From the IMG/VR virus record IMGVR_UViG_3300045988_059940, positions 1-64,000 of that record: a stretch of DNA of 64,000 nt; one strand, given 5' to 3'. The position numbers were made by a program, and so were the translations under genes. This DNA is from a virus. The notes under the pieces were generated by a model, which did no database searches, was not told the origin of the DNA, and saw nothing but the letters and a program-made list of their open reading frames with translations. Of the stretch, positions 1 through 64,000 are shown piece by piece (within the stretch, counting starts at the first letter, position 1; the number at the start of each line of letters is the position of its first letter).

Positions 1-3000
1 GTTCTAAAATGTTGATTTTCTAAGAAGTCAACAAGTGCTTCACATGTATCTCTGATTTCCAACCTCTAATTGTATCTACAAGACATTTTTATATACCTTT
101 GTAACATACCTATTAAATCCGCAGAAATCTGTGACGGATTTTCTAGCTACCTGGTATAATATTGTGGTATAATACCAAATTGTCTTCCGTCTGGGTATTT
201 ACCAACGGCCATAGTATGTGTATCTGTGGTATTACCTTCTGAATCTACGTTATCTGCTGCTTCGCCAGAACCTAAGTTTAAATAGTCTTGTGGAGCAATA
301 TTGATACCAACGGATTCTTTCAGATATTCTTTTGTTATTTCTAACTTTTGCCCAATTGGCTGACGTTTTATACGCCTATAAAGAGTACCAGTCTCCTATG
401 GCATAAGATATTTATCTGAATATTGACGGTTTGTCTGCTTAGCGTTAGCAAATTCCATTATCTCTAAACATGCTTCATAAAGTGCATTTAATCTAGGATT
501 TTTCTTTATTTTATTATATTGTTTAGAGTTATCGTATACATTATGTTTAGGTAATTCCGACCTACCAGTTCCATCTTCATGAAAGTTTTTATTCAATAAA
601 GCATTATCTTCTGTCTTCTCAATCCAATATTGATTTGGTTGATATTCCATGTATTTTTCTTTATCTATTGCCTAAGCTTTCTATAACCATTTATACGGGG
701 AAAATTCTTCCAATAGTGTAATGTAATTCACATTAATATTACCATACCCATATAACATAGCTTGATATAGGTTATAATCATTATCTGCTGCTTCCCACAA
801 CTTTGTCTATAAGTCTTTGTAATAATCAGTATCTACAAATTCTATAAACTTAGAAAATACTTCTTTATATTTATCACTTAGATTTTTTAAAGATTTAGAT
901 TCTGATATTTTTTTCCTACGAATTTGATACATTTGTTCATATATCTAATTTAGCAGGTTTTTAACAGACTCTGGCATCAATTCATTGTTGACTTCACCGT
1001 TTGGTGATTTAAATGGTTTTAACAGCTAATCTGAACGCTCTTTTAGGTTATTATATTCTTCACCATAGTCAATATTCTATGCATGCATGATGCGTTCTAT
1101 TTCTTTAAATACAATAGCGTCTCCGTTTTCATCTTTTTTGAATACCAGCTGTGAATTACGAGAGTTCCACTTGTTAAATGTAACTTCGTCAAACTCATTA
1201 TCTTCGCCTCGTTGCCATTTAGAAAATTCGGTCTTTCCACCACACTGTTCTATAATTGCATCAAATGCTACTTGCCAATCTTTTGTGTTTTTTGTGACGG
1301 ATTTCTTAGGGTCTTGACCGTGTTTTTTTCTAATGTTATCTAAGTCTACACGCAACTATTGAAGTTGTTTAGCTATTTCATACTCAACAGTACCTTCTAT
1401 CTTTTTATTTCCAAAGAAATCATAATCAGAGTAAAGTAGTTGTTTATTTCTCCTTAGCTTTTCTAATTGTTCAAAATCATCATCTGATAGTTTGTCAAGA
1501 TGAATATTGCCATTTTCATCTTTTATACCAGGTTTATTTAATATTGAGTTTATAGCCTCATTGTGTGATGATAATGCTTCCTTTGTAAAATAATCAACCT
1601 TTGCCCATGCGTCATAATATTCATCTATAAACTTTCTATCTGTATGTTTCTTTTTCCAATCGTTTCTTAACTTCTACCACTCTTTAAATGCTTCACTGTT
1701 TTCTTTTGGTGGAACACGATTGTCATCTTCAAGTTTTAGATTGTATTTTTTATTAATAGCTCTATTTACTTCTAAGACGTTTGCTTTATCAGCTTTTTGA
1801 AAATTACCATAATTTAACTAAGCAACAAATCTACCAGTTGGTAGACCGTCTTCATCTAATTCATATAAATCCTACAAGCTTTCACCTACCTACAAATCCG
1901 CTGCAAGTTTAGATAATTTTAACATTTTTTCACTCGCTTCAATATCTGCATCATGATTTGCTTTTGTTACAAGATGTGCTATAATACGAACTATTTCATT
2001 TGCAGAAGAGTCGGCAGAGCCTAAATATTGCTCTAAAAAACTAACATCGTCATCTAAGAATTGTTCAGTAGAGTTTATTTTATCTATATAATCCAATAAT
2101 GCTACTGAGTTAGTTTTATCTGCTACTTTCTCTAATTCCGAAATAACAAGTCGCTTCAATAGAATATTCAATGTAGATATACCAGTTGTTGTTACTGATA
2201 CCAATCTTTGTACATCTTGGTGTATTTCTTGCAGGTCTTCGTTTGTTATAGGTTCAGAATCTTTTACTTTGTCTTTGAAGTCTTGAATTATATCTTTACG
2301 ATTTGATACGTTTTTTAATAATTCATCTAATGTTTTAGCTACCTCATTGTACATTCCAATGTTACTGTGCATCTAAAACATATATTCCTTAGAGTCTATT
2401 GTTTTGCCACTCTCGTTAATTTCATCAAATTTATCAAGCTGGTCCAATATATCTGGTATGACCTACTGTAATATAGAAGTTATTGCATGATATTTACTAA
2501 CTGTGGAGCTGTTTAACATTTCTATCTAACTACGAGTAGCATTTAGTTCTTTTATCTTTTCGCTTTGTTCAAGTGATGATGTACGAATGGCATTAACTCT
2601 AATACCAAGCATGTTAGATATTGACTCAAATGATACTGTACGAACATCTTTTAGATTACGTTTTTCAGAAAATGACTTTAAATTATTACGTTCTATATTC
2701 TTTTGTGTACGTATATATTTTAGCTATTCATATACAGCTTGTGTTAATACTGTATTATAATCCAAATGATTTAGAGTAGGCAATAGGCCGTTCTTAGAAA
2801 TAATAGATTTAGAATCATTTTTTTCTGGCTAAGAGTCTAAAAAGTGTAAAAATTTTTTCTGCGCTGCCTTTATTTTTTCTTCTGTTGTGTTGAACACATT
2901 TTTATTTACTAAGAATTTAGTAAGAGAGTTTACGAAATGTTTAATTGTTGATAATAAAGAATTATCTTTATTTAACAAACCAAGTATTTCTGTTCTAATA

Positions 3001-4682
3001 GAATCATCTGTGATGAACATTGCTGCAAATTCTTTTTCATTAGATAGCGCATAAGCAACGTCATCAGAATCAAGCTGTCTGTATTTGTTAAATAGTTTTT
3101 TAGCTTTATTTGTCAACTTGTTTATAGATTTAGCAAATACACGTTCCTCTTTTGTTTTAGGATTATTTAGAGCATTTACAGTTAAAGCATGTATAATCTC
3201 ATGAAGTATCACTGTTGTGACATATCTGTGAGATAAACCTTTTAGCTATTTTTCATCAAGAATAATTATACTACTATCTTCTGTTGTAATTGTTTCTGCT
3301 AATTTTCCAAACGGTAAGTTACCAAATTTAACTGGTATATCATGTTTAATAAGTATCTCTATTAACTCACGTTGAGACTATGATATAGCACTATTGGATA
3401 ATATATCATTTAATATATCAGAAGAACTTACAGCAGAACCACTAGATAGTGCATTAAAATTATTACCAAGAAGGCTTGAACTTTCACCAACAGGTGTGAA
3501 TTGATTTATCGGCATTTGCCCTTCTTCGAATACAGTATTCAATATATCATTGTCGTTTTCATCTCTTGACACACTTACAGATTTGATATTTTTATCACTA
3601 TATGGCTATTCGATAAATCCTATCTTATTTTGTAAATCAAATATTGTATCCACAATAGGTTTAATTTGTTCATAAGAACTTTTAGGTTCAAAGCCAAGTA
3701 ACGTCAGTATATAATTCCAAATATGTTCAAACGCTGACTTAAATTTGTCAGATTCAATTGACGGTATTGTGTGCAACAATTCTGCAAATTCTGGATTAGA
3801 TACAAATTCAGCAATAAATTCATGCGCATTTGTAAATCCATATATACTTTTAGATGACTTTTGTTCTTCTTTATCATTAGACATAGATTCTTCAAGCAGC
3901 GATATATATTTATCAATGGATTTTTCCATGTTTTCATCTGCGTATAAAGCACGAGATGTTGCAGCGTGTACAAGTTCATGTAAAAGTACCTATAATCCAT
4001 TTTTAATATTTATACCATCTCTAATGAAGACAACACCAGTATTATCACCAGGATAATAAAACCCAAACAAATTGGTATTTTCTGCAAAATCAAACTTAGT
4101 TTTATATACACTAATATCACCATTATTCTGAAAATACTTGTATATTTTGTTTATATATTCTTTTGTAGTATTATCTTCTGTCAAAGCCTACAATTGTTTT
4201 AACAACGCCATAGCAGAATACGGTTTGCCACTCTTTGTAATAAGACTATCTAAATCCTGATTGGCTATTATTTTAGCGGCGTCTTTATGTATAGATTTAA
4301 GAATAGATTTATTGTTACCTTTATTTAATTCAGTATTGCTTTTAGATGTTTCTTTTCCACGTATTAATACATCAGACCAAGGTTCTCCTTCGCTTGTGAA
4401 GAAATCTTTTGTATCATCAAATTTACCATCACCACTAAACCACTTTTTAAAACTATTTTTATAGATATTTGATTTTAGACGTATTGCATTAACAATATTA
4501 CCTTGTGTTAGTTCGAGTAAATTTTTAAATAATACAGACTCAGCCCCATTCGGGGCTTTGTCTATACTATTCCCATTATTAGCCGACCATATATGATAGG
4601 CAGCTTTTTCACTTGTAGCGTTTTTTAATTCTTCAAATTCCCTTGCTACTTCGGGATTACTAAAATTAGGACATGCTATCAT
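1..4682 (-). CDS. Giant virion/ejected-type protein, N-terminal >1,560 codons only (ORF runs off the left edge); two zincin-like HExxH modules; TAG read as sense
   Basis: ATG at 4680-4682, with an in-frame TAA upstream at 4707-4709. The 8 track fragments 396..4682 share one frame. I read every gap and 1..395 codon by codon and found 24 in-frame TAG (e.g. 4188, 3990, 3606, 3378, 2829, 1890, 1077, 396, 147, 66) and zero TAA/TGA. The frame is still open at position 1. HELVH at 3966-3980 and HEIIH at 3189-3203. Confidence 0.75.
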
Positions 4683-4696
4683 AATATAATCGTTTA

Positions 4697-7600
4697 TTAT
4701 TCTCCTTTACAGTGTTTCATTGCTTCTTCATCAAATTCACTATCGTCGAATATCATCGGCTACTCTGTAATCTGCGTTTCGTTTACATCTGCTTCAACCT
4801 AATCGGTAACTTCGCTATATGTAGCACCACTAGATAATAACGATGACAATCCACCAAGTTGTGTACTTTGAATTTTTTTCACAGTATTTTCAACAGTTTC
4901 TTGCTTTGGTAAATTTGGTATTGATTCAATTGATTCTACAACTTGTGTTTGTTCAGCAAGATTGTCGGCCAATTGTTGTAATTGTTCGACTTCATTAGTT
5001 GAAGTATTAGGCTGTTTTCTAGTTGCATTGAGCTTTTTCAATAGTGTACGCAACTTCTTATTCTTAGATGAAATATCTTTCGATATAAATAATACTTTAT
5101 CTATTACGTCAAAAAGGTTTCCGTTTCTAGAAGAAGCATATACAATACCATTTGCAACATACTGTTTACCTTCTCTAATAGAAGCGTCTAATCGTTTTAT
5201 TTCTATACCACCAACTACAAGCTTTTGTAATAAGTCATTAATGAAATTATTCATCTTTATTGACCTTACAGCAGATTCTGCATAACCTGGTTTATTTAAT
5301 AGTTCTTTTTTTGCTGTTAATTGCTCATCTTTATTATCAGAATCTTCTATTAATTTTGCAAATTCATCCAATTGCTATTTTATAAACAAGTCAACTTCTT
5401 CTTTTGTAACATCAATCATGTAATCTGCCAAATCTGTCGTAATATGAATACGTGCAGGCTCTGTTGTTATATTTTGAATCTTAGATATAATATCTTCACC
5501 ATTCATAGATATATTAACAGTTTTATTTGCATGACGCTTATTTACATTTGTAGGTTCTTTGCTATTTGTAATATTAATAATTACGTCAGCCTGTGCTTGG
5601 CCACTTGTTTCTGGTTTATCTTTTGCACTAGACAGCCTTACTGTTCCAACCTTAGATGCCTATTCAACAGATGGCTTAAATACATCAAAGTTTGAAGAAC
5701 GCCTAGTTACTGGAATTTCGCCAGAATACTTTATTTCAAGCGTATATTTACCTTTTTTGTATCGTTCTACAACTTCATCTATCTTTTTACGAACAAGGTT
5801 TTCTGCTGCGTCACGTGGCAGTAGATTGTCTTCATAAATAGATGGAGTTTCGTCATTTACATATAACTCATACATATTAACTCTACCGATTCTAATACCA
5901 GCCTTTTGCACCATAATATAAATATTATGAGGTGCGGCAATAGTCAGTTTATCAGAACCTTCTTTTACATACGTACGTGTAATTTCTCCTATTTGTTTAT
6001 ACAAGAACGTAGTGCCATTCTTTCGTATTTTTATATATGGTTGACTATAATCTGTTGTAGTAAATGCAATAGGAAACTAGCTGTTACTATCTTTATCGTA
6101 AGTAGAACCAATTCGTACAGTACCGTTGGATTGTAAACCTCCATCTTTCTACATAGAAAGATATGCTGGTGATACAATAGAATCATCGTACCAATAGTTT
6201 CTAGAAATAGTATCTATTATAGCATCTACTGAACTATTTACAATATCTATATTAGACATTTCATCAGAAACAGTAGTGTTTAAGATAGCAGATAATGCTT
6301 GCGATTTATTCTTAGAACCATTTGACCTAATTAAAGCACGCTTTAATGATGTATCATACTGTCTACGTAGAGAATATGGTACAAGTTCAAAAAATGAATT
6401 TACAACATTTTGGTCATATGACGAATAATATGCATAAAAAGCTAAATCTTCTGCCAGATGTCTTATAGAATCATCTTCTGAGACTAATAATTGATTAAAT
6501 GCAGTAACTAATTTACGTTTTGTGTTACTTGTTGTATTCATCTAAGATTGTGCTAAGATAAATCTTCCAACTTTATATTTTTTAGTTTCAGTTGCCGTTT
6601 GTAAGAAGTTTAATAGTTCATTGGTAATGTCACCATTATCGTCAACTAAACCTTCGTATTTTGGATTGTCCCAATTTTTTCGAAGATTATCTTTTAGTTC
6701 AGCTACTCTCCTAAATATATCTTTTTGTTCACTAGTTCCATAAATTAAATCACGCATTCTTTGCATAACAGCATTTCTATCTCCGTTCATTGTAAAGTCT
6801 AACGGGGAAATACCAAATCTGTCGACAACATCATCAAACATACCTGCACCATAATTAGCAAGAGCATTGTATCTCATAATGTTATCTAGTGCATTTGTCA
6901 TATTTTTAATTAGATTTTTATCATAATTTTTATTATAAACCTATATTTCTCCATTGCCAGTATTTACAATAGAACTACCGAAAAACTTAATCATTGTTGC
7001 TTTAAATATATCTTCAAATATATCTGTGGCTGTAAATAGTTGCGTTTTAAGGATGTCTTTTGTATAACCAGTGGCCTTCATTAATTTATCATGTAAGAAT
7101 GTTTTATCAAAATACTCAGCAAGTGCCATTCTTGATTCAGCATCTCTATCTAACGTGTTATTGTTTTTCTTTGGTACTTTTTCTTTAAATTCAGAGTTAT
7201 TAATTGTAAATAATGTCTATGAATATCTAAATTTTGAATATGTATTTTTATAATCAATTTGTGTAGCAATGGTATTACCAAACTTTTTGGTATCAATACG
7301 TGAGTTACTAACAAGTTCTGATAAAGCTGTTGCGTATTTGTCCATATCTTCTAACGCTTTTATAGCTTTTAATTGGAATATTAAGCTATTAGCTACTTTA
7401 ACTAAATTAGAAGATGTATTATCACGAATTGACTATTTACCTAAATCTATGTCAAATACCTCTGTTTTATTATACTCAAATTTTGGTACATCTTCGCCAT
7501 ATTTCTGCCTTATTTGATAATTAGACATTGTCATAGTTTCAAAATAATTTGCAGCTGCAATTATGGTGGCACGTTGTTCTTCTGTAAATAGTTCACTATT

Positions 7601-10600
7601 TTTAGTTATCATTCCACGTAATCTGGAAACAGTTCTATTTACAACTTTTTTCAGGGCTTCTTTTCGTGCAGAAGTATAGTTATTAGAACTTTCATAATCT
7701 TCATCTAAATTCTTACCATATATACCGCCTCCATTATTTACTAAGTTTGCATAATCTTTTAATAACGGTTGAGCAAGTAGTGTAAACGTAGATAGACCTT
7801 TTCCTGCTCTTAATAAGAAGTTAGTATATTTATATGTAAATTTATTTACATTCAAACTAAATACGTATGGGTCTTTTGCTACGTCTACATTGGCGTTTAC
7901 CATAGCAGAAAGCCAGTCAGAAATTCTATTATCGTCTTGTCCATATATTGCATCTAAATCGCCAAAATCATAACCACCTTTGCCTATTGCATCTTTTCCG
8001 TAATTAAATGTAAGATGTGAATATTGAGTTAAAGCTAAGTTTGTAATGTTTAATGCAAATGGGCCAATACCAGATTTACCAGATGAAAACTCTTGTTTAC
8101 GCAAAGACTGGAATGATGGTAACAATTGGTCCATACCACCAATGTATCCTTTTCTTTTCTCTGTCAATACTGGTTTAACTAACTCGTCCTATAACATTGA
8201 AGTAATAACGTCGATAGAACCCCTAGCATTAGAATAGTTTTTATCGTCAGATATTAAGTCAATATAATGTTGTAACAACGTATTAGCATACCCGCTTGCT
8301 TCAAAGTCTTCATCACCCTCTTGTATTTTTTCACCATTATTATATGCAAGAGTTGCTATATAAAGTTTATCTACGTCAAAGTCAGAACCAGTTTGTGCTG
8401 TAAATTCTCTTGGTACAATAATTAAGTCACCAGCTTGTTCTGGTAATATATCTGCAACATGCATTGCAATCATTGAAGATACACCCTGTGTTGGTATACG
8501 ATAGGCTACACCAAATGGTTTTGCGTTGTCACCAATAATATTATTATCTAACAACCATTGGCGCATTGTGTTATAATCAGTCTGATATTCTTTTGGTACA
8601 ACAGATTTGAAGAAATTAGCACTCAATAACACTTCCGTAGAACCGTCAGCTCTGTGCCACTTCAATTCACGACCGTTATTAAATGAAGTATATCCTTCGT
8701 CTGTGATAACATCAGCGTCACCAGCAAATCCAAATACAGACTGCTGAATTGCAGTACCACCGTTAGTGTTAATATCAATAACCTCTGCATTTACAATAGA
8801 AGATATACTGTTTTCAAATACAGTACGTGATGTAAGTCCCGCTGCAACTCCACCTTGTTCAAATATACTTTCGGCAATAGCTCCAAGACCATTACTACTT
8901 ACAACTGATTTTACAAAACGTTTAACCTCTTCTTTGTCTAATTTTCCGTCTTTATAAAACCTTGCAGATATTTTAGATGCTCCTAGTTCTGTAAGTTTAT
9001 TGATGCAGCGCATAATATCAGCCCTGATTTCAGCACCTGTTTTTGGAGTAACTCCATCACGATTTAGACCATATAATTCAGAATCTTCTATGTTAGAGAA
9101 TGCTAATTTAAACATCTACGTACCAATAGCACGCTCTTCCGATTCGTGCGCATGAGTGTTTAACTGCATACGTAAATATCTTAAATCCTAAACTTCTATT
9201 GGTAGTGTATTTATGTCATCAGTAACCCTTGTGATGTCCGAACTGTAATCAATACTAGTATTACTATTTAGGTTAAACTTTTCGTTTAGTTTTGATAAAA
9301 CATTTTCAGTAGTATCTCCGCCAGCAGGAACAAAGCTTTTCTACACAGGACCAACCTTTACAGCAGATTTGAATGAAATCATATCAAGCTCATTGTCCTA
9401 TTTATTCATCCTATCATATAAAGCTTTACCAACAGATGTAGAACGTTGATATTTAAATATTGGGAAAATAGCTTGCTTATTTAGGACATTTAGGTTGATA
9501 TTTGTATTTTTAGAAAGCCGTTTTGGATTATTGTGAACATATGACATTTTTAATGGATATGCCTGAAATCTCTTAACCATTGCTGCTTTTTCTGAATCCA
9601 TCATCCATTCACCATTCTCATCGTTTTCGATAATCTAATATGCAATTTCATCACTATATCCACTTTCGTCTGGGTCAAAAGTCCATTCGCCAAGTCCAAT
9701 GCGAATCTTACGATATAATGCAGGCCTAATGAATACCTATGCATCACAAACATTTATACCTTTATATGGATTTGTCTATAACTATAATTTCGCCTTAATT
9801 ACATCTTTTTGAGTTTGAGACAAGGCATTAAATAGTTCATTAAATACTTCTTTATTAAAATAAACTTCATTTATAAGATTTTGAACAGTTGTATTTCGCT
9901 TTGTTAAAACATCATTAAGTCTTTCATATTTGCCAGTTCTAATTAAGTCTACAAGCAACTGAACTTTAAAGTTTTCTTCAATTTCTTTTAGATATGTAGA
10001 TGCTATTTCTATATCTTCTACAACAAGGTTAGTATATTTTGTAGAACCTAATGTTGGGTCCATTTTTAACTCATTTTCCGAATATTGTACCCTTATTCTA
10101 GCACCTGGTGACAATGAAGAACCTAAACGTTTAATTTTATCAGAATAAACATCATCCCAGTTTTTAACCTCAAATGTTTCGTCTACAACATATCCATTTT
10201 TCTCCTACTGAATGTGTACTTTACTTGTAGAAGAACCGTATTTTTCTTTATATAACGCTGGGTCACCTGTAAATATCTTTTCCACCTCTATTGTAGATAT
10301 TATTGAGTTTACAGTATGATTAGCTATTAAAGAGAATGTAGCATGTGTTATAGCATCTTCATTATCATATGCAGAATCAGTTTCTGTTATATTGTTTTCA
10401 CCAAGAGTAGTAATGTATTTATCTAACATGTGTTCTGGTAGCCCAATCGGTAGATATGAATCTGTTGACCTGTTGTATTTTACTAAATTTAAAGGTCCAT
10501 CTTTTGATAATTTATCCAACTCCTAGTATGTCTTTTTTATAAGCTAACTATTAACATTATCTAATAGTTCATTTGACATACTGCTTCCAGAAATACACCT

Positions 10601-13600
10601 GTTCTTCAAATTCTCTAAGTATTCACGAATTAGTTCAAATCCATCAAGATTATCGGAACGCTCTGGTATGAAGTCTATATTGATGTTCTCATAAATGTTA
10701 TCTCCACTTGCAGATTTATTTTTAGCTTTACCAGCTTCTATTTTTTTCTACAATTGAAACAGTGCATCTAAGTGTTGATTTAAATTTGCTCCATTTTCAT
10801 CAAATACATCATACATATATCTAAATAGTCCACCATTTCCACCAAACTACATTCTTCCATTTTCTACTTTACCGTGAAAGTTAGCAAGTCTACTGTTTGG
10901 TGATTTTACAATCGTCTATATGTGTTCTTTACTGTAATACTATATAAGAGAATTTAATTCGTCCATAAAATATCCAGCAAAAATATTCAATGTTCTTGAT
11001 GAAAATCTATTATAACCAACATGTTCATTGGTCAACTGTTGAGTTTCTTCTTGTGCTTTCTTCTCTATATCTTGCCTCAATTGAGACTGTTCGTCTAATG
11101 AATAAAACCAATTTCTTGCCTTTTTTCTCCATTGATATTTATTCTCTCCCTCCTCAATTGGATGTTCTTTACCAAATTCATCATAAATGTATTTATTTAT
11201 AATGCTACGTACAGGACCGCAGAGTATTGTATCGTGAGAAAGCTAGATATTTGGCGACTTGAAAGAATACCAAGTTTTCTTATCAGCCATCGTTGGTAGA
11301 ATTATATTATCTAATTCAGTCATTGTCATCTTAGCTATATAATCTTCCATTGGAGTTATACCAAAATAATCTGCTCCGACCTAATTGTTTGCATCTTCTA
11401 TACCAACAAAAGCATTAATTTTAATCCATGTATTATGGTTTTTAATGTCCGCTTTACTAGCAGCACCAGCTAACAGCGAATGTCTACAATATGGAGATTT
11501 CTGCATTTCTCGTAAAAACTTCTTATCTTGTTGCATTTCTACAATACGGTCAGTTAAGAAGTTATTTTGACCAACTGGATATAATGTTTCTCCGTTAGCT
11601 CCCCTAACGCTAAATTCAGCAGAAGCTGGGTGTACAGAGTTCCAAGCAATTGCTAATTTTGCAACATCTGATGTTTCAGGATAATTGTTAAATATTTCAT
11701 CAATCTGACGCTCTTTACTTCTTCCATAGGTAATTAGTACGTCTTTGTTTGAAGACTTAATAAGTTGACCTATGATAGAACCTAAACCACCAGTAGAGTT
11801 TTCTGTAAGCAATCCTTTTAATCTATCAATTTGTTGAATTGGCGATACAGCATCATCATTTGCTAATAACATATCCAAAGAACCATTGTCTGCCTAAATT
11901 CCTAACATATTTAAAAGCTGAATAACTCTTGCTCTAAATCCATCTTCTCCAAATAATAATTTAGTAGCCTTCTAATTACTTAGCTGTGCTGTATTCTTAT
12001 TTTTTTGGTTTTGTGAATATTTAGATAATTCGTTTTTCAGAGGAATATATACTTTTTGTAATGATTCTATAAACTTAGGATTAACAACAACATTTCCACT
12101 GTTTTTGTCAAACATAGACATTCCATTTGTCATTAGTGTTTGTGACCAACGTCTTGGTATATTTCTAAAAGCTTTTAGTGCATTGCTGTCATTCAGAGTC
12201 CAAACTCTATATTTATCATCAACCACACCTAAATCTTCTTCATAATCAAAATTTTCAAGCTATATAGACAATGGGTCGTATGAATCCTGTGCACTTCGTT
12301 TTGGGTCGTTCAACTAAACCTTAGCAACCTATGGTTTACTTGAATTGATTGTTGAGAAAATCTAACTCCTAAGTTCTATATCGCCATGTTCTCCGTCATT
12401 ACTTAATTGCTATATTTTATCATATACTGCTGCAAAGAACCAATCTGTTTTAGCAAGATTCTATATCATACCCATCATTGATGTTTCTAGGTATCTTCCT
12501 TTCTTATCAACAGCATCTAGTGACTACGCAGTATATAAATTTTCCAATAGTTTGTTCCACACCTCATCAAACGGAACACTCATTGGCGAACCATATTTAT
12601 CTAACATCTATACATCATCGTATGTACCGTCTCCGTTCCATTCACGTTTCATTTGTGGTATAGACCTAAAAAACATTTTAGCTCTGACTGCTGCACCATC
12701 TTTCTTAGATAATGATAAATCATATATATCCCATACATTGTCTGGATGGTTCTCTTTATCAGTAGCATCGTCAGCTATTGGTTCTCCGTCTTTCTGTATT
12801 TGTTCACGCTTCTTCATCTTTACTCGTATTCCTAAATCTGAAAATGCTTCCGCAACAGCGTGACGCATAACTTCTGGATTCTTTTTTAACACATTCAAGA
12901 TGTCTATTATCTAATCGTCAGATGCCATGTCTAACATATCATCAATTGTGTCGTTTATGATATTCGACTTCTTTGATATTAATTGTCTCATGGCCTTTAC
13001 GGTCGATATGTCTTGTGTTTGAATGATTCTATTAACAACAGCTTCCATTGCTTCAAATACCTATTGGTGGCTAGTAATTGATTCAATACTAGTTATTGTA
13101 TCACTAGCTCCCAATACATCATAATTTATAGCAAATGCACCATTTTGATATGCTTTAACAAACTGTTTTGTAGAATTAGAGTCTAGTTTTTTGGATGCGT
13201 ATTTACCACTTTCGATGTTCTTAAATGCTTGTCTATATTCTCTACGATTACTAAATAGTGATACTACAAAGTCTAAGATGTCATTAAATAATTTTTTAAT
13301 CTTACCAGACATAGATTTATCATATGCACCTTCCATGTACATTCTAAAATCTTCTGCCATAGCTTCTTCTACTTCTTTTATTGTAACATCTTTTTTATTT
13401 AGCTAAGGATGTGATTTGACATAAGACCTATAAATATCTTCACGTGTTTTGCTGTCGTGCATAAGTAAGTTAACATAATGCCATGCTTCATGATAATGTA
13501 GACCACTTCCACCATCTTCTGATAGTTGAATCATTCCTACCATTTCGCCAGCTATTTTATCAACAACTACTTGTGTTACACCAAACACTTCTACTCCATC

Positions 13601-16600
13601 CATAGAGCGCATTACAGCATCTCTTACTACAATTTTATGCTCTGGTATTCCCAATTTGTCAGTAAGCCATAATTTCGCTTCTTTTTCATTCAGTTTACCT
13701 TTTTGTTCCTACGTAGAGTATACACCACTTACAGGCCTTGCCCATTCATACATCTGATTTCTACCTACAAATACATTACCAGTACCATCGTTATATAAAT
13801 CTAAAAACAACATACCCTTTTTGAAGGCCCACATTGTTTTAATCATCGCTTCGGCTGTTGAACGCATAATAATGCTATCTGGTGTATATGTTGCTTCTGG
13901 ATGAAGTTTCTTATATTCTGCTAAGAACTCAGCTATTCGCTGTTTAGCTAAATCTAATGCATACTGTTGGCCTTTTGATTCATCTGGCATCCTAAATACT
14001 ATACGTTCACGCATTCCACCGTGACTTTTTGGTCCAGCTTGTTCGTTGAGTTTAGCGAAAAGCTATTTGCGTTCGTCATCGGTTTTTGCCATCTTGAATC
14101 CACGAGCCATACCAGCGTTCATTAGTCTTTCTCCAATTTGTTCTGTCAACATTGCGAATTTTATATCACTAGCTACTTCAAATTTAACATCACTTGCAGC
14201 TGTTTCCTTAATTGTAGTAGTTGGAGTGGATGTATTTATAATCTATTCAGTTTTCTAAGCAACTTTACCACCTTCAACCTAAACACCGTTTGCGAAAACA
14301 AATGGATTTTCAAACACGCGCTCGGTAGTATCTGTTTGTAGCTTTTTGTTTTTTAATAACCAAGCACCTGTTTTAAATTGTTTAGGGAATAGTTCACCAT
14401 ATTCAATTTTGTAGAAGTCTGACAATTTGAATGATAATTGAGGACATCCTGCAATACATATAGTTTGATTAATATATTCTTCCAGACTTTCACGTCCTTC
14501 ACCATATAAATCTTCCATATGTTTTAAGAACGCAGAAATACCATCTGTTGCAGTAAGGTCTACTAACAAATCAGTATTGACAAAGTCTTTATCTATATTC
14601 CAGTGCATCTAAGATGCAATAGCATGTACAGCAGAAAGTTTATTTTCTTTTGCAGCCTCACTATCTCCGAATATTTCATCATGTGTAAATTTAGCCAAAT
14701 AATATCCACCATGTGGGCCCTTCATTCCAATGTGTAGTTTCATAATACCATCTTCATCTGGCCCATAATACAGCTGCTTAGCAGCAAATGTGTTTATTAA
14801 ATTACCAGTTGTAATTGGCTGATTTTGCAATAATGTATTTTTACCACTATGTATAAAGAACTCAGCTACCTCTTCGTTTAATTCACTAGATACACCAGTT
14901 TGGAATCTCCCCATTAATATATGTAAGATAACTTCGGCAGCACTTGGTAAATACCCATCTTTATTTCCATTTACCCATTGTTTGTTTTCTTTATCGTATT
15001 CCAAACATAGTTTTAGATTTTTCTTATTGTTAAGATAAATAGTTTCTTGCTTTCCGTTAACAACTCGAACTTGGGTGTCAAACTTTTCTTCTCGTAGCAT
15101 TACTGGTATTTTGGTATCAGAAGATTCTGACAATGGGTCAACCATCCAATAAATCTTACCCGATAATCCTCTACCTCTAAACTTAGTATTTGCTTGACTA
15201 TCAAAAAGACCACTTATACTAAAAGCTGGGCGACCGAAAGCTCCTTTACCAAGACCAAACGAAATCTCACCTTCTTTTAGTTTTTCACTCAATTCTTCTA
15301 TATCCATGTCTGTATCTACAACAGGCCTGTATACAGAATTTATACCATCTTCATCTTTTTGTGTCTAAATTTTACCATTACTTTGTACAGTTTGTTCTGG
15401 TACAACATCTGTCCTAGGTTTGTTTGGGAATATATATACTATTTTTCCGTCTTTTTCAGTCTTGGTTAAATATGCATCTATAATTTGATTTCTAAACTCT
15501 CTTAGTTGATTTATTTCTTGGTCAATCTTAGACTGTGTCATCACAATAGCACCAGGTTTAGCATAAAACTGCCTAGCTTTTGTTATAAATTGACCTCTTA
15601 TCCTCTTCCTCTAAGATGCATCTTTTATATAGTCTTCTTGATTAAAATAATCAGTACTAACTGGGTCATTTGACCACCATCTGTCAAATTGTCTAGGGTC
15701 ATTACCTTGTGATACCCACCAAGATTGTGCATATTCTTTTGCTTTATTGTATACAGCTTCATTGTATGCATCAATTCTCGCTGATTTACTTAAATTAACA
15801 CCAGACCTACCTATTTTATCCCAATCTGCACCCTACATTAACATTTCTTCTCTACGTATCTTTTCGTTATTTATATGATACGTTTTTCCAGTTTTTGTAT
15901 TTGTAGAAATAGTTGTTCCAAGACCTCTAAGAGCTGTAATATAACACTTTTCATTATCTTCTATCACAAGAGCAACGGTTAGTGCATCTCTTGGGTCTCC
16001 AATTGAATTTTTAGATTGTTCGGATTGTGTTACTATATAATAACGTTTCGTTGATTTTAACCAACCCCTTCTTGTAAGTTTCTCGGCAAGCTCTTTACCT
16101 ACACCTATTTCTTTATTTAATTTGACGTCTTTTCCATCTACTGTCAACTTCATTGGTTCAGTAGCAAGCGGGTCAAAGAACATAGTCTAACTAATAAATG
16201 TATATCTATGTTCGTCTGTTATAAGCGTTGGGTCATCGTTGTTGTCTTCTCCTTCTGGTAAATCATTGTGAGGTATATCACCCGTTAAATCTACATTAAA
16301 TAGGTCTAACTCATCACGTACTTGCTTTTCAACGTCTGTTGGCATTTTTTTGCCATCTAATAACAATTCACCATCTTCTGTTTCAGACAATCTAGTATAG
16401 AAGTTTTCATCAGAAAGTAAAAGGTCTTCAAATGTAGCTTGTTGTACCTCTACTGCTGCATCATCAACAACATTTCCACCTTCTACGATAATCTCACTAA
16501 TAACCTCCTAGTCCTACTTTTGCGCATCGTCTATATCTTTCTAAAATTCAACATCTTCAACAGCTTCTTCTATGTCGTGTTCGACTTCTTTTACCGAATA

Positions 16601-19600
16601 ATCTGTTATAGTATTTGATTTTGGACTAATCACCTATACACTATTTCCGTCAGTCTTAATGGTGGTATTATTTACAGGCTCTTCCAATTGAGATTGGTGA
16701 GATTCGTACTTATTAGAAGTCAATGGAGCTACATCAACATCTCCACTAATTGTGAATGTAGAGATTTTATTACCATCTTCATCTACTGTATCTTCGCGGG
16801 TTATATAATATTTTCCATCTAAGCCGTTCTCATTAGTATATTCTTGTAGTACGTCACCACTTTTCTTTGACATCAATATTGGTAACCAGTCGTCAATACC
16901 ATCAAATATAGGAGTGCTTTCAGTATTTTTAGATTTCTTGTCTTCTTTTACTTCCTACTTTATATCTTTTATTGTACTTGTTGTAACACTAGGCTGCAAT
17001 GGCTCACCAGTAGTTGGGTCAATCACTACATCTTCATTTGATTGCTGTTCACCATGTGCCTCTTCTTGGCCCTATTCTAAATCTACAAGTTCTTCGTTTT
17101 CTGCTTGTAACAAGTCTTCATCAGTAGCAACGGTTATATCTTTACCTTCTTCTTGTGCTTTTCTTTGTCTTTCGACAATTTCAAGTCTTTCAGATATAGA
17201 TTTTTGTTTTTTATTACGGTGATTATATTTCTCAGCAAGGCCTTCTCTTGCCTCACCTTCTGCTGATTTTTCAATATCGCTCTATAATACATCATCAGAA
17301 GCTTGTTCCTATTGTTCGTTTTGTACAATTTCCTATTCAGCCTGTTCCTGAGATTCTGGTGTTTGTATTCCAATTTCCTCCAATACTTCTTGTGTATTTT
17401 CGATAATTTTACGAGCTATATTATGTCGTTTTACGGTTTTCTTTGCTCTATCTAATGCCATTTTAAATATAGCATCTCTACCAGCTTGTAGCTTTTTTTG
17501 ATTTTTATCTGACGTTAGTGCAGAAACGCTGTCTTCTTGTGACACACTTCCGCCATCCATTTGTTCCCAATGGTTAATCCAATCGTCATATGGTGTTGGC
17601 TCTTTGTTCTCTGTACCAAATATTGCGTTTTTAATCTGTTTTGGGTCAGCTGCAATGCCTCTGTACATATATGACAACAATTGTTGTGGTAAATATAGAG
17701 CGGAATTAAGAGATATATTAAACAGCAATTCATCAAAACTTTCATCGTCATCCAACATGAAATCTTCAAATAGCGCACTATATCCTCCACGATAGCCTTG
17801 CGTTGCTTTCGCTTCTCTTTCTTTTGCTGTTTTTAGTTGTTCATTTATACCATCTATTGTACCAAGCAAAGAGTCAATATCTAAATCTACACCTGTGTGT
17901 TTTTTAATAAACTCTAATCTAGACTTTTGATTGCGTAACTTTTTTGATATATCAAGAAGCTGCTTTATTCTCCTACTTTCTAAATATGCATTAAATCTTG
18001 CAGAAACATAATCCTACCTTGCACGTTGAGATTTTATATAAGAATTATACGCAGCCTCAGCATAGTCAGCCCTATCGGTATTATTTTTAAATACATCTTT
18101 TAGTTTTGCTGTTATTGCTTCTTCTGTTTCATCTTCTACACTTTCAGCCTGCGATTTAGCATAATTACGTATTGCTTTATTGTTTATAAATGAATCTTCC
18201 GTTTTAAGATGTGTCTATTGATATTTATCAATATTTTCCTTCTTATTTATCTGTCGATACAGTTCGTTTCGTGACGCTTCATTGTTCCAAATACTCAATG
18301 CAACATCGTTGTAACTAAGATTTTTACTATTATAAAACTCTTTACTACGCTTTATTGCACGCATTACTGATTTGTCTGATTTGAAGTCATCAAATGTTTT
18401 AAATCTAGAACCTACATTTTCTGCATGATTATTTATTGCTTTTAGGTATTGGTCAAAATAATCACTATGTGTTTGTACAAATTTGCCTAATGATGGATTT
18501 TGCTTTACAAGTTCATCTCTCTCTTTTGTACTCAACGCTGGGTCTAGTAATAGATTTATGATGTTTCTGTAAGCATTTTGTTTTGCACCTAGTTCTTCGA
18601 GTTGTGAATTAAGCAATTCTTTATTTTCAGCAGCATCTACAACACGCTTAGCTCCTTCTACAACAAAGGCCTTGTGTTGTTCAGAACCACGCTTTATTCC
18701 ACTTGCTTTCATCATTTCGTGTACAAGTGGATTATGATACATATCATATGCTGCTTCTGCTAACTTTATGTCTGCATCTATGTATTCCTTTTTTATTACA
18801 GAGTTTTCTTCATCCACGTTGTCTTTTACCACTTGTAGAGACTCTTTTACATCTTTTAGACGAACACCTTTATTATATGCATCATACATCAAAGAAATAT
18901 GAGCCTAGTCTTGTGCATTAGCATAGTTGTTTGCAATCATTTTTGCAACAGCGTCATCAGATTTAAGTCCTTTTATATATCCACGTAGATTATCTTCGCT
19001 AGATGTAAGATTTGAAGCAGCTCCCATTGCACTAGAAAACATCATTGACGAATAAGCACCGATTAAAAACGACTTCCTAATTTCATCAGTACCATTGTCT
19101 GGGTCGCCAGGGTTTAATCCCAACACATTTAATGCTGCATTAGATATAAGTCCTGTGTTGTTTATCAATTCAGGTATACTAAACACACTAGTACCACGCT
19201 TATAATTGTCATATTCACCACGCTTATAACGGTTCGAAAGCATTGTCTGTTGTGCTTCTTCAAGACCTTCTGATGCACCTTCTAATACTAAAAGCTTTAC
19301 TAAGTCTTTACCATACTTTGCAGTTCTATTAAATGTAAGTGCAAATTTAGGCGCATCTTTTTCTAAGAACTGTTTTGTAACTCTTGAAATTGAATTGTCA
19401 ACAAACCCAGTTATTTTATCAGCATTTTTACCTAACGCTTTTGTCACACCACCGTTTACAAAGCTTTTTACAGCTTTACCACTATAATTCATAAACGGAA
19501 GTATTTGAAGGTAATCAACAGCAGCAAGTGCATTGTTTGCATTTATAAGTTTGTTTATACCTTTTCTAGCATCAGATTTTGCTTTGTCAAATGCTTCATC

Positions 19601-21205
19601 ACCAGTATTAATATTATAAGCTATACCTGCTTTTACAATCTATTCTTCTGATAGATTTTGAGCATCTATACCGTGTCTTTGTAATTCATTGCTTATTGAC
19701 TTTATTACTTGATTGATATTAGCACCGTTTTTATATGCAGTTTCAAGCACACGTTCACCCATAGCTTGAATTGCCTCTAACCCAGTTTCGTCTTTTCTTG
19801 ATTGTATAGCAGCATTAAGACCTAATGCGACAGAACCTCCTTTTACAGCAGCGTTTATGGCTTCTGCATACTTTCCAGGAGACATTCTTGCTGCAACAAC
19901 TTCTCCAAGACTACTCAATAGTCCGTTTGCAGTAACAGCTTGTGCTTGGTGTTTAAATAAACCTATTGTAGATGCGGTTTCGGCAAACGTATATAACGGA
20001 TGAGTTAATGGATTTGTATTGTTTGCTTCTTGCTCTTTCTTATACCACTCAGGTATCTCTGGGTCATATGCAGTTACCCTAAAATCTGGTAAATTAAATT
20101 TTGCACCCAAGATATTATAAGTACCTCCAAAATTTATTTTTCCATCTTTTAAGCGCTTACTATCTAACGCTAGCGCGTGTGTATATTCATTTAATTCCCT
20201 ATCCTTTTTCGCTGTAAGCTCATATAATTCACTTCTGTTGAGTGAAGTAGGTAGTTCGTGTTTATTGAGCTCAGAGCCTTTATATAGCTTTGTAAGAAGA
20301 CCAGATGAAACTGGGTCATTATAATCAAGATTTTTTAACGCATTTCTAGTAATTTGACCTTGTAAACCAGTAATGTTTGCTTTATCTAAAAATTGTGCAG
20401 CTTCTGTCAATGTCCTTGTTGCGGCATTAGAAGCAATTTGTGCAGCGAAATCTATTGGCATAAACAAAGTCTGTACTGCTGATTTTACATTGTTCCACCA
20501 ACCATCACCAAATTTAGGTTTTGATATATCAACATCAGTTAATGCCATTGTATTAACTAATGCTTTATCCATCATGTCCATTTTAGATGTGTCGAACATG
20601 TGTCTCGCAATTACATCGTGCGTTTTACCTTCTCCTAAGAAATAATCATCATATCGTTTTATAGCATTTCTAACATCAGCTATTTGTGCATCAATTTGCT
20701 GTAAAGCTAATATATTGTTGTTTCGAATATAATCATTTCTTTTATATAAAAGTTCATTTAAGGATTCGTTTTTAGCATAATAATCTTTTATAGCATCAAT
20801 GTCATCTAGTTCTTGCTTTGTTCTCTATATATTAGCTTGGTCTGAATCTACATCTTGGCTGGTTATCTTATCCATCATAAACCGATATGTATATTTCAGA
20901 TTAGATGGTAAATTTGCAACTTCGTCTAATATATGTGAATTGGTACTTGTAATAAAATCGGCCGCCTTTTCATACCAAGCTTTTTCTTCTTCTGGCTTTT
21001 TGTATACATAAGGTTTATGACTAGCATTTACACCAGAATATTCTAATGGTACATTGTCTATACTTGGGTCCTATGCGCCGCCGTCATAACGTGATGACTG
21101 CACGGCTGCATTAGACCTATTAATTGAATTTATATTCCTAAGTTTATTTAAATTGGCAGCACCATGCTCAGATAAATAAATTTGTTTTTGTTTCTTTTTT
21201 GCCAT
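4697..21205 (-). CDS. Single giant ORF of 5,502 codons; virion RNA-polymerase-like (DxDxD) polyprotein as in crAss-like phages; TAG read as sense
   Basis: ATG at 21203-21205 lies 2 nt after the upstream gene's TAA (21208-21210) and follows an in-frame TAA (21212-21214). The true stop is TAA 4697-4699. All 25 track fragments 4799..20599 are in one frame. I scanned every inter-fragment gap and found 66 in-frame TAG and no TAA/TGA. DFDVD at 8369-8383 (context AQTGSDFDVDKLYIATL). HEAWH at 13478-13492. The polymerase call rests on the DxDxD motif and gene context only. Confidence 0.7.
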
Positions 21206-21207
21206 AA

Positions 21208-23118
21208 TTATTTAGAACCTAATGATGATGAGAATCTATCAGTAGCATAATCATTAGCGGTATTTCTTCCAAACATACCACTATCGTATCCATAGTTAGT
21301 ATTTGCATCGTTGAAACCATAATCGTTTTGGCGCATTCTTGTTACAGGTATATGTACATATTGTATGTCACGAGCTACTGACTTACCGTTGCTTGCAACT
21401 TTACCATCCTTTGTATATAATGTAAGACCAAGACTGCGTGCTACATCTACTGGTTCTCCTCCAACTTCTTTTACAAATTCATTCAAGTCTGAAAGTGGAA
21501 TACTAGCCATACCATTAATATCAATCATCTAATTTCCACCACGAATTGGTATTGCAGCAGTTGTAGTATTCTGATTCACTAAATATCCAGTTAAACCTCT
21601 GTTCTACATCCAATCGTTGAACTTATATGCCAGACTTTGTTTATTTGGTTTATATCCAGCAACTTGTAATTTACGTATTGGACTAAACACAACTGTTTTA
21701 TCTCCCATATTTATAGGATAATATTTACCAGTACCACCTGGATATTTAACCGTTTGACCTTGACCAGATAATTCTTTTAATGCAGTTGTCTAGTCTGCAC
21801 CAGGTATCGTTTTTGTTGTATATCTGTTATATAACTCTGTTGCATTTCGTATTGACACACTTCTTGGAGTAGCTATTCCGTGACCACTTGCTACTTTATT
21901 AATTTGCCTAATCAGTGTTTCTGATGGTAAAAGTTGATTATTTCCATCAACTTTAAATACACCATTCTTGACAGCATATTCAACACCCTATTGCCCAACT
22001 CTTTGCCAGAATGAAGCAATTCTATTTGCATATCCTTTTGATTGTCTACCAGTTGCAGATGTACTTCTTCTAGCTGCTTCTTCTTTCCAATAATTTACAA
22101 TCTGTCCAACCGTATTTCTAAAATTAACATTATCACCAGTACCATCTCCGTTTATACCAACAGATTGGTTATATTTAGCGTTTGAACCAAATTGTTTTTG
22201 GGTAGTCCACGAAGGCAATGGTTGTTGTACAGTTGGCTGCTATGAACCTTGTAGCGCTCTTGCATGGCGTTGTTTTAGATTTTCTAATGCAATTTGACGT
22301 TTAAACTTTAATGCTTCTAGGTCATATTCATTTACCTTATTGGTAAGTTTTAGCTTTTCAGCGTTAGCATTTCTTATATTATCCATTAGTTGTGCAGTAA
22401 CCTACTCATTGTTTGGATTTTCTATACCCTTCTGTAATAATTGTTGTTTTGCTAAATACATATTATATCTACCAAGGTCACTGTTGAGAAAATCTGGTAT
22501 TTGTGAACGCATTGTATTATTTAACTCACGGTCTCTAATACCATACCAATCATAACCTCCCTTTTTGTACAAGAAAGATGGTTCCAGTTGGTCAAACCAT
22601 TTGGATGTTAATTCATTTAAATCTCTATATACACCAGGAGATTGCCTTTCCCACATACCGTCGTTTACAGTACTCCAAGTATCTAGTGTTTTACCGCCAG
22701 TTAACATGTTTTCAAATTCTGGATTCCACTTGCCATCGGCTATCAGTTTGGCCTTCATGTCTAAGTATTTCTGTGCAGTAACAGACGACTACCTTAATTT
22801 GTTTATAGTTCCAGTAGGCATGCTGTTAATTAGTCTTGATATAGTAGCTCTACCCTACTGACTACGTAGTGGGTCAATTCCCGCATCATATAGACTATTT
22901 ATCGTATCTTGTACTTTATTGGTGACGTTTTGATTATACCAATCCATATCTGCCTATATTGGAGATACAAAATCACCGTATTCTTTTTTAAAATCTTTTA
23001 CCTACTGAACACCTTTTTCATACATATCCTTGGCAGCATTAATAGATGCCATCATGATTGATGTATCGTAAATGTCCCTAGTAGGCAATTGTATCCACTA
23101 ATCGTTTGCGTATATCAT
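21208..23118 (-). CDS. Hypothetical virion/ejection protein, 636 aa
   Basis: ATG at 23116-23118, four nt after the upstream TAA; TAA stop at 21208-21210. Fragments 22402..22758, 21988..22218 and 21208..21528 are co-framed. Gaps scanned: 11 in-frame TAG, no TAA/TGA. No motif recognised. Confidence 0.65.
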
Positions 23119-23122
23119 AATA

Positions 23123-25156
23123 TTATCTATTTAATGAGTTTAGATACATTTTATAGTTAGGCGCCCACTTTGGAGCAGTCAATGATACACCAAATGGGTT
23201 TTCTTTGTTATAGTTATACATAGCGACAGGATATGCATTGTTAGAATATGTAGGATTAGTTTGTTTACGTAAACCTACTGCTTGATTATTTAAATCCTAT
23301 CTATATAAATCCATTGTCTCATCAAATTGCTTCTTCTTAAACCTATTAGCTTCATATTGCTGTAATTGGTCTAATAGATTACGCATACCCATTTGTATAC
23401 CTTGTTGTCTTGCTGCATGTGCACGAGCATAATACTCTTCGTTATATTGATTTGCAGCTTGTCTACGTTGAGCATAAGCTTGGCCAGCATTCATAAGAGC
23501 TTGTGCGTATTGACCTTTATATTGGTTGTTATGCATTTGTGCATCATATAAAGCATCAGTTATATCCCTATTTGACTATATATATGATTGTGCATTTGCT
23601 AAATACTTCTAAGCACCACTAAGACCACCAGAACGATTTATTAGATAATTCTACCTATTTTGGTTTTCATAAATCTTCTCTAATGCTTTATATGGACTAA
23701 CCCTAAGTCCAGCCATAGTTGTCAATGCTGCATTTTCATATGGATTACCTGCGTATATATCAGGAGTGTGTATCTTCTAGTTCTTTGCATCCATCATCTG
23801 GTATATACTAGAAATTGCACCTAATCCAGAGGTTAATACATTACCCCAATCCATTCCGCCAGCATATCTTGGTAAAATATCTTTACCGTTCTTATATTCA
23901 TGTTGTGAGTATTGTCTAATCATTTCGTGTTGATTTTTCTATTGGTCTGCTAAGTCTTTAAGTTTATCTACAATTGGCTGTTTTAACTTGTTCACTTCAT
24001 ATTGTTGTGTGTCATCACTTTCTTTGCCAATTGTTCCACGAAGTTTATTTATACTATTATTTGTACGTTTTTCAAACTTTTTATTTATCTATTCTAACGC
24101 CATTGTGTAAGGCAGAGCTTGGTCTCTAAATGTAGTACCAGTACGCCAATCTTTATCTCCACCGAGTATGATTGTGCTACCGTTTACATTAGCATAATTA
24201 GTATCTTGATTAAGCTTACCTTCTTTTACGATATGCCCAGTTGTATTACTTGTATCATCTATGTTATCTATAATACTTTCACCAGCTGCTACCTTAGCAT
24301 TTGGTTCAACCTATTGTTTACCTAACGATGTATATGCAGACACCGTCTATTTTAGTGTTTCTTTGCCTTCTCCTGCGTTCTTTCCGTGCTTGGCATATAA
24401 TATATCATCTTGTGTATTTCCGTTCTCTACGGCGTAATTCTAAGCCATATAATCAGATTGTGCAGACGATGACGCAAAGTTATTCTTTTGTATAGCTGCT
24501 TCCTATGCTGCCTACATTCTTCTGCGTAGTTCTCGTTTACGTTTTTTACTTCCAAACAGACCAGTTAAGAAACCACCAATAGCACCAACAGCACCACCTA
24601 TTACTGTACCAACACCTGGAAATATACTTCCAACAGAAGCTCCTAGTGCAGCACCAGATGCTGTTGTTTTTAGTGTATTTGATGTGTTTTCCTTACTTAA
24701 CTCTTTCATTTGAGCATCTCTATCTACATCGTTTTGTCTAACATAGCCAAACCCAAGACCTTGTGTATATGTACGTCCAGAATCGTTTAATATTTGATTT
24801 TCATCTTTTGTACCACTAAACGAGTTCATTACATCACCAGTGAAAGCTATACCGCTACTGATGATATTTCCACCTTTTGATGCCAATCCTGCTCCTAATT
24901 GTTTACCAAAACTTGTACCTTTTTGTTGTAGTACTGGTTGTTGAATATTGAAATTATGATTAGCAGCTTTGGTCTAAAAATCTCCCATCGTGTCTGCAAG
25001 ACTTGGCATAAATGGATTTTCTCCATTCTAATACCTACTACCCAATAAGTCTTTTGTGGAGTACCAATCCACGCTCATCAGGTTAATATTCTTACCAAAC
25101 TAATATCTTGGCAAGCCTTTCTTCTTACTTATTTTTCTATTCTTTTTTAACTCCAT
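23123..25156 (-). CDS. Hypothetical virion/ejection protein, 677 aa, with a Gly-rich membrane-like segment
   Basis: ATG at 25154-25156; TAA stop at 23123-23125. Fragments 24512..24886 and 23297..23536 are co-framed. Gaps scanned: 15 TAG, no TAA/TGA. Basic N-terminus (MELKKNRKISKKKG). Hydrophobic Gly/Ala stretch GAALGASVGSIFPGVGTVIGGAVGAIGGFLTGLFG followed by KKRKRELRRR. Q/A-rich helical segment. Confidence 0.65.
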
Positions 25157-28100
25157 GATATTCTATATTTGGTAATAATGTTACTTATAGATATGCCATC
25201 TAAACTTCCTTTTAAAGTTAAAGTAATACTAGCAGTTTTACCTCTGAGTCTGTCACCATATTTTGCATTATTCACTCTTGGTACAGCCAATCTTACATCA
25301 CCCTCTCTTGTACTACATTTTATGTTATCTTGATTTACATCACCTGTATCGGAAGAATAATACTGTGATATTTGAACGCCTGTAACAATACCAGCATTTG
25401 TTATGATTCGCTATGTATCATAAACTTTAACTAATTCTGGATGCGAGTTTACAACATATGTCAATGATACATTTTTCACAATACCTTCCATATAACTATA
25501 TATTTTATTATCTTGGACAAAATATGGGCTTCCATAACACATAAACCACGATGTTGGGCGCATCAAATACTCGCTAGTAAATGCTTGTGTATATTCGTTA
25601 AATATTAATACTTTACTTTCCTTTGGGTAGATATTAAAATATATTTCATTATATTTTTTATCATAATGTACCGTTCCATCTATTGTACTAAGATGAGACC
25701 ACCAATATTTATTTAATAGATTTTGTACTGTTTTCTCTTTTGATATAGATGTAACACCACCTTGCAGTGAATACCTTAATATTTCATTTCTGATTGCGTC
25801 ATACCAATATAAACCATGTTCGGTAGATACAGAAGATTGTTGATATTTATACATTCCATTTTGTTCTGTAATATAATCATAACGTTCTAATACACCTCCT
25901 GTTCCTAATGCAATAGAAATGTTGTTAGTATCCTATAAAGCAACTCTATCATTTACAGCCAGTCTACCAACAGCATCTGTTTGGAAAAATATCAAATTAT
26001 CACTAAATATATCTAAGTGCGTTACTTCACCATATCGTGCATCTACATCAATGTAATTGGCAGCTTTAAATGTTAGCCAGCTATCTACTGCTTCCTTATT
26101 TGACTTTTGATTTGAATACCTAACTCTGGTATCTAGATTGTTTATTGTCGTACTCTTTGATAAATCACCAATAGCTAAGTGCAACATCGTTCTGTTTGGA
26201 GAACTATATGCCGTATTATATAAATACTATGGCGTACTCTGTTGTAGTATGTTATTTACATTTGAAGCCTCTCTTTGTATGTTTGTTATAGCAAACTTAT
26301 CGTATTTATTATAATCATAACTAAGTCTTGTGCCATAATCTCTTGCTATATTTATATTACTTTCAACAGGTATGCAGTATGTAATATTCGTAGTTAATGC
26401 CGTATCTCTTGGAGAATAATACTTATACAAAGATGTGTATTCAAATGGTACTATATAGCAGTCTCCGTTAAATACATATAAACCCTGATTTATTACTTTG
26501 CCGTCAGTTGTCCTAGTAACAACAGCAACATCGCCACTACTATAATATTTGGTATTCTCTATTGCTTCCCAAGAATAACCTCCATACGGAGTAACTTGTT
26601 TACGTATATTAGATATATATGTACCAGCTATACTTTCTGGTATAAATCCACTATAATACGGTTTTTCTGTAAACGCAGTTTCAGGGTCTGCTTTCATAAG
26701 TACTTCATTATACCTAAAATCTCTACGTGGATTTTGGTCGTAATATGGATTAGCTGAATCTTTTGACAACCCAATCTGTTGACTCACACATTTAAGTACA
26801 TACTCAGGATTTTGCGGAGTGTATTCTGAGTCACTTATTGCAGGATAATCTATTCTATTCGTACCGATTGTATCTGAGAATAAATATGATTTCCTATTTC
26901 CAACATTTGCGTAATCTGGTGTATTGTTTATAACCCATTTGTTATTTATTGAAAACAATAAACAACTACCAGCTGGGCCATATAGGTTTGTTCTGTAATC
27001 TAGCGTTGCTGGGTTATAGTCGTTTGGTACTCTGTATCCACCAGCACCTTGGCTGTAATGTCCGCCACATGCCCAGTTACAATAATTATAGTTTCCTATG
27101 TTAAAATACTTTGTTTTGAATTTAACATTATCATTTTCGTCAGCAAAGTCATTCCACATAAAATCGTGTGATAACTTTATTTCGTCAATATCACATTTAT
27201 TATATGAAAACTATATAATTGCTGGATAACCATTAAATTTATTATCTTTCCAATATGCATCACAGTCAAACTCATTACCATTATGTCCACGTAACAACAC
27301 AGCTGATGATTTATTGTAAAGTTTTATATATGCATATGAACGTCTTAATGCGTCTTGTAGATCATTAGCATTAAAATTCACAGCTCTATCTTGTGCTTGA
27401 CCAACCTCATATCTTACATTTATATGTTGAGGAGGCACATTACTTGGATGCCATCCTTGGTCATTCCACTATTTATTCATACGTATTGAATGGAATGACA
27501 ATAAGTAATTTGCATGATTTAATGATATGGACAATCTATCATTTACAGGCTTATCTAAGTTTGGAACGTTATAATTGGTAGACTCTTCTTTTTTATCTGT
27601 ATCCCAAATACCTATATGTTTTATCTGTAATGGTAGATTACAATTCGTCACAGCTGGATGTATTGCATAATGCGCTTTATCAAATTCTTCTCGTGACAAA
27701 TCACCAGCTGTATCTTCTCCGTGTTTATATCCATTCCATCCACACGCTCCAAATACATATAATTGTGGATTTATATTTAATTTATACTACTTTAATAAAT
27801 CGAATGTAGACTATTTCTAATATGAAATTTCTGGTGATATAAACTAATATACTGTTCCATTTCTATAATTAGAAGCTTCATCCGTGTCTACATTTTGGCC
27901 ATTGTTAGTTGTACTGTGCGCGTGATACCTGTCTCCATGCCAAACTCTACCAGTTGTCAATAGACCAGTTGGTGTTAGCATGTTTTCAGTTTCATGTATT
28001 CGTTTATCATACCTGTGTGATACATATTGTACAGGTCTAGATATAACACCTTGACTTAAAGTTGCTATGTCATTGATTGTCCTATCTGCACGTACTATTT

Positions 28101-30066
28101 CGTATGATACACATTCATCTGGTAAATTATGTATTGTAAACTCAATACCTAATGAATTTACAGACATCTAGTTATATACCCATGAGTCTTGAATTGCACT
28201 TCCATTAGGTTTTACTCCAATCATTGGAAGAATACTTTTACAATCAAAGTGCTAAAACCCACCAACATATATACTAGGAACGCGTATATCTGCAATCCAT
28301 CTTACAGAGCTTCTATTTCCGTTTTTATCATATAATACTATACCATATCTGTATAACTCATCTCTCCGTAATGATTTGAAAGACATTGCTATTTTTGGAT
28401 TACTATAATCAAAAACATAGTTCGCATGCTCGCCATCCTTATAGTCAGTCCAGTCTGTTTGTTTTATAGTTGAAAGCTCATAACTATAATTGATTGGTAT
28501 ATATATTTCTTTATTGGTTATATAATAAAATTTCAACCTTTGATTAATTAAAGGCTTCCTACTATTTCTGTTTATATTATGTTCACTACCATAAAATTTA
28601 TATTTATCATCCAATGTTGTAGGCAGACTGTCACCATCCAAAGGAACGGTTACAAATTTCCATGATATATTTATACCACTTCCTCCATAAAATCTATATT
28701 TCTTTTCCCCTTCTGTTTTTGTATATCTATCAAAGTTTCCACTGTCTTCATCCTGCTATTCACCTATGTTTCCTCCATATATTTTATATATGCTGTTAAT
28801 ATTATTACCTTTGTTTATACAATATTTATATGGTAGGTTTTTAGCATCATCTTGTAGTGTATTTTCGTGTATTACATGTACATCACCATTGTTGTCATAC
28901 ATTCTGCACAAACCTTTGTTGTTAAACTAATATGCTCTCGCATCATAGTTTTCAAAAGAATCAATTGAAAACTGTTTCTCTTTCAGGTTTGCAGCAAATA
29001 GTATATTATTTTTAGATTTTATCGACTTCGGTATAATATGTACACCAGATATGTTGTTATATAAACCTATATCTAATTTTTCTAGCGCGTTAAGTCCATC
29101 ATCAATTATAGTAAAAGTTGAACCATTTAGTCTACTGTCTATGATTAATTCTACATGTGGAGTTTCTGTGTTTGTAAAATATGATATTCTATATATCTTT
29201 ATACTATCAAAATAATCTGTATTATCAACATTTAGTAACATCTATATACCACAATTTGTATTTTTATTCTCGCCAGCACCTTCGTATATAGTATACTGGT
29301 TGTTTAATGGATGTTCATTATAGTCGTTTGTTTCTGTTGTGGTCTATAAATTTACAACATCTAACTTTTTAGTTGGTGGTGAAATTAAACTCTCTCTTCC
29401 ATATTTTTTATACAGCTAATAGCTATATTGTACAGTAGATGCTCTCAATGAACCAGGTATGAATTTATCAAATATTATCTTATTAAATGTAACAGACGGT
29501 ATTGTAAATAAACTATTAATGTTTGTACCATTGTATTGCATTACATTTATAGACATTATTGGATTTTCTCCATCTGCTATGTATAGTTTTTGTACATTTT
29601 CGTCTTCATACCTAGTTTCTATGCTTAACTTATGATTTGGTACATATCCTTCACATGGGCCTAAAACCAACCTATACACAATATCGCCATCTCTATCAAA
29701 TTCAATCCTAGCTATATAAAAATATGTATGACCAGCTTTAACATCAACGTTTGGCAATGGTTTGCCAAACTCGTGTTGTGAATTTTTTACATATACATCT
29801 TGCTAATTTTCATGATATTTTTTTGAAAATAAAACAACTATTGTATCTCTTATATTTACAGTTGCTAATATTTTGTCTCCAAATTCAGCTTGTTCAATCA
29901 GCTCTTCTATTGGATGCAATTCACCGCTATTATTCTTTGTTGACGTTATATACCTTAGATTTAAAGCATGCCTATATTGATTATTACTCAACATAGAGTC
30001 TGCTGTATCAGTATTCATTCCACCAGTGAATGAATTTATATGCTATGTCTTTTGATTAATATCCAT
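25147..30066 (-). CDS. Large tail/virion structural protein, ~1,639 aa
   Basis: The 11 track fragments 25411..30018 are co-framed. All gaps read: 17-18 TAG (cluster at 27787, 27811, 27817, 27844), no TAA/TGA. True stop TAA 25147-25149. The start is either ATG 30064-30066 (MDINQKT[TAG]HINSFTGGMNTD, overlapping the upstream gene by 11 nt) or ATG 30016-30018. Confidence 0.65.
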
Positions 30067-30940
30067 TGTAATAATCGTTATAGGTTATTTGTCTATTATT
30101 GGCAAAATCAAAGAATGTATCATCTGCATCCCAGTCTGGTATTAGTTTATTCCAGTCATTTTTAATATTTTGCATATCGTCAGCTGTCGGCATCATTGCC
30201 TCTGCATAAGCCTGATTTCTATAAAAATTCCACTGTTGTTGTAGATAGAAATATATTGTTTGATTAGCGCTCTTCAATTTACCACCAAGTTTTCCTTTTA
30301 AAAACTTAGCGAAATTTAATTTCATTGTGACATACCAGTAGATAGCTTCTTTATATGATTCTAAATCTGGTATCATTGGGTATCCTCTTTCGTCTTTTAG
30401 TATAGCTTTATATGCCAGCTTAGCATACCCATTCTTTTTATTAAATACAATCCAACCTGGTTTAATAAAATATTCAGGTTTTTCTTCTACAACTGTTGTA
30501 CCTTGTGTAGATAAGAATATCTTATTGTGATTTACAACCATTTGGTGTTGTGTGGTTGGAAATTTGTATAGACTATACTCTTCTTCTTTAACTTGTTGTG
30601 GTTGTACACCATATGTATTGTGGTTATTCCCACCTTTATTAAATATACCAGATTGTGTTGAAGCTGGTGTCCAAGGTCCATTTTGTGATAGTGAGTATGC
30701 TATACCATCTAAGTGAACAAGCCCTTCTGGAATAGGAATCTAGTAGTCTTGTATTTTAAATACTGGCACATCATTTTGGCCAGATTGTAACTTGATATAC
30801 TACATAGGTGCACCAATCTTTTCAATGGCTTCAAATATCCACTCCTTTATGTCGGATGTTCTCTGCTTCGATTCAGAAGCATCTAAATCAGCCATTATCT
30901 TTGCTATGACTGATTCACATTTTGTAAAATTGTATATCAT
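30056..30940 (-). CDS. Hypothetical structural protein, 294 aa
   Basis: ATG at 30938-30940 after an in-frame TAA at 30947-30949; TAA stop at 30056-30058. Two in-frame TAG (30800, 30740). Translated by hand across 30542-30940 with no TAA/TGA. Confidence 0.6.
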
Positions 30941-31325
30941 CTATATTTATATAATCTTTTCTATTAAATATCAATTGTGCAAGATGTCGTTTATTTGTCC
31001 TAGTTAATGATAATTGATATTTATATCTATTTGAAAATGTATATGGCTATTTAGACCAGTATAATCTATATTTATAGCCGTCTGAATGTTCGTTCAAATG
31101 ATATATTATCTTATCGTACTCTCTTGTATTTTTATAATCAATAGAGAGTGACTTCCTGCTTAATGTTTTTGGTTTGTATTTGACTATCTGTATAAATCCT
31201 AGTCCATTAGGCATTTTAAAGCCCTCTGAGCGATTTAAAACGTGTTCTAGTATAATCCTGCACATTGATTCTAATATGCGCTTATACGCAAAATACGACA
31301 CCTAAATAGGCATCGTATTGTACAT
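30915..31325 (-). CDS. Hypothetical small protein, ~136 aa
   Basis: The frame of track ORF 31047..31301 continues through TAG 31302 and TAG 31047 to TGA 30915-30917, overlapping the next gene by 26 nt. Start taken as ATG 31323-31325 (alternative ATG 31311-31313). Confidence 0.45.
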
Positions 31326-31347
31326 ATCTCTAAAAGTATAAGATAAC

Positions 31348-32052
31348 TTATTCCTCATCGTCTTGTGGTCCATGTGGTTTAACGCTAGCAAGAGTTGAGT
31401 TATTACTATCATCACTCGGACGTTGTAACATAAATGCTAATTCATTCTTCATAATAGCGTCTTTAATCAATGGAACAATCCAAGCTGGTATGTGTATGTC
31501 ATCCTCACTTGATTTATCATCCCAATCGTCTTCTGTTTCATATAAAGCTTTAACCCAAATATATTTTAACTTCTGACAATCTTGATTTCCACGAATATAT
31601 ATACGATTATCATCATACGATGCTGTTAATTCATTCCACGTGTATTTCCTAAAATTATGGTAATGTCTACGTACATGATTCATGTATTGAATATTTTCCC
31701 CATTTTGGTCATGAACTGCTAATATACTATCTTCATCATCATTGTATATATCTTTAAGTTTGGTAACAGTTCTTCGTACATAAGTCTTATTATCGTCATA
31801 TGATGGTACTGGCTCTAATTCCAATGGTCCAGTTTCACGAATATATATATCATCAACAGCATCTTCTATATCTACACCATCTCCTGCTTCACGCTTTTGT
31901 TGGTCAATACGTTGTTTAATGAAGTGTTGTTTCCAAGCTTTTATCCAAAGAATAACCTACTTTCTAGATAAGTCTTCACTCTCACTGATGTTGTTATTTC
32001 TAATAATCAGATATATATCATCTACAAACTACCTAAGTGTAATGTTTGCCAT
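31348..32052 (-). CDS. Hypothetical structural protein, 234 aa, acidic C-terminus
   Basis: ATG at 32050-32052, TAA at 31348-31350, in-frame TAG at 32029 and 31957. The gap 31825-32052 has no TAA/TGA in frame. Confidence 0.6.
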
Positions 32053-32053
32053 A

Positions 32054-32722
32054 TTATTTCTAATTTGTTTCTACTACTCTTACATCTGATGTTTTAAGTA
32101 GTTCGTTTGTATTTATAATATCATACTTATAAACAGTTACTTTTTTAAAGTCTAATGTAAATAACCGTTTAAAGAATGACTTTTTATTCTTATATTGTTT
32201 CTTTTTATAGATATACAAATATTGAGTATTATTTACTTTCAATCTTATATTTACTGTATCTTTACCTATTGTATATTCTACTGTTGTAAGGTCGTTATAG
32301 TTTATAGTATCTTTATATACACTATCTTTAATAATAGTTTTTACTATATCCTACCCCCTTACCCCCTTAGACTTATTAACGTATATTTCCTATGTCTAAG
32401 TTGCAGCAGTATTTATGTGACTAGGTTTTATCTTATTTTTTCTGGCTACACTATCTAGTTTGTGTAATAGCGAATCGTTCTAGTCCTTCAATCTTGTCAT
32501 ATCTAATTTTAGAACATTGTTAGCCTACTAGGAGCCATTAATTATCCCCTAGTAAGCCTCAATGTTGTTTTGAGCCATTTCTAGCCCTTCTGAGAGCTTT
32601 TTATTCTATTTGTATAGAAATATACTACTAGCGACAGATAATGCCACCAGCGCAATTAAAATGGCCTTAGAGATGATTTTACGATTTCGCTTTATCCAGC
32701 TTATTATCGTTAGAATCTCCAT
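32054..32722 (-). CDS. Spanin-like (Rz/i-spanin-type topology) protein, 222 aa
   Basis: ATG at 32720-32722 after TAA 32729-32731; stop TAA 32054-32056. Nine in-frame TAG, including the adjacent pair 32525-32530. N-terminal hydrophobic helix (KAILIALVALSVASSIFLY) followed by a charged helical region. It lies directly downstream of the holin-like and hydrolase-like genes. Function is inferred from topology and position only. Confidence 0.4.
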
Positions 32723-32945
32723 GTGCACTTAAAAGACTTTTTATTTCTCCAAATTTAGTATTAATATATGTAGTAATACCAAATACGCTGCCTGCATACA
32801 CCAGTGTCTACGACACATACCACAATACTTCGCTTGGTATCTTGTGTTCATTTAAGAAGAACGACAAGAACGTAAGCGCTATACCACTAAATAATGATAC
32901 AGACGCTGTGCTATACTGTACCACTTCTTTACTATGTCTTGTCAT
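32679..32945 (-). CDS. Holin-like small membrane protein, 88 aa
   Basis: Not in the ORF track because it is split by a TAG. ATG at 32943-32945, one nt after the upstream TGA; TAA at 32679-32681; one TAG (32808). Two hydrophobic segments (ASVSLFSGIALTFLSFFL; VLWYVS[TAG]TLVYAGSVFGITTYI) and a charged C-terminal tail. It overlaps the start of the spanin-like gene. Confidence 0.45.
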
Positions 32946-32946
32946 A

Positions 32947-33372
32947 TCATTCTATTGTTAATGTTACGTTACCTTCTTTACAAGCTTTTTCTATAATTGG
33001 ATATAGCTTGTCTACGGTAGCACGAGAGTTTAATACTTTACCAACTGCTTTATTTTCACCTACTAAAATACAACCGTGACTTTGCTCTGCTGAGTTGCCA
33101 GCATGTATCAATACACCAGAAAATGAATTTACGTTCAACAACCTAGGTGTAAATCTCTTAAATCTAGGTGAGAAGCTCCAAGTTACTTCATATGTACCGT
33201 ATGGTATAGCAGTTTCTCCATATATCTTTTGCTCTCCATTATCAAATACGCCATTCTTATTTAAGTCACGAACAGCATCTTCTAGTGTATCACAAAAGTA
33301 TACTCCATCTATATATAGCTTACCGATAGTATATTTATCGCGTAAAGCCGTTCTTTTAATCGTTATTTTCAT
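32947..33372 (-). CDS. DUF5675-like protein; candidate cell-wall hydrolase of the lysis cassette
   Basis: Intact 141-aa ORF. ATG 33370-33372 overlaps the upstream TGA (ATGA); TGA stop at 32947-32949; no TAG. The pattern YGTYEV..S..F....P.L..V..F.GVLIHAGN.....HGCILVG matches my recollection of DUF5675. The lytic role is inferred from the neighbouring genes only. Confidence 0.45.
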   Translation of the reverse strand: MKITIKRTALRDKYTIGKLYIDGVYFCDTLEDAVRDLNKNGVFDNGEQKIYGETAIPYGTYEVTWSFSPRFKRFTPRLLNVNSFSGVLIHAGNSAEQSHGCILVGENKAVGKVLNSRATVDKLYPIIEKACKEGNVTLTIE

Positions 33373-34502
33373 ACGCTTGCCTCTATAACTATATCTTTTG
33401 TAATATTAGGTATTGTAAACCAAACATATTGGTTGTTCATTCCACCCCAATGTAGAGTCAACCTTGATGTTATATCTACGCCTTCTTCATATACATTAAG
33501 ATTAAACCGTTCTTCTGAACCAGATTCTACTGGACGAACAGTAAATTCTCCCGATGTACCATATTTAACAGAAGAAGGGCCGTCCATCTCAAACTTATCT
33601 TTCGTATTCAGTATTATATTACGCCTACGTTTCAGTTGTACGGTGTTTGTGATGTCCACCAGGTTTACTTGTATTATAACACGAAATGTGGTATCCTAAC
33701 TTGTGTCATTTATTCTAATACACATATTTGTTTCATCGTATTCTACACCAAGCGTGTCTACTGATATTTTTATTCCATCTTGTCCGTTGTATAATTTTAC
33801 AGAACCATCTGAGTAATGTAGTTTGATTACAAACTTTTTACCAGATAAATCTTTATCTCCAAATTGAATTACATCTGTCATGTCAAACATGAAATCACCT
33901 AATTCTACTTGTTCTAATATTGGCTCTTCTTTATCTAAATCAATATTACCATCTACATAAGAAGGACCTTCTATAAGCTCTAATGCTTCATTCTTACGTA
34001 TAGTATATGTACGTAGATTATCTTCTCCCCATCCTCGCTGATACAATGTAACCATAATGATTAAATCAAATACACCAGTAAACCTTTGGTCTTCTGCTGG
34101 AAAATAACATTCAGCCATATTCTTTTCTGGAAGAAGTCTTGACGCACAGAGATAATCTGTATGTGTGTTTACAAATCTTTTAGAATATACACCAAAGCCA
34201 TTGTATGATGGGAACATGTGATAATCTGATACTTTGCCAAACATTGCGTTGCTTGAAAAGTAAGGATTATAGTATGTAAATATCTGATTGCCATAGATAT
34301 TCGGACTCATAGTATATTCTGTTGGATGATAAAACTGAGGAAAATTACAGTTATGAACTTTTTCTGTAAAGTCTTTATCTTCGTGTTTGATAAGATAACA
34401 CCTCATCTACTTAACAGACGTTACATCAAACTTATTTAATTCCCCAAGTTTAAATCTAAAACGTACATCTGTACCTTTTGTTATTATTCTATCTTCACTC
34501 AT
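33369..34502 (-). CDS. Hypothetical structural protein, 377 aa
   Basis: Track ORFs 33696..34406 and 33369..33659 are co-framed and joined through TAG 33696. The frame also continues upstream through TAG 34407 to ATG 34500-34502 (in-frame TAA at 34509-34511). Stop TGA 33369-33371. Confidence 0.55.
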
Positions 34503-34514
34503 AATATTTTATTT

Positions 34515-34556
34515 AAAACAAAAATAGCTGGAACGGGAATTAACCCATCCCAGCTA
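34515..34556 (-). terminator. Rho-independent terminator-like hairpin after the 344-aa structural gene
   Basis: Minus-strand RNA reads AGCUGGGA-UGGGUUAAUUCCCG-UUCCAGCU. This is an 8-bp stem including one G.U (arms at 34526-34533 and 34548-34555), followed by AUUUUUGUUUU. Confidence 0.6.
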
Positions 34557-34565
34557 TAAGGGAAA

Positions 34566-35600
34566 TTAAACAAGCTTATTTAATTCAGTCTCAACTAAAC
34601 CAAGTTGACCCTTCAAACCATAAATTTCAAGACACTGGCTCGTCTTACGAACGATGTCGTCAGCAGCACGATAGCTGTTTTCAAACTCTAACGTAAGAGA
34701 ATCGTACTTAGCGCCTTTCTGTACCTCCATGTCAGGACGTATAATAGGCCAAGTACCTTCACCACGGTTTAGGATACCCTCATAACCTTGTGCCCAATAT
34801 TCACGGTCACGTACGTGCTTCCAGTTACATTCACCGTCATGACCTTCTGTCTTCTTAATTACAACACCGTCGATGAAGTATTTGTTCTTTGAAGCAAAAC
34901 CAGATGCTGATGGGTCTGTAAAGTATACATTAGCAACAAAGCGAACCTTGTTTGCAGGACTGATTGACATTACGTTGTCGTCATCATCATAAGGAAGCGC
35001 TTCAATCTTCAATGTCGTTTTGTCAGTAGCTCCATCAACAATAGCAGAAGCAATTACACGTGCACGCTTGTATTGTTTGTTGATAAGATTAGCAAGCTTC
35101 TCTGGCAAGTTCTTTTCATTATCACCATCTTTGGTTACATACTCATAAGACTCAGTCCATTTGCGGAAACGATGAGGCATGTCCTTAAACGTCAAGCGTA
35201 CTATAATACGCTTACCAGCCATACCAAGCTTCGTCTTCATTTGCGTAGACATATTCTTGAATTTAATTTCAACAGTATCTTCTGTTTCGTCTTTATATTC
35301 CTTTTTATGTAAACCGCGAACGTCAGCTTTCTTAATCTCGTTAGACCACTTGATAACTGGTTCATAAGTCGTAGCACCAGTGCTATAATCAACCTTTGGT
35401 TGACGCTTATTTTGAATAAGACCAACCTTTACTACATTACCAGTAATTGTTGCACCGACAGTGCCGTCTTCACAGTTCATGAAGATAAACTTACCTGCGT
35501 CAGCAACAGCAGTGTTTGTAGCAGTATCAGCAGGTTTTGCAGCAGCAATAGCGCCAGTGGCGAGATTGCTAATCATTACATTATTTACGTATGTATTCAT
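34566..35600 (-). CDS. Abundant virion structural protein candidate, 344 aa
   Basis: Intact ATG..TAA ORF with no in-frame TAG. It is visibly GC-richer than its neighbours and is followed by a strong hairpin terminator. No family recognised. Confidence 0.7.
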   Translation of the reverse strand: MNTYVNNVMISNLATGAIAAAKPADTATNTAVADAGKFIFMNCEDGTVGATITGNVVKVGLIQNKRQPKVDYSTGATTYEPVIKWSNEIKKADVRGLHKKEYKDETEDTVEIKFKNMSTQMKTKLGMAGKRIIVRLTFKDMPHRFRKWTESYEYVTKDGDNEKNLPEKLANLINKQYKRARVIASAIVDGATDKTTLKIEALPYDDDDNVMSISPANKVRFVANVYFTDPSASGFASKNKYFIDGVVIKKTEGHDGECNWKHVRDREYWAQGYEGILNRGEGTWPIIRPDMEVQKGAKYDSLTLEFENSYRAADDIVRKTSQCLEIYGLKGQLGLVETELNKLV

Positions 35601-35671
35601 ATTTATTAATTTTTTCTACTCACCCTAATTTCAAAGGCTCAACCTAATGAGCTGGGCTTTCCACGTTAAAA

Positions 35672-36373
35672 TTATTCTTGTGTCATAACTTCCTACGATA
35701 GAGTCTTATACCGCTCATCTTTGGTATTTTCTAAATACATTTGAGCTGCCATTTTGATAATCTCATACATAGTATTGTTATCAAAATCATAATATTCGTC
35801 ATCCATTCTTAGGAAATTTATTTCTTCTGGCTTTTTTAAGTATCCCAGAATATACTTTTTAATTTTATATTTCTTATCTGTTAACAAATAACAACCATTG
35901 TCAGTTCTCACACGTAACGGTCTAGCATAGCCGTACGAATAATGAAAATCTGTTAAGCTGTTATCTACACGATACATAAAGCTGTCTGATGTACATTCAA
36001 ATACACTAACTTGTCTTGGGTTTGAATTTTGCATATCACATATATCCACATCTTCATTTAGTGCATATAGGAAATCACCATTATACCTAACAGAATATTC
36101 ATTATATTGTGGATTAGATGTATTAATTGATGGTGAACCTATTGTAAAGTCCACCTCTTGTGTACGACATAGCTTTATTAAATCGTTTCTACGCTTCTCA
36201 TTTTGTTCATATGATGTTTTGTGTGTAAAATCACCATTGAAGCGTATCTTAATAAACTTATTTACTGCCTAGTTTAACCAATACTATGAATCATCTGTTT
36301 TTGGTTTATTGGCGTAATCGTCAAGCTTATTTATTTCTAATTCAAATGCTTCAAGTATTTCTAGGTTCTTCAT
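35672..36373 (-). CDS. Hypothetical head-tail region protein, 233 aa
   Basis: ATG at 36371-36373; the frame passes TAG 36284, 36269 and 35693; true stop TAA 35672-35674. Translated by hand across 36155-36373. Confidence 0.55.
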
Positions 36374-37070
36374 CAGTATTAGTATTATTTTGTTTATTCT
36401 ATTCTTTTCTTCCAAGTCCAGATAATTTGAATTTGTAGTCTGCTATATACATCTCTACTGCTCCATTTACTATTTCATCAGAACATTGAGATGGTAATAT
36501 ACACGGTGTGTTATCTACGTCAAACCTTGGAGGTTTTGCGTAATATTCAACCGTAAATGAACCAATTTGACAGTATTGGTCATAGACTATATAACACTTA
36601 TTATCTTCACCAAAAGCGACAAGTGGATTTCTAATTATACGACCTTTGTCGCCCTACCCTGGTATATACTTATATAAATCTCTGAAAAATACATGTATAC
36701 ACCTAGCTGTATTAAATGGAAGAACGCGCTTTTTATAATCTCTACTCATTTGGCAATAACTATCTATATATAGGTAGAAATCATTTATTGAGTCTGTATT
36801 TGATATATAAGCGCCATTTTGATATAATTGTGGAGTTATAGACTTCCTAAGCGTTTGAATAACACTAGCAATCTTAACTCCTTGTGGGGTTTGAGAATCT
36901 ATTTTTTCTTGTAATACAAACATAGATTGTATATACTTATTCTAAAACTCATTTAAGAATGAATATATAGTATCTGTATCTAATTTGCTTGCTATTTGAA
37001 AATCAGGCCATATTTCAATTAGGCGGCGCTCAAACTCAATCCCCAAATTTCGTGTTTCTTGTTGTGTCAT
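36351..37070 (-). CDS. Hypothetical head-tail region protein, 239 aa
   Basis: ATG 37068-37070 overlaps the upstream TGA (ATGA at 37067-37070). TAG at 36942, 36654 and 36399. Stop TGA 36351-36353, overlapping the next gene by 23 nt. Confidence 0.55.
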
Positions 37071-37771
37071 GCCTCTAATTGTTTAGTTTGTAATATACTG
37101 GTTAATCGCGGAGATTCTGTATTTTCTGTTGCGAATACAACAGCTAGATTTATCAATTCATTTGCCATTGTGTCAGATAGTTCAAATTGAGTATTATCGA
37201 ACCTAAATGTATCAATATCATTTCCTACAATTCCACGAGTAAACTGATTTGGTTTCTTTATATATTGATAATATAATCTACTACCAGCTGGTACACCAAA
37301 GTCTTCTGCATACTTATAATCAATAAATACATGAAATTGTGTATCCATATAACCCACTGGTTCTTTTAACCAAGGCTTATTTATACTAGTCTACATTGAC
37401 TTTTGAGCAGCAGCATGTGAAACCAATTGTATGTTTTGCATTTCATCTATACCAAAATATGAACTTATATAATATAACATATCGTTTGGTAAATCTGCTA
37501 TAAGTTCGTTTTTAATTGGTAATACAGTTTTCCTACCTAATGTAGTAGTCCACTCTTTAATCAGCGGCCTTAAATCTTCTATAACCTTTATATCACCTTC
37601 AAATGCTACCTTCCTTGTGTTGTTTCCTGTAAATTTTTGAGCTATTAGAGCTAGGTACGCTTTGTCGAGTAATACAGCGGCTTCATATTCTGTTAACGAC
37701 GGATATGACGAAGTAACATCTGCCTTGTCATATTCTATCATAAACTTAGTATAAATATCACTATGTGTCAT
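37067..37771 (-). CDS. Hypothetical head-tail region protein, 234 aa
   Basis: Track ORFs 37391..37771 and 37067..37357 are co-framed and joined through the single TAG 37391. ATG at 37769-37771; TGA at 37067-37069. Confidence 0.6.
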
Positions 37772-37786
37772 ACGTCGTATATATTA

Positions 37787-38539
37787 TTATTTATTCTTAG
37801 TTTCGTTTATAATCGAAAGTCTAAGGTCTTGATTCTTCTTATTGTCAAGATAAGCAATTGCTTCTGGAAGTGAGTCTGCAATCATGTCAGTGCCATAGAA
37901 ATATGATGTACGTTCTTTACGAATAACACCTTTTGCCACAGCTTCTTCTAAGATAAACTCAGTTTCCTTTGATTTGTTATTAATCCATTTTTCGAAGAAC
38001 TTCTTTGGTTGTTTATCAATAAGCTGGAATAAAGAAGATTCTACAAGCTCATTTGACATTTGTTCAGAGTTAACGCCAAATAGGCGCAAGCACTGACGCA
38101 TTTGGTCTAATGACAACTTGTCAAATTCTTTAATAGCATCTCTACGTAACTTATTAGCTTTATTTAGTTCGATAGCCTCAGCTTCACGGTTAATGAGCAA
38201 ATAATCCTTGCCTGCATCCATCTTATCTAATGTAGTAGCTACACGTTTGTGACCAGATAAGAACTTTACAATCATTTCTTGACGAGGAACGCTTGTATCC
38301 AAAAGAAGTGTTCTTGCGCCAATTTTTACGCAGAACGTAGTCCAAAAGCTACTTGTCTTAGCAAGGTGACCTTCTGGATAACCTAGTGCTTTCTCATAAT
38401 ATTTTTCATCTTCGGGAGTAAGACCCGTATAAATTGACCCAGACCTTGTGAAGTATGGAGCAATATAATCATAACATGAGCGGTATTTAATTAAACCAGC
38501 CCACGGATTTTTCTTTTTAATTTTTAATTCAACTACCAT
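37787..38539 (-). CDS. Hypothetical virion protein, 250 aa
   Basis: Start set at ATG 38537-38539 (MVVELKIKKKNPW). The longer track ORF begins at a non-ATG codon inside the MCP terminator hairpin. TAA stop at 37787-37789. No TAG. Confidence 0.6.
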   Translation of the reverse strand: MVVELKIKKKNPWAGLIKYRSCYDYIAPYFTRSGSIYTGLTPEDEKYYEKALGYPEGHLAKTSSFWTTFCVKIGARTLLLDTSVPRQEMIVKFLSGHKRVATTLDKMDAGKDYLLINREAEAIELNKANKLRRDAIKEFDKLSLDQMRQCLRLFGVNSEQMSNELVESSLFQLIDKQPKKFFEKWINNKSKETEFILEEAVAKGVIRKERTSYFYGTDMIADSLPEAIAYLDNKKNQDLRLSIINETKNK

Positions 38540-38580
38540 AATATATTTAATCAGTGTTGTACCTATATAATGTAAAGAAG

Positions 38581-38606
38581 TTCGGGGAAGAATTATCAAC
38601 CCCGAA
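38581..38606 (-). terminator. Hairpin after the major capsid gene (terminator-like)
   Basis: Minus-strand RNA reads UUCGGGG-(12 nt)-CCCCGAA (7-bp stem), followed by CUUCUUUACAUU. It sits 43 nt after the MCP TAA. Confidence 0.45.
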
Positions 38607-38648
38607 GTTCATATTACATTAATACGTTTATATAAGTATTATTGTTTA

Positions 38649-40172
38649 TTACGCACCTACTGCTGCAATACCGTTGTTTTCCATCTCTGCGTCAGCTGCG
38701 TCACAATACAAAATACCGCAAGCCAGAGGGTTACGTACCATAATACCACTTTCACCTAAGAAGTGAACTTGGTAACCGTCGCGGCTATTAGAACGCATCG
38801 TGTTAATTGAATTGCCATAACCACTAGGTATAACTGAACCACCAGTACACCAGGTTACAAACTCACGTCCTTTACGACAAACCTTAACGACGTTAGATTG
38901 TCCATCACGCATACCGAAATCTACAAACAAGAACGTATAAGACATAAGTGGTTTGCCAGTCAGAGGATGAAGTTGACGGAACATTTCTGCATTGTCAAAC
39001 ATAGCACAGCGTTTCAATGTTAACTCAATACCGTTGGTCATCTTATAGGTAGTAAACTGACCACCAAGCGTAAGTTCTTGACCAGAACCAGTAATAAACT
39101 TAGTATCAATGAGGTTGAAGCTAGCAACTTTTTCCTTCAATACACGGTCGAACTCACGAAGTCCCATCTCTCCTGTAATACCAACAAACTTACGTTCGTT
39201 TGTACCAAGCATATTGTAGCTTAGGTCGAACAGATAATCTTCCAGCAATTCTGACGTAAGAGTAGTGTAATAACGTACGTTAGCAGGAGAAATCTGAGCA
39301 AACAAACCAGCACTGATATTTACAGGACGTCCGTTTGTACCTTTTAACGTATAAGTACCGTCTGCATTACGGTTAGGTTTAGCAAACAGAAGCTTCATTT
39401 CTTCCCTCTTCTTCCATTCACGAAGGGCCTTCCAGTGTTGATAATCAGCCCACAAATAACTCTTCTTACCAGTTTCTGGGTCAGTTAGAGCGATTGCTAA
39501 TACGGTAGAATATGCATCACCAGTAATATCATAAGACAGACGTGAAATAGAAAGCGAGTTACGCATCTTAAATGGCGTCTGATAGTTGATGATGTCAGCC
39601 TCATCTGAGTACTCTTCGTAAGCACTACCAATACGGCTTACTTGACGACCAGGTAAAAGGTATTCGTTTGGAATATATGCACCAGCATAGTTATCTACAA
39701 CATAGCATTCATAAACCCAAGCGTTACCATCCTGATAGGGAACACCGTTTGCACGTACTTGGAAATTATAGTTATCAAATGCCAATAGTGCACCAGGACC
39801 GAAGAAACGCTCTTCTATACCGAGATAAATAGGAGCACCATTCATACCAGCGAACCTATTTGCGTTATTATCGTCGCCAACGCGCTTACCACCAGCCTTA
39901 GCCCAAAGGATATTAACAGCATGGTCTGCATCAATTTGTACTGACCACTCATATTCACTGTTATCAATCGTCATAGTCTTACCAAGACCGCCAGTAAGCA
40001 TGTCAATTACGGTAGATACGCCGTCGTCCTTTGTACCAAATACCAGTGAAAGAAGACCAGCAATCTCATGAGGTTTAGTTAATGCGGCGTTAGAAATCAT
40101 ATTTTCGTCTACAAGACCTGCAAAGCGCTTACCGCGATACAGTTGTAGACCATTAAGTAATGTGTTATTCAT
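38649..40172 (-). CDS. Major capsid protein (crAss-like, HK97-fold class by context), 507 aa
   Basis: Intact ATG (40170-40172) to TAA (38649-38651) ORF with no TAG. It is GC-richer than its surroundings, sits directly after an acidic scaffold-like gene and near portal/TerL, and its size and position match crAss-like MCPs. No search was run. Confidence 0.75.
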   Translation of the reverse strand: MNNTLLNGLQLYRGKRFAGLVDENMISNAALTKPHEIAGLLSLVFGTKDDGVSTVIDMLTGGLGKTMTIDNSEYEWSVQIDADHAVNILWAKAGGKRVGDDNNANRFAGMNGAPIYLGIEERFFGPGALLAFDNYNFQVRANGVPYQDGNAWVYECYVVDNYAGAYIPNEYLLPGRQVSRIGSAYEEYSDEADIINYQTPFKMRNSLSISRLSYDITGDAYSTVLAIALTDPETGKKSYLWADYQHWKALREWKKREEMKLLFAKPNRNADGTYTLKGTNGRPVNISAGLFAQISPANVRYYTTLTSELLEDYLFDLSYNMLGTNERKFVGITGEMGLREFDRVLKEKVASFNLIDTKFITGSGQELTLGGQFTTYKMTNGIELTLKRCAMFDNAEMFRQLHPLTGKPLMSYTFLFVDFGMRDGQSNVVKVCRKGREFVTWCTGGSVIPSGYGNSINTMRSNSRDGYQVHFLGESGIMVRNPLACGILYCDAADAEMENNGIAAVGA

Positions 40173-40194
40173 ATATTGTTATAAATTATATTAA

Positions 40195-41313
40195 TTAGTA
40201 CATACCTGTCAACAGGTCTGTAACTGATTTTTCTTTACTTGTTGCACTCTGCGAAGTGTGATTTTTAGCAGAGTTTCTTAAAAGTTTTCTAAGTTTCTCA
40301 GCAGCAGACGTTTCGCCAGTCTTTTTTGCTGTTGAAACTACGGCATCACCTTTCATAGTAAAGTAAGCAGATTCGATTAGGTTCTTTGCTAGATTAGAAT
40401 CAAAGTCCTTCTGGTATTGTGTATAACCATCTTTATCTGTCTTGAAAATATAATCATACAAAGCTTTGCGGTCTGCTTTTGGGATAGCAATGCCACGAAT
40501 TGAATCTAAACTATTAATACTATCTGTTACAGATTTCATAAATTGCTGTTGTTGAGCCTCTTGTTGTCTAGCCAACTCTGCCTGTTGCTTAGCATTTGCT
40601 TCTGCTTCATTCTTACGAATTTCTTTAAGCATCTCCAAAGCGTCTTCCGACTCTTCGTATAATACGCCAGCATCTTCATATCTAGCAATCTTGTTATTAA
40701 TCTGTTCATCTGTGTAGCCGTTGTGACGAAGCAAATCACCAATTACAGTACGTTGATTGGATTCTGATTCCAAATCAATGTTATCAAGAGTAAGTGCTTG
40801 TTTTTGTACTTGATAGAAATCTTCAAACTTACCACCATTCTTTACAAACTCATCTAACTTCTATATCCTATCATCTGCATACTGTGGAACTGAGTTCTAC
40901 TGTACAACATCTGTAAGGTACTTAGTTAGACCATCTACTGTAAGTGGTCTTTCTTCATCACTAATGTCTGCTATATTCCAACCTAATGATTCAGCAACAG
41001 CATCGAACAAAACACCAACTTGTTGTGCCTCAGCAACATCTTCATCAGTTGGTTCATTTTCATCGACGTCTTGTGTATCTTCTTTATCATCAGATTGTTC
41101 TTTGTCAGCAGGCTCTGTGTCTGCTGCTTGATTTATATCATTATCTTCCTCATCAGGTTCATCGCCTTCTGGTTCTTTAATTTCTGTTACTTCGTCCTCA
41201 ACCACAATATCTTCATCCAAGTTAGTAGCACTAGTATCTCCTTCTGAATTACCGTACATGCTTAACAGGTCATCAAATGTGGATGGATTAGTTTCTTGTT
41301 TACGTTTTGCCAT
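40195..41313 (-). CDS. Scaffolding-like protein, 372 aa
   Basis: Track ORFs 40897..41313 and 40195..40773 are co-framed and joined through TAG 40897 and 40861; the gap was scanned. ATG at 41311-41313; TAA at 40195-40197. Very acidic N-terminal third, a Q/A/E-rich coiled segment (AELARQQEAQQQQ), and a position immediately 5' of the MCP. Confidence 0.6.
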
Positions 41314-41362
41314 AATTATTAATTAATAATTAAATTATTTGTTTCGCTGTTTAATCAGCGTA

Positions 41363-41998
41363 TTACCATTCAGTATAATCATAAGGTCGCCTTAGAGTTG
41401 TAGGGACACCTTTTTTGGTTTTACCATACAACTAATCACGCATACCTTTCAATACTTTTTTCATATCTGGAACACCTTTTGTTTTGGCGTTCTTTGGATT
41501 TAGCTTCCATTTACTCATTGCAGCATCTATGCTCTTCATGTTAGCCATACGATTACTATATGTGTCATATGAAGATTCATAGTATCCTGCGTCTTTTAGT
41601 ATTCTGGCTGCTTTTCTTGGGTCTGTTTCGTCTAGTACATTATTGTACTTTTTATCCATTAAGAGATTGTCGCTAATGTAATAGTTAGCAAAGTCTTGTT
41701 CGTTTTTAAATTGTTTGTATTGATTAATATTTGGACTAACAATACCTCCATAATTGTGTAGATTTCTAGCAATAGGAGATGTACCATTTAATGACTCCAA
41801 TGCAGTTTGACGCATAGCATTATCTAGCCAATCTAGTTTTCCGACTTCTTGCAATCTGTCATATAATGCTGGTGCCATCTTTTCAACATATTCATCGTAC
41901 TAGTCTTTGCCTCCTGCATAATTACGAATATCCCAATAGTTTTCACCATTCTTCCAACGGTCAAATCTTTCTTGAAAAGACTTAGTATTATATCTCAT
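41363..41998 (-). CDS. Glucosaminidase/muramidase-like peptidoglycan hydrolase, 211 aa
   Basis: ATG at 41996-41998, 2 nt after the portal TGA. TAG at 41900 and 41432. TAA at 41363-41365. The segment AMRQTALESLNGTSPIARNLHNYGGIV resembles the A..ES.(W)G.S.LA...NN.FGI core of FlgJ-type glucosaminidase domains (recollection). Confidence 0.5.
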
Positions 41999-42000
41999 AA

Positions 42001-44484
42001 TCAATTCTCCCCAGGAACTTTATTTTTTATAGCCACCTTAGCTTTAAGTCTTTCACGTTCAAGAGCAGCATCATCTTTTTGCTTTTGTAGCTCCATTTCA
42101 TGGTTCATGCGCTTCTTTTCCAAGTCAATCTTAGCATCTTCTATTTCACGCTTTTGACGTGCTTCATAGCGTTTCTAATAAGCATCTTGGTCAATCTTAC
42201 GCAGCTGCGTAGCTTCTCTTGCCATCTCTAATGGGTCTGGAATACCGTTCATATCAATATCCTTATTCTCAGTACCACGATATGTACTAATCTCAGCAAC
42301 TGCAATCTTAGTTTGATTATCAGCATCAATACGATAGCGTTCAAGGTCCATTTCAGCCTCTTTTAGCATAAGTTCTTGTTGCTTAGCTTCATTCTACATT
42401 TGTTGTAATTGCATTTGAGCTTGTTGTTCTTGTTGTTGCTGCTGTTGTTGTAATTGCTCTTGACGAGTTTGCATATCTTGCAGTTTCTGCTTAATGATAT
42501 TGAAGTTATCACTGGTAAGTAATTCCGCTGCTTCAAGTAAGCTAGCGCCATTTTGCATAGCAGGTTGTATAAGCTGTTGAAGTTTTTGTATATTCTCCAA
42601 ATCCTTAGAAGCATCACTTACAAATACATCCATATCTTCATAATAGAACTTCTGTGATATATTTAAGAATGCCCTTTCACCATTATCGAATACATATGAA
42701 AGCTTTTGTTTTCCTGAGTCTTGCCAAGCACCTTTGGCTGTATTTAGCAGCATGTTTAATACTCTGCGCTTACATTGATTGTGTACCCAGAATAAAGGCT
42801 CTGTAATATGTGAAGATTGTACAACAGAACGCTCTACATTACCAACAAGTTCAGATGAACTAATTGCACCTTGACGTTGTTCTGTAATACCAGATATAGT
42901 ACCTGCAAGCTGTTCAATCTTATCCATTAATTGAATATATTCAGATATGACATTACTCATTGTTAAGTCAAGAGCTGTAATCTAATTGAACTGAGCAGGT
43001 TTTCCACCTTCTCTCCCTGGCACATTCCAACCTTCGTCATATGGATTAATGAAGTTTACACCAACACTCGATAGATAGTGCATCCAACGTTCTGGTGTAA
43101 TATTCATAGACTTAGGTATCTATGTAATGTCCATATTTACAACCTTACCTTTATCTCTTGCAATAGCCAACTCCAACCTATACCACAATACAATATACAT
43201 GTATTGTAGAGGTTTAAGGATACTAACCAAAGACCTGGGCCTACTATTAGTATTGCTGTATACACAACCACAATATGGAAGCTTTTGTGAATTAGGATTA
43301 TCAAGACTTACAAATTGATACTCTATTGGTTGTATACCGAAGTATAAGTCATTTCCTGCTTTATATCCTTCCCAGACCTCTATAATCCAGTCTGGTTCTA
43401 CTGCTAGTTCTGTACCTACCTTCTTGTATGTCTCATCACATATATTGATTTGTGGTTCACCATTTTCGTCCATCGTGGTCACATAGAATATCTTCTTGAA
43501 AGATTTCCAGCAACAGTGATATACATCTACATGGTGTTTAGAGTTCATGTCTCCACCGTCTGAAAGGTCAATAGAACGCATTCTAATGCCCTAGAACGTA
43601 TCAACACCATCCTTCTCGATGTTATCTACACCAGGTGCACCAGAGAGCATCTCATTGAGTTTATTTAGCTCTTTTTCACTAAGTTTATCATAATACCTAT
43701 CATACACCTCTTGTATAGGTAATTTCATCTTACGAACACACCAAGAACCATCTTCTATAAACTCTAAATCTGGACTCTTATCATAATTAAAGTATAAAGG
43801 ATTTACACGTTCTGCATAAGGGTCACCATTTTGTACACCAACATAATATACTTCTGTACCACTAATTAGACCGTCTTTCCAACCTTTAATAAATTCGTTA
43901 GCTAAACCTAGTTTTTCTTTTAAGTACTCCAATGTGTGGTATGCTGTGTTTTCTATAATATCTTTGTAGTCCTTATCCATATATTTAGCAATAGCTTCTG
44001 GTGGCATTATCTCCCCAGATTGCAGTTGTTGTTCAAACTGCTACTGCTCTTCTGGACTCATTTTTGATTTTATTGATGCCATTATATACTACATCAACAT
44101 ATCCTTTTCTTTGTCTTGCAGCTCTGATACAGCATCCTGTGATGTACGTATAACTCTAAAATTCATTGGTCGTTTTGTTTCTTCACCAATTAATAAGTCT
44201 ATCTTTGGACGTACTATATTAAAGTCCTGTGGAGTAGCAGGAAATCCATCATCTACCTTAAATGGATTGGTTATACGTTTAAAGTCGTCCTCATTGAACA
44301 CACTATTGTATAAATCATAGTATGTTTGCATTTCACTAACATTACTACCTTTAACTAGTGCTGAATTACTTTTTGATTCGCCTATGATATAATCGACACA
44401 CTTATGTTGCCAATCCTTATCTTTCTTTGTAAGTGGTAGTTTTTGTTGCGGAAACGAAGAAGTATGTAAATTACTATCTATCAT
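42001..44484 (-). CDS. Portal protein, 827 aa
   Basis: Five co-framed track fragments (44089..44484, 43591..44007, 43120..43581, 42394..42960, 42175..42369). Seven TAG (44089, 44041, 43591, 43120, 42982, 42394, 42175); gaps and the C-terminal extension were read with no TAA/TGA. ATG at 44482-44484; TGA at 42001-42003. It lies directly after TerL and has a Q-rich coiled C-terminal region. Confidence 0.7.
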
Positions 44485-44488
44485 ATCG

Positions 44489-46785
44489 TTAAAGTGTAAA
44501 TGTCGGTATGTCGTCCTATTCTGTCACATCGTTGTCCCAGTAATTATTACTAAACAATGGCGTTTCAAATAGTTCGACTTGTTTGTTTTTATCTTTATGT
44601 GCTTGTGTTTTTATCTGATATAACTCTTCTCTATATATCATTACCATACACAAAGCAATTACTCTATCGACGTTTCTTATTCCGTCATTTTCAATCAGCT
44701 CCTCTAATAGAGGTTCGCTGTATATTCGTTCTAAGTTTAGTCGTCCTGGTTCATATTCATCCATTAACCATTCTAATATTAGACCTTCTCCATACGCTCG
44801 TATTGATTTGGTCATATGACAACCTTTTCTTCTTTGTACCTTAGAATCTTTAAATATCTCTGAGATTACTTTGTCTGGCTAATCAGCCAATAAGTAATCA
44901 CAGTGTTTATTGGTGAAATAAGGATAAATTCCTTTACGTTCATTTTCAAATAATAGTCTAGCATTATAGAACAACAATAACTTTCTTACGTTCTCATAAT
45001 ACTCTTCTGCTGTATCTGGTCTACCAGAATACTCAGCTACTATTACGTCATTCCAAGCTTCACCTGCTTGCACGCGTTTAAATATAAATGTAGAGCCTAA
45101 CGAATTAGTAAAGCTCTCATCGTGGTCATCAGTTTGTTATCGTACAGCTTTTTATCTGTACTTCTATATGTTTCCATATAGCCCAGCATACATTATTACT
45201 TTGATAGTATCGGGCACTCGTGGCAAGATTATATTTATTCACTTGCTATGCGTTACGGTGACCTATAACCTTTCGTAATTTATAGGTTTACCACGGTGTT
45301 TCCACATATATTGATTATATAAGGTGTCCTCCGTATTTGCCCGATTTTAGACCCGCTGACTTACGCGTACGGGTCGCACCCCCCTACATATAATCCATAA
45401 GGAGGGTCTTTAACTGGATATTCCCAGATTACAATAGAGCCATGAGGTTTATCATCTTTTTTTAAATGATATGTTGTAATATCACCAGACTTTTTCTCTG
45501 TTGCTACAACATTACCATTCTCAAACCTAAGGTCTACTATATGTTTCATATTCCTAAGCTTTTCGTTTGTTCTAATTCTGGTTAGTTGATTCATCAATAA
45601 CTTTCTAGGGAATATGTTTTTTCCAAGTTCTAATACAGCTTCTTGTGGTTTCAAAGGACGTTCTGATACAAATCTGTCAATAGAAGTCTAACTGGCACCA
45701 CCATCTTTAATAATGTTACGTTGTTTTATTAATTCTTCTATTGCTTTCTCTTTCATTGAGTTTCCATCTTTGTCCATATATATAGGGTTTCCATTTTCAT
45801 CAGAACCCTCCATATTAGACCAAGCTGGAACAAAGAACCCACATTTTTTATCGGTCTATCCGTCATCCCATATGTTTTCAAATCCTAATACATTAAATGC
45901 GTCTGGATTGTAGAATATGTTCTTCAAACCATCAAATGAGCCACCTTCTGTACCACCTGTTCCAAATAGACACAGAAGACCGAAAGCAACACCATCGTCA
46001 GTTTCCACAGCTGGTTGTTCAACACGCCAAGCTGTTTCTAGATTAGGAAACTTACCACCTTCTTCAAATAGTACTAATTTACCACGAGTACCACGAAGAC
46101 GTTCTGGGTCATTCTTCAATGTAATTCCAGTAATGCTTGATAAATAACCCTGTTCAGTCTATTTACCAAATTCATCGGTTACCTTAAAACCAGCAACACG
46201 TTCCATACGAGTACTTGTAAGACGCTGTTTAGACCAGTCTGTATGTTTATCCACAAAGTCCATTATCTACCAGGCTTTGGTTAATATACCATCACCGATT
46301 AAGAATTTTTGTTCTGATGCTACTGCGAAGTTTTTAGAGCCTGGTATCAATTCATAGTTGCGCACTAGCATTGATGCACCTTTAAAACTATATCCTCTCT
46401 GCCTACATTTTAATGTAGCCATATGTTTACCTTGCTCTTCCGCTTCTTCTATTGCATGATAGTAGTAGTAATCGTAATCCCAAAATCTAGGGAAACCAAA
46501 TATACGCTCACGTCTTGTACGTTTTGCACCATATCTGTCTGTATACTCTACTTCTTGCAGTTTCATAATTGGGCTATAATTCAAATAAAAGTAATGATAA
46601 CCAGTTATAGCATCTCCATCGGGAGCTACATACCCATTTATACATCTGTCAGTCTCTCTGTCCCAATATGAATTATAGTCAGTAGTACCTCTTGGTGCAA
46701 GAGTATAACAACCATGTTCCTAAAAAAATATTGCGGCTTCACGGAATTTATCTGAGTTTATCACTCTCTTATTAAAATCAACCAT
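44489..46785 (-). CDS. terL: Terminase large subunit, split: exon 1 46785..45369, exon 2 45129..44489 (685 aa after removal of 45130..45368)
   Basis: 1417+641 nt = 686 codons. ATG at 46783-46785, just after the upstream TAA; TAA at 44489-44491. Walker-A-like KCRQRGYSFKG, Walker-B LVLFEEGG, GTGGTEGG, and nuclease-domain GGCDPY|DHDES...VAEYSGRP...LLFENE. Seven in-frame TAG (46720, 46267, 46159, 45856, 45688, 44879, 44516). Exon 1 and exon 2 frames differ by exactly the 239 nt removed. Confidence 0.8.
45130..45368 (-). other. Group-I-like self-splicing intron candidate (239 nt, no ORF) inside terL
   Basis: The TerL frame hits TAA at 45361-45363, and the downstream frame only opens after TAA 45137-45139. 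Exon end GACCCGU (45375-45369) pairs with intron GCGGGUC (45356-45350), giving a terminal U.G at the 5' junction. The intron ends in G (45130). GNRA hairpin CUAUAUG-GAAA-CAUAUAG at 45164-45181. There is an 8-bp long-range pairing between 45338-45345 and 45209-45216. The segment is GC-richer and denser in stops than its flanks. Confidence 0.65.
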
Positions 46786-46787
46786 AA

Positions 46788-47306
46788 TTAATTAGGTATT
46801 TCAAATCGACCTATAATACCACCACCTTTAACCTTACCAGATTCCATTTGTTCAGCTTTTGCTTGTTTCATTGCTATATCTAACGATTTAACAACAGAAC
46901 TAACATCTTTTAATATTCTGGTTATTTTGAGCGCAGTATCTATGTCCATGTTTCCTTCTGAATATTGATTCAGAGTTTCTATCAACCCTTCTGCTGCTGA
47001 CTGTGAAGAAGCTAGCAATCTGGTACTAGGAGTCTATTGAAACTCCTAGAACCTTTTTGCTAATTCTTTTACAGATACAGAAGGAATATAATTCTCATCT
47101 TTAAATACATCTTTTGCTACAATTGAAGCCCTTTCCTTCTCTGGATACGCTTCATATGGCGTATTCCATTTATATAACCATACGATGTATTCTATTTCCT
47201 TCAACGCCTATTCTTTATCTTTGGCAGTATTGTAATGTTCCTTAAATGGCGGTACTGCTAAGTCTTCGGTGTTGAGTTTTATTTTACTTCCTTGTATATC
47301 AAACAT
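46788..47306 (-). CDS. Hypothetical protein, 172 aa, in the position of a small terminase subunit
   Basis: ATG at 47304-47306 after in-frame TAA 47313-47315. TAG at 47208, 47046 and 47034. TAA at 46788-46790, 2 nt before the terL ATG. Function is guessed from position only. Confidence 0.5.
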
Positions 47307-47317
47307 ATTTAATTATA

Positions 47318-48547
47318 TTATGCTACTACTGTACCATTGGCGTCAACCCATTTGTTATCTTTACCAAACCAGAGCGGTTTATTCTTTACTGTATCAAAGA
47401 ACATTTGACCAAGTACTGGATTTGCTGGTCTAGTTGCAGCAGGAGTTTGTGGCAATACATCTTGTACTTTCCTACCATCAGCCAAATACATATCTCCGTT
47501 CACCCTAATATCTAATGCATTACTTCTTACTGTATCAGACTATCCATTACCTATTGTAAATAACGAAGACTATTTAGCTTGATTTGCATCTTTTACAATA
47601 GTACTATAAGAACCATCCCCAACTGTATTTGAAAACGCGCCGAATACAGCTGCATAATCTACATTAGATTTATTATTATTTCCAGTTATAAACTAAGCGT
47701 TTTTGTAAGACTTATTCTTTGCACCAGATATAAAAGACCCATTGGCGTTTGCGCCTATGTAGTTAGAAAATCCAAATGTTGCTGAATATTTTGTTTTTTC
47801 TGCAATATTCTATGTACCAACCGCAATACTATTTGTATAGTTTCCACGATTCTCACCAGCAAGTATTGAACATTTACCATCATTGCTAGTTGTAAACATA
47901 GAAATAATGCCAGGTTTTGTTAATCCGCATTCTATTGCATTTGTGATTATGACCTTATTGTCGGAATTAACATCAAATATTACTTTCTTTAATGTAGATT
48001 TTGAAAATTTTTCACCTTCTAGTTTTAATCCGTTGGCGTATTTTCCAACAATCATATATACATCGTAAGACTTTAAATATGTATATGACGAACTTGTACT
48101 ATCATACGCAGTGACCGCGATGTCACCATTTACAGACTTTATTTTAAATATATATGCATTTGCTATTATTAAATTCTGTTCACCTTTATTTAGAATGCCG
48201 AATCCGCAAAGTATAGATGTATTGCCCAAAGATGCAATATTATATCCAGAAATAATATCCGATGGACCAGAATATACATTGTGGTTTGACTTTATTGTAG
48301 TTAGTGTTATTGCTGTATTATTTATATTTTCTGTCTTATTGTCTGCGGAATAAGATGGCGATATAACACTATCTACTAATGAATTAGATGTTCCACCAAC
48401 AATATTTAAAGATTTTACTTCATTTGCATCCAATATTGTACCTGGTTCAAAACCATTTTTTATATCACCCAAAACTATCTATGGTGTAACGGCATACTTT
48501 AATCCTCCACCCTAAATAGTTGTACCATTTAATTTTACTGTTTCCAT
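47318..48547 (-). CDS. Tail fibre-like protein, 409 aa
   Basis: ATG 48545-48547 shares a base with the upstream TAA (TAATG). TAG at 48512, 48479, 47810, 47693, 47570 and 47540. TAA at 47318-47320. The C-terminal motif GQMFFDTVKNKPLWFGKDNKWVDANG is, as I recall, common at the tips of Bacteroidota phage fibres. Confidence 0.6.
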
Positions 48548-51500
48548 TAATTATAATAGTTTTTAGTTGTATTATTATCTAATAGAGTTTTTGGATTTTC
48601 ATGTATAGCATTTGCACCATAGTTCATAAATACTTCTCCATACTCTAATTTATTATGTCCAGCTGAAACATATCTATTTGGTGTAAATACCTATGCAAAC
48701 TTAACCTTTCCTGGACTTACAAATAGTGTACTACCACAGAAAGCACCTCTTATATAAGATAATTGATTAAATCCGTAGAATACGCCACTTATCTATACTG
48801 GTTGAGATGAGTTGCCCGTAACATAATGACAATATGCAAATGCAAACCCTATGTCTCCTAATACAGACTTATTTATATCCTATATAGCAGAAAGATTAGT
48901 TCCTAGATACAATGTTATACCATTAAATGTATTTCTAAGAGTTGTTATATTAGGACAGTATTTAAACAAGCTCTTTGGTATTGTGTAATTTGTAGTACCG
49001 TCTAATAAAGTATATGTAGACAAATATGTACAATTATAAAACATTCCAGTTATATTTTTTGTATAACCATTAAATGGTAACAATAATACTGGTGGAATAC
49101 GTCCGAATAATCCGCCTCTATCTTGAACATTATAACCACATCCACAACCGTAAAATATATTCTATATCTCAGCATCACCATTACAATATCTAAATAAATC
49201 TGGTGCGCAACAATAGTTTAGTGTACCACTTAATATAGTATTATCTCTTGTGATTACAGAAGATACTAAGTTCTCATCGTGTTCATCATCTCCATCATGT
49301 ACCCCAGTCTTCTTATGTACACCATCATAACTCCACATTATTGTGTTGTTTACAGTATCAGGTTGAGCTTTCTAGAATTTACCATTTATAAATAATATGT
49401 TGTATGGTTGATATGTATGGTTTTGAATTTCCTCTGGACTGTTATTAACATAAGGTTGTATATAATTGTACTAAAATAGATTATTAGTAAAGTTTATCTT
49501 TGAGTTTGGTTTCTTTGTAGTAATTGTAGTTTTAAAATATACAACACCTTCTGGGTTCTATATTACCGTACCATCTTTACTCCACTCTATTGTTTCGCCT
49601 GTCTATTTATATTTAAATATATCACCGTTCTTATGTGTTATTGTCACAGTTGTTGTTGAAACACCATTTGATGTAGATGTTTCTGATTCAATTTTACCAT
49701 CAACTATTCCATAATATGTCTATGTAACATCCGTTTCACCGTGATATAATAACTTATACGGTATATGACTTTTTATCCGCTCTTGATATGAAGAATTTGC
49801 AAACAAATAAGATACCTAATTTAATGAAGTACAATTTGCAAACGAGTTCCCAGTAAGCTTATAATCAAACTTTAAATCTGAGAACAAACCATATACATCG
49901 GTTAACTATGGATTGTTTATAAATAAATTACCAGGTAACTCTGGAATAGATATTAGATTTTCTGCTGTTGAATTACTGAACAAATATCGTACAACACTTA
50001 ACTTTTTACAATCTTTAAATATATTTTCTGGAAAACCTCCAACAATACGCTTTTTATAGCCATATCCAAACATTGTTATATTGTTGATAGTGCTTCTATT
50101 ATTAAAATGCGTAAGGTTGGTAAAACCTTCAAATAACTGATTTGTAATTGGGAAATCAACAGATGTTGTACCTTTGCTTAAGCATGCAAATGCAGATATA
50201 ACTGATACATGTTGTGGATGCTTGAACATATTCTTAAAAGATATGGTTCCTTTTCCATAACTTGAAATAAAAGCATCAGATACAGAATTTACTGGATTTT
50301 CAAAAGTTATTGTATCATAATCTATAAAACATGCGTTAAAGCAACTAGTATAATTCTTTGTTAATAAATTCTTGGTAAACATTGTAAGATTTCCTCTATC
50401 AGCACCGCCAGTTTTTGATAATTCTAAATCTCCATTGGCGTATTTATTATCAAAGTCTACAAATCCTGCATTGTTTACATCTTCAACGATGATTGAATTT
50501 TTATGATTAAAAAATCCAGTAAATGAATTTATTTTATAATTCTTAGATGAATGTCTAAACATAAATCTATCGAACATGCCGTGGAATCCATTTGCCCAAC
50601 AATCTATATTTGTCAAACTATCTATAAGTGGACTAAACAGACCGTTGTCTTTCGTAACATTGTTTTCATCGTGTTCTGGTGAGAATATTCTAATGTTTTT
50701 ATAACATCCCCATAGAATATCACGAATATCCCAAACGCCAGTTGCGAAATGATACATATAACGATTTGGACTATTATCCACAGTAGCTGTACGTTCAAAG
50801 TTTACCTTTGACTAAAAGAACATACCACGTAAACTCTTCATCTGTCCTAAGTTTGATAATGCGTAGTATACATCAAATACTGTACATGCGGTTTCTCTAA
50901 ACATATAATCACACACAGCAGTTCCAAATGTTATATTAGTTACACCATCACCACTTTGCCACGGCATCTTCCAATTCAATGGAGGCTGTTTACCTTTACT
51001 ATCTGGATTAGTTATTTCGTATGGCATAAGAACTCTACCGTCTGTGTCTACAACAGATTTGTTCATAAATTTAACAGTAGATACATCTGAACCATGTAGT
51101 GAGAATTTATTCAGCAGATAAAACGTTCTTGTTGATGCAATTACTATATTACCATATAAACGCTTTAAATTGGCACAGCCTTGGAATTGCTAAGTTAAAG
51201 TAATAGGTTTATCTTTATCATTAGCAAACTGTATGTATTCTACTGTACTATTTTGGCTAATATTGAATGTTTGTAAACCTGTAAACTTACTAAGATTTAA
51301 TATATCTTTGCTAGATGGACTTCCTTTTATTGCACTACCGTTCAAGTATAAGTTTTCAACGTTAGCTTCATTACAGTTGTCGATAGTAACATAATTCAAC
51401 TTAGAATTTGAAGATAAATCTATACTGGTAAGTGCTCGCAAATCAGATAGTGTAACATAATTTGTATTAGAATCACCAATCAATGCTTGGTTGTTTATTA

Positions 51501-54500
51501 TTCTTACACTATCTAACCTAGGACAGTTTTCAATAGCAATTTGTGTTAAGTTTACATTATTTGCTATTGTTAAATTAGTAAGATTTTTACAGTTTATAAT
51601 CTATACCTTTTGTAAGTTATTATAACCAGACAAGTCCAAAGATGTATAACCATCGCAATCTTCTATATAAACCGTCTATAAATTGTTACATCCTGTCAAG
51701 TCAATCTGTTTTAGATATGGTTGATGTCTCAAATCCAACTCATTTATGTTAGACCTTTGTATCTATAATGTTTTCAAAGGTACGTTGGTCGGTATGTATA
51801 TGTTTGTAATACATTTACTACCAGATATATTTATATCAGTAAGTTTAGTAAACTTTGTAAATGCGTGTGGAGTTTTGCTGTTTTGTTCTATATCTAAAAC
51901 AAATGTTTTCGTGGGGTCTAAGCACTGTGTATTAGAAAAGTCCATAGTTCTAATCTAAGACTGTATGTCTTTTCTAAATACATCTAATTTAAAGTCTGGG
52001 CTAAAATGTTTGTTGCCACTCAAATCTATTTCATATAATGCTGGGAATCCTAATGCATCTATTGTATTTTGTGCTTCTGTTGCAGCTAATATAGATACCT
52101 ACATACTTGATAACTTATTGTTAGCATTACCAAGCTTTATGAAGTTATTTGAATTAGTAATGTTCCAGTTATATGGACCACCATATTTAATGTTGCCAAC
52201 GTTTACAAACGTTTCTTTATTGTCCTATAAGAAATAGAAAGCGGTAACTGTATCGCCAATACTTATCTTTGATATTATTGGACAGTTTGTTGTTACTGGG
52301 AATACCTGTTGATTTGTACCCATTATACTGTTACCAGTAGATACATCTGCATTTGATTTAAATGTAATAGATTGCTGTTGCTTTGCAGTATCGCGCCACT
52401 TAAATAAGCTATCTAAGAATATAGTATGCTTCTTCAACCAATTTCTACTATGTGCAATCTTACGACCATGTAGCTTAGTCATATCTTTTGTATTACTAAT
52501 TTGGTCGTTAGTAAATTGTAATAGATATTTTAGCTTATAGTCATAATTAAATATCAACGAACCACAATCTGATGTTTGCTTATCAAAGTATTCATCAATG
52601 AAATAATTCGTAAATGTATCATATCCTTTTGACTTAGCTAAATCTTCTGTAAACTTTCTAAAATCATACCAATATTTTGTATATAGTGAATTTACATCTT
52701 CTCCAAATACTGCCCTACTAAACGATGTGTCTAATGACAACCACAGTTTGTTTGTATTTGCAGACACTGTTTTTCTAGATATAGCTTCGTCGAAATTAAA
52801 TGTTTCTGATACATACTACAATCCATTTTGTGCATTTGCAACAGTACCCTTGTTTGTTAGATACTTAATCCACACATCTGGTGTAATAGACAACTAACCT
52901 TGGTTATCACCGCTCATAGAACAGTCTAGGTCATAAAAGTCAGTAAGGTATTTGTTTCCATCCCAAGACCTATATGTTGAGTTCTTTCCAAAGTTATCAA
53001 CTAATCCAAAGAAGTTTGCAATGATGAAGTATTTCATTGCACTTTCTACATTGAATCCTAGGTTCTCAGCACTTACTGCATTGGAATCAATTTCAATATC
53101 TTGTTTCTAACCAGTCTTATAATAGTTATTAAAGTTATCAACTGAGTATAAATCATAAGACCCTGCAATATAGTTTTTAGAAATCGTACCAATAGAGTCA
53201 CTACTATAACAGCGTTCTATTGGGAAGCGCATTATGTTCTTTACGAACTGTACAAATCCTGGGTAATCGCTAACCTATTTATTTGATGGGTATCTAACAT
53301 CAAACCTACGATTTAAGATTTCTCTATCACTTTGCCAGAAATCACCATTTGAAGTATTTATACCTTCTGGAAGTGTATCTTTTACATTTGCAAAATCACT
53401 TAGAGATACAGTATCTTTAATTTCTATCCAGTTTGCATTTTGTGTATCTTCCTCTACGTATTTTACTTTATCTTTATAGAATGGGAATGTAGTTACCTCA
53501 AATACATTATTACCTTCATCTACGATTTTATTTACTTTCTTAAATCCTAAGTTTCTATATGCGTTACGACCTAGGTTAAATGAATATATTCCAAGTGGCG
53601 TAGTAGATACTTTATTTTGCGCATCTGTGTAGAATTTCATTATTAAGAATACAGGGAAACCTTCTACTGTATGTTTAAGTGTAGCTGTCTTTTGCTGCTT
53701 CTTAACATAATCAGACTCATATACATTGTCTACTGCTTTTTTATCGAATGGGAAATATTCAGATGTACCAATTCTACCAAGTGCACTATTTATAAACGAA
53801 CCAATAGAAGCATTACTAGCATGAGAGCTGTCTACAACGTCAGCTTTAAGTGTATATGTCTGTTCAGGAAACCATGTAGATTTTGGTACAAATGCTGTTG
53901 TGTCAGGTACAGTTATGTTTACGTTCTTAACTGCGTCTGCTAGCGTTGAAGTACCTTGTAATTCAATTGTGACACCGTTAATTGTTTTAATACTAGTGTC
54001 AATACCTGTCTTATCTTGTTTGTTTATTCCAACTGGGTCCCAGTATTGTATAACTTTATTTGTAGTAGCAGTTAGAGTTGTAGATGATGCTGATTGCTGT
54101 TTTACAAACTAATCAAATGTCCAAGATGAGTCGTTACTAACATCAATCAATACAATAGGTATGCCAATAAATGCAGCCTATTCTTGTATGCTTTTACTAT
54201 TTAATCTACCATTAGAATCTAGTAAGAAGTCTACATTATAGCCAGTATGCTCGTTGTATAGGTATGATTTAATACTACCATCAGATTTTCTTTCACAGAA
54301 GTTCTTTTTTAATTCTACCTATATTCTTGCATAGTTTGGAGTTCCATTTACATAATCAGTTGACACAATATTATTTATACTATCAACCATTATGTCGAAC
54401 TCATTAAGTGCATATGTATATATATTCATGTTATATATATCTACATCACACTTATTATATATTACAGACTTTCCATTCTTAATATATTGTCTAGCTCCTA

Positions 54501-56346
54501 AATATATAGTATCACCAAATACAATTGGAGTTGTTAGATTTCTAATAGCTGACAATACTCCGTCCAAATACACCTTGACTACATATGATACACTATCCAC
54601 ATATCCAGTTGCTATTTGTGTACGTGTCGTCTACTTCTTACACGTAATTGTAATATCATTTTCAGTACTATCTTCAAGCTATATTACATTTTCATTATTA
54701 ATATAAATGTTATGTACATCAATGGATATACCATTAATCATAGCTCCAAGATTCTAGTCTGCAACAGAAGTATTACCAGAGAATAATATTGTTCTCTCAT
54801 CATCTGGGTGATAGTCTGCTTTATAATGTATATGAATTGTAAATTCGTCACCGCTTGACGATATGATGTCATTAAACTTATATTTTCTAGATTCTAGTGA
54901 AATGTCATCAAATTTGGCATATGCACCATTACTAATCCTATAATACTATACAGCAGAATCTAAAATAGATACTCTTGACCTAATATTACTTTCCATTGTT
55001 CGCAACACAGAACCTATTTGGAATTGTGATTTATAGTTTGTATTTGTAAATTCAAACGTATCATCACCAACGTTCTATGCTCTGGCATGCAATGAGAATA
55101 TTCTGTTGTTTATAATATTAGATGTGTCTGATAAATATGTAACTGATGATTTTATAAACTTAATGTAATATGTCGTAGTTGCTGTCTTCTGTCCAGAAGT
55201 AACGGTCACCTTCAACGGTACTGTCTTATTTGCAACAGTCCACGGTTTATTATTTACAGATATATAATCACTAACCTACCTACCAAATACACCGTCAGCG
55301 TCTTGTCTAACAAGATTTCCATCTATTTCTATATTATACTTATAAGACGTGTACTGACTTACATATGCTGTAAATACAACATTAACAGAACCATCCATAC
55401 TAACCTCTGTTGGCTGTCCTTGTACTTTGCTCATTACAGCAGACGATATTAGAATTTCTGATGACACCACTGTCATTGTAGATTTAATCGTCTTCTTTAC
55501 AGATTGTGTTGTTTTGTTCTGTAAAGTACATTCTACAACATAACTATCTATGTAATCTTCTGTCTATCCTATCAAGTCACTAAGTACAATAGATTTTAAG
55601 AACTAGTCGGTTGTAGCAATTACTAAGTCATACTCTTTTGTAATTGTATGTAATCTACCTATGAGCTTAATTGTCAACTTGTAGTTACCGACAACACCTA
55701 CACTATAATACAACTTTAAAAAAGAAGTATTTAAGCTAGTTAGTGTACTTTGTATATCTTCACATGACATTTCTATGTTGTTGTCAATAATAACACCAGA
55801 CCACTGTGCAGAGCCGTATATACCCTTTTCGTCATCTTCATAAGATGCAGATATATTCAGCTTTCCAGTATGATTTGATAATTGACTTACAACAGTATCA
55901 TATGGTACAAACAGTATAGGATTTGACGCATTAGCTACTGAACTATATATCTATGTACTACCTATACGAGCTATTACATTCCACCCTTTATTGTATTTTA
56001 CACTTAAATCTGACAGCTTTATCTGTAAACCTCCCTAGTCCATTATTATTTGTGAACCAGTTGGTTTATCATTTACAGTAATAGTTGTATTTACTTCTGT
56101 ATCACCAGGTGTTGCTCCTCCACCTCCACTACCAGAGCCTCCACCTCCATGTAGTGCGAGCCATGATATATTTCCTTGTGCGACAGTTAAATCATCTTTT
56201 AATCTTTCCATCGCAGTATCAACAGAGATTATATTCTCTCCGTCTTTTAAGAACTTAGGGTTTGTTGTACCGATACCTTTTGCATCATTACTTGCTACAA
56301 TATCCCAAGTTCTTTTTGATTCATTATATTTCTTTATGTTATTCAT
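48547..56346 (-). CDS. Giant tail fibre / receptor-binding protein with leucine-rich repeats, 2,599 aa
   Basis: Ten co-framed fragments 48880..56346. Every gap was read: 36 TAG, no TAA/TGA. ATG at 56344-56346; TAA at 48547-48549. Gly linker HGGGGSGSGGGG. About 22-aa LRR units around 51.2-51.9 kb (LDLSGYNNLQKV.IINCKNLTN; LTIANNVNLTQIAIENCPRLDS). BspA-like repeats at 49.9-50.8 kb. Confidence 0.7.
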
Positions 56347-56357
56347 TGTAAGAAAGA

Positions 56358-59300
56358 TTATAAGGTGATTGTATATTTGTCCTATGTGGTTATATTATAT
56401 GCAGATAAATCTTGCGGTAATGATTCTTTCAATGTCATTGCTACTGCTGATAGACTATCTAATTGTTTATTCATGTCATACTTTGCAGTATTCTTATCTT
56501 CATTCACCGTCCAAACACCTTTTATTTGTTTAGCTGTAATATCTATTTTACTATCTGACATTTCATACACTACATACATGGGGTAATGTTGCTTAACATT
56601 TTCCTTCGGTGTAACTTCACTAGTCTTAGCTTTAAAATATGCTAACAACCAAGGTATTTGATAATCTGGCCCAGACGGCTGTTCTTTGTTTGAAACTAAC
56701 TTCCAACCAGTTGCCTATGACATAACATATGTTGGTGCATTGATTTTATCTACTATTTCAAATCTTGCAAATTGTAACCAATCATTATTTATATCTGATG
56801 CCTTTGTTACCTAAATTACTGGTTTTCTAGAAACACCTTCTGTTACTTCGCCCATAAACTCAACGGCTGTATTTTGCCTGTTATTCTATATATAATCAGC
56901 TGGTGCATCATATATTGGTTTACTTATACTATAAGTATGTTTGTGACCACCAAATACTAATCGTATACCATACTTCTTAAACAATCTAGAAAACCTATAT
57001 GTACCATTGTTATTTAGTGTATTTAAGTGTGAACCACTACGTCCTTTTACACCATTCATGAAGTCCCAGGTTACGATTGTAAATGGCATTTCATGCATAT
57101 AACAAAGTGTATTTTTACAGTCAGTTGGATTCTCTACACCATAGTATATCTATAAATCTTTCTTTAACCAATCTTCAATTTTAGCGTTCATTGTTTTAGC
57201 AAAGGTAGCATCGCCAGAGTTTGTACTAATGTTCCAATCATCTGTATACACTTTACTAGTAGCTACCGCATTTTCTGAATTAATAGATATGAAATGGAAT
57301 TTCCCATAATTAAACGAATATGTAGAATACATTAAACATTTCTTCCCATTCCATGTTAATTCATATTCATTGTTTGGGTCTAGCTCAAATGTAAAGTATT
57401 TCAATACATTTACATGGTTATATTTAGATGTAACATCATCACCGTCTGTTAGTTGTGTAGCATTATGTCCACACAAGTCATTGTTACCAACAGTAAACAT
57501 TTCAGTTTTATCACCTAAGAACTCGTCTAGTGCTTGATAGTAATCTAACCATTCATTCTCCCTATTACCGTTCTAAGTAATATCTCCTGTATTTATCAAG
57601 AAGTCTGCGTCTTGTTGGTCTTGTGCTAACATCTTGGCCGATTTACGCCAAGCCTGGTAATCTATCCAACTGAACCCTTGTTGGTCAGTTTCTTGTACGA
57701 ATTTAAAAGTTGTTACCTCTGAGTTGTCTTTGACCGTTAACGTCTTAATTGTACTATAATATGACTCGTCAAAGTCTCTTCCTATGCGATATTCATATAC
57801 GCCAGCTTCAAACTATTCACTTAATACTACCTTATGAGTAGTAACCATTGTACCGCGTACCGTCTTCCAGCGTAATCTTTCATAATGGTCTATGAACTTA
57901 TTTATAACAGCTGAGTTAGAAGAATCATCTCTTGTTATAGAATATTGTTTCTTCCATTCAGTTTGTCCTTTTTTACGATATTCTATAAACTCATCGTAAT
58001 ATCCGACAGATACCCAATTGAAGCATCTAGAAGCCTTTTTGTGATTTGCTGTATCGGAAGTGGCTTGAATACCAAATGTACACCTTATGCAGTTTGGTTT
58101 ATTCTTATTGAACTCTGTTTTATCTGTAAAGAAGTTTTTACCCTCCCATGATGCTTTTGGTGTATATTTCTCTTTCATCTCATCTAGATAGTAATACTGT
58201 ATACTATTACCTATCTTTGTAGTTTGACGTTTAAGATTTACATATATCCATAAGCTTGTAGACTTTCTAGCACCATATGCTTTATTACCCTATTTGGCTG
58301 GTTCTAACATAAACCTACGTATAAATAGCGCATCATTCCAAGAATCTCCTGGCTCTAATAAGAATGTAGTTCCACCTTCACTTAACGAGCCTACACCAAA
58401 TCCACAGCTATCTATATATCCTTTATTTACCTTTTGTTTATTCCAAGGTGAAGCTAACTCTCCAACAGCATATAGATTACCATTGGAATCGTACACCCAG
58501 TTATCTGTTGGACTACCAACACACAAATAGAAGCTAGAACAAGTTTGGCTAAACTTTATTAGTTCACCATTTGAGAACCACTCTTGGTCATATGTATTAA
58601 CATCAATGAATTGAGAGTTATAATCATTACATTTAGCTCCTCGTATTAAATATGTAGAGCCTGCTTTTATTACACCACTTAGCGGTAATGTGTGCCACTT
58701 GTATCCGTTTGTACCTCCACCATATGGTGTACCATCTGTATAGAGTAGATATATACCATTTAAGTTAATATCTTCTGTTGAACCATTTGCAAGCTCTACA
58801 AAGTTGTGTGAACACATACAGTCTTCTGAACCTTGTCCACCGCAATATACTTCATTTATACAGAGTAGATGATTTATAAATACACCCCAAGACCCATCTG
58901 GGTTACCTATACCAGTTGGAGTTTGTATATTCTTATGTATCATAAACTCGCCAGACTTACTTACTTCTACTTTGTATGTAGATTCACCGTCTGTAAAGTT
59001 TAGATACCTTAGTTTCGTAGCATATAAATCTTCTACACTAATTCCACCACCAGAACCTCCTGAGCCACCATCTGTTGTGCCTACAAGATTGAACTTCCCA
59101 TCTTTATATAGAACTAAACGTTTTTTATCTGTATAGAATAGTATTTCACCGTCTATTAGGTTTTGTCTATTCTTATTGAAATTAGCTACTGTATCCATCT
59201 TTATAGATACATGATTTACAGTAGGTTCTATTCCTTCTGTATTAGGTTTATCTTTAACTATACCTGGAATATCTTTTGATTCCTTTGGTTTAAGAGGGTC

Positions 59301-60029
59301 TGCTGAACGCATGATAATTTCCCTAGCACTAGAATGTGCATCACCAGCTACTACACCGTTGAGTATTATTTTATTTACAACACTCATGTTTTTGTATATT
59401 TCAGCGAGTGCTGCTTTTATCTTCTTTAACTCATCAGCATCATTCTATGTTAGATTTGTAGTATCACGAGTGTCTATCCACAACTTGCTTTTATCCTCTG
59501 GTGCAATTTGTCCAACATATATCTACGAACTTGATATTTCTGATAAACCTGTTGATAACAGACGATATAATACGCCTGTTGTTTTATTATATATTATTTT
59601 TGTAGATGCTTCTTTGTAATCATCAGATGACCCATAATTATCAGTGGATGCCCACTGTGCATATGCAAAACCTGCCTTTATTGCTAGGAATTTTTTATGT
59701 GCGTCACTGTATACTATTTTATCGTAAGTATTTGCTACGTTTACATCATCGATAGTATATATTGTCGTATCTATTGAATCTATTGTTAATACGTCAGACT
59801 TACGACCATTCTGCTTTATTTTTTTTAATATTTCATCAATGTTTATATCTGGCTATTGTGCCTATAAACGCTCTACAATACGTTTAATGGAGTTGGCATC
59901 AAATATATCCCCATCTTCAAACTAATGGTTATTGATATATTCGCCACGCTATAACATGATTACTTTTGGAGTCCTAGGTATATCTATGTTATCAATAATC
60001 CTAGTACCAAATAGTTTTGTTTTTTTCAT
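56358..60029 (-). CDS. Tail fibre-like protein with lamin-tail-like and metallophosphoesterase-like domains, 1,223 aa
   Basis: ATG at 60027-60029 (in-frame TAA 60039-60041); TAA at 56358-56360. Five co-framed fragments plus 59388-60029 were read: 14 TAG, no TAA/TGA. LTD-like segment INEVYCGG...HNFVELANGSTEDINLNGIYLLY. Phosphoesterase-like motifs LINTGDIT[TAG]NGN, VGNND and FGGHKH. Linker GGSGGSGGG. Confidence 0.65.
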
Positions 60030-60049
60030 GTGCTATAATTAAAAGATTA

Positions 60050-60090
60050 TACAAACAAGGAAAGGGGACCCCTTATCGGGACCCCCTTTT
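60050..60090 (-). terminator. Strand-specific hairpin + U-rich tract after dut (terminator/attenuator) at the code boundary
   Basis: Minus-strand RNA reads GGGGGUCCC-GAUAA-GGGGUCCCC (60086-60064). This gives 9 contiguous pairs including two G.U, followed by UUUCCUUGUUUGU. On the plus strand the two wobbles become A-C mismatches. It sits only about 35 nt upstream of the first recoded gene's ATG. Confidence 0.5.
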
Positions 60091-60144
60091 ACCTGCGAGA
60101 TATTGCCAGTCTATGTACGCCATCTCAGGTAAGCTTGTTACGCG

Positions 60145-60705
60145 TCACTCGCTTACTTCAGTGTCTTCCGTCGACACCACCGCTTCTGGCTCAAATTCTT
60201 GCTCAGCTTGTACGGCATCGTTTGTGCTGCTAGCTTCCTGTGCAGAATTATTATTCAGTGCGCTCAATTTCTCATCGCTGGAACCATATCCACCTTCCCC
60301 GCGTTCTGTTTCGCTAAGTTCCGTTACTTCTGTTACTGTAACTTCTGGAATCGGCATTACAATCAATTGTACAAAACGTTCCCCAATTTGGTATAATGCA
60401 GGAGCGCCGTTTGTTGTAATGTGCATCTTTGCTGTTACTTCTCCCCTGTATCCAGCGTCTATTACGCCAACACAGTTTGTCATAAACATTGATTTCTTAG
60501 CAATACTAGAACGAGGAAAGAGATAGCCTACGTAACCTTCTGGAATTTCTATCGCTAGACCAGAATGATATACTACAACCGTTTGACCAGCATCGTTTGG
60601 TTCTAATGTAATATCAACCGCTGTAAGGTCAAGTCCTGCGTCATTCTTATGTGCGCGTATAGGCATTATAGCCTTGTCATTCAATCTCTTAATTTTTAGT
60701 TCCAT
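60145..60705 (-). CDS. dut: dUTP diphosphatase (trimeric dUTPase) with an acidic C-terminal extension, 186 aa
   Basis: All five dUTPase motifs are present: AGLDL, PRSS, GVIDAGYRGE, GERFVQL and RGEGGYGSS. ATG at 60703-60705; TGA at 60145-60147; no in-frame TAG. Confidence 0.9.
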   Translation of the reverse strand: MELKIKRLNDKAIMPIRAHKNDAGLDLTAVDITLEPNDAGQTVVVYHSGLAIEIPEGYVGYLFPRSSIAKKSMFMTNCVGVIDAGYRGEVTAKMHITTNGAPALYQIGERFVQLIVMPIPEVTVTEVTELSETERGEGGYGSSDEKLSALNNNSAQEASSTNDAVQAEQEFEPEAVVSTEDTEVSE

Positions 60706-60731
60706 GTATTATTTTATATTAATTTATATAG

Positions 60732-60819
60732 ACGCCCCAGTAGGAGTCGAACCTACCCTGTCACCTTCAGAAGATACGCGGTTTTAGAGACCGCCAGTGC
60801 CACCGTACACCATAGGGCG
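60732..60819 (-). tRNA. Suppressor tRNA, anticodon CUA (reads UAG), class II-like with ~21-nt extra arm
   Basis: Minus-strand sequence: CGCCCUA UG GUG-UACGGUGG-CAC U G GCGGU CU-CUA-AA ACCGC [GUAUCUUCUGAAGGUGACAGG] GUAGG UUCGACU CCUAC UGGGGCG U. Features: 7-bp acceptor stem, 5-bp anticodon stem, 7-nt loop with U33 and A37, canonical T arm, 88 nt in total. CCA is not encoded. Confidence 0.8.
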
Positions 60820-60976
60820 TTATGACGCTGTTTAAAGACTCACACGTCAACGTCTATGAGAAATCGTATTTTTACGTACTAATGGTGAATAATAGCACGG
60901 TGCGGAGGTCGTTATAGTCAGACCGCCATGACTTTGTAAAATTATGCCTAAACAAAATAAAAATATTTTATTATAG

Positions 60977-61049
60977 TTGCGGAGGATGGATTCGAACCAC
61001 CGACCTCACAGGTTATGAGCCTGGCTATCTACCTCTGATATACTCCGCG
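60977..61049 (-). tRNA. tRNA-Met (anticodon CAU), initiator-like C1xA72
   Basis: CGCGGAG UA UAUC-AGAGGUA-GAUA G CCAGG CU-CAU-AA CCUGU GAGGUC GGUGG UUCGAAU CCAUC CUCCGCA A. Clean cloverleaf. The first acceptor pair is a C-A mismatch. A lysidine-modified Ile reading cannot be excluded. Confidence 0.8.
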
Positions 61050-61144
61050 ATATGTGCAGTTTTATAGATGCTGCACTCATCTTAATTATTTTTCCTATTA
61101 AATATGAAACAATTGATTTGTTATAATTTTAAACTTTTTAACAA

Positions 61145-61234
61145 TCCCTAGAATACGAGTCGAACGTACATCTTCAATAAACATTGGCATGCATATTTAT
61201 TGTTGTGCTAATTTACCAATTACACCACCTAGGG
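61145..61234 (-). tRNA. Atypical tRNA-like gene (90 nt); acceptor, D and T arms canonical, anticodon arm aberrant; anticodon unassignable
   Basis: CCCUAGG ... UCUAGGG acceptor stem (7 bp), D region with GG (GUGU-AAUUGGUAAAUUA-GCAC), and T arm GUACG-UUCGACU-CGUAU. Between them lies a 7-bp stem CAAUAAA/UUUAUUG closing a 14-nt loop UAUGCAUGCCAAUG, in place of a 5-bp stem with a 7-nt loop. Confidence 0.5.
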
Positions 61235-61281
61235 AGGGGGTAAGCCGTTGTTTAAGTCTACGGCTTAAAGACTTATATGTT

Positions 61282-61629
61282 TTAGTTGTTACATGATTGT
61301 GTACAACAGGCATCCGATTCTTTTGCTTTCTTACGCATTTGCATTCGTGCGTTAACAGTGTTTGTTATGTATTCGGCCATTTGATTTCCATTGGTAATGT
61401 CTATTACATCATCGTTGTGCGTAATAAGTATGATTGTACCACTTTTGAAGATTTTATGTTCAGTTACAAAGTCATCGTCATTACGAACGATATTAGTTAT
61501 GTCACTGTCTTCTTCTAGTTTATAGAGTTGACCAAGTGCCCCGCAATATATATCACCGCTTGCACTTCGCAAATATCCACTTTCTTTATCGTGATACTTC
61601 AAATAACCGTCTATTACTATATACTTCAT
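61282..61629 (-). CDS. Hypothetical protein, 115 aa
   Basis: Intact ATG..TAA ORF with no TAG. Its stop is 2 nt from the upstream gene and it is followed by the hairpin at 61242-61266. Confidence 0.6.
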   Translation of the reverse strand: MKYIVIDGYLKYHDKESGYLRSASGDIYCGALGQLYKLEEDSDITNIVRNDDDFVTEHKIFKSGTIILITHNDDVIDITNGNQMAEYITNTVNARMQMRKKAKESDACCTQSCNN

Positions 61630-61631
61630 AA

Positions 61632-61925
61632 TTACTTATTGTTAGTCAACCAATTCCAAAAACGCTTTACAACATTCTGCTTCTTTTCAACAGGCTTAGT
61701 TTCAACGCTAAGCATTGTAACAGCTTCACCGTATTGGAAACCTTCATCAAAGCCACTATTGTAACCTTCCACACCACACTCTTGTACAGCATAGTCATAA
61801 TCATAAATAGAGATTGGCAGTTTAGCTTTACACTTAGCTTGATTCATCCTATGTATCCAAGCTTCTGGTTTAGTGACATCAACTACATCAACTACAAATG
61901 CGGGCTTATTTACTTTCTTTGCCAT
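61632..61925 (-). CDS. Hypothetical protein, 97 aa
   Basis: Intact ATG..TAA ORF with no TAG. Confidence 0.6.
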   Translation of the reverse strand: MAKKVNKPAFVVDVVDVTKPEAWIHRMNQAKCKAKLPISIYDYDYAVQECGVEGYNSGFDEGFQYGEAVTMLSVETKPVEKKQNVVKRFWNWLTNNK

Positions 61926-62121
61926 TTTGTATTAGCTTTAAAAATTTATTTTTTAGTTTAAACTTAAACAATCCATGAAACAATATTGCCAATGTATTAT
62001 CATCATCTTTCATCTTCTTTTCTGTAAAGTTAAAAGGATGTCTACATACAGCTGTAACAGATTGTTCATCATAACCAGTTTCTTTTTGAACTTCTTTTAT
62101 TATCTATTCTAATGTTATCAT
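61906..62121 (-). CDS. Possible small ORF, 71 codons, containing one in-frame TAG
   Basis: ATG 62119-62121 overlaps the TGA of the upstream gene (ATGA at 62118-62121). TAG at 62104-62106 (codon 6). TAA at 61906-61908, overlapping the next gene by 20 nt. It is missing from the ORF track because of the TAG and fills an otherwise empty 190-nt gap. Confidence 0.35.
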
Positions 62122-62510
62122 TTCTGAATAGCGATGATTCCGAATCTAGAAATAAGAACTGAATCTTTCAACCAATCGAACGTTTGAGCTAAGCCTGGCT
62201 TAAATACAATTACATTTCCAACTTGTATATCTTCTCTGCGATTTGTATCAGCTTTGTAAGTCATAGGAACTTTAATTACTACGCCTTTTGCGTAATCTGA
62301 ATCAACCTCCTTAACCTCAGTCTCAACCTTATCGTAATCAATTACGTCGCCGTCTTTCTGTTTCTTTGACGGAATTGGTTTACTAAATTCTTTCTTTACT
62401 TTAATTGGGTCTAGCTTTTTTACTAGAAACAAATCGGTAAATTCGTAATCAATCTTAGCAGCAATATCTTCTGCTAACTTTGTTTGGTCTATAATCTTTT
62501 TGTCTTCCAT
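62118..62510 (-). CDS. Hypothetical protein, 130 aa
   Basis: Intact ORF. ATG 62508-62510 overlaps the upstream TAA (TAATG); TGA stop; no TAG. Confidence 0.6.
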   Translation of the reverse strand: MEDKKIIDQTKLAEDIAAKIDYEFTDLFLVKKLDPIKVKKEFSKPIPSKKQKDGDVIDYDKVETEVKEVDSDYAKGVVIKVPMTYKADTNRREDIQVGNVIVFKPGLAQTFDWLKDSVLISRFGIIAIQK

Positions 62511-62920
62511 TACTTCTTCAAAGATTTAAGATACATCAAAAGGTCGATGTTACTTTCGATAACGTTTGAATGTTCTTTTTGTAACCAACTCGGTTTGTCT
62601 TCGTTGGCATTAACAAACTTCTTAGCCTCTTCTTGGAACTCTTCAAGTAGGTTGTCAATTTCATCAAAGACATTTACGAATGATGAAGATTTCTTTTCTT
62701 TCTCTTCTTCAACGTAGGCAAATGTACCAAGCTCAACAAGCTCTTTTGCTTTACTTGCGCCAATCTTGAAAACGAAATCGAATGTAGATTGTAACCCTGT
62801 CTCTGAATTTACACCCTTGTGTACTTCAAGTAAATACATCTTACCGTCATCTGATAACGTAAGCGTATCTCCAACTTCAAGTCCGTAGAACGGAGAAATT
62901 ACTTTAATTTTCTTTGTCAT
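62510..62920 (-). CDS. Hypothetical protein, 136 aa (152 if the GTG at 62966-62968 is used)
   Basis: The ORF track start is a non-ATG codon. The first ATG is at 62918-62920, preceded by an A-rich leader. TAA at 62510-62512. No TAG. Confidence 0.55.
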   Translation of the reverse strand: MTKKIKVISPFYGLEVGDTLTLSDDGKMYLLEVHKGVNSETGLQSTFDFVFKIGASKAKELVELGTFAYVEEEKEKKSSSFVNVFDEIDNLLEEFQEEAKKFVNANEDKPSWLQKEHSNVIESNIDLLMYLKSLKK

Positions 62921-63031
62921 GCTTTTTATTTTTGCAAATTTGACCCCATAACGTAAATTTTCATACACTTGGTTGCAAAATGAAAAATATTTTGTTAAAT
63001 ATGCAACTTTTTCAAGTTTTTTACGTTATAA

Positions 63032-63067
63032 GGGAGAGAAGGGGGGATTATAGGGGGGTTAAGAGGG
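63032..63067 (+). other. G-quadruplex-capable G-tract block
   Basis: GGG-AGAGAA-GGGGGG-ATTATA-GGGGGG-TTAAGA-GGG: four G runs of at least 3 with 6-nt loops, in an otherwise very AT-rich genome. Confidence 0.5.
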
Positions 63068-63079
63068 ATTAGAGGAGTA

Positions 63080-63112
63080 TATATAGATTATATAGATATA
63101 TACTATATAGAA
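63080..63112 (+). repeat. Short AT-rich direct repeats (iteron-like)
   Basis: TATATAGAT occurs twice in tandem (63080-63088, 63089-63097), with a third copy TATATAGAA at 63104-63112. ACATATAAAC recurs at 63112-63121 and 63162-63171. TACTATATA recurs at 63101-63109 and 63136-63144. Confidence 0.55.
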
Positions 63113-63183
63113 CATATAAACAGTATTATTCATAATACTATATAACATATACTATCATAAGACATATAAACTATACTATTTGT

Positions 63184-63588
63184 ATGAATAATAAATCTAT
63201 AATAGATACTTATCGTACTATCTATGATATAGACTTAGTAATAGCTAATCAATATACTACATTAGAGAAGTTAAGAAGATTATACAAGTATGAAGATAAT
63301 AGTAATCTTGTTGAAGATACTATGATTGGATTAGCTACTACTTCTCTTGTTGTAAATAAGAAAACTAATCGTAAGTCTGTTTTAGTTAAAATAAATAAAC
63401 TAAAAATACCGAAATATACAGATAAAAAGTTGGAGTTAGTAAACATAGCTGCACATGAAGAAATGCATGTACTATGTGATATATACAGCCGTGTAGGTGC
63501 AGAAGTAGTTTTTAATAATCAAGAACCGTCGGCTTATTTCTTAGGGTGGATTACTCAAAATATTTATAAAACCATGATTTCCAAATGA
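63184..63588 (+). CDS. Small HExxH protein (ImmA/IrrE-like metallopeptidase motif), 134 aa
   Basis: ATG at 63184; TGA at 63586-63588. IAAHEEMHVLCDIY followed 16 residues later by EPSAYFLGW, which resembles the HExxH...E..A.(F) pattern of M78/COG2856 peptidases (recollection). Confidence 0.5.
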   Translation: MNNKSIIDTYRTIYDIDLVIANQYTTLEKLRRLYKYEDNSNLVEDTMIGLATTSLVVNKKTNRKSVLVKINKLKIPKYTDKKLELVNIAAHEEMHVLCDIYSRVGAEVVFNNQEPSAYFLGWITQNIYKTMISK

Positions 63589-63923
63589 ATGACATAGAAT
63601 TAAATGCAATATTATACTACGCTGATTTTCTATCTTTGAAGACTTTAAATAAGCCAATTACTCATACGTGCAAGTACTTTTTTATCCACGGTACGCCATT
63701 AAATGCTACGTATATTGCTACTGGTACACTACAATATGAAGAAGATAATCCATTCTTCTTACAGGCTAGAAAAGAATACGAAACAATTAAAGATAAGTTT
63801 GGTTTAGAGGGTGTAGAAAGCTTCTTAGAAGATATATCTTATCTACGTGCAAGAGGAGCTGTTGATGCTAAACAGATGCTTAGATGTATACATCAATACA
63901 GCACTAGGATAGAAAGAAAGTAG
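63585..63923 (+). CDS. Panacea/DUF4065-like protein, 112 aa to the TAG at 63921 (frame stays open to the window end)
   Basis: ATGA overlap with the upstream gene. The N-terminal LNAILYYADFLSLKTLNKPITHTCKYFFIHGTP resembles the L.KLLYYAD......G.PIT...Y.A...GP core of DUF4065 (recollection). It ends at TAG 63921-63923, after which 25 further sense codons run to position 64000. Confidence 0.4.
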   Translation: MNDIELNAILYYADFLSLKTLNKPITHTCKYFFIHGTPLNATYIATGTLQYEEDNPFFLQARKEYETIKDKFGLEGVESFLEDISYLRARGAVDAKQMLRCIHQYSTRIERK

Positions 63924-64000
63924 GCCTTTACTAGCTATTACAAGTGGTTAGATGAACAGAAATATACACACATTGTACTCGACGATGATGGAAAAGAAGT

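What the first reader, a model, noticed from the sequence alone, without database searches (positions are those of the whole stretch)
1..60029. TAG is a sense codon throughout the 60-kb late block
Every break between minus-strand ORF-track fragments that I inspected is cta (TAG), and the next fragment continues in the same frame. After merging there are 27 genes. They end in TAA or TGA and are packed like a normal phage operon, with ATGA overlaps at 37067-37070 and 33369-33372, a TAATG overlap at 48545-49, and 2-14 nt spacers elsewhere. By hand count there are about 236 in-frame TAGs across roughly 19,900 codons and no in-frame TAA/TGA. In an AT-rich sequence, open stretches of thousands of codons without TAA/TGA cannot be chance. 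TAG reassignment in late genes has been described for crAss-like and other gut phages, so the phenomenon is not new. This element is an extreme and clean example.
Basis: partly seen in the sequence, partly recalled or inferred. Interest (0 to 1): 0.75.

Follow-up and report, generated by a model that had tools for sequence, protein, structure and literature searches.

The report
TAG-as-glutamine late genes, crAss-like phage
The 60-kb block is the late-gene module of a crAss-like gut phage that reads the stop codon TAG as glutamine using its own suppressor tRNA; this is real, but already well documented for this phage group.

Summary
With TAG read as sense, minus-strand ORFs tile 99% of 1-60029. 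There are 27 ORF units, 19,886 codons, 239 in-frame TAG and no in-frame TAA or TGA (chance about 10^-719).

TAG means glutamine. At window TAG sites, 76 relatives carry Q or TAG, and the substitution profile fits Gln far better than any other residue. TAG-free relatives align straight through these sites.

The element belongs to Crassvirales (Suoliviridae/Oafivirinae). It has TerL, portal, major capsid protein and a 5,502-aa protein with a gp66-type virion RNA polymerase. TAG-to-Gln recoding of late genes in this group is published, and relatives carry 0.4-1.6% TAG against 1.2% here. The example is therefore typical, not extreme.

Corrections:
- One break is not a TAG. TerL is split by a 239-nt ORF-less group-I-like intron (45130-45368), so there are 26 genes.
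- Recoding reaches beyond 60029, to a conserved 71-aa gene at 61906-62121.

The likely decoder is a tRNA(CUA) at 60731-60819, upstream of the block. It is homologous to the 72-76-nt suppressors of relatives but carries a 19-nt variable arm. That feature is shared by 57 distinct phage CUA tRNAs, and I found no paper describing it.

The capsid gene avoids TAG, and a putative spanin is enriched in it.

The parts
3..60029 (-). TAG-recoded late-gene block: 26 genes in 27 ORF units, 19,886 codons, 239 in-frame TAG, 0 TAA/TGA. The last ORF continues beyond the window's left end.
56358..60029 (-). First gene of the block, 1,223 aa, 14 TAG. Function not assigned.
48547..56346 (-). 2,599-aa gene, 36 TAG. 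Function not assigned.
47318..48547 (-). 409-aa virion structural protein (C-terminal match to phrog_20787), 6 TAG of 11 Gln codons.
45369..46785 (-). TerL exon 1 (ATPase and start of nuclease), 5 TAG. Ends ...GGCDP + T of the Tyr codon.
45130..45368 (-). 239-nt ORF-less group-I-like intron in TerL. P1 pairs GACCCGU with GCGGGUC, with U.G at the 5' splice site, and the last base is G. Removing it restores ...CDPY|DHDES.
   Evidence: no Rfam match
44489..45129 (-). TerL exon 2 (nuclease), 2 TAG. The spliced gene is 2,058 nt (685 aa), the same length as TerL of cr272_1.
42001..44484 (-). Portal protein, 827 aa, 7 TAG. Sites 455, 501 and 697 are Q or TAG in all or nearly all of 70-76 relatives.
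38649..40172 (-). Major capsid protein, 507 aa, no TAG among 13 Gln codons. Relatives have 5 TAG against 822 CAA/CAG.
32947..33372 (-). 141-aa protein (phrog_1501, function unknown), no TAG. First gene of a putative lysis cluster; that role is inferred from position only.
32679..32945 (-). 88-aa membrane protein (phrog_8278), 1 TAG. Holin-like by inference.
32054..32722 (-). 222-aa protein with an N-terminal hydrophobic (putative transmembrane) stretch, 9 TAG of 12 Gln codons (binomial P = 4e-4). Spanin-like by inference.
25147..30066 (-). 1,639-aa gene, 18 TAG. Its counterpart in cr272_1 is annotated as a virion structural protein.
4697..21205 (-). 5,502-aa giant protein, 66 TAG. Contains a gp66-type virion RNA polymerase region (PDB 6VR4, E = 4.8e-25) with catalytic TGSDFDVDKLY. 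One TAG aligns with a Q of gp66.
3..4682 (-). ORF of at least 1,560 codons, 24 TAG, truncated by the window edge.
60061..60089 (-). Strong terminator-like hairpin (12 pairs, then a T-rich tail) between dUTPase and the first late gene.
60145..60705 (-). dUTPase (phrog_135, E = 1.7e-53), no TAG.
60731..60819 (-). Suppressor tRNA with anticodon CUA, 89 nt. It has a 7/5 cloverleaf, C1:G72, U73 and a 19-nt variable arm (5-bp stem, CUG loop). It is the only CUA tRNA in the window.
60976..61049 (-). tRNA-Met (CAU), next to the suppressor as in relatives.
61906..62121 (-). Conserved 71-aa gene outside the stated block with an in-frame TAG at codon 6. It has an ATGA overlap with the upstream gene. Relatives carry TAG at other positions of it.

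Best explanation
This is the late (virion, packaging, lysis and virion-RNA-polymerase) module of a roughly 100-kb crAss-like phage (Crassvirales, Suoliviridae/Oafivirinae). In this module TAG is translated as glutamine, as in genetic code 15.

Shown:
- TAG is in frame 239 times, with no TAA or TGA.
- It is interchangeable with CAA/CAG in homologues.
- It makes up 25% of Gln codons.
- A tRNA with anticodon CUA is encoded on the same strand. It lies about 0.7 kb upstream of the first late gene and is separated from it by the dUTPase gene and a terminator-like hairpin.
- In a 98%-identical relative, the opposite-strand early module is almost free of TAG, and three ORFs there end at TAG.

Inferred:
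- The phage tRNA is made during infection and charged with Gln by the host GlnRS. The CUA anticodon keeps C34 and U35, which are major GlnRS identity elements in E. coli.
- The charged tRNA outcompetes release factor 1 at UAG.
- Late genes therefore become fully translatable only once the suppressor has accumulated. This is the timing-lock model of Borges et al.
- The capsid gene avoids TAG and a spanin-like gene is rich in it. This fits selection on how strongly each gene depends on suppression.
For: ORF statistics.

Gln identity: 628 Q and 367 TAG out of 1,724 cells at window TAG sites. Portal sites 455 and 501 and TerL exon 2 site 86 are Q or TAG only; portal 697 and TerL 366 are nearly so. 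Likelihood is Q -2.12, E -3.19, S -3.63, L -4.78, Y -5.11. The majority residue is Q in 52% of TAG columns, against 58% of the window's own Gln columns. Where relatives have TAG, the window has Q 835 times, with E next at 194.

Alignment through the sites: relatives with no TAG in the aligned genes read straight through with Q. A TAG in the RNA polymerase region aligns with a Q of gp66.

Taxonomy.

Suppressor tRNA: with covariation across 57 homologues. A CUA tRNA was found in 18 of the recoded relatives. None was found in the four relatives with no TAG in the aligned genes, although those loci may not reach the tRNA region.

Other CUA tRNAs: none in the window or in 31-69 kb of the 98%-identical contig.

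Early module: nearly free of TAG, with TAG-terminated ORFs.

Published precedent and proteomic proof in related phages: PMC7886860, PMC9523058, 10.1101/2021.08.26.457843.
Against: - The tRNA does not look like a bacterial tRNA-Gln. It has a 19-nt variable arm, C1:G72 instead of a weak 1:72 pair, and U73 instead of G73.
- The Rfam tRNA model does not reach its threshold on it. The best match is the tRNA-Sec model at 42.9 bits, below its 47-bit threshold.
- Charging with Gln is therefore inferred from the proteins, not from the tRNA.
- About 5 kb of the relative's genome was not examined, so a second suppressor cannot be excluded.
- No expression, aminoacylation or proteomic data exist for this element.
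- The timing-lock role is a published hypothesis, not something shown here.
- The TAG-free capsid gene, and the TAGs in the 71-aa gene (window) and the ThyX gene (close relative), show the lock is not a clean early/late partition.
Confidence: 0.92

Rival explanations
1. TAG is a sense codon but encodes Ser, Leu or Tyr in this lineage. On this view the lineage's suppressor has acquired the long variable arm typical of class II tRNAs, which is the main SerRS determinant.
For: The tRNA has a 19-nt variable arm with a 5-bp stem. Its anticodon stem-loop CCGGU-CUCUAAA-ACCG resembles, from my memory of the E. coli sequence, tRNA-Ser(CGA) with one anticodon change. Its best Rfam match is tRNA-Sec.
Against: The profile at TAG sites fits Gln (-2.12) far better than Ser (-3.63), Leu (-4.78) or Tyr (-5.11). 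The majority residue is S in 4% of TAG columns, the same as in true Gln columns (3%). TAG sits at positions that are Q in every relative that has no TAG there, such as portal 455 and 501 and TerL exon 2 site 86. The tRNA is clearly homologous in acceptor, D and anticodon arms to the 72-76-nt suppressors of relatives.
Confidence: 0.04
2. TAG is read as Gln, but not by the phage tRNA at 60731-60819. The decoder would be a host suppressor, a second undetected phage tRNA, or near-cognate read-through after RF1 is inactivated. The long-arm tRNA would then have another role or be a relic.
For: Published surveys detect suppressor tRNAs in only about 40% of TAG-recoded phages. One recoded Crassvirales genome reportedly has none. 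About 5 kb of the genome was not seen.
Against: The tRNA keeps a perfect cloverleaf and a canonical anticodon loop. It is conserved with compensatory changes in close and distant relatives. It occupies the same position next to tRNA-Met as the suppressors of relatives. No other CUA tRNA was found in about 95% of the genome.
Confidence: 0.04
3. The TAGs are real stops, from decaying pseudogenes or from assembly or sequencing error, and the long merged ORFs are an artefact of ignoring them.
For: None beyond the formal possibility.
Against: There are no TAA or TGA in 19,886 codons, against 0.080 per codon in the off-frames (P about 10^-719). Homology continues on both sides of every TAG tested. 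The same pattern appears in dozens of independent assemblies.
Confidence: 0.005

Closest known systems
TAG-recoded crAss-like phages of the delta group / Suoliviridae (Yutin et al. 2021, PMC7886860; Borges et al. 2021/2022; Peters et al. 2022, PMC9523058). Examples are RefSeq cr272_1 (Buhlduvirus porcinus) and Bohxovirus.
   Same: Same order and subfamily: major capsid protein 80-83% and portal about 75% identical. The late module is recoded TAG to Gln, a suppressor tRNA(CUA) sits upstream, early genes are largely free of TAG, mobile elements interrupt TerL, and a spanin-like gene is rich in TAG. cr272_1 itself has 35 in-frame TAGs in the aligned genes.
   Different: Nothing in kind. The differences are in detail. 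The suppressor has a long variable arm instead of the 72-76-nt form. TerL carries a small ORF-less intron rather than the intein reported as typical. About 11.5 kb of two large genes lie between the tRNA and TerL.
E. coli supE, the amber suppressor tRNA-Gln(CUA), and GlnRS mischarging of CUA-anticodon tRNAs (established tRNA-identity literature, from my own knowledge)
   Same: A CUA anticodon with C34 and U35 directs insertion of Gln at UAG in competition with RF1.
   Different: supE is a class I tRNA with U1:A72 and G73. The phage tRNA has C1:G72, U73 and a 19-nt variable arm. It serves a whole recoded gene module rather than leaky suppression.
Lak megaphages and other code-15 gut phages (Jade, Sapphire, Garnet and others; Borges et al.)
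   Same: TAG to Gln recoding concentrated in structural and lysis genes, and phage-encoded Sup-CUA tRNAs. Long-arm CUA tRNAs related to the one here occur on contigs of 50-600 kb.
   Different: These are unrelated phage lineages with different genome sizes. Their recoded genes are often scattered over several modules.
ORF-less group I introns in phage genes (for the TerL interruption)
   Same: The 5' splice site follows a U in a U.G pair of P1, the last intron base is G, removal restores the conserved motif exactly, and helices show compensatory changes.
   Different: No match to Rfam's group I model, even at E = 10. The catalytic core was not identified.

Membership tests
Crassvirales (Suoliviridae/Oafivirinae) | Homologous TerL, portal and major capsid protein in crAss-type order | tested here: met
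   phrog_6681 TerL E = 7e-92 and 6e-49, phrog_6547 portal E = 5e-159, phrog_11589 major capsid protein E = 8e-122. Best named hits are Bohxovirus, cr272_1 and cr131_1.
Crassvirales (Suoliviridae/Oafivirinae) | Giant virion protein with a gp66-type single-chain RNA polymerase | tested here: met
   Residues of the 5,502-aa ORF match PDB 6VR4 at E = 4.8e-25, and the DFDVDK motif aligns with DFDIDK.
Code-15 (TAG to Gln) recoded phage module | Many in-frame TAGs in conserved genes, with TAA/TGA only at gene ends | tested here: met
   239 TAG, 0 TAA/TGA in 19,886 codons.
Code-15 (TAG to Gln) recoded phage module | TAG positions align with Gln in homologues that have no TAG there, and alignments continue through them | tested here: met
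Code-15 (TAG to Gln) recoded phage module | Phage-encoded suppressor tRNA with anticodon CUA | tested here: met
   ARAGORN 60731-60819. Homologues in relatives.
Code-15 (TAG to Gln) recoded phage module | The rest of the genome uses the standard code (dual coding) | tested here: inconclusive
   The window holds only about 4 kb outside the block, and one gene there has a TAG. In a 98%-identical relative the early module is almost free of TAG and three ORFs end at TAG. Its ThyX gene, however, has 2 in-frame TAGs.
Code-15 (TAG to Gln) recoded phage module | Peptides with Gln at TAG positions | not testable with these tools
   Shown for other crAss-like phages by Peters et al. (PMC9523058), not for this one.
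Bacterial-type tRNA-Gln (as the identity of the suppressor) | Class I shape with a 4-5-nt variable loop | tested here: not met
   19-nt variable arm. Relatives' suppressors of 72-76 nt do have the class I shape.
Bacterial-type tRNA-Gln (as the identity of the suppressor) | Weak 1:72 pair, G2:C71, G73, G10 and U35 (the E. coli GlnRS identity set, from my own knowledge) | tested here: inconclusive
   G2:C71, G10 and U35 are present. C1:G72 and U73 are not as in E. coli. Among the 57 long-arm homologues, 1:72 is U:A in 16 and unpaired in 18, and several of those that encode a CCA end have G73. The host's GlnRS rules are unknown.
Group I intron (TerL insertion) | Precise removal restores the conserved reading frame | tested here: met
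   The spliced sequence reads GGCDPY|DHDES, as in 53 relatives with uninterrupted TerL. The total is 2,058 nt, the length of cr272_1 TerL.
Group I intron (TerL insertion) | U.G pair at the 5' splice site in P1, and a terminal G | tested here: met
   Read directly: GACCCGU pairs with GCGGGUC, and the last base (45130) is G.
Group I intron (TerL insertion) | Conserved catalytic core (P3-P7, G-binding site) and a match to the family model | tested here: not met
   No Rfam hit at E up to 10. A conserved fold exists, with 20 of 53 pairs compensatory in 4 sequences, but the core was not assigned.

The most novel reading that the evidence does not exclude
The decoder of this recoded module is not an ordinary tRNA-Gln-like suppressor. 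It belongs to an undescribed, widespread family of phage tRNA(CUA) genes. I found 57 distinct sequences on 84 IMG/VR contigs of 5-600 kb. They add a class-II-like variable arm, often containing CUCUGAAG (27 of 57), to a Gln-type body, yet appear to insert Gln.

The arm could be a handle for a phage factor, or an anti-determinant against host nucleases or non-cognate synthetases. Such tRNAs may account for part of the 'missing' suppressors in the roughly 60% of TAG-recoded phages where none has been detected. Rfam's tRNA model misses the one in this window.
Probability: 0.25. Interest if true: 0.55.

Novelty: already known. Interest (0 to 1): 0.3.

Why it matters
As a finding it confirms a textbook-in-the-making case. 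Gut crAss-like phages run their late genes in a different genetic code from their host. Gene callers using table 11 shatter these genomes: here the longest ORF rises from 509 aa to 5,504 aa once TAG is read as sense.

The practical lesson is for annotation. This window must be called with code 15, and TerL must be joined across an intron.

The parts that could add knowledge are secondary:
- The long-arm suppressor tRNA family bears on how a class-II-shaped tRNA could be charged with Gln, and on why suppressors go undetected in many recoded phages.
- Across the clade the capsid gene almost never uses TAG (0.6% of Gln codons, against 15-49% in most neighbouring genes). That constrains models in which recoding is a simple on/off lock for all late genes.

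Tried and rejected
- TGA or TAA as the reassigned codon. Neither lengthens the ORFs meaningfully; the longest are 509 and 559 aa.
- The Rfam gathering-threshold scan finds only tRNA-Met. The suppressor reaches only the tRNA-Sec model, below threshold. A Sec or 8/5 reading was rejected because relative L004 encodes CCA directly after U73 of a 7/5 fold.
- Rfam at E up to 10 over 44900-45600 gave no group I or II intron hit.
- An intein reading of the TerL gap was rejected for the window. The insert is out of frame and opens with TAA. It does hold for relative L001, which has a 371-aa C...HN|C LAGLIDADG intein.
- The look-up of encoding contigs on the 112-aa right-end protein found nothing on record. 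The search for related loci on the 134-aa + strand ORF gave no relative. The genome walk was done instead through close relatives L151, L165, L170 and L174.
- PHROG scans of 17 smaller late and boundary proteins mostly gave 'unknown function'. No release factor, aminoacyl-tRNA synthetase or amidotransferase was seen in the window. The large proteins, apart from the RNA polymerase segment, were not scanned.
- The crude ORF-gain test for TAG recoding around the other long-arm tRNAs was only suggestive. Forty-five of 56 loci gained more than 30%, but TGA-as-sense also gives gains.
- Three literature searches for long-variable-arm phage suppressors found nothing relevant. That does not prove none exists.

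Full report
**1. The observation**

The window is 33.5% G+C. Under the bacterial code the longest stop-to-stop ORF is 509 aa. Treating TAG as sense raises this to 5,504 aa, whereas treating TGA or TAA as sense does nothing comparable.

On the minus strand, 27 ORF units then tile 98.99% of 1-60029. They hold 19,886 codons, 239 in-frame TAG and no TAA or TGA. In the off-frames of the same genes, TAA+TGA occur at 0.080 per codon, so the chance of none is about 10^-719.

The quoted junctions are correct: ATGA at 37067-70 and 33369-72, and TAATG at 48545-49. Complete genes end in TAA (19) or TGA (6).

**2. What TAG encodes**

A portal-based scan returned 79 related viral loci. Of these, 76 were informative after excluding three that are more than 90% identical to the window.

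I mapped every window TAG onto the relatives' codons by tblastn.
- Across 1,724 cells, the relatives carry Q in 628, TAG in 367 and E in 172.
- Portal sites 455 and 501 and TerL exon 2 site 86 are Q or TAG only. Portal 697 and TerL 366 are nearly so.
- Where relatives have TAG, the window has Q 835 times, with E next at 194.

A likelihood comparison against the empirical substitution profile of each amino acid gives Gln -2.12 per residue. The next values are Glu -3.19, Ser -3.63, Leu -4.78 and Tyr -5.11. TAG columns behave like the window's own CAA/CAG columns: the majority residue is Q in 52% against 58%.

Relatives with no in-frame TAG in the aligned genes (L078, L038; 73-85% identity) align end to end through the sites, with Q at 11-12 of 17-19. 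TAG is therefore glutamine. It supplies 25% of the block's Gln codons.

**3. What the element is**

PHROG profiles identify TerL, portal and the major capsid protein. The best named relatives are Bohxovirus, cr272_1 (Buhlduvirus porcinus) and cr131_1, all Crassvirales, Suoliviridae (named Darmviridae in the taxonomy copy used here), Oafivirinae.

The 5,502-aa ORF at 4697-21205 contains a region homologous to the phi14:2 gp66 virion RNA polymerase (PDB 6VR4, E = 4.8e-25). Its catalytic TGSDFDVDKLY aligns with TGSDFDIDKMY, and one TAG falls on a gp66 Gln.

Near-identical IMG/VR contigs are about 102 kb.

**4. Mechanism**

ARAGORN finds a tRNA with anticodon CUA at 60731-60819, next to tRNA-Met, on the same strand as the late block. 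Downstream of the tRNA lie the dUTPase gene (60145-60705), a 12-bp terminator-like hairpin (60061-60089), and then the first late gene at 60029.

Eighteen recoded relatives carry a CUA tRNA, in several of them visibly next to tRNA-Met. No CUA tRNA was found in the four loci with no TAG in the aligned genes, though those loci may not reach the right region.

I walked through a 98%-identical genome (L165, L170, L174, covering contig 31-69 kb). No second CUA tRNA appeared. The opposite-strand early module is almost free of TAG, and three of its ORFs end at TAG 7-15 codons before the next TAA or TGA. TAG probably still acts as a stop there.

The best-supported model is the published one. A phage suppressor, charged with Gln by the host, converts UAG into a sense codon, so late proteins are completed only once the tRNA is present. 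Charging and timing are inferred, not shown.

**5. Comparison with the literature**

- Yutin et al. 2021 describe TAG to Gln recoding of late genes, suppressor tRNAs, and introns and inteins in the Delta group.
[quoted passage not shown] They find the spanin and amidase genes enriched in TAG.
- Peters et al. 2022 prove Gln at TAG by proteomics.
- RefSeq cr272_1 has 35 in-frame TAGs in the aligned genes.
- Relatives carry 0.2-1.6% TAG per aligned codon, against 1.2% here.

The finding is correct and already known. The example is typical, not extreme.

**6. Corrections to the finding**

(a) TerL is not two genes. The two ORFs match PHROG TerL positions 79-546 and 548-753. Fifty-three relatives read ...GGCDPYDHDES... 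without interruption.

The window has a 239-nt insert at 45130-45368. It begins after the U of a GACCCGU/GCGGGUC helix with a terminal U.G pair, and it ends in G. Its removal restores CDPY|DHDES and a 2,058-nt gene equal in length to cr272_1 TerL. Homologous inserts in L062, L064 and L068 share a fold in which 20 of 53 pairs show compensatory changes. Rfam does not recognise it.

The same spot is a mobile-element hot spot. L001 has a LAGLIDADG intein three codons upstream, and L025 has both elements.

(b) Recoding is not bounded at 60029. The conserved 71-aa gene at 61906-62121 has a TAG at codon 6. Relatives carry TAGs elsewhere in it, aligned with Q. A close relative's ThyX gene has two TAGs, one at the position where I expect the Gln of the ThyX motif (S-Q-R-Y, from my own knowledge).

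(c) TAG use is uneven (chi-square P = 2e-4).
- The major capsid protein has 0 of 13 Gln codons as TAG. In relatives the figure is 5 TAG against 822 CAA/CAG, or 0.6%.
- Most neighbouring genes have 15-49%.
- The 222-aa protein with an N-terminal hydrophobic stretch at 32054-32722, beside a holin-like gene, has 9 of 12 (P = 4e-4).

**7. The unusual tRNA**

The suppressor is 89 nt and has a 19-nt variable arm (5-bp stem, CUG loop), C1:G72 and U73. Its acceptor, D and anticodon arms are plainly homologous to the 72-76-nt suppressors of related crAss-like phages.

The Rfam tRNA model misses it. The tRNA-Sec model scores 42.9 bits, below its 47-bit threshold. A 7/5 fold is confirmed by relative L004, which encodes CCA directly after U73.

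A pattern search that constrained only the anticodon arm, the T-loop and the spacing between them found 84 viral contigs. They hold 57 distinct long-arm CUA tRNAs. Acceptor and T stems show rich covariation, 27 of the 57 contain CTCTGAAG in the arm, and 1:72 is U:A in 16 and unpaired in 18.

I found no paper describing this. Authors do speculate that non-canonical suppressors escape detection. This is the only part with real novelty potential. It was only partly followed up.

**8. Verdict**

The phenomenon is already known, so interest is low to moderate. The side observations on the long-arm suppressor family, the TerL intron and intein hot spot, and TAG avoidance in the capsid gene are worth recording.

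Noticed in passing
window 45130-45368 (-): TerL is interrupted by a 239-nt ORF-less, group-I-like intron at the nuclease CDPY|DHD motif. Relatives have no insert (53 loci), the same small intron (L003, L062, L064, L068), a LAGLIDADG intein three codons upstream (L001, L004), or both (L025). Rfam does not recognise the intron.
   Followed up: yes
window 60731-60819 (-); loci L080-L163: The suppressor tRNA(CUA) has a class-II-like 19-nt variable arm, although TAG is read as Gln. Fifty-seven distinct long-arm CUA tRNAs occur on 84 IMG/VR contigs, and 27 share CTCTGAAG in the arm. The Rfam tRNA model misses the window's copy.
   Followed up: partly
window 38649-40172 (-), also 34566-35600 and 40195-41313: The major capsid gene has no TAG, and in relatives only 0.6% of its Gln codons are TAG. 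Two other structural genes are also depleted (5-7%), whereas most neighbouring genes have 15-49%. This suggests selection against dependence on the suppressor in the most highly expressed genes.
   Followed up: partly
window 32054-32722 (-): A 222-aa protein with an N-terminal hydrophobic (putative transmembrane) stretch lies next to a holin-like 88-aa gene. It uses TAG for 9 of its 12 Gln codons (P = 4e-4). This matches the published TAG bias of crAss spanins. Its function was not confirmed by any profile.
   Followed up: partly
window 61906-62121 (-): A conserved 71-aa gene upstream of the suppressor tRNA has an in-frame TAG at codon 6, so recoding extends beyond the stated block. It has a weak match to a DNA-binding-protein PHROG (E = 0.003).
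   Followed up: yes
window 60061-60089 (-): A strong hairpin (AAAGGGGGTCCC-GATAA-GGGGTCCCCTTT) with a T-rich tail lies between dUTPase and the first late gene. It is a likely transcription-unit boundary just downstream of the tRNA genes.
   Followed up: no
L018 489-562, L020 101-173, L021 390-464, L029 743-817: Relatives carry, between tRNA-Met and the site where the CUA suppressor lies (no CUA tRNA was found in L029), a tRNA-like gene that ARAGORN folds with a 6- or 8-nt anticodon loop (called '???' with aa, taaa or tgaa). It could be a TAA-reading or frameshift-type tRNA.
   Followed up: no
L151 6368-7168 (close relative, beyond the window's right end): The ThyX gene of the early or nucleotide-metabolism module has two in-frame TAGs. 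One lies where I expect the Gln of the ThyX motif (S-Q-R-Y, from my own knowledge). Three other early ORFs appear to terminate at TAG. The same genome therefore seems to use TAG both ways.
   Followed up: partly
window 63204-63585: The + strand ORF at 63184-63588 (phrog_1365) is replaced by a shorter, unrelated stretch in relatives that are otherwise 90-95% identical (L093, L104, L151). It is a small variable island at the switch between divergent modules.
   Followed up: no

Follow-up and report, generated by a model that had tools for sequence, protein, structure and literature searches.

The minus strand of a 64,000-nt stretch of viral DNA (positions 1 to 64,000 of IMG/VR record IMGVR_UViG_3300045988_059940; hereafter the window) carries a 16.5-kb reading frame in which TAG is the only internal stop codon. 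This raises the question of whether so long a frame is one gene, and what kind of protein it would encode.

The reading frame and its TAG codons

A single ORF was originally predicted between an ATG at 21205 and a TAA at 4697, with 66 TAG and no other stop, and our recount agrees. The reverse complement of 4697-21205 comprises 16,509 nt, begins with ATG, ends with TAA and contains 5,502 sense codons; the stops within the frame are 66 TAG, 0 TGA and 0 internal TAA. In the two other frames of the minus strand TAA and TGA make up 8.1% of codons, so that a run of 5,502 codons free of both would occur by chance with a probability of ~1e-202. The gene, its downstream partner and a tRNA relevant to its decoding are located as follows.

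4697..21205, minus strand: giant gene, 5,502 codons plus TAA, ~622 kDa, 66 TAG as Gln; predicted gp47-like plus gp50/gp66-like fusion
3..4682, minus strand: partner gene on the downstream side, truncated at the window edge; 1,560 codons or more, 24 of them TAG
60731..60819, minus strand: 89-nt tRNA with a long variable arm and the anticodon CUA; candidate amber suppressor for the 66 TAG codons

The prediction had read TAG as a sense codon, and this reading is supported by both alignment columns and codon exchanges. Nearly all of the long ORFs on the minus strand from position 3 to position 60038 require it. Where TAGs fall at invariant columns of standard-code homologs, 13 of 28 align with Q, against a background of 2.5%, and 10 of the 12 substitutions involving TAG in a comparison with a 97%-identical relative are exchanges between TAG and CAG or CAA. 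The sequence comparisons thus indicate that TAG is decoded as glutamine (genetic code 15), an assignment for which there is proteomic proof in related phages (PMC9523058). A read-through of 95% per codon would leave only ~3% of chains finished after 66 TAG codons, and near-complete reassignment must therefore be assumed. The long-arm structure of the tRNA(CUA) is atypical for a glutamine tRNA; it is the only suppressor seen within the window.

The continuity of the frame was also found in a second, independent contig from IMG/VR (102,295 bp), which is collinear with the window and 96.75% identical across 19.1 kb (window 1-19112). In that assembly the frame is unbroken for 4,805 codons up to the first TAA; it differs from the giant gene by 110 amino acids and a single codon indel. 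We conclude that the 5,502 codons form one genuine gene, carried by a crAss-like gut phage and legible only if TAG is read as glutamine.

Giant homologs and gene order in related phages

Nine related phages, of which eight belong to the Suoliviridae, have collinear single ORFs of 4,328-5,794 codons. Most Suoliviridae giants are also TAG-recoded; three of the nine phages use the standard code, and since their giants contain zero TAG, the continuity of the ORF is independent of recoding. The giants of the Suoliviridae (delta crAss-like) phages cr7_1 (KNV53_gp32, YP_010112776.1) and cr273_1 (KNV62_gp35, YP_010113556.1) are collinear over their full length with the window protein, at 34-35% identity across about 4,500-4,900 aligned residues. 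Residues 174-5083 of cr7_1 gp32 (5,443 aa) align with aa 169-5130 of the window protein, and the two starts resemble each other (MAKKKQKQIY in the window, MANKNKKTFTY in cr7_1). The order of genes around the cr7_1 giant is shared by six further genomes, including the following.

cr273_1: giant of 5,794 aa, single CDS, same gene order
cr118_1: giant of 4,946 aa, single CDS, same gene order
cr50_1: giant of 4,774 aa, single CDS, same gene order
cr115_1: giant of 4,493 aa, single CDS, same gene order
cr10_1: giant of 4,460 aa, single CDS, same gene order
cr109_1: giant of 4,328 aa, single CDS, same gene order

The phage is related to the family Suoliviridae, which has no cultured member (PMC10136315), with Oafivirinae closest, and its giant comes from a different species or genus than those of cr7_1 and cr273_1. 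Megablast of the giant gene against GenBank phages gave no match, and the best match of the catalytic segment was to Dulem virus 42 (52% identity). In cr7_1 and some of its relatives an insertion of ~80-90 aa resembling an alpha-CTD precedes the catalytic loop; it is absent from this giant.

The shared order in the Suoliviridae runs from a virion protein of ~1,500 aa through two genes of ~600 aa each to the giant and then a partner of 1.4-2.0 kaa. Its upstream part is recognizable in the window.

21208..30084, minus strand: upstream syntenic virion/cargo genes, three ORFs with matches to cr7_1
21208..23130, minus strand: ORF matching cr7_1 gp31
23123..25180, minus strand: ORF matching cr7_1 gp30 and gp29
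25147..30084, minus strand: ORF matching cr7_1 gp28, phi14:2 gp71 and crAss001 gp44

On the downstream side, the large ORF that had been reported to follow the giant and leave the window was confirmed. Its ATG at 4682 lies 14 nt past the TAA of the giant, and it encodes a homolog of phi14:2 gp65 ('RNAP associated', zincin-like), crAss001 gp49 and cr7_1 gp33, with two HExxH motifs at aa 235 and aa 494.

It had been asked how the length compares with catalogued proteins. The size is already known, as RefSeq and GenBank hold Suoliviridae proteins of 4,328-5,794 aa as single CDS, and the literature describes such fusions ('single huge polyprotein'; RNAP genes 'up to ~6000 aa'). Each giant has exactly one HEAxH motif followed by one DFD[VI]D motif; the two lie 1,703 aa apart in the window protein and 1,475-1,876 aa apart in the giants of eight relatives. 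A library search found 37 further representative clusters with HEAxH and DFDxD in one chain. In the full-library search the same domain occurred in 29 clusters with a length of 5,000 aa or more (the longest 6,581), and library-wide 17 clusters equal or exceed the giant in length. Giants like this are a recognized hallmark of the phage family, and the gene is therefore ordinary for its group, for which giant RNAP-containing proteins, fusion of neighboring cargo genes and late-gene TAG reassignment are already known.

A polymerase module joined to a gp47-like half

The giant protein was divided into the following parts.

17366..21205, minus strand: N-terminal module, aa 1-1280, with its best-conserved core at aa ~400-800
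16226..17365, minus strand: acidic low-complexity linker, aa 1281-1660, poorly conserved, pI ~4.1, 20-28% D+E
14186..16225, minus strand: middle module, aa 1661-2340, moderately conserved among Suoliviridae
13106..13708, minus strand: conserved HEAxH domain, aa ~2500-2700, homolog of the crAss001 gp47 C-terminus, with a putative metal site resembling that of a minimal gluzincin
5906..12925, minus strand: module of the virion RNA polymerase (homologs phi14:2 gp66 and crAss001 gp50), aa ~2761-5100
8369..8383, minus strand: DFDVD catalytic loop, aa 4275-4279, aligned with DFDID of gp66
4700..5905, minus strand: C-terminal tail, aa 5101-5502, weakly conserved

A scan of the whole protein against PHROGs gave 0 families, and a Pfam scan gave one sub-threshold match, which was disregarded; the N-terminal module (aa 1-1280) is without a Pfam or PHROG match. 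Acidic stretches had been noted at about 16.2-17.3 kb and are borne out by composition, with an Asp plus Glu content of 20-28% across aa 1201-1700.

The DFDVD motif at 8369-8383 had been taken for the catalytic loop of a crAss-type two-barrel virion RNAP, and alignment with 6VR4/gp66 supports this. The reference is phi14:2 gp66, an experimentally characterized virion RNA polymerase (PDB 6VR4; Drobysheva et al.). A phmmer search matched 6VR4 chain A directly at aa 3613-4489 (nt 7739-10369; E 1.5e-26). A profile built from the nine giants matched phi14:2 gp66 across residues 92-1788 (E 2.9e-68) and crAss001 gp50 (E 2.5e-32), and its sequence alignment is unbroken across gp66 953-1669 (E 2e-54). 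By the definitions of the gp66 paper this segment contains the Connector (1095-1238), DFDID (1361-1365), the bridge helix and the trigger loop, and the homology accordingly spans all four elements. TGSDFDVDKLY of the giant pairs with TGSDFDIDKMY of gp66, the motif being invariant in the nine giants. These alignments identify the C-terminal half (aa ~2760-5100) as a predicted two-barrel DNA-dependent RNA polymerase of the gp50/gp66 type. The phi14:2 gene occupies the same genome position as the giant, with gp65 or its homolog next, but gp66 stands alone at 2,180 aa, whereas the giant has ~2,750 additional N-terminal residues in one chain.

Directly N-terminal of the gp66-like part, the nine-giant profile matched crAss001 gp47 at residues 2098-2211 (E 1.2e-15). 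This region contains HEAWH (aa 2572-2576, nt 13478-13492) and EEAMAEDF (nt 13346-13369). The HEAxH and EExxA[ED]xF motifs lie 36-41 residues apart and show little or no variation among the nine giants, crAss001 gp47 and 15 of 17 database matches. In crAss001 gp47 (2,341 aa) the corresponding HEAFH...EENMAEGF domain is C-terminal and aligns with aa ~2510-2680 of the giant. As the HEAxH domain also ends gp47, the giant gene appears to be a fusion of a gp47-like with a gp50/gp66-like gene, and its N-terminal half (aa 1 to ~2750) can be classed by this homology as gp47-like, ending in the conserved HEAxH...EExxAExF domain.

The crAss001 proteins fit this arrangement in length. The 2,412-aa gp50 aligns with the RNAP half and has DFDVD at residue 1483; were gp47 and gp50 joined, HEAxH and DFDxD would be ~1,667 aa apart, compared with 1,703 aa in the giant. 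Both are virion proteins by mass spectrometry (PMC10172136), but they are encoded by two genes on opposite strands of a standard-code genome, whereas the giant is one code-15 chain. An hmmsearch comparison of the N-terminal 2,500 aa of the giant with phi14:2 gp67 and the rest of crAss001 gp47 detected no similarity, so orthology of the N-terminal half rests on position and the shared C-terminal domain. The phi14:2 gp67 protein, encoded upstream of gp66, is without an HExxH motif.

HEAWH had been called a zincin motif. The motif and its conservation stood, while the link to a zincin family did not: no zincin emerged when 17 homologs of the domain were scanned against Pfam, or when the PDB was searched by profile. 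AF2 models were made from database homologs standing in for the window sequence. The domain of homolog P0015 (pLDDT 71.6) was modeled as a helix, a three-stranded sheet, the HExxH helix and a Glu helix. HEAxH and the downstream Glu motif both fall on predicted helices, where they may serve as metal ligands, the Glu as the third. A Foldseek search of this model against the PDB gave a best E of 0.037 with TM 0.15 and no zincin; the top matches, tyrosine phosphatases, were dismissed as noise (TM 0.15). Matches of the model in BFVD were weak, to IrrE-like and SprT-like minimal metalloproteases (E 0.02-0.14). For a second homolog, P0011 (560 aa), AF2 gave a poor model (pLDDT 49), and the Foldseek result from it is meaningless. 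Because neither profiles nor folds gave a significant match to any known family of zincins, we did not assign the HEAxH domain to the zincins; from its motifs, we hypothesize that it works like a minimal zincin.

Delivery, cleavage and alternative readings

We estimate at roughly 85% the probability that the locus is one code-15 gene whose ~622-kDa product, a gp47-like protein fused to a gp66/gp50-like RNAP, is delivered as virion cargo. The giant would be synthesized late in infection, once the amber suppressor renders TAG readable, and packaged into the capsid as cargo. It would then pass through the tail partly unfolded, before or together with the DNA, and transcribe the early genes. Packaging, ejection and early transcription are suggested by homology with phi14:2 gp66 and crAss001 gp47, gp49 and gp50, and a virion location is on record for the orthologs (PMC10172136; bioRxiv 10.1101/2020.03.07.982082).

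A comparable strategy, in which a very large polymerase-bearing protein is packed in the virion and delivered for early transcription, is described in the literature on N4-like phages (Schitoviridae; vRNAP of ~3,400-3,500 aa) and on P23-45 (two-barrel RNAP of 5,002 aa). In P23-45, according to the published description, the RNAP is fused to the tape measure protein, whereas the giant is fused to a gp47-like cargo protein. No sequence relation of the giant to the N4-like vRNAP or the P23-45 RNAP was found. The N4 virion RNAP is of the T7-like single-subunit type.

Delivery of the giant as a single chain is, in our judgment, somewhat more likely than not. The chance falls somewhat short of even that it is instead a true polyprotein. 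A cut near aa ~2700-2800, after synthesis or ejection, would then release the RNA polymerase from the gp47-like protein, with the HEAxH domain of the giant itself or the downstream zincin-like gp65 homolog as the protease. The N-terminal region that blocks the cleft and keeps gp66 self-inhibited may be lost through such a cut as well. The placement of HEAxH...EExxAExF directly before the RNAP module in all nine giants, its presence in 15 of the 17 database matches, the predicted fold of the domain with its faint IrrE-like and SprT-like resemblances, and the separateness of the two halves in crAss001 are consistent with cleavage, and the authors of the gp66 study describe the fusion as 'likely cleaved' and bring up activation by proteolysis (bioRxiv 10.1101/2020.03.07.982082). 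Against it, the zincin link is not significant in Pfam, PDB-sequence or Foldseek-PDB searches, the fusion is stable throughout the family, no cleavage-site motif was identified, and other giant virion RNAPs are described in the literature as single proteins of ~3,400-3,500 residues. Moreover, crAss001 gp47 keeps the same domain at a free C-terminus, so the domain is not merely a cutter of fusion junctions. More specifically, HEAxH...EExxAExF, which ends gp47 in the Steigviridae and stands directly before the polymerase in the Suoliviridae, may represent a minimal metalloprotease of a kind not yet classified. It would switch on the virion polymerase, acting in trans in crAss001 and, within the fusion, in cis, by cutting close to the junction or taking off the cleft-blocking region after ejection. 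We regard this as unlikely; if true, the fusion would amount to a transcription cartridge that is complete in itself and self-activating. What the junction domain does bears on how crAss-type virion polymerases switch from a self-inhibited packaged state to an active one.

Two readings in which the 5.5-kaa protein is never made, or the frame is not real, had been raised as grounds for doubt. That several independent genes share one frame, each with its own internal promoter or start, has in its favor the module boundaries, marked by the acidic linker (1281-1660) and the ~2750 junction, and the occurrence of the halves as separate genes in Steigviridae. We consider it very improbable, as the nine homologs of 4.3-5.8 kaa, three of them standard-code, have no TAA, TGA or frame change between modules, 37 further clusters keep both motifs in one chain, and the adjacent genes of the block are all set apart by stops and frame changes. 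A scan for internal promoters found no enrichment of sigma-70-like sites (86 against 95.5 ± 9.9 expected), a count that leaves Bacteroidetes-type and phage promoters outside its scope, and terminator-like hairpins on the coding strand were only weak. Erasure of genuine stops by assembly or sequencing error deserves next to no weight: the window is probably a metagenome assembly, to which a general caveat applies, but the frame is kept in the independent collinear contig, distant homologs share the architecture, and the chance probability given above is vanishingly small.

For the cargo fusion that we favor, the chief value is in annotation, since a single code-15 ORF recovers a ~622-kDa virion polymerase fusion. 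The nearest public relatives are deposited as dozens of fragments of 170-530 aa because their genes were called with the standard code, and word-indexed homolog searches gave fragments only. The labels of these fragments include 'hypothetical protein', 'capsid protein' and 'RNA polymerase subunit alpha'.

Reading frame and genetic code of the giant gene

The original prediction of a giant ORF on the minus strand was correct in every coordinate and count (frame, TAG codons, motifs, acidic stretch and downstream ORF). The frame contains 5,502 sense codons, among them 66 TAG, with no TGA and no internal TAA, and its product has 20–28% Asp plus Glu across residues 1201–1700. On this strand, 8.1% of the codons in the two remaining frames are TAA or TGA, giving a chance of ~1e-202 for a 5,502-codon run lacking both.

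4697–21205, minus strand: giant ORF (reverse complement 16,509 nt, ATG start, TAA end)
13478–13492, minus strand: HEAWH motif, aa 2572–2576
8369–8383, minus strand: DFDVD motif, aa 4275–4279
aa 1–1280, minus strand: N-terminal module
aa 1281–1660, minus strand: acidic linker
aa 1661–2340, minus strand: middle module

Such a frame could arise from an assembly error that removed genuine stops, or could consist of several independent genes that merely share a frame. The first explanation is at odds with IMG/VR contig IMGVR_UViG_3300008139_000007 (L014), an independent assembly in which the frame is kept for 4,805 codons up to the first TAA, with 110 amino acid differences and one codon indel relative to the window protein. 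Against the second, GenBank and RefSeq Suoliviridae carry collinear single CDSs in the same place and gene order: cr273_1 (5,794 aa), cr7_1 (5,443 aa), cr118_1 (4,946 aa), cr50_1 (4,774 aa), cr115_1 (4,493 aa), cr10_1 (4,460 aa) and cr109_1 (4,328 aa). Residues 169–5130 of the window protein align with cr7_1 gp32. Dulem virus 42 (PP511876.1) has a homologous frame of ~5,634 codons at 7833–24737, free of TAA and TGA when TAG is read as sense. None of these nine giants, the window protein included, has an in-frame TAA or TGA, and three (cr118_1, cr10_1 and cr50_1) also lack TAG. A scan for sigma-70-like promoters, a class that does not cover Bacteroidetes-type promoters, gave 86 sites against 95.5 ± 9.9 expected, and a terminator scan of the coding strand of the giant gene found nothing notable. 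In view of the intact L014 frame, the collinear homologs and the unremarkable scans, both explanations are very unlikely, and the ORF stands as a single gene.

L014 is a public contig of 102,295 bp, 96.75% identical to window positions 1–19112; it is probably from the same species, and suggests a likely full genome size of ~102 kb. The GenBank "complete genome" of Dulem virus 42 splits the giant homolog into dozens of short hypothetical proteins, one of which is labeled "Capsid protein" in UniRef.

Reading TAG as sense turns minus-strand positions 3–60038 into a tight run of long ORFs, and coverage by ORFs of at least 150 aa is 66 kb, versus 27 kb with the standard code. The identity of TAG was examined in the nine-giant alignment, using columns identical among its three standard-code members: 13 of 28 TAG codons in these columns aligned with Gln, against a background of 2.5%. 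Between the window and L014, 10 of the 12 substitutions involving TAG were exchanges with CAG or CAA, one of them four residues before DFDVD. TAG is freely exchanged with CAG/CAA between these genomes, with 11 events counted in ~6,400 codons. These comparisons indicate that the phage uses genetic code 15, with TAG read as Gln; this assignment and the single conserved ORF are firm. Code 15 was predicted for delta-group crAss-like phages (PMC7886860) and demonstrated by metaproteomics (PMC9523058).

The sole amber-suppressor candidate in the window, which leaves ~38 kb of the genome outside, is the following:

60731–60819, minus strand: tRNA with anticodon CUA, 89 nt

It is odd for a Gln acceptor in having a U discriminator and a long variable arm of type-II-like form, though the reading of TAG as Gln is clear. 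Over 66 TAG codons, read-through would have to be near complete (0.99^66 ~0.5; 0.95^66 ~0.03), so the suppressor state of the cell would gate synthesis of the giant protein, in line with the proposed delay of late-gene expression by recoding (PMC9523058).

Fusion of a gp66-like virion RNA polymerase to a gp47-like protein, assigned by homology

Pfam and PHROG scans of the giant protein returned zero family matches. A phmmer search of the PDB matched gp66, the virion RNA polymerase of Cellulophaga phage phi14:2 (6VR4, E 1.5e-26), aligning TGSDFDVDKLY with TGSDFDIDKMY, as expected from the original reading of DFDVD as a crAss-like virion polymerase signature. A nine-giant profile matched gp66 residues 92–1788 (E 2.9e-68) and crAss001 gp50 (E 2.5e-32). 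The gp66 span takes in the Connector between the two double-psi beta-barrels (1095–1238), the catalytic DFDID (1361–1365), the bridge helix (1529–1559) and the trigger loop (1598–1636), as numbered in the gp66 paper. Conservation among the giants is highest at aa 4200–4500 (41–53% identity). By sequence homology, the C-terminal half is a counterpart of gp66, a biochemically and structurally characterized virion DNA-dependent RNA polymerase.

cr7_1 and several database relatives (P0053, P0055, P0059) carry an insertion of ~80–90 aa some 50 aa before the catalytic loop, flagged in fragments of relatives as PF03118 (RNAP alpha C-terminal-domain-like helix-hairpin-helix). Unlike cr7_1, the window protein lacks it, at aa 4224–4227 (about nt 8525–8536).

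Each of the nine giants has exactly one HEAxH, 1,475–1,876 aa ahead of DFDxD. It sits in a conserved block of ~170 aa (G.xYHEAxH.V.LL, then a gap of 36–41 aa and EExxA[ED]xF), and 15 of 17 database homologs have both motifs. In an alignment, crAss001 gp47 ends at its C-terminus in this same block (HEAFH at residue 2157 of its 2,341), and the nine-giant profile matched that end at E 1.2e-15. The gp47-like block occupies profile positions 2648–2772, and the gp66-like part follows directly from 2841, whereas crAss001 encodes gp47 and gp50 separately, on opposite strands. The giant gene is accordingly assigned by homology as a gp47-like and gp50/gp66-like fusion. Homology and profile searches detected no relatives outside Suoliviridae for the rest of the N-terminal half, comprising the N-terminal module, acidic linker and middle module.

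Mass spectrometry identified crAss001 gp47, gp49 and gp50 as "RNA polymerase-associated" cargo proteins of the virion (PMC10172136); the junction domain is homologous to one of them, gp47, and the giant gene keeps a conserved position in the cargo/transcription gene block. Judging from its orthologs, the giant protein would be made late in infection, packed in the capsid, extruded partly unfolded through the tail, and would then transcribe early genes. The window gene is a real, fused giant virion-RNAP gene under code 15, another example of a type already known in Suoliviridae-type crAss-like phages.

The original prediction did not say whether proteins of this size were already catalogued. 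They are: the window protein falls within the 4,328–5,794 aa of the GenBank and RefSeq CDSs, and Guerin et al. described giant ORFs of up to 15 kb as possibly fused RNAP subunits. A phmmer survey of 1.84 billion representative proteins with the HEAxH domain gave 100 hits, with 66 of them reaching 1,500 aa or more, 49 reaching 4,000, 29 reaching 5,000, 17 reaching 5,502 and 5 reaching 6,000 (maximum 6,581); 37 had DFDxD 1,200–2,200 aa after HEAxH. The window protein is mid-distribution in length among these hits. In a word-indexed collection its closest relatives were all fragments of 170–530 aa, because they had been called with the standard code.

The HEAxH domain and possible cleavage

The pairing of HEAxH with EExxA[ED]xF fits a gluzincin-type metal site. 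As a stand-in for the domain, we modeled the 194-aa homolog P0015 (40% identical to the window protein) with AlphaFold2 (pLDDT 71.6, pTM 0.68), which gave a helix, a three-stranded sheet, the HExxH helix and a Glu-bearing helix. The domain matched nothing in Pfam or in a PDB profile search, and Foldseek of the model against the PDB returned unrelated folds (best E 0.037 at TM 0.15). Significant BFVD matches were fragments of other crAss giants, and minimal metalloproteases of the IrrE-like and SprT-like kinds appeared only at E 0.02–0.14. The predicted zincin motif is thus present and conserved, but has no significant zincin family match by profile or fold; membership is therefore withheld, and "zincin-like" is a hypothesis at the level of the motif.

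Cleavage of the giant chain is favored by the conserved protease-like motif at the junction and by the expectation of the gp66 authors themselves. The need for it is called into question by the persistence of the same domain on unfused gp47, by the stability of the fusion across the family and by the failure of the searches to find a cleavage site or a family match. We consider cleavage possible, at somewhat below even odds, and it is unlikely that the junction domain is an unclassified protease activating the polymerase.

Neighboring genes

3–4682, minus strand: downstream ORF, ATG at 4682, 14 nt after the giant stop; 1,560-codon frame with 24 TAG, leaving the window
23123–25180, minus strand: stop-to-stop frame of 686 codons matching cr7_1 gp29 and gp30

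The large downstream ORF was present as predicted, with at least 1,560 codons. It matched cr7_1 gp33 (E 1e-165), phi14:2 gp65 ("RNA polymerase associated protein", E 3.8e-14) and crAss001 gp49 (E 3.6e-8). Two of the three crAss-type cargo genes are fused in the window phage, and the third (gp65/gp49-like) is separate. HExxH occurs twice in the downstream protein (LLHELVHAAT at aa 235 and ILHEIIHALT at aa 494), and gp65 orthologs carry a zincin-like protease domain according to the gp66 paper. Two separate stretches align with adjoining parts of gp65, and the stretch with the aa-494 motif covers the region bearing the single HEIMH of gp65. The zincin-like region may have been tandemly duplicated.

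The 23123–25180 frame represents another fusion or else a pair of genes that share it; in cr7_1, gp29 (glycine-zipper "peptidoglycan-associated protein") and gp30 are separate genes. At 37787–40178 on the minus strand, two adjoining ORFs lack any TAG; nearly all other long minus-strand ORFs have several. One of the pair, of 510 aa in the highest-GC stretch of the window (0.40), may be the major capsid protein, and the pair would be consistent with the recoded codon being avoided where expression is strongest. The upstream part of the structural block, at 48547–60038 on the minus strand, holds two other very large ORFs that contain TAG (2,616 and 1,227 codons); in cr7_1, the upstream part of this block has gp22 and gp20, which are large tail-associated genes.

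What the first reader, a model, noticed from the sequence alone, without database searches (positions are those of the whole stretch)
32054..33372. Lysis-like cassette in which the last gene is the most TAG-dense in the window, including a TAG-TAG doublet
The arrangement is a hydrolase-like gene (no TAG), then a holin-like 88-aa gene with two TM segments (1 TAG, inside TM2), then a spanin-like gene with an N-terminal TM. The spanin-like gene has 9 TAG in 222 codons, about 3.4 times the block average. These include adjacent TAG-TAG at 32525-32530 and TAG-x-TAG at 32390-32398. The genes are joined by a 1-nt spacer and a 44-nt overlap. Tandem reassigned stops would make completion of lysis steeply dependent on suppressor tRNA level, acting as a built-in timer. 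The holin-like gene is invisible to standard ORF calling.
Basis: partly seen in the sequence, partly recalled or inferred. Interest (0 to 1): 0.65.

Follow-up and report, generated by a model that had tools for sequence, protein, structure and literature searches.

The report
Recoded stop codons form mRNA hairpin
In a gut crAss-like phage that reads the stop codon TAG as glutamine, the TAG-rich last lysis gene and its TAG-TAG pair are real and conserved, but that pair and one more TAG are held in place because they form the two arms of a conserved RNA hairpin inside the gene, a possible switch linking lysis-gene expression to the altered genetic code.

Summary
On the minus strand lie a DUF5675 peptidase-like gene (0 TAG), an 88-aa holin-like gene (1 TAG) and a 222-aa Rz/LysB-like gene with 9 TAG (4.05% against 1.17% for the block). 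This last gene holds the only TAG-TAG in about 18,000 recoded codons.

The window is a TAG-to-Gln recoded crAss-like phage (Suoliviridae, Oafivirinae). TAG bias of the spanin family, and the lysis-timing idea, were already published by Borges et al. (2021/2022).

What appears to be new:
- In 77 distinct orthologues, TAG58, TAG65 and TAG66 are kept as TAG in 95%, 83% and 97%. Other conserved Gln columns of the same gene are 21-45% TAG.
- These three codons are the paired arms of a roughly 54-nt mRNA hairpin (window 32513-32566).
- 90.9% of cells pair, compensatory changes recur at synonymous sites, and the window hairpin folds at -25.7 kcal/mol (z -6.6).
- It is the only conserved structure found across eight neighbouring gene families, and there is one copy per genome.
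- With the peptide fixed, the full stem needs UAG at all three codons.

Other recoded subfamilies carry different strong hairpins in the same gene, usually followed by UAG. Non-recoded relatives mostly lack them. The hairpin's function is inferred, not shown.

The parts
32947..33372 (-). Endolysin candidate: 141-aa DUF5675 protein with a YkuD/C82-like His...Ser-His-Gly-Cys motif. It has 0 TAG.
   Evidence: Pfam PF18925, E = 6.3e-31, with a weak YkuD match. phrog_1501. A 2026 preprint groups DUF5675 with C82 peptidases by structure. Relatives are annotated 'putative transpeptidase'.
32679..32945 (-). Holin-like 88-aa membrane protein. It starts 1 nt after the endolysin stop. It has one TAG (codon 46), which is not conserved in orthologues.
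   Evidence: phrog_8278, E = 1.5e-11. Hydropathy gives a TM at residues 13-32 and a weaker second segment. Codon 46 is TAG in 2 of 29 orthologues. In some relatives the same slot holds an unrelated 175-180-aa 'VOG0641 holin'.
32054..32722 (-). Rz/LysB-like (i-spanin-like) 222-aa gene. It has an N-terminal TM (residues 15-39), a long helix and a conserved C-terminal domain. It carries 9 TAG and overlaps the holin-like gene by 44 nt.
   Evidence: Weak Rz-like spanin PHROG hits are found in 23 of 29 family members. TIGR03495 LysB scores E = 0.12. AF2 predicts a helix at residues 16-97 at low confidence. Orthologues have a median of 7 TAG.
32513..32566 (-). Conserved mRNA hairpin inside the spanin-like ORF (codons 53-70). 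Parts: outer stem 32566-32560 with 32519-32513; main 5' arm 32558-32546; loop 32545-32535; main 3' arm 32534-32522.
   Evidence: Window MFE is -25.7 kcal/mol, z -6.6; the antisense strand gives -16.8. 90.9% of cells pair against 30-54% for slid partners, and the covariation score beats 500 of 500 shuffles. Compensatory switches recur on the tree. It is the only conserved structure in 367 alignment windows. There is one copy per genome.
32549..32551 (-). TAG codon 58, in the 5' arm of the hairpin.
   Evidence: TAG in 73 of 77 orthologues, with 2 changes on the tree. It pairs with C of codon 64 plus UA of codon 65.
32525..32530 (-). TAG-TAG doublet (codons 65-66), in the 3' arm of the hairpin.
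   Evidence: TAG in 64 of 77 and 75 of 77 orthologues. The doublet pairs with GCC-UAU of codons 56-57. Variants TGG and CAA at codon 65 mostly keep pairing.
32390..32398 (-). TAG-x-TAG (codons 109 and 111). These are ordinary, exchangeable Gln codons outside any conserved structure.
   Evidence: TAG in 16 of 77 and 34 of 77 orthologues; the rest are CAA or CAG. No consensus structure is found there.
60731..60819 (-). Suppressor tRNA with anticodon CUA. It lies just upstream of the first TAG-containing gene and next to TAG-free genes.
   Evidence: ARAGORN. Cloverleaf with a long variable arm. Best Rfam match is tRNA-Sec at 42.9 bits, below the gathering score. Window TAGs align with CAA, CAG and TAG in relatives, which supports Gln.
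1..60029 (-). TAG-recoded late gene block, all on the minus strand. The lysis cassette sits in its middle. Genes at 60145-62920 have no TAG.

Best explanation
This is the lysis module of a crAss-like phage (Crassvirales, Suoliviridae, Oafivirinae-like) whose late genes use TAG as a glutamine codon, read by a phage suppressor tRNA.

The third gene belongs to the Rz/LysB-like family, which is the most TAG-biased family in such phages. That bias is a known trait.

Shown here:
- Three of its TAGs (codon 58 and the 65-66 doublet) are frozen because they are the paired arms of a conserved mRNA hairpin of about 54 nt inside the ORF.
- UAG58 pairs with C-UA of codons 64-65. UAG65-UAG66 pairs with GCC-UAU of codons 56-57.
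- With the peptide A-Y-Q / S-Q-Q-A fixed, the full 11-bp core can form only if all three Gln codons are UAG.

Inferred:
- The hairpin is a cis-regulatory element that limits or gates expression of this gene, and perhaps of the roughly 30 kb of structural genes downstream. It could act as an attenuator, a partial terminator or a processing site.
- A translating ribosome must melt the hairpin and must decode UAG in both arms. The balance between a folded, inactive mRNA and a translated one should therefore depend on suppressor-tRNA supply.
- The remaining, positionally unconserved TAGs add a multiplicative dependence on suppression efficiency.
For: TAG conservation is position-specific.
- TAG frequency is 95%, 83% and 97% at codons 58, 65 and 66. 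It is 21%, 44% and 44% at the other conserved Gln columns of the same 77 sequences.
- Fitch changes are 2, 7 and 2 against 9, 20 and 19.
- Fourfold sites between genomes are near saturation, at about 47% identity.

Non-TAG synonymous sites around these codons are also frozen: GCC56 97%, TAT57 97%, AAT69 99%, TTA71 97%.

The structure test supports a hairpin.
- 90.9% of cells pair against 30-54% when partners are slid.
- 122 double-change cells are seen against 31 expected.
- The covariation score is 0.271 against 0.166, with 0 of 500 shuffles reaching it.
- Pair 21-57 joins two synonymous third positions. It is AU 50, GC 24, GU 3, never unpaired, with 8-10 independent changes per side.

Thermodynamics and strand.
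- The window hairpin is -25.7 kcal/mol, z -6.6. The family median is -29.9 kcal/mol.
- The many G.U pairs and the weaker antisense fold point to sense-strand RNA.

Uniqueness.
- Consensus energy is -15.8 against a next-best of -3.2 over 367 windows in 8 gene families.
- The covariance model finds one hit per genome in 433 kb.
- At least 118 IMG/VR contigs carry the core with an invariant 17-nt spacing, always in this gene.

Enumeration shows that 11 of 11 stem pairs need UAG at all three codons.

Link to recoding.
- 45 spanin-like genes from other recoded subfamilies have different strong hairpins (-16.6 to -25.1 kcal/mol, z -5 to -9).
- In most of them UAG follows within about 10 nt.
- 24 non-recoded relatives have a median of -12.5 kcal/mol.

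TAG/Gln stays at 0.46 against 0.30 in neighbouring genes even without the hairpin codons. Borges et al. reported the spanin family as the most TAG-biased, p = 9e-6.
Against: - The function is not shown. There are no expression, 3'-end or cleavage data.
- The U-run after the Oafivirinae hairpin is weak, and the simple terminator scan does not flag it.
- UAG in the arms may be only a by-product of needing pairing while coding Y-Q and Q-Q.
- One orthologue (L069) lost all three TAGs yet kept 9 of the 11 core pairs, one of them by a compensatory change. This shows that structure, not TAG itself, is what is selected.
- The contrast between hairpins in recoded and non-recoded relatives rests on few independent lineages. 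It has two exceptions (L169, L176) and is not phylogenetically corrected.
- One hairpin type (L098) has no adjacent TAG.
- The protein's spanin identity rests on weak similarity. No o-spanin partner was found.
Confidence: 0.5

Rival explanations
1. The hairpin has nothing to do with recoding. It is an ordinary internal element of the late operon: a partial intrinsic terminator, an RNase III or other processing site, or an mRNA stabiliser. It sets the ratio between upstream capsid and lysis genes and downstream genes. UAG codons sit in its arms only because UAG is the one Gln codon that lets Y-Q and Q-Q segments pair.
For: - Enumeration shows that pairing alone explains the choice of UAG.
- L069 keeps most pairs without any TAG.
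- The hairpins in Loutivirinae- and Uncouvirinae-like relatives look like textbook terminators. They have a long stem and a U-tract just after the holin stop.
- A clear intergenic terminator exists 2 kb upstream at 34557-34524, so hairpin terminators are used in this operon.
Against: - Strong hairpins in this gene track recoded lineages: 45 of 45 recoded against 2 of 24 non-recoded.
- They are built from, or directly followed by, UAG in at least four unrelated stem sequences.
- The Oafivirinae hairpin lacks a proper adjacent U-tract.
- It sits in the single most TAG-biased gene family.
Confidence: 0.3
2. TAG number and adjacency are selected for their own sake. Nine TAGs, including a doublet, make the full-length protein yield a steep function of suppressor tRNA level and so time the last step of lysis. 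On this view the hairpin is incidental.
For: - The gene is the most TAG-dense in the window.
- The family is TAG-rich everywhere, with a median of 7 TAG.
- The bias persists without the hairpin codons: 0.46 against 0.30.
- TAG-TAG is otherwise depleted, with 1 observed against 4.5 expected.
- The published hypothesis by Borges et al. points the same way.
Against: - It cannot explain frozen and covarying non-TAG synonymous sites.
- It cannot explain why other conserved Gln columns of the same gene exchange freely with CAA and CAG.
- Codon 65 tolerates W, E and R in ways that mostly preserve pairing.
- In model phages the holin, not the spanin, sets lysis time (established knowledge). Here the holin has one unconserved TAG.
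Confidence: 0.1
3. The element acts at the DNA level. It is two copies of a near-palindromic site, CCTA-N-TAGG, 24 bp apart, bound by a dimeric protein or cut by a nuclease.
For: Each arm is itself nearly palindromic (CCTATTAGG, CCTAGTAGG). CCTANTAGG occurs only twice in the window against 0.45 expected.
Against: - Pairing extends beyond the palindromes into an outer stem and a variable inner stem that covaries between arms.
- Frequent G.U pairs would be A.C mismatches on the other strand, and the antisense fold is about 9 kcal/mol weaker.
- The window's own variants break the DNA palindrome but keep RNA pairing.
Confidence: 0.05
4. The hairpin is a special decoding signal. It would be either a SECIS-like element directing a particular reading of these UAGs by the tRNA-Sec-like suppressor, or a T4 gene 60-like bypass element.
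For: UAG sits inside a coding-region hairpin, as in fdhF SECIS and T4 gene 60. The suppressor tRNA's best Rfam match is tRNA-Sec.
Against: - About 230 other TAGs in the window have no such hairpin, and the model finds one hit per genome.
- The segment between the arms is always 6 in-frame codons with no TAA or TGA in 77 of 77 orthologues.
- There are no matched take-off and landing codons.
- TAG aligns with Gln codons throughout.
Confidence: 0.03

Closest known systems
Preferential stop-codon recoding of lysis genes in TAG-recoded crAss-like phages (Borges et al. 2021 bioRxiv 10.1101/2021.08.26.457843; Nat Microbiol 2022)
   Same: - The same kind of phage, with a suppressor tRNA encoded in a standard-code region.
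- A late block that uses TAG for Gln.
- The spanin family as the most TAG-biased (p = 9e-6).
- A second biased family two genes downstream. Here this may be 30056-30940, whose codon 47 is TAG in 56 of 72 orthologues.
- The same lysis-timing hypothesis.
   Different: That work counts TAG per gene. It does not mention tandem TAGs, position-specific conservation or RNA structure. The words 'hairpin', 'stem-loop', 'tandem' and 'terminator' are absent from its text. Here one third of the excess is traced to a hairpin.
Ribosome-dependent transcription attenuators (trp/his leaders, pyrBI leader of E. coli)
   Same: An RNA hairpin lies within or just after a translated stretch, and its formation competes with the ribosome. 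The position of the ribosome is set by supply of a particular tRNA at control codons. This is the proposed analogy, from established knowledge.
   Different: The control codons would be reassigned stop codons read by a phage tRNA. The hairpin lies inside a full-length gene, not a leader peptide. No alternative antiterminator pairing was found. The U-tract is weak in this subfamily. Nothing has been shown experimentally.
Bacterial SECIS element (fdhF) with tRNA-Sec
   Same: A reassigned stop codon lies at the base of a coding-region hairpin. The suppressor tRNA has a long variable arm and scores best against Rfam tRNA-Sec.
   Different: SECIS is needed at every UGA-Sec codon. Here only 3 of roughly 240 TAGs lie in the hairpin. 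TAG behaves as Gln. No SelB-like factor was looked for or seen.
T4 gene 60 translational bypass element
   Same: A UAG stop lies in a stem-loop inside an ORF of a phage gene.
   Different: The inter-arm segment is coding: 6 in-frame codons in every orthologue. There is no matching take-off and landing pair, and no untranslated gap.
Lambda Rz/Rz1 and P2 LysB/LysC two-component spanins
   Same: The gene lies directly after an endolysin and a holin. The protein has an N-terminal TM followed by a long helical periplasmic segment. There are weak, recurrent profile matches to Rz-like PHROGs and to LysB.
   Different: It has an extra conserved C-terminal domain of about 100 aa and no Cys. No embedded, overlapping or adjacent lipoprotein (o-spanin) ORF was found. 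Similarity is below significance for any single model.
RNase III processing hairpins of phage late mRNAs (T7 R-sites)
   Same: A helix of about 23 bp interrupted by an internal loop, in a long polycistronic late transcript.
   Different: T7 sites are intergenic. This one is inside an ORF and would inactivate the gene if cut. Cleavage has not been tested.

Membership tests
TAG-to-Gln (code 15) recoded crAss-like phage late block | Long ORFs appear only if TAG is read through, and TAG aligns with Gln codons of relatives. | tested here: met
   26 contiguous ORFs with 214 in-frame TAG. Window TAGs align with CAA (55), TAG (49), CAG (21) and then E. Peters et al. report proteomic proof of code 15 in crAss-like phages (abstract).
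TAG-to-Gln (code 15) recoded crAss-like phage late block | A phage-encoded suppressor tRNA(CUA) lies in a standard-code region upstream of the recoded genes. | tested here: met
   tRNA with anticodon CUA at 60731-60819. Genes at 60145-62920 have 0 TAG.
Spanin family preferentially recoded (Borges et al.) | The TAG share of Gln codons is higher in the spanin family than in other families of the same genomes. | tested here: met
   0.57 against 0.01-0.38 in 7 neighbouring families. It is 0.46 without the hairpin codons. Paired Wilcoxon p = 7e-8.
Pfam DUF5675 / YkuD-like (MEROPS C82-like) peptidoglycan peptidase | Match above the Pfam gathering score. | tested here: met
   107 bits against a cut-off of 26.7, E = 6.3e-31.
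Pfam DUF5675 / YkuD-like (MEROPS C82-like) peptidoglycan peptidase | Cell-wall hydrolase activity. | not testable with these tools
   Only a weak YkuD match (E = 0.08), a visible H...SHGC motif and a structural grouping with C82 peptidases in a preprint.
Class II holin | A small protein with two transmembrane segments and a charged C-terminus, located next to the endolysin. | tested here: inconclusive
   The protein is 88 aa, adjacent to the endolysin candidate, with a charged tail. One clear TM lies at residues 13-32, and the second segment falls below the hydropathy threshold. It matches only an unannotated PHROG.
Two-component spanin, i-spanin subunit (Rz/LysB-like) | An N-terminal transmembrane anchor followed by a helical or coiled periplasmic domain. 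| tested here: met
   KD 2.23 at residues 15-39. AF2 predicts a helix at residues 16-97, though at low confidence with mean pLDDT 45.8.
Two-component spanin, i-spanin subunit (Rz/LysB-like) | Significant sequence membership in an Rz or LysB family. | tested here: inconclusive
   phrog_739 best E = 8e-4, matched by 23 of 29 members. phrog_214 is matched by 19 of 29. TIGR03495 scores E = 0.12, far below its cut-off.
Two-component spanin, i-spanin subunit (Rz/LysB-like) | A partner o-spanin lipoprotein gene that is embedded, overlapping or adjacent. | tested here: not met
   No conserved open alternative frame in 7 genomes. No lipobox-type ORF in 29000-36500.
Unimolecular spanin (T1 gp11 type) | An N-terminal lipoprotein signal and a C-terminal transmembrane domain. 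| tested here: not met
   No Cys in the protein, and the only TM is N-terminal.
Conserved structured RNA element | Base pairing kept across homologues through compensatory changes, more than in controls. | tested here: met
   9 pairs show double changes. Pairs 21-57, 30-48 and 35-43 switch 11-15 times on the tree and are never unpaired.
Intrinsic (Rho-independent) terminator | A GC-containing stem with a short loop, immediately followed by a U-tract. | tested here: not met
   The scan does not flag it. The window loop is 11 nt. The tail AAUAAUGUUUUAA is interrupted. The hairpins of other subfamilies do meet this feature.
Rfam families | A match to any described RNA family. | tested here: not met
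   Only one tRNA reaches the gathering score in the whole window.
SECIS-like decoding element | A hairpin accompanies every reassigned stop codon that is decoded. | tested here: not met
   One model hit per genome, against about 240 TAG codons in the window.

The most novel reading that the evidence does not exclude
The hairpin and its UAG codons together form a sensor of the phage's own genetic-code switch. It would be an attenuator-like riboregulator whose control codons are reassigned stop codons. When suppressor tRNA is scarce, ribosomes terminate or lag, the hairpin folds, and the message for the spanin-like gene (and possibly the downstream virion genes) is terminated, cut or silenced. 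When UAG is decoded efficiently, ribosomes keep the hairpin open. Different hairpins at different sites of the same gene in other recoded subfamilies would mean that this device arose more than once.
Probability: 0.3. Interest if true: 0.8.

Novelty: new variant of a known kind. Interest (0 to 1): 0.6.

Why it matters
Why phages reassign stop codons is an open question. The leading idea, regulation of late and lysis genes, rests on counts of TAG per gene.

This locus gives that idea a concrete, mutable cis-element. The hairpin is short, strongly conserved, and has recoded stop codons as its arms, in the most TAG-biased gene family.

It matters in two ways:
- As a caution. Part of the reported 'TAG preference' of spanin genes is RNA-structure constraint, not selection on codon count.
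- As an opportunity. Stem-breaking and stem-restoring synonymous mutants, tested with and without the suppressor tRNA, would directly show whether code switching controls lysis-gene expression.

It is also an example of three overlapping layers of information (protein, RNA structure, reassigned codon) in about 54 nt.

Tried and rejected
- **ORF 1043-1423** (7 TAG in 126 codons) as a denser gene. Rejected, because it is nested out of frame in an ORF of at least 1560 aa.
- **An embedded Rz1-like gene as the cause of the frozen TAGs.** Rejected. The other five frames are closed by TAA or TGA in all 7 genomes, and no lipobox ORF lies nearby.
- **Lack of divergence as the cause.** Rejected. Fourfold sites are about 47% identical, and typical synonymous columns show 10-23 changes.
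- **TAG decoded as Ser, Leu or Tyr**, as the long variable arm of the tRNA might suggest. Rejected by the alignment spectrum, which mirrors that of CAA.
- **A +4 or -1 nucleotide context bias of TAG.** None was found.
- **A general 5' bias of TAG in genes.** Weak: 0.30 against 0.23, p = 0.10 without this gene.
- **Hairpins at the other TAG-preferring columns** (30056-30940 codon 47; 31348-32052 codon 32). None were found.
- **Structure prediction of the spanin-like protein.** Mean pLDDT was 45.8 and too poor for a fold search.
- **PDB sequence search with the DUF5675 protein.** Nothing significant.
- **NCBIfam.** No hits for genes 1 and 2.
- **The terminator-like site at 32651-32627**, in the TM-coding part of the window gene. 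It is not conserved in the 77 orthologues.
- **Megablast of the locus against GenBank phages.** Only one weak hit, so the relatives were reached by tblastn.
Full report
**What the window is**

All long ORFs lie on the minus strand, and they appear only when TAG is read through. From 60029 down to 4697 there are 26 contiguous ORFs with 214 in-frame TAG in 18,219 codons. A further ORF runs off the window start.

A tRNA with anticodon CUA lies at 60731-60819, just upstream of the first TAG-containing gene. The genes beyond it have no TAG.

The gene next to the cassette matches the Pfam family CrAss_Ring_2. The closest GenBank relatives are Crassvirales, Suoliviridae, Oafivirinae: cr273_1, cr131_1, cr130_1, cr124_1 and Bohxovirus.

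Window TAG codons align with CAA, TAG and CAG, and then Glu, in six relatives. This is the same spectrum as for CAA codons, so TAG is glutamine. That agrees with published proteomics for crAss-like phages (abstract).

**Check of the observation**

Details are in the observation check.
- The third gene has 9 TAG in 222 codons, 3.45 times the block mean.
- 9 of its 12 Gln-type codons are TAG.
- The nominal p-values (0.0011 and 0.00027) survive correction for 26 genes only modestly.
- An apparently denser ORF (1043-1423) is a nested artefact.
- The TAG-TAG is the only one among 74 Gln-Gln dipeptides, where 4.5 would be expected.
- In six relatives, doublets outside this gene are also rarer than expected.
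- Standard-code ORF calling does fragment genes 2 and 3.

**What the three genes are**

- Gene 1 is a DUF5675 protein (E = 6e-31). It has a weak YkuD match and an H...SHGC motif. A recent preprint groups DUF5675 with C82 peptidases by structure.
- Gene 2 matches only an unannotated PHROG. It has one clear and one weak hydrophobic segment. In several relatives its slot is filled by an unrelated protein of about 180 aa annotated as a holin, which supports the functional assignment by position.
- Gene 3 has an N-terminal anchor and a long predicted helix. 23 of 29 family members give weak matches to an Rz-like spanin PHROG. Depositors called distant homologues 'lysis regulatory protein-like (LysB, FtsL)'. 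No o-spanin partner was found, and the structure model was too poor to use.

So 'lysis cassette' is well supported. 'Spanin' is a reasonable but unproven label.

**What is already known**

Borges et al. reported that in TAG-recoded crAss-like phages only four gene families prefer TAG over CAA and CAG.
- The spanin family is the strongest (p = 9e-6).
- A family two genes downstream is also biased.
- They proposed that this regulates lysis timing.

That text does not mention tandem TAGs, positional conservation or RNA structure. Two further literature searches found nothing on such a hairpin.

**Comparative result**

I collected 6 GenBank and 80 IMG/VR loci. They gave 77 distinct orthologues with 47-76% amino-acid identity.
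- All are TAG-rich, with a median of 7 TAG and a range of 2-12.
- The gene is TAG-denser than seven neighbouring families.
- Codon 58 is TAG in 73 of 77, codon 65 in 64 of 77, and codon 66 in 75 of 77.
- The other conserved Gln columns of the same gene are TAG in 16, 34 and 34 of 77.
- On a neighbour-joining tree the three columns change 2, 7 and 2 times, against 9, 20 and 19.
- Fourfold sites are close to saturation.
- Codon 65 tolerates W, E and R, so it is the codon, not the residue, that is kept.

**The turn**

Neighbouring synonymous positions that are not TAG are frozen too: GCC56, TAT57, AAC53, AAT69, GTT70 and TTA71. RNAalifold on the 77 sequences predicts a single hairpin, and it is made of exactly these codons.
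- The core pairs A-GCC-UAU-UAG-G (last base of codon 55 through the first base of codon 59) with CC-UAG-UAG-GCU (codons 64-67).
- An outer stem pairs AACAUU with AAUGUU.
- A variable inner stem is formed by codons 59-64.

Counting pairs on the alignment:
- 90.9% of cells are paired, against 30-54% with slid partners.
- 122 double-change cells are seen, against 31 in shuffles.
- The covariation score exceeds all 500 shuffles.

Individual pairs:
- Pair 21-57 joins the third bases of Glu55 and Ala67. It is AU in 50, GC in 24 and GU in 3 sequences. It is never unpaired, with 8-10 independent changes on each side.
- Pairs 30-48 and 35-43 behave likewise.

The window's two deviations from the consensus (GCU, UAC) both preserve pairing. 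Its hairpin folds at -25.7 kcal/mol (z -6.6), against -16.8 for the antisense strand. Together with the many G.U pairs, this points to the mRNA.

Uniqueness:
- The element is the only conserved structure in 367 alignment windows over eight gene families.
- It occurs once per genome.
- It matches no Rfam family.
- It is present, with an invariant 17-nt spacing and 65 different inner sequences, in at least 118 IMG/VR contigs, always in this gene.

Enumerating all synonymous codings of the conserved peptide shows that the 11-bp core is complete only if all three Gln are UAG. Each CAA or CAG costs one internal pair.

Hence the TAG-TAG doublet is conserved because of RNA structure. One orthologue that lost all three TAGs made a compensating change, U-A to C-G.

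**What remains of the codon-count idea**

Without codons 58, 65 and 66 the family still uses TAG for 46% of Gln, against 30% in neighbours. The window gene has 6 of 9 (p = 0.008). About a third of the excess is the hairpin. The rest is a diffuse preference consistent with Borges et al.

Highly expressed genes such as the major capsid protein gene avoid TAG altogether. TAG load may therefore also simply track the required expression level.

**Link to recoding**

In other Suoliviridae subfamilies the homologous site has no hairpin.
- All 45 distinct spanin-like genes from recoded Loutivirinae- or Uncouvirinae-like genomes carry another strong hairpin.
- These range from -16.6 to -25.1 kcal/mol, with z from -5 to -9, and have at least four unrelated stem sequences.
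- They lie in the TM-coding 5' end, just after the holin stop, and have a U-tract.
- In most, one or two UAG codons follow within about 10 nt.
- 24 genes from non-recoded relatives have a median best energy of -12.5 kcal/mol, with two exceptions.

This association is suggestive. It rests on few independent lineages and is not corrected for phylogeny.

**Mechanism**

Shown: the hairpin, its conservation, and the fact that it fixes three UAG codons.

Inferred: it acts in cis on expression. A ribosome must open about 23 bp and decode UAG in both arms. When UAG decoding is slow, or ends in termination by RF1, the region is left free to fold.

A folded hairpin could stop RNA polymerase, attract RNase III, or simply block following ribosomes. 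In each case, output of the spanin-like gene would depend on suppressor supply more steeply than codon number alone would give. The same might apply to the roughly 30 kb of downstream virion genes.

The main rival is that the hairpin is an ordinary operon-internal terminator or processing site, and that UAG is merely the only Gln codon compatible with pairing. The present data cannot separate the two. I put them at about 0.5 and 0.3.

Three other readings are disfavoured by specific results listed under rival explanations:
- a pure tandem-codon timer;
- a DNA-level palindrome;
- a SECIS- or bypass-like decoding signal.

**Verdict**

- The cassette annotation is supported.
- The TAG bias and the timer idea are already known.
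- The doublet is explained by a previously undescribed conserved mRNA hairpin built from reassigned stop codons. This is a new variant within the known theme of recoding-linked control of lysis genes, and it is directly testable.

Noticed in passing
window 60731-60819 (minus): The CUA suppressor tRNA is 89 nt long, with a long variable arm and possibly an 8-bp acceptor stem. Its best Rfam match is tRNA-Sec (42.9 bits, below the gathering score of 47), and the general tRNA model did not report it. Yet TAG behaves as Gln in alignments, so how a type-II-like tRNA would be charged with Gln is unexplained.
   Followed up: partly
L094, L095, L098, L132, L164 and about 40 further loci (e.g. L094:1432-1494): Spanin-like genes of other recoded Suoliviridae subfamilies carry a strong hairpin with a U-tract in the TM-coding 5' end, just after the holin stop. 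There are at least four unrelated stem sequences. In most, UAG (often UAG-N6-UAG) follows 1-9 nt after the U-tract. Non-recoded relatives mostly lack such hairpins.
   Followed up: partly
window 34524-34557 (minus): A textbook intrinsic terminator (14-bp stem, 6-nt loop, TTTTGTTTTA) lies in the 63-nt gap after the TAG-free gene 34566-35600. This suggests stepwise attenuation along the late operon.
   Followed up: no
window 38649-40172, 37787-38539, 34566-35600, 32947-33372: Four genes inside the recoded block have no TAG at all, including the 507-codon major capsid protein homologue. In relatives, conserved Gln codons of the capsid gene are nearly always CAG. TAG seems to be avoided where expression must be high.
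   Followed up: partly
window 30056-30940 codon 47; 31348-32052 codon 32: Two further Gln columns prefer TAG across orthologues (56 of 72 and 47 of 75), with no conserved RNA structure around them. The first gene may be the 'tail tube' family, two genes downstream of the spanin, that Borges et al. found TAG-biased.
   Followed up: partly
window 32349-32372 (minus; codons 118-124): A G-rich direct repeat, TAAGGGGG-TAAGGGGG-TAGG. Across 77 orthologues the synonymous sites of AGT-AAG-GGG-GTA are frozen (GGG 96% in an AT-rich genome). GCA107 and GTT115 are invariant. There is no consensus structure and no explanation.
   Followed up: no
L005, L007, L008 compared with window, L004, L006, L009: The holin slot between the endolysin and the spanin-like gene is filled either by a small protein of 81-101 aa or by an unrelated 175-180-aa 'VOG0641' holin in different genera. 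cr273_1 (L004) lacks the DUF5675 gene at this position.
   Followed up: no
window 4697-21205 (minus): A single ORF of 5,502 codons with 66 TAG, followed by another ORF of at least 1,560 codons that runs off the window start. Both are giant virion or RNA-polymerase-type genes typical of crAss-like phages. They lie downstream of the hairpin in the same orientation.
   Followed up: no
window 23077-23085: This is the only other exact CCTANTAGG in the window, near the 5' end of gene 21208-23118. The covariance model does not match there.
   Followed up: partly

Follow-up and report, generated by a model that had tools for sequence, protein, structure and literature searches.

The large terminase subunit (TerL) gene of the Crassvirales phage studied here is interrupted by a 239-nt insert that is very probably a functional group I intron, its splicing being predicted from the sequence of the window (the whole 64000-nt stretch of viral DNA that was analysed, positions 1–64000 of the IMG/VR record IMGVR_UViG_3300045988_059940). 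The intron is IA2-like, and the case for it is built on the TerL junction, on the conservation of its splice sites and core fold among phage relatives, and on its similarity to proven group I introns.

Searches by tblastn with the joined TerL product placed the phage in the Crassvirales, Suoliviridae, Oafivirinae, with matches of 82–88% identity in cr273_1, cr272_1, cr130_1, cr124_1 and a Bohxovirus. The joined product was identified as a terminase large subunit by its match to phrog_6681 of PHROGs (E=3.8e-149). In six-frame translation the terL gene runs on the minus strand from an ATG at 46785 down to 44489. As the exon 1 frame is interrupted by TAG codons only (at 46722, 46269, 46161, 45858 and 45690) and ARAGORN detected a tRNA with the anticodon CUA at 60731–60819, we conclude that TAG is read as sense by this phage.

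Exon 1 ends ...GGG GGG UGC GAC CCG U and its frame continues AC GCG UAA, so that the protein reads ...YVGGCDPYA before stopping at the TAA at 45363–45361 of the minus strand. The conserved part of the protein, DHDESFTNSLGSTFIFKRV...VAEYSGRP, restarts in another frame after the TAA at 45139–45137, and this resumed stretch, which starts DHDESFTNS..., lies 239 nt past the end of exon 1. Deletion of 45130–45368 (239 nt; 239 mod 3=2) gives a single ORF of 2055 nt and 685 amino acids with TAG read through. The split frame, the restoration of a 685-residue protein and a frame offset equal to 239 mod 3 (i.e. 2) had all been claimed in the original prediction, and each was reproduced here on the minus strand. 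Joining 45369 to 45129 creates the protein junction GGCDPY|DHDESFTNSLGSTFIFKRV, which matches the uninterrupted TerL of cr273_1 exactly; three other Oafivirinae are near-identical at CDPY|DHDES. Alignment to intron-less TerL genes, which had been suggested as a check, likewise showed that close relatives possess one continuous gene and not two polypeptides split at this point.

The insertion point thus lies between bases 1 and 2 of the Tyr codon in ...CDP-Y-DHD..., within the TerL nuclease domain. Ambiguity of the boundary is limited to a 1-nt slide (UA|C...GA|U), and the choice U|A...G|A fits group I rules. Inspection of the translated frames revealed no in-frame start in exon 2 upstream of the conserved DHDES motif, and a functional TerL therefore needs splicing. 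The 239-nt insert itself has stops in all three frames and contains no ORF at all, which agrees with the claim that it encodes no homing endonuclease. The features of the gene and of the insert are collected in Table 1.

Table 1. Coordinates of the TerL exons, the intron and its structural elements in the window
Feature	Position	Strand	Remarks
TerL exon 1	45369–46785	-	472 codons plus first base of the Tyr codon; five in-frame TAG read through
TerL exon 2	44489–45129	-	nuclease domain; two in-frame TAG; stop TAA 44491–44489
239-nt ORF-less group I intron (IA2-like)	45130–45368	-	junction comparison, blastn, family covariation, covariance model
P1 5′ strand, last 7 exon bases GACCCGU	45369–45375	-	U45369 is the splice-site U of the U.G wobble
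TAA ending the exon 1 frame, in the P1 loop	45361–45363	-	non-recoded stop
Candidate P10 guide strand GUCA, pairing with exon 2 UGAC (45128–45125)	45357–45360	-	same-site copies
P1 3′ strand, internal guide sequence GCGGGUC, intron nt 13–19	45350–45356	-	7/7 pairs in the window
P3 5′ strand CGGGCA	45338–45343	-	99.6% paired; 4/6 pairs with compensatory change
J3/4 (AAAU), P4 (CGGAG/CACCG), extended P5 hairpin	45294–45337	-	one A.A mismatch in P4 here
P6 (GG/CC), P6a (ACCUAUAA/UUAUAGGU), C-GAAA-G capped tip	45257–45292	-	8/8 P6a pairs covary
P7 5′ strand GCAUA	45247–45251	-	100% paired; CG/AU and GC/AU covariation
P7.1-like hairpin GCAAG/CUUGC, family-invariant loop UGAAUAAAUAUAAU, then linker CACGAG	45217–45246	-	5/5 pairs covary
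P3 3′ strand UGCCCG	45211–45216	-	family alignment
P8 (UACU/AGUA) and J8/7 (AUAAUG)	45191–45209	-	family alignment
P7 3′ strand UAUGC	45186–45190	-	pseudoknot with P3
P9 hairpin, 7 bp, GAAA (GNRA) tetraloop	45164–45181	-	same hairpin in Twort and td
P9.1 hairpin GUACAG/CUGUAC	45142–45161	-	family alignment
Conserved 3′ tail GAUAACAAACUG ending in omega-G (45130)	45130–45141	-	same-site copies

The splice sites were examined in a same-site set of 28 sequences, made up of the window copy and the 27 introns that we found at exactly this TerL site among the 80 closest IMG/VR TerL relatives; these 27 introns are 223–239 nt in length and every one is ORF-less. Throughout the set (28/28) the last exon base is a U that faces the first G of the guide, 6–7 of the 7 P1 pairs are formed and the last intron base is G. 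In the window this terminal G lies at 45130, and the exon-final U is wobble-paired in the 7-bp P1 GACCCGU/GCGGGUC (45375–45369 with 45356–45350), exactly as had been proposed. Two of the copies carry compensatory changes in P1, namely L139 (exon GACCCAU with guide GUGGGUC) and L204 (exon GAUCCGU with guide GCGGAUU), and in both cases the change on the exon side is synonymous, which indicates that the P1 pairing is under selection. The candidate P10 strand is kept as GUCA, AUCA or GAUCA in the same-site copies, although it is weaker in some, and the pairing spans no more than 4 bp and is offset by 1 nt.

The helices of the insert follow the order P3-P4-P5-P6/6a-P7-P7.1-P3′-P8-P7′-P9-P9.1, with P3 and P7 crossing as a pseudoknot, and an A-rich J1/3 leads to P3 without any P2. 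We scored this hand-drawn structure (11 helices, 52 pairs) on 44 distinct family sequences, in which standard pairs occupied 98.2% of cells, compared with 74.1% after shuffling and 29–42% when the 3′ partners were slid. Compensatory change was seen in 38 of the 52 pairs with each helix supported, and the observed covariation beat 500/500 shuffles on each measure. The window copy retains 67/67 family-invariant columns; its only departures from the consensus lie in P4, with the A.A mismatch, and in P5, which is longer. Its minimum free energy z-score is -2.75. The pairings noticed originally all exist and can now be given a place in this core, the GAAA-capped 7-bp hairpin (45181–45164) being P9, the GUACAG/CUGUAC hairpin P9.1, the extended hairpin ACCUAUAA/UUAUAGGU P6a, and the long-range pairing (45343–45338 with 45216–45211) P3. 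The one helix that could not be assigned at that time, P7, is formed by GCAUA (45251–45247) with UAUGC (45190–45186) and crosses P3. A downstream CUGGGC was considered as the partner of UGCCCG and was rejected: it fails in L008 and L006, whereas the upstream partner CGGGCA covaries. Between P7 and P3′, where IA2 introns have P7.1 and P7.2, the family has one covarying P7.1-like hairpin and an unpaired conserved hexamer in place of two hairpins; P9.1, another IA2 element, is present in the family fold.

To compare the insert with introns of proven type, we used R1, a covariance model made from the family alignment with the window copy included; P7 was omitted from it, because a covariance model cannot hold a pseudoknot. 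The self-score of the window copy (196 bits) is not independent evidence, since this copy is part of the training alignment, and independence therefore rests on the blastn E-values and on the R1 matches to Twort and td. R1 matched the orf142 introns I2, I3 and I1 of the Staphylococcus phage Twort with 46.4, 33.6 and 14.1 bits respectively (E=1.3e-11, 2.4e-8 and 2.3e-3), in each case full-length and colinear, and the GenBank entry concerned (AF132670) is annotated ‘contains group 1 introns’. The T4-type td intron was matched weakly, in its 3′ half with E=1.9e-4 and in its 5′ half with E=0.1. The first P7 pair is G-C in 44/44 family sequences and corresponds in position to the G-C pair of Twort GACUA/UAGUC, as judged from the two sequences and not from the R1 alignment, from which P7 is absent; we infer that this invariant pair is the guanosine-binding pair. 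The group I interpretation put forward originally is thus supported by covariation, by the splice-site rules and by the R1 matches to Twort and td. We make no claim for a weak second R1 match at 61114–61300, as the phage database contains no relatives of it and its fold is unremarkable (z=-1.3).

In contrast, the Rfam search that had been recommended as a check did not return a group I hit, an outcome named beforehand as one that would speak against the prediction. At the gathering threshold no intron family was matched in the whole window, and none, RF00028 included, on 44950–45550 even at E≤10; RF00028 had no match in ten relatives either, also at permissive thresholds. In control searches with RF00028 the Twort introns scored 64–101 bits and the T4-type td intron was missed. 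Given that the canonical td intron also escapes this model, the negative result is weak evidence of absence. The blindness of RF00028 to the family is likely to be due to the different P7 sequence and P7.1/P7.2 region, and by its architecture and homology the family belongs to group I, yet lies outside the reach of the curated model.

A blastn search with the 239 nt against 50697 phage records matched 183 of them, with E-values to independent phage loci of 3e-32 to 5e-16. Among them are cr131_1 and cr7_1, which carry their copies at this very site of TerL (E=3e-32) and whose RefSeq records annotate neither the intron nor TerL exon 2. Further copies are located within a split DNA helicase gene (cr118_1), in a split terL and in a tape-measure gene adjoining an HNH ORF (Staphylococcus Sextaecvirus phages) and in a DNA polymerase region adjoining a LAGLIDADG ORF (a Leptolyngbya phage), and Clostridioides and Bacillus phages are also among the matches. 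A conserved 24-nt pattern matched at least 120 IMG/VR loci, and among the matches listed the 3′ tail GAUAACA was also found in 127 of 130 occurrences of the pattern. These similarities place the insert in a large RNA family of phages, the copies of which reside in split genes, sometimes with HNH or LAGLIDADG ORFs.

If the T4 td and Twort introns are taken as a guide, the pre-mRNA would fold into P1 and a P3–P9 core. An exogenous guanosine would then occupy the invariant G-C pair of P7 and attack after U45369, which is held by the P1 U.G wobble, and the freed 3′-OH of exon 1 would attack after omega-G 45130, with the short P10 aligning exon 2. The ligated exons are predicted to read ...GACCCGU|AUGACC... 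at the junction (...UGCGACCCGU|AUGACCACGAUG... in a wider view) and would form an mRNA for the 685-residue TerL. The TAA three codons into the intron, in the P1 loop, probably halts ribosomes before they enter the core.

We considered whether the insert might be derived from a group I intron and yet have lost autocatalysis, either as a dead insertion that leaves TerL a pseudogene or a two-piece protein, or as an intron whose splicing depends on a protein cofactor of phage or host. The missing RF00028 match and the A.A mismatch in P4 could be read in this way, and the intron, having no ORF, encodes no maturase. However, TerL is essential and both exons are intact, with 82–88% protein identity to relatives across the junction; exon 2 is not translatable alone from before the catalytic DHDES motif; every family-invariant nucleotide is kept in the window copy; and P1 co-varies with synonymous exon changes, as is expected only if the pairing between exon and guide is selected. 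We consequently regard loss of autocatalysis as unlikely.

It is still harder to see the insert as an intervening element of another kind. The GUGCG just upstream, at 45378–45374, resembles the 5′ end of a group II intron, but a boundary there would remove the conserved CDPY, the boundaries fixed by homologues are A...G, and 239 nt is far too short for such an intron, with no domain V and no match to RF00029. Inteins do occupy the same region in relatives, although an intein is excluded here by the stops in all frames, and a MITE or IS fragment is opposed by the sequence, which when read by eye displayed no terminal inverted repeats or target duplication. The fold, moreover, is that of group I, and the chance that any of these elements is the true explanation appears very slight. 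Finally, the gap might be crossed by ribosomal bypassing or frameshifting, or might be an assembly artefact. Phage ribosomes can hop, as is known from T4 gene 60, and the frame arithmetic fits, but nothing more does: the gap in gene 60 is 50 nt, compared with 239 nt and stops in all frames here, and a covarying ribozyme structure would have no role in bypassing. As for an artefact, the insert recurs in independent assemblies, namely L137, cr131_1, cr7_1 and 25 further IMG/VR contigs. This last reading retains almost no probability and is effectively refuted already.

Among known systems, the group I intron proposed here is close to the Twort orf142 introns I1–I3, which are of subgroup IA2, have been shown experimentally to self-splice and include one, I2, with a crystal structure of its ribozyme. 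Like these, it is small and ORF-less, has no P2, runs through an A-rich J1/3 into P3 and displays the same order of elements from P3 to P9.1 and the tail; the 5-bp P7 conforms to G-x-y-U-A/U-A-y′-x′-C in both, and there is hardly any difference in the segment ...CUGAAC-[P9 with GAAA loop]-AGAAG.... It differs in the middle pairs of P7 (GCAUA/UAUGC here and GACUA/UAGUC in Twort), in the host phylum and the gene interrupted, and in having one hairpin with a conserved 14-nt loop, UGAAUAAAUAUAAU, followed by CA(A/C)GAG where Twort has the P7.1/P7.2 hairpin pair. The P7.1/P7.2 region of td is also unlike that of this family. Similarly to the present intron, td resides in an essential phage gene and is missed by RF00028, and its J3/4-P4-P5-P4′-P6 and P8-J8/7-P7′-P9(GNRA)-P9.1 segments align to R1. 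The td intron, also of subgroup IA2, nevertheless carries a 735-nt endonuclease ORF (I-TevI), P2 and P9.2, whereas the intron in the window has no ORF.

The type of intron is not new, since group I introns have been reported both in Delta-group crAss phages and in terL. Those of the Delta-group crAss-like phages (Suoliviridae) were found via endonuclease domains [Yutin et al. 2021 (PMC7886860)]; they share with the present case the phage family, TAG-recoded late genes and the invasion of core genes by self-splicing elements, and differ in that our intron is ORF-less and in TerL. Group I introns in phage terL genes are known, for example, from the Bastillevirinae, and heterogeneity within the IA2 subgroup has been described (PMC11878797). 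The same gene has been invaded in the Bastillevirinae and in Sextaecvirus SA2 and F1, and the copies in the Staphylococcus Sextaecvirus phages SA2 and F1 belong to the same RNA family as our intron, although the terL introns of other phages differ in insertion site and host and many have endonuclease ORFs.

There is also a practical side to these results, as the intron is unannotated in its RefSeq relatives and invisible to RF00028. ORF-less group I introns like this one escape both endonuclease-domain screens and RF00028, and because such introns are missed, TerL, the main phylogenetic marker of the Crassvirales, is truncated or split in public records. The family model R1 could recover hundreds of such introns in viromes.

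We also determined the distribution of the intron among the 80 closest IMG/VR TerL relatives, of which 75 could be classified, together with that of an intein absent from the window, whose insertion point falls between the G and the C of GG|CDPY and lies upstream of the intron site by 10 nt. Neither element was present in 41 relatives, the intein only in seven, the intron only in nine and both in 18, giving an odds ratio of 11.7 for the association (Fisher p=8e-6, uncorrected for phylogeny). In cr131_1 and cr7_1 the intein starts with Cys, has LAGLIDADG-type motifs (LWLGDGF and GYLDTDGS) and ends in HN|C; the extra 360 codons found in these two phages, which we had entertained as evidence for an ORF-containing intron, are this upstream intein, and both introns are ORF-less. 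Presence of the intron varies inside one species-level cluster, L137 (96.7% nucleotide identity to the window over 6.5 kb) having the intron and L138 (95–98% identical to the window) having the intein without the intron, and L139 (about 91% identical) carries both. As these phages differ in spite of being near-identical, both elements must be gained or lost on a very short timescale, and the intron, being polymorphic among them, is or recently was mobile. Since it encodes no endonuclease, recombination or co-conversion is its probable means of movement. One might speculate that this movement is driven by the LAGLIDADG intein which has inserted 10 nt upstream in many relatives, and hitch-hiking of an ORF-less intron on intein homing is plausible.

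A wider proposal, which we offer only tentatively and consider doubtful as a whole, is that the family represents a large, uncurated IA-type sub-lineage whose ORF-less crAss TerL form hitch-hikes on the LAGLIDADG intein. The marks of such a sub-lineage would be a P7.1 that consists of one hairpin with the invariant loop UGAAUAAAUAUAAU, the linker CA(A/C)GAG and a GCRUA/UAYGC P7; it would go unrecognised by Rfam RF00028 and extend over Bacteroidota, Bacillota and cyanobacterial phages; and its TerL form would spread by co-conversion with the intein, which targets a site 10 nt away (a ‘collaborative homing’ intein/intron pair). Three layers of interruption meet in this gene, since TAG recoding is joined by an intein hotspot and by a group I intron, all no more than 10 nt from the catalytic Asp region of the nuclease, and the occurrence of all four intein/intron combinations among near-identical phages makes this locus a good natural system for the study of how an endonuclease-less intron persists and moves.

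Many relatives of the window phage carry a LAGLIDADG-type intein (C...HN|C) in the large terminase subunit TerL. Its insertion point, equivalent to window 45378|45377, lies between the G and C of GG|CDPY, and the intron site follows just 10 nt downstream. Among the 75 classifiable relatives, intein and intron were found together more commonly than expected (odds ratio 11.7, not corrected for phylogeny), with both elements in 18, the intron only in nine, the intein only in seven and neither in 41. The window TerL itself has the intron and lacks the intein. We also observed that L138, an IMG/VR contig near-identical to the window phage, has a second TerL insertion of ~1.1 kb (734-1827) further upstream, corresponding to window ~45941, which is presumably another intein; TerL inteins have been described in Delta-group crAss-like phages (Yutin et al., PMC7886860).

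Coordinates of TerL-associated features and of the CUA-anticodon tRNA
Feature	Location	Strand	Remark
Intein, L005 (cr131_1)	~1390-2440		
Intein, L006 (cr7_1)			
Intein, L138			
Intein, L139 (IMG/VR relative)			
In-frame TAG codons of TerL	window 46722, 46269, 46161, 45858, 45690, 44881, 44518	(-)	
tRNA with CUA anticodon	window 60731-60819	(-)	89 nt, long variable arm
TerL segment, cr131_1	NC_055902.1 19835-20677		RefSeq
TerL segment, cr7_1	NC_055895.1 99347-100179		RefSeq

In the RefSeq records of cr131_1 and cr7_1 the TerL CDS reads across the intein and terminates within the intron, and neither the intron nor the entire TerL exon 2 (~640 nt) is annotated. TAG is a sense codon in the window phage, and alignment with relatives places Gln opposite several TAG positions of its TerL. 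In contrast, the CUA-anticodon tRNA has a type II shape, i.e. Ser/Leu/Tyr-like; it scored below the Rfam tRNA gathering score, and the neighbouring tRNA-Met above it. The standard code was applied to the TAG-recoded record PV686213.1 (Bohxovirus sp. 'endotrachealis'; locus L002), and as a result TerL and the genes next to it appear there as numerous short 'hypothetical proteins'.

The covariance model of the intron family gave a second, weak match in the window at 61114-61300 (-) (14.5 bits, E~0.05), lying between the terminus of a 115-aa ORF and tRNA-Met, with a J8/7-P7'-like GAAGAUGUACGUUCGACU and a AUAACAAAUCA tail. This segment had no relatives in the phage database, a fold z-score of -1.3 and no evident split gene, and is probably a chance match or a decayed remnant. 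On some IMG/VR phage contigs, two (L074) or three (L114; 1929, 6323 and 11573) family copies lie within ~12 kb, which points to heavy intron loads in these genomes.

Follow-up and report, generated by a model that had tools for sequence, protein, structure and literature searches.

The 64,000-nucleotide stretch of viral DNA analysed here (hereafter the window; positions 1 to 64,000 of IMG/VR record IMGVR_UViG_3300045988_059940) is judged from its sequence to be part of the genome of a TAG-recoded ("code 15") crAss-like phage of the Suoliviridae, near Bohxovirus. At about 60.03-60.1 kb the density of in-frame TAG codons changes abruptly, and a first-pass annotation had described this junction as a sharp genetic-code boundary with a standard-code side. 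That description does not hold, since TAG-containing genes lie on both sides and TAG is a terminator on neither; the change is one of TAG usage frequency, not of code. Most likely one code, with TAG read as sense on either side of the junction, applies across the whole window; a TAG-poor leader unit carries the suppressor tRNA, and TAG density is specific to individual genes.

Genome context and decoding of TAG

The nearest GenBank record is a Bohxovirus, a member of the Suoliviridae, which have been named as a code-15 lineage (Cook 2024). Crassvirales hallmark proteins were recognized by PHROG matches to the major capsid protein (MCP, E=7.8e-122), the portal (E=1.4e-160) and TerL (E=1.1e-92), and the portal also matches crAss001 gp20 (E=1.4e-85). 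The main features of the TAG-rich side are the following.

3-60029, minus strand: TAG-rich virion/late block, 27 ORFs open only if TAG is sense, including ORFs of 5502 aa and 2599 aa
38649-40172, minus strand: MCP gene, PHROG match, within the late block
42001-44484, minus strand: portal gene, PHROG match, within the late block
45361-46785, minus strand: TerL gene, PHROG match, within the late block
56358-60029, minus strand: opening gene of the TAG-rich block, 1223 aa; of its 14 in-frame TAG the first is codon 27; ATG at 60027-60029

Reading TAG as sense is required to keep the giant ORFs and the hallmark genes open, and homology continues across the in-frame TAG codons of the portal (7), TerL (5) and the 1223-aa protein (14). 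The complete ORFs examined on both sides of the junction all stop at TAA or TGA, never at TAG. The amino acid inserted at TAG is most probably glutamine, as suggested by alignment with homologues: glutamine stands opposite TAG at all six sites of conserved context (portal residues 132 and 697, compared with crAss001 gp20; residues 580, 819 and 1073 of the 1223-aa protein; and the RHR..SQRY motif of ThyX in a conspecific contig that has the same 89-nt tRNA), while T, S, N, K, V and E are found at variable sites. The recoded gene does start at 60029, as had been annotated. Its product had been taken for a fibre; it contains a calcineurin-like phosphoesterase domain (PF00149, E=7.8e-10) and a lamin-tail domain (PF00932, E=3.5e-8), its relatives are annotated as "phosphatase", and it is not demonstrably a fibre.

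Above the junction, the following features were found.

60145-60705, minus strand: dUTPase gene (dut), 186 aa, no TAG, stop TGA; phrog_135, E=1.7e-53
60731-60819, minus strand: amber-suppressor tRNA, anticodon CUA (ARAGORN), 89 nt; the variable arm is long (4-bp stem, 5-nt loop)
60976-61049, minus strand: tRNA-Met, anticodon CAU (ARAGORN; Rfam tRNA, 53.5 bits)
61144-61235, minus strand: tRNA-like relic with conserved acceptor, D and T arms and a degenerate anticodon/variable region
61282-61629 (115 aa) and 61632-61925 (97 aa), minus strand: two small TAG-free ORFs, present only in the window's own clade
61906-62121, minus strand: 71-aa ORF with weak similarity to HU/IHF and an in-frame TAG at codon 6 (62104-62106)
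62118-62510, minus strand: 130-aa TAG-free ORF, head of the minus-strand string
62510-62920, minus strand: 136-aa DUF7399 ORF, TAG-free; PF24132, E=4.5e-21
62921-63183, no strand: divergent intergenic region, a G-rich stretch followed by AT-rich short repeats and palindromes, where the cumulative GC skew flattens
63184-63588, plus strand: gene 1 of the plus-strand pair, 134 aa, TAG-free; phrog_1365, E=4.4e-12
63585-64000, plus strand: gene 2 of the pair, cut at the window end, with a sense TAG at codon 113 (63921-63923)

The intergenic region is a probable site of divergent promoters. From it the minus-strand string runs in the order DUF7399 ORF, 130-aa ORF, HU-like ORF, the two small ORFs, the relic, tRNA-Met, tRNA(CUA) and dut, and the leader unit so formed ends in two conserved stem-loops, followed by a 31-nt spacer and the TAG-rich virion block. 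The step in TAG density is thus located 2.9 kb inside the recoded strand, past the TAG-poor leader unit, and not at the strand switch. The suppressor layout proposed earlier is retained in so far as a TAG-poor unit lies upstream of the TAG-rich block, in the same orientation, with a hairpin between them; besides the four small minus-strand ORFs that had been counted, a fifth, at 61906-62121, is present and contains TAG.

Distribution of TAG codons

The minus-strand block at 3-60029 contains 238 in-frame TAG in 19,778 codons (1.20%), in agreement with the earlier estimate of about 1.2 per 100 codons. Above 60.1 kb there are 2 TAG in 1006 codons (0.20%) against 12.1 expected (Poisson P=4.8e-4, Fisher P=0.0012), a six-fold drop. 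The depletion is beyond chance, yet it is not absolute. The earlier claim that TAG is missing from this side, with roughly 11 expected, therefore stands as to depletion and falls as to absence: its 910 codons (186+115+97+130+136+134+112) are obtained only if the 71-codon ORF is skipped and the TAG at 63921-63923 is taken as a stop, and since protein homology runs through both TAG positions in all related clades, the true count is 2 in 1006. Calling genes on the supposed standard side with TAG as a stop truncates real genes: plus-strand gene 2 would stop at 63921, and the 61906-62121 ORF at its codon 6.

Both TAG-bearing genes appear genuine from comparison with their relatives. Plus-strand gene 2 is 156 aa long in the conspecific contig L007; homology extends past the TAG in every clade, with K, N, E or D standing at that position in relatives, whose own TAG codons fall elsewhere in the gene. 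The ATG of the 61906-62121 ORF overlaps the upstream stop as ATGA, and its product matches phrog_379 (E=1e-3) in an alignment that begins at residue 2, with PF00216 below cut-off; homologues in all clades have one or two in-frame TAG at differing codons and a conserved N-terminus.

The asymmetry is conserved gene by gene among the relatives. An even spread of TAG on both sides of the junction, named in the first-pass annotation as an observation that would count against its reading, is not seen: dut, the 130-aa ORF and the DUF7399 ORF have no TAG in any relative (for dut, 35 of 35 related loci), and the 134-aa gene is TAG-free with the single exception of locus L025. The HU-like ORF and the 156-aa gene contain TAG in nearly all relatives, and the late gene downstream of dut has 8-18.

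These data bear on whether the junction could be a hard code switch, with the standard code used above 60.1 kb, an alternative code below, and a hairpin at 60064-60086 serving as the temporal transcriptional gate between them. Such a switch would agree with the six-fold drop, with the position of a conserved hairpin exactly between the two gene sets and with the location of the suppressor upstream of the junction. We consider it unlikely, however, as sense TAG is found in two of the eight genes above 60.1 kb and is kept as such in relatives, TAG occurs in ThyX and two other plus-strand genes of the conspecific contig (one of them the orthologue of the gene beginning at 63585), and several late-block genes, the MCP gene among them, have none. 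Moreover, no gene on the supposed standard side stops at TAG, so nothing there needs the standard meaning of this codon.

Within the late block the TAG count is heterogeneous among genes (chi-square P=0.006). The MCP gene has none in 507 codons (P=0.002), nor does the 344-aa gene at 34566-35600 (P=0.016), and the highest density, 9 TAG in 222 codons, is found in the gene for a membrane-anchored coiled-coil protein at 32054-32722. The setting of the latter is a probable lysis cassette, in which PHROG and Pfam annotation yielded only DUF5675 and families of unknown function. One account of this heterogeneity is that TAG density tracks the amount of protein required and not the timing of its synthesis: suppression being inefficient, genes that are highly expressed or dosage-critical would purge TAG wherever they are located, and the junction would be the end of a run of such genes. 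The TAG-free MCP gene and the 344-aa gene, which is followed by a terminator-like hairpin, the significant variation among late genes, and the TAG-dense protein at 32054-32722, matching the preferentially recoded spanin reported by Borges, all speak for dosage. What dosage leaves unexplained is that, in nearly all relatives, the TAG-poor genes and the suppressor are grouped at the strand's head. It is compatible with a timing model; we regard it as possible, though short of probable.

A further thought, that the TAG-free genes arrived recently from standard-code sources and have had no time to accumulate TAG, draws on the local G+C content, which is 0.38 at dut and the tRNAs and about 0.32 elsewhere. 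Relatives with protein identity as low as about 41-55% nevertheless have the same genes, again free of TAG, which marks these genes as old residents under selection and effectively refutes a recent arrival, making it extremely improbable. The preferred reading remains a single code with gene-specific TAG density.

The suppressor tRNA and adjacent tRNA genes

The gene for tRNA(CUA) precedes the dut ATG by 25 nt, and its distance to the head of the minus-strand string is 2.1 kb. Adjacency of the tRNAs to dut had been noted before, at 27 nt; of the trio of tRNAs proposed at the same time, two are retained, those with anticodons CUA and CAU, and the third is a degenerate tRNA-like relic. The tRNA-Met has a C1.A72 mismatch and is initiator-like by inspection. 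The relic at 61144-61235 was found only at a lowered ARAGORN threshold (-ps90), with an 8-nt loop or a 9-nt "intron", and gave no Rfam match in a scan of 59.5-64 kb at a permissive threshold. Its anticodon region is different in loci L003 and L004/L007, with the remaining arms conserved; by these features it lacks the 7-nt anticodon loop and the consistent anticodon among close relatives that would be expected of a functional tRNA.

The tRNA(CUA) was missed by Rfam at gathering thresholds, its best model being tRNA-Sec, whose threshold of 47 bits it does not reach (42.9 bits). In the ARAGORN fold the acceptor/T geometry is 7/5 and the D stem has 4 bp, whereas tRNA-Sec would call for 8/5, 8/4 or 9/3 and a 6-bp D stem; the acceptor could form an eighth pair but does not need it. 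Compensatory changes are found in all stems. In the acceptor, D and T arms it can be aligned column for column with the 72-76-nt tRNA(CUA) of relatives, from which it differs by about 16 extra nucleotides inserted in the variable arm, and the alignment indicates that the window tRNA and the class-I tRNA(CUA) found at the same locus in relatives are of common ancestry. A long variable arm is present in 38 of 85 phage tRNA(CUA) genes, a set sampled through one shared anticodon-arm sequence.

The comparison with known suppressors is instructive in two directions. With the supE type (tRNA-Gln with a CUA anticodon) the window tRNA shares the anticodon and glutamine as the inferred residue; it differs from that type, for which a variable loop of 4-5 nt and a length near 75 nt are typical, by the class-II-style insertion of about 16 nt, the total length of 89 nt and an acceptor end, C1-G72 followed by U73, that is not as in typical tRNA-Gln, while the genes of 72-76 nt in relatives begin with U at the 5' end. 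With tRNA-Sec and the allo-tRNAs (Mukai et al. 2016/2017, PMC5389517) it shares the long variable arm and possibly an eighth acceptor pair, A-1:U73, but it scores below the family threshold and has a 5-bp T stem, a 4-bp D stem with a 6-nt loop, and CUA in place of UCA. This combination points to descent from a Gln-type suppressor rather than from tRNA-Sec. An origin from tRNA-Ser, Leu, Tyr or Sec, by which TAG would not mean glutamine, was rejected as the leading view because of the arm-by-arm alignment with class-I tRNA(CUA) and the lack of any special similarity to phage tRNA-Ser. Accepting a Gln-type ancestor, the tRNA(CUA) appears to have gained its class-II-style long variable arm in the window's clade.

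In at least three related genomes (two of the 34 IMG/VR loci compared and GenBank PV686213.1) the tRNA(CUA) is split by a 977-nt insertion. The insertion contains a 301-aa ORF with weak, sub-threshold HNH matches and only 71 nt outside the ORF. Its identification as a group I intron found no support, as Rfam gave no match even on the isolated region.

It is conceivable, though we think it quite doubtful, that the junction is not a passive layout and instead is a hot spot where the lineage remodels its own decoding machinery. If so, the long arm could alter recognition by a synthetase, a modification enzyme or a host anticodon nuclease, TAG might stand for a residue other than glutamine or the suppressor might gain protection against host defence, and the unit, with its terminator pair and embedded TAG-bearing genes, would be a tunable two-layer timer composed of a transcriptional stop and the suppressor dose.

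Stem-loops and spacer at the end of the leader unit

Three elements, listed here in the order of their coordinates, lie between the late-gene ATG and dut.

60030-60060, minus strand: spacer from hairpin to ATG, CCTTGTTTGTATAATCTTTTAATTATAGCAC, 31 nt, highly conserved
60061-60089, minus strand: terminator-like hairpin, 12-bp stem (7 G-C, 2 G.U), loop GAUAA, tail CCUUGUUUGU
60096-60127, minus strand: other conserved stem-loop, in the dut 3' untranslated region, with covariation; present in the minimum-free-energy fold

A 9-bp hairpin specific to the minus-strand transcript had been reported at 60064-60086; it is real and favoured on that strand, and larger than described, with 12 bp at 60061-60089. 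Including the outer pairs its energy is -23.1 kcal/mol on the minus strand, falling to -17.9 kcal/mol in plus-strand RNA, where the two G.U pairs become A.C mismatches. The hairpin is positioned 56 nt past the dut stop and ends 31 nt before the late-gene ATG. Eight clade representatives retain hairpins of differing stem sequence with energies of -18.6 to -23.4 kcal/mol, and in the stem-loop at 60096-60127 five of nine pairs show compensatory double changes among 11 sequences. The folding z-score of the 131-nt region alone is an unremarkable -1.8.

In form, the hairpin at 60061-60089 is a putative intrinsic terminator: it has the GC-rich 12-bp stem, the 5-nt loop, the U-containing tail and, through its G.U pairs, the strand specificity of such elements, from which it departs in that its U-tract, CCUUGUUUGU, is interrupted (six of its ten bases are U, as are the final three bases of the stem). 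Strong hairpin-plus-T-tail sites between genes on the coding strand number only two in the 64 kb, this one and the hairpin that follows the 344-aa gene at 34566-35600. Neither stem-loop has an Rfam family, whether 59.5-64 kb was scanned at a permissive threshold or the whole window at the gathering threshold, where only tRNA-Met passed.

The 31-nt spacer is nearly identical in clades whose downstream protein is about 54% identical, and it could contain a late promoter or a leader. Its motif TTGTTTGTATAAT is not enriched elsewhere in the window (15 matches with at most two mismatches, 11.1 expected), and a scan for sigma-70-type promoters, a model unsuited to Bacteroidota or phage polymerases, returned a background level of 43 against 37.5 expected. 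If the spacer does hold a promoter, the hairpin could simply end one unit and would not gate the next.

The covarying stem-loop pair, the loop sequence GGCGU...GGCAAUAU and the near-invariant spacer go beyond what a plain terminator needs, and together with the imperfect U-tract they raise the question of whether the stem-loops form an element for RNA stability or processing (a 3'-end protector for the dut/tRNA transcript or an RNase site), or a site at which a phage regulator acts on the adjacent late promoter. We find this somewhat unlikely, given that the hairpin nearer the ATG is canonical in its GC-rich stem, its U-containing tail and its place after a stop codon, that the region matches no Rfam family, and that no motif repeated elsewhere in the window suggests a regulator site. 

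Conservation, related systems and proposed mechanism

The order tRNA-Met, tRNA(CUA), dut, hairpin and late gene is kept in most of 34 relatives, as seen in the synteny comparison of the tRNA-dut-fibre junction that had been suggested earlier. By ARAGORN, tRNA(CUA) lies at most 1 kb upstream of dut in 24 of the 34 IMG/VR loci. The pattern and the exact gene order are stable across the whole subfamily, and the value of this observation is confirmatory: the layout and the suppressor-timing model are already published, and the junction is a known pattern for these phages. The same architecture and a model in which an early suppressor tRNA permits translation of late genes were described by Yutin (2021, PMC7886860), and a preprint by Borges (2021) presents both as well, along with a preferentially recoded spanin and variably recoded replication genes. 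Most of the 303 genomes in the Mgcod preprint (Pfennig et al.) have Sup-CTA at the 5' end of the recoded strand, and a "soft switch" is described there; our data fit a single code with gene-specific TAG density, in the manner of the "soft switch / dual-coded early genes" of Mgcod.

With the code-15 crAss-like phages described to date (Yutin, Borges, Pfennig, Peters 2022, Cook 2024) the window has in common that virion genes, portal and TerL among them, contain in-frame TAG, that a phage tRNA(CUA) is placed at the recoded strand's 5' end, that early genes are TAG-poor and TAG is avoided as a terminator, and that the TAG load is highest in a membrane protein of the probable lysis cassette. It differs in the step inside the recoded strand, the hairpin pair at that step, and the TAG-bearing genes that occur within TAG-poor regions across clades, three details that we did not find described in the literature on these phages. 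The "code-change" operons of Lak, Jade and Agate phages (Borges et al.) likewise consist of a small TAG/TGA-free suppressor unit beside recoded lysis or structural genes; there the suppressor tRNA occurs with or without a release factor and a tRNA synthetase, whereas the unit in the window has no release factor or aminoacyl-tRNA synthetase and consists only of tRNAs, dut and small ORFs.

On the reading that we prefer, the leader unit would be transcribed first and would supply the suppressor tRNA, and the hairpin would limit read-through into the late block, which would need either read-through or a promoter of its own. Full-length translation of TAG-bearing genes would then scale with the suppressor level, and TAG density would act as a gene-by-gene delay or attenuator and not as a block-wide switch. 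Genes needed early or in very high amount, such as dut and the MCP gene, would avoid TAG, and the few early genes that carry it (the HU-like ORF, the 156-aa plus-strand gene and, in the conspecific contig, ThyX) would be held back. Both the expression timing and termination at the hairpin are inferred from sequence. Since the tRNA is preceded in its own string by a gene with TAG, sequential expression alone does not separate TAG-free from TAG-containing genes. The hairpin, the 31-nt spacer and the named TAG-carrying genes among TAG-free neighbours provide the timing model with concrete elements that can be tested.

As a separate observation, the relative PV686213.1 appears to read TAA as sense. 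The whole-genome counts for this record cover its second half, the first half (locus L002) being left out. Base-calling artefacts were rejected as the source of its in-frame TAA, since most TAG trinucleotides (252 of about 295) are unaltered, and changes from TAG to TAA occur only in the reading frame of late genes.

The phage and its late block

When TAA and TGA alone are taken as stops, the minus strand of the window between 3 and 60029 divides into 27 contiguous open reading frames, whose products include proteins of 5502, 2599, 1639 and 1223 aa. PHROG profiles recognize the following virion genes among them:

38649-40172, minus strand: major capsid protein
42001-44484, minus strand: portal, which also matches crAss001 gp20
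45361-46785, minus strand: large terminase (TerL)

In GenBank, the closest record is Bohxovirus sp. PV686213.1 (Crassvirales, Suoliviridae, Oafivirinae), with approximately 68% nucleotide identity across the junction region, and the Suoliviridae have been named as a conserved code-15 lineage (Cook et al. 2024). With a protein-level identity of 97-98%, IMGVR_UViG_3300008139_000007 (locus L007) is effectively the same species as the window phage. The TerL frame (474 aa) covers only positions 78-546 of the 758-position profile, ends abruptly, and is directly followed by 545 nt without a long ORF (44816-45360, minus strand), a gap that could represent an intron, an intein or a split gene, as reported for TerL genes of crAss-like phages.

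TAG usage on the two sides of the junction

The late block contains 238 in-frame TAG among 19,778 codons, or 1.20 per 100, in line with the rate of about 1.2 estimated in the first-pass annotation, and its first TAG-bearing gene indeed starts with the ATG at 60027-60029. Upstream of this gene, the features relevant to the junction are:

60145-60705, minus strand: dut, encoding dUTPase (PHROG profile)
60731-60819, minus strand: tRNA(CUA) (ARAGORN)
60976-61049, minus strand: tRNA-Met(CAU) (ARAGORN)
61906-62121, minus strand: HU-like ORF of 71 codons, with an ATGA overlap with the stop of the preceding gene and a TAG at codon 6

The HU-like ORF by itself contradicts the earlier statement that TAG is absent above 60.1 kb, and a second TAG is found at 63921-63923, within the second plus-strand gene. 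The 910 codons on which that statement was based (186+115+97+130+136+134+112) are reproduced exactly only if the HU-like ORF is omitted and the second plus-strand gene is stopped at 63921-63923. With both included, there are two TAG in 1006 codons versus 12.1 expected (Poisson P=4.8e-4), a genuine depletion that falls short of complete absence. The N-terminus of the HU-like ORF, MI.[LI][ED]...KETGYD, is kept in every related clade, and every clade carries an in-frame TAG of its own in this ORF, at differing codons. The second plus-strand gene encodes 156 aa in L007, and similarity extends more than 40 residues beyond the TAG of the window in all clades.

Among complete genes on both sides of the junction, none ends in TAG, so that nothing on the supposed standard-code side requires TAG to be a stop, and the proposed sharp code boundary is not supported. 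In the plus-strand block of L007, which continues past the end of the window, ThyX contains two TAG, one of them inside the RHR..S-x-RY motif, and both a 188-aa ORF and the 156-aa gene carry TAG as well. There is a single code throughout, with uneven use of TAG.

This unevenness extends into the late block, where TAG use differs among genes (chi-square P=0.006) and four genes, including that for the capsid protein (507 codons), are TAG-free. TAG is at its densest in one gene of a probable lysis cassette (32054-33372, minus strand), which comprises three genes:

32054-32722, minus strand: coiled-coil protein of 222 aa, anchored in the membrane at its N-terminus, 9 TAG in 222 codons versus 3 CAA/CAG
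32679-32945, minus strand: two-helix membrane protein of 88 aa, 1 TAG
32947-33372, minus strand: DUF5675 protein, 0 TAG

The heavy TAG load of the coiled-coil protein gene recalls the spanin that Borges et al. report as preferentially recoded, and the uneven pattern as a whole fits the Mgcod preprint, which describes a "soft switch" with "dual-coded early genes". An alternative explanation that weighs protein abundance above timing accounts for the TAG-free capsid gene and is compatible with the mechanism proposed below.

Conservation in relatives

A dUTPase-anchored scan of IMG/VR yielded 34 loci, in which the gene-by-gene TAG pattern is kept down to approximately 41-55% protein identity. The dut gene, the 130-aa ORF (62118-62510, minus strand) and the DUF7399 ORF (62510-62920, minus strand) have zero TAG in every relative, and the first plus-strand gene (134 aa) is TAG-free with one exception (L025). 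TAG is present in the HU-like ORF and the 156-aa gene of almost all relatives, and the first late gene carries 8-18 TAG. An even spread of TAG in relatives, named in the first-pass annotation as a refuting result, is thus not seen, but the TAG-bearing exceptions are conserved as well.

ARAGORN places tRNA-Met followed by tRNA(CUA) no more than 1 kb upstream of dut in 24 of the 34 loci. At least three more genomes (L008, L026 and PV686213.1) have a tRNA(CUA) whose anticodon is interrupted by 977 inserted nt; in PV686213.1, the class-I tRNA(CUA) next to dut reads ...GGGCUCU / 977 nt / AACCCCAC... (L001 16233-17209, where L001 denotes positions 49000-98381 of that record). A 301-aa ORF weakly similar to HNH endonucleases takes up nearly all of the insertion, leaving 71 nt non-coding, and Rfam gave no match to a group I intron. 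The same tRNA is probably split in L003, L015, L023 and L031 as well. Such split genes escape tRNA finders and may account for some "recoded genomes without a suppressor".

The tRNAs and the residue at TAG

Two members of the "tRNA trio" previously placed upstream of dut, tRNA(CUA) and tRNA-Met(CAU), are confirmed, the 3' end of the former being 25 nt from the dut ATG. The third (61144-61235) requires a lowered ARAGORN threshold to be seen and has no Rfam match; its acceptor, D and T arms are conserved, the anticodon region is scrambled and differs among the window, L003 and L004/L007, and we regard it as a tRNA-like relic. The tRNA-Met(CAU) has an unpaired C1.A72 end like that of bacterial initiator tRNAs, as does its homolog in PV686213.1. 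Of the three G-C pairs that characterize initiator anticodon stems, only two are present.

The tRNA(CUA) of the window is 89 nt long, with a four-pair variable arm. It is missed by the Rfam general tRNA model at the gathering threshold, and its best Rfam match, below threshold, is the tRNA-Sec model. In most relatives, the tRNA(CUA) in the same position measures 72-76 nt, the 89-nt form being found in the clade of the window and two others; Buchavirus cr113_1 has a similar 91-nt tRNA (L037 3013-3103), annotated as tRNA-Gln. In an alignment of the two forms, the acceptor, D and T arms match, and the long form has about 16 additional nt in the variable region; it therefore derives from a class-I Gln-type suppressor. 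This arm-by-arm match speaks against a captured tRNA-Ser, tRNA-Leu or tRNA-Tyr as its source. Among 85 tRNA(CUA) genes sharing the anticodon arm CGGTCTCTAAAACCG, by which the sampled viral contigs were chosen (loci L048-L136, about 4 kb to more than 600 kb), 38 have a long variable arm (84-95 nt), and long, class-II-style-arm amber suppressors thus seem common in phages.

At every conserved-context site examined, TAG aligned with Gln: the SQRY motif of ThyX, portal positions 132 and 697 compared with crAss001, and three sites in the 1223-aa protein. By these alignments, TAG is most probably read as Gln in the window phage.

Stem-loops between dut and the late block

The 9-bp minus-strand hairpin noted at 60064-60086 exists but is larger, with 12 pairs at 60061-60089 and the tail CCUUGUUUGU; two of the pairs are G.U, so that the other strand folds less stably. 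The organisation of the spacer between dut and the late-block ATG is kept in all clades: a hairpin is found in the same place in 8 of 8 clade representatives (-18.6 to -23.4 kcal/mol), with differing stem sequences and a U-containing tail, and an upstream second stem-loop (60096-60127) has five pairs with compensatory double changes among eleven sequences. The 31 nt from the hairpin to the ATG are nearly invariant across clades in which the downstream protein is only about 54% identical, and this motif does not recur elsewhere in the 64-kb window. Only one other comparable intergenic hairpin with a T-rich tail on the coding strand is found in the whole window:

34524-34557, minus strand: second terminator-like hairpin, 14 bp, tail UUUUGUUUUA, directly after a 344-aa gene

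This gene (34566-35600, minus strand) is TAG-free, and its product is perhaps a highly expressed virion protein. We interpret the hairpin at 60061-60089 as a predicted intrinsic terminator that closes the tRNA-dut unit; the spacer may house a putative promoter, processing site or regulator site. At the strand switch, the divergent intergenic region 62921-63183 contains a G-rich stretch, GGGAGAGAAGGGGGGATTATAGGGGGGTTAAGAGGGATTAGAGGAG, and beyond it short AT-rich direct repeats and palindromes based on ACTATATA / ATATAACATA, and is a possible promoter cluster or origin.

A proposed mechanism and the published model

Beyond the observed anatomy, its conservation, the TAG statistics and the covariation of the tRNA and stem-loops, a mechanism can be proposed in which the leader unit (the TAG-poor minus-strand genes upstream of the junction) would be expressed first and supply the suppressor, the hairpin would restrict read-through into the virion block, and TAG density would tune, gene by gene, the dependence of translation on the suppressor level. 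A licensing model, together with variable recoding of replication genes, has been described by Borges et al., and the Mgcod preprint likewise infers prior expression and makes the case for a soft switch. The junction in the window belongs to this already published pattern, which Yutin et al. describe as well. Several details, of modest weight, may be new: the TAG step does not coincide with the strand switch, the terminator-like pair is conserved, certain genes consistently bear TAG amid TAG-free neighbours, and the suppressor has a long arm.

In-frame TAA and RNA elements in PV686213.1

Four late genes of PV686213.1 (L001 1-15490) contain 24 in-frame TAA along with 26 in-frame TAG, and the same genes have TAG only in six close relatives (91-93% nucleotide identity where measured). 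The TAG-to-TAA changes are limited to the reading frame, TAG trinucleotides in general being unaltered, and in the homolog of the 156-aa gene (L001 19868-20340), an early gene, TAA stands where all relatives keep a Gln codon; genuine stops are still TAA. A conserved but odd tRNA adjoins tRNA-Glu (L001 29072-29143, record positions 78071-78142, Rfam tRNA 42.7 bits), with homologs in L038-L047. Its anticodon loops across relatives are CUUUGG (UUG, Gln), CGUUAG, CGUUACG and CAUUAUG (UUA, ochre) and CAGUAUG (GUA), with UUA in PV686213.1 and several others and UUG in some relatives; position 33 is often non-U, and the loop is 6 nt long in some of them. This tRNA, a candidate ochre suppressor that would stem from tRNA-Gln, also occurs in genomes without in-frame TAA. 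By these codon patterns, PV686213.1 looks like a case of incipient or actual TAA(+TAG)-to-Gln reassignment. The literature searched reports reassignment of TAG and TGA only in phages, not of TAA, and this case, although outside the window, is of higher novelty than the junction and merits its own study.

The plus-strand block of the same genome carries RNA elements at L001 23766-24055, 24589-24667, 31580-31769 and 28760-28840, with matches to RAGATH-15 (226 bits), RAGATH-12 (104.5 bits) and permuted tmRNA (70.6 bits versus a threshold of 47), and a sub-threshold twister-P1-like match. A phage tmRNA inside a stop-codon-recoding genome may merit a look.
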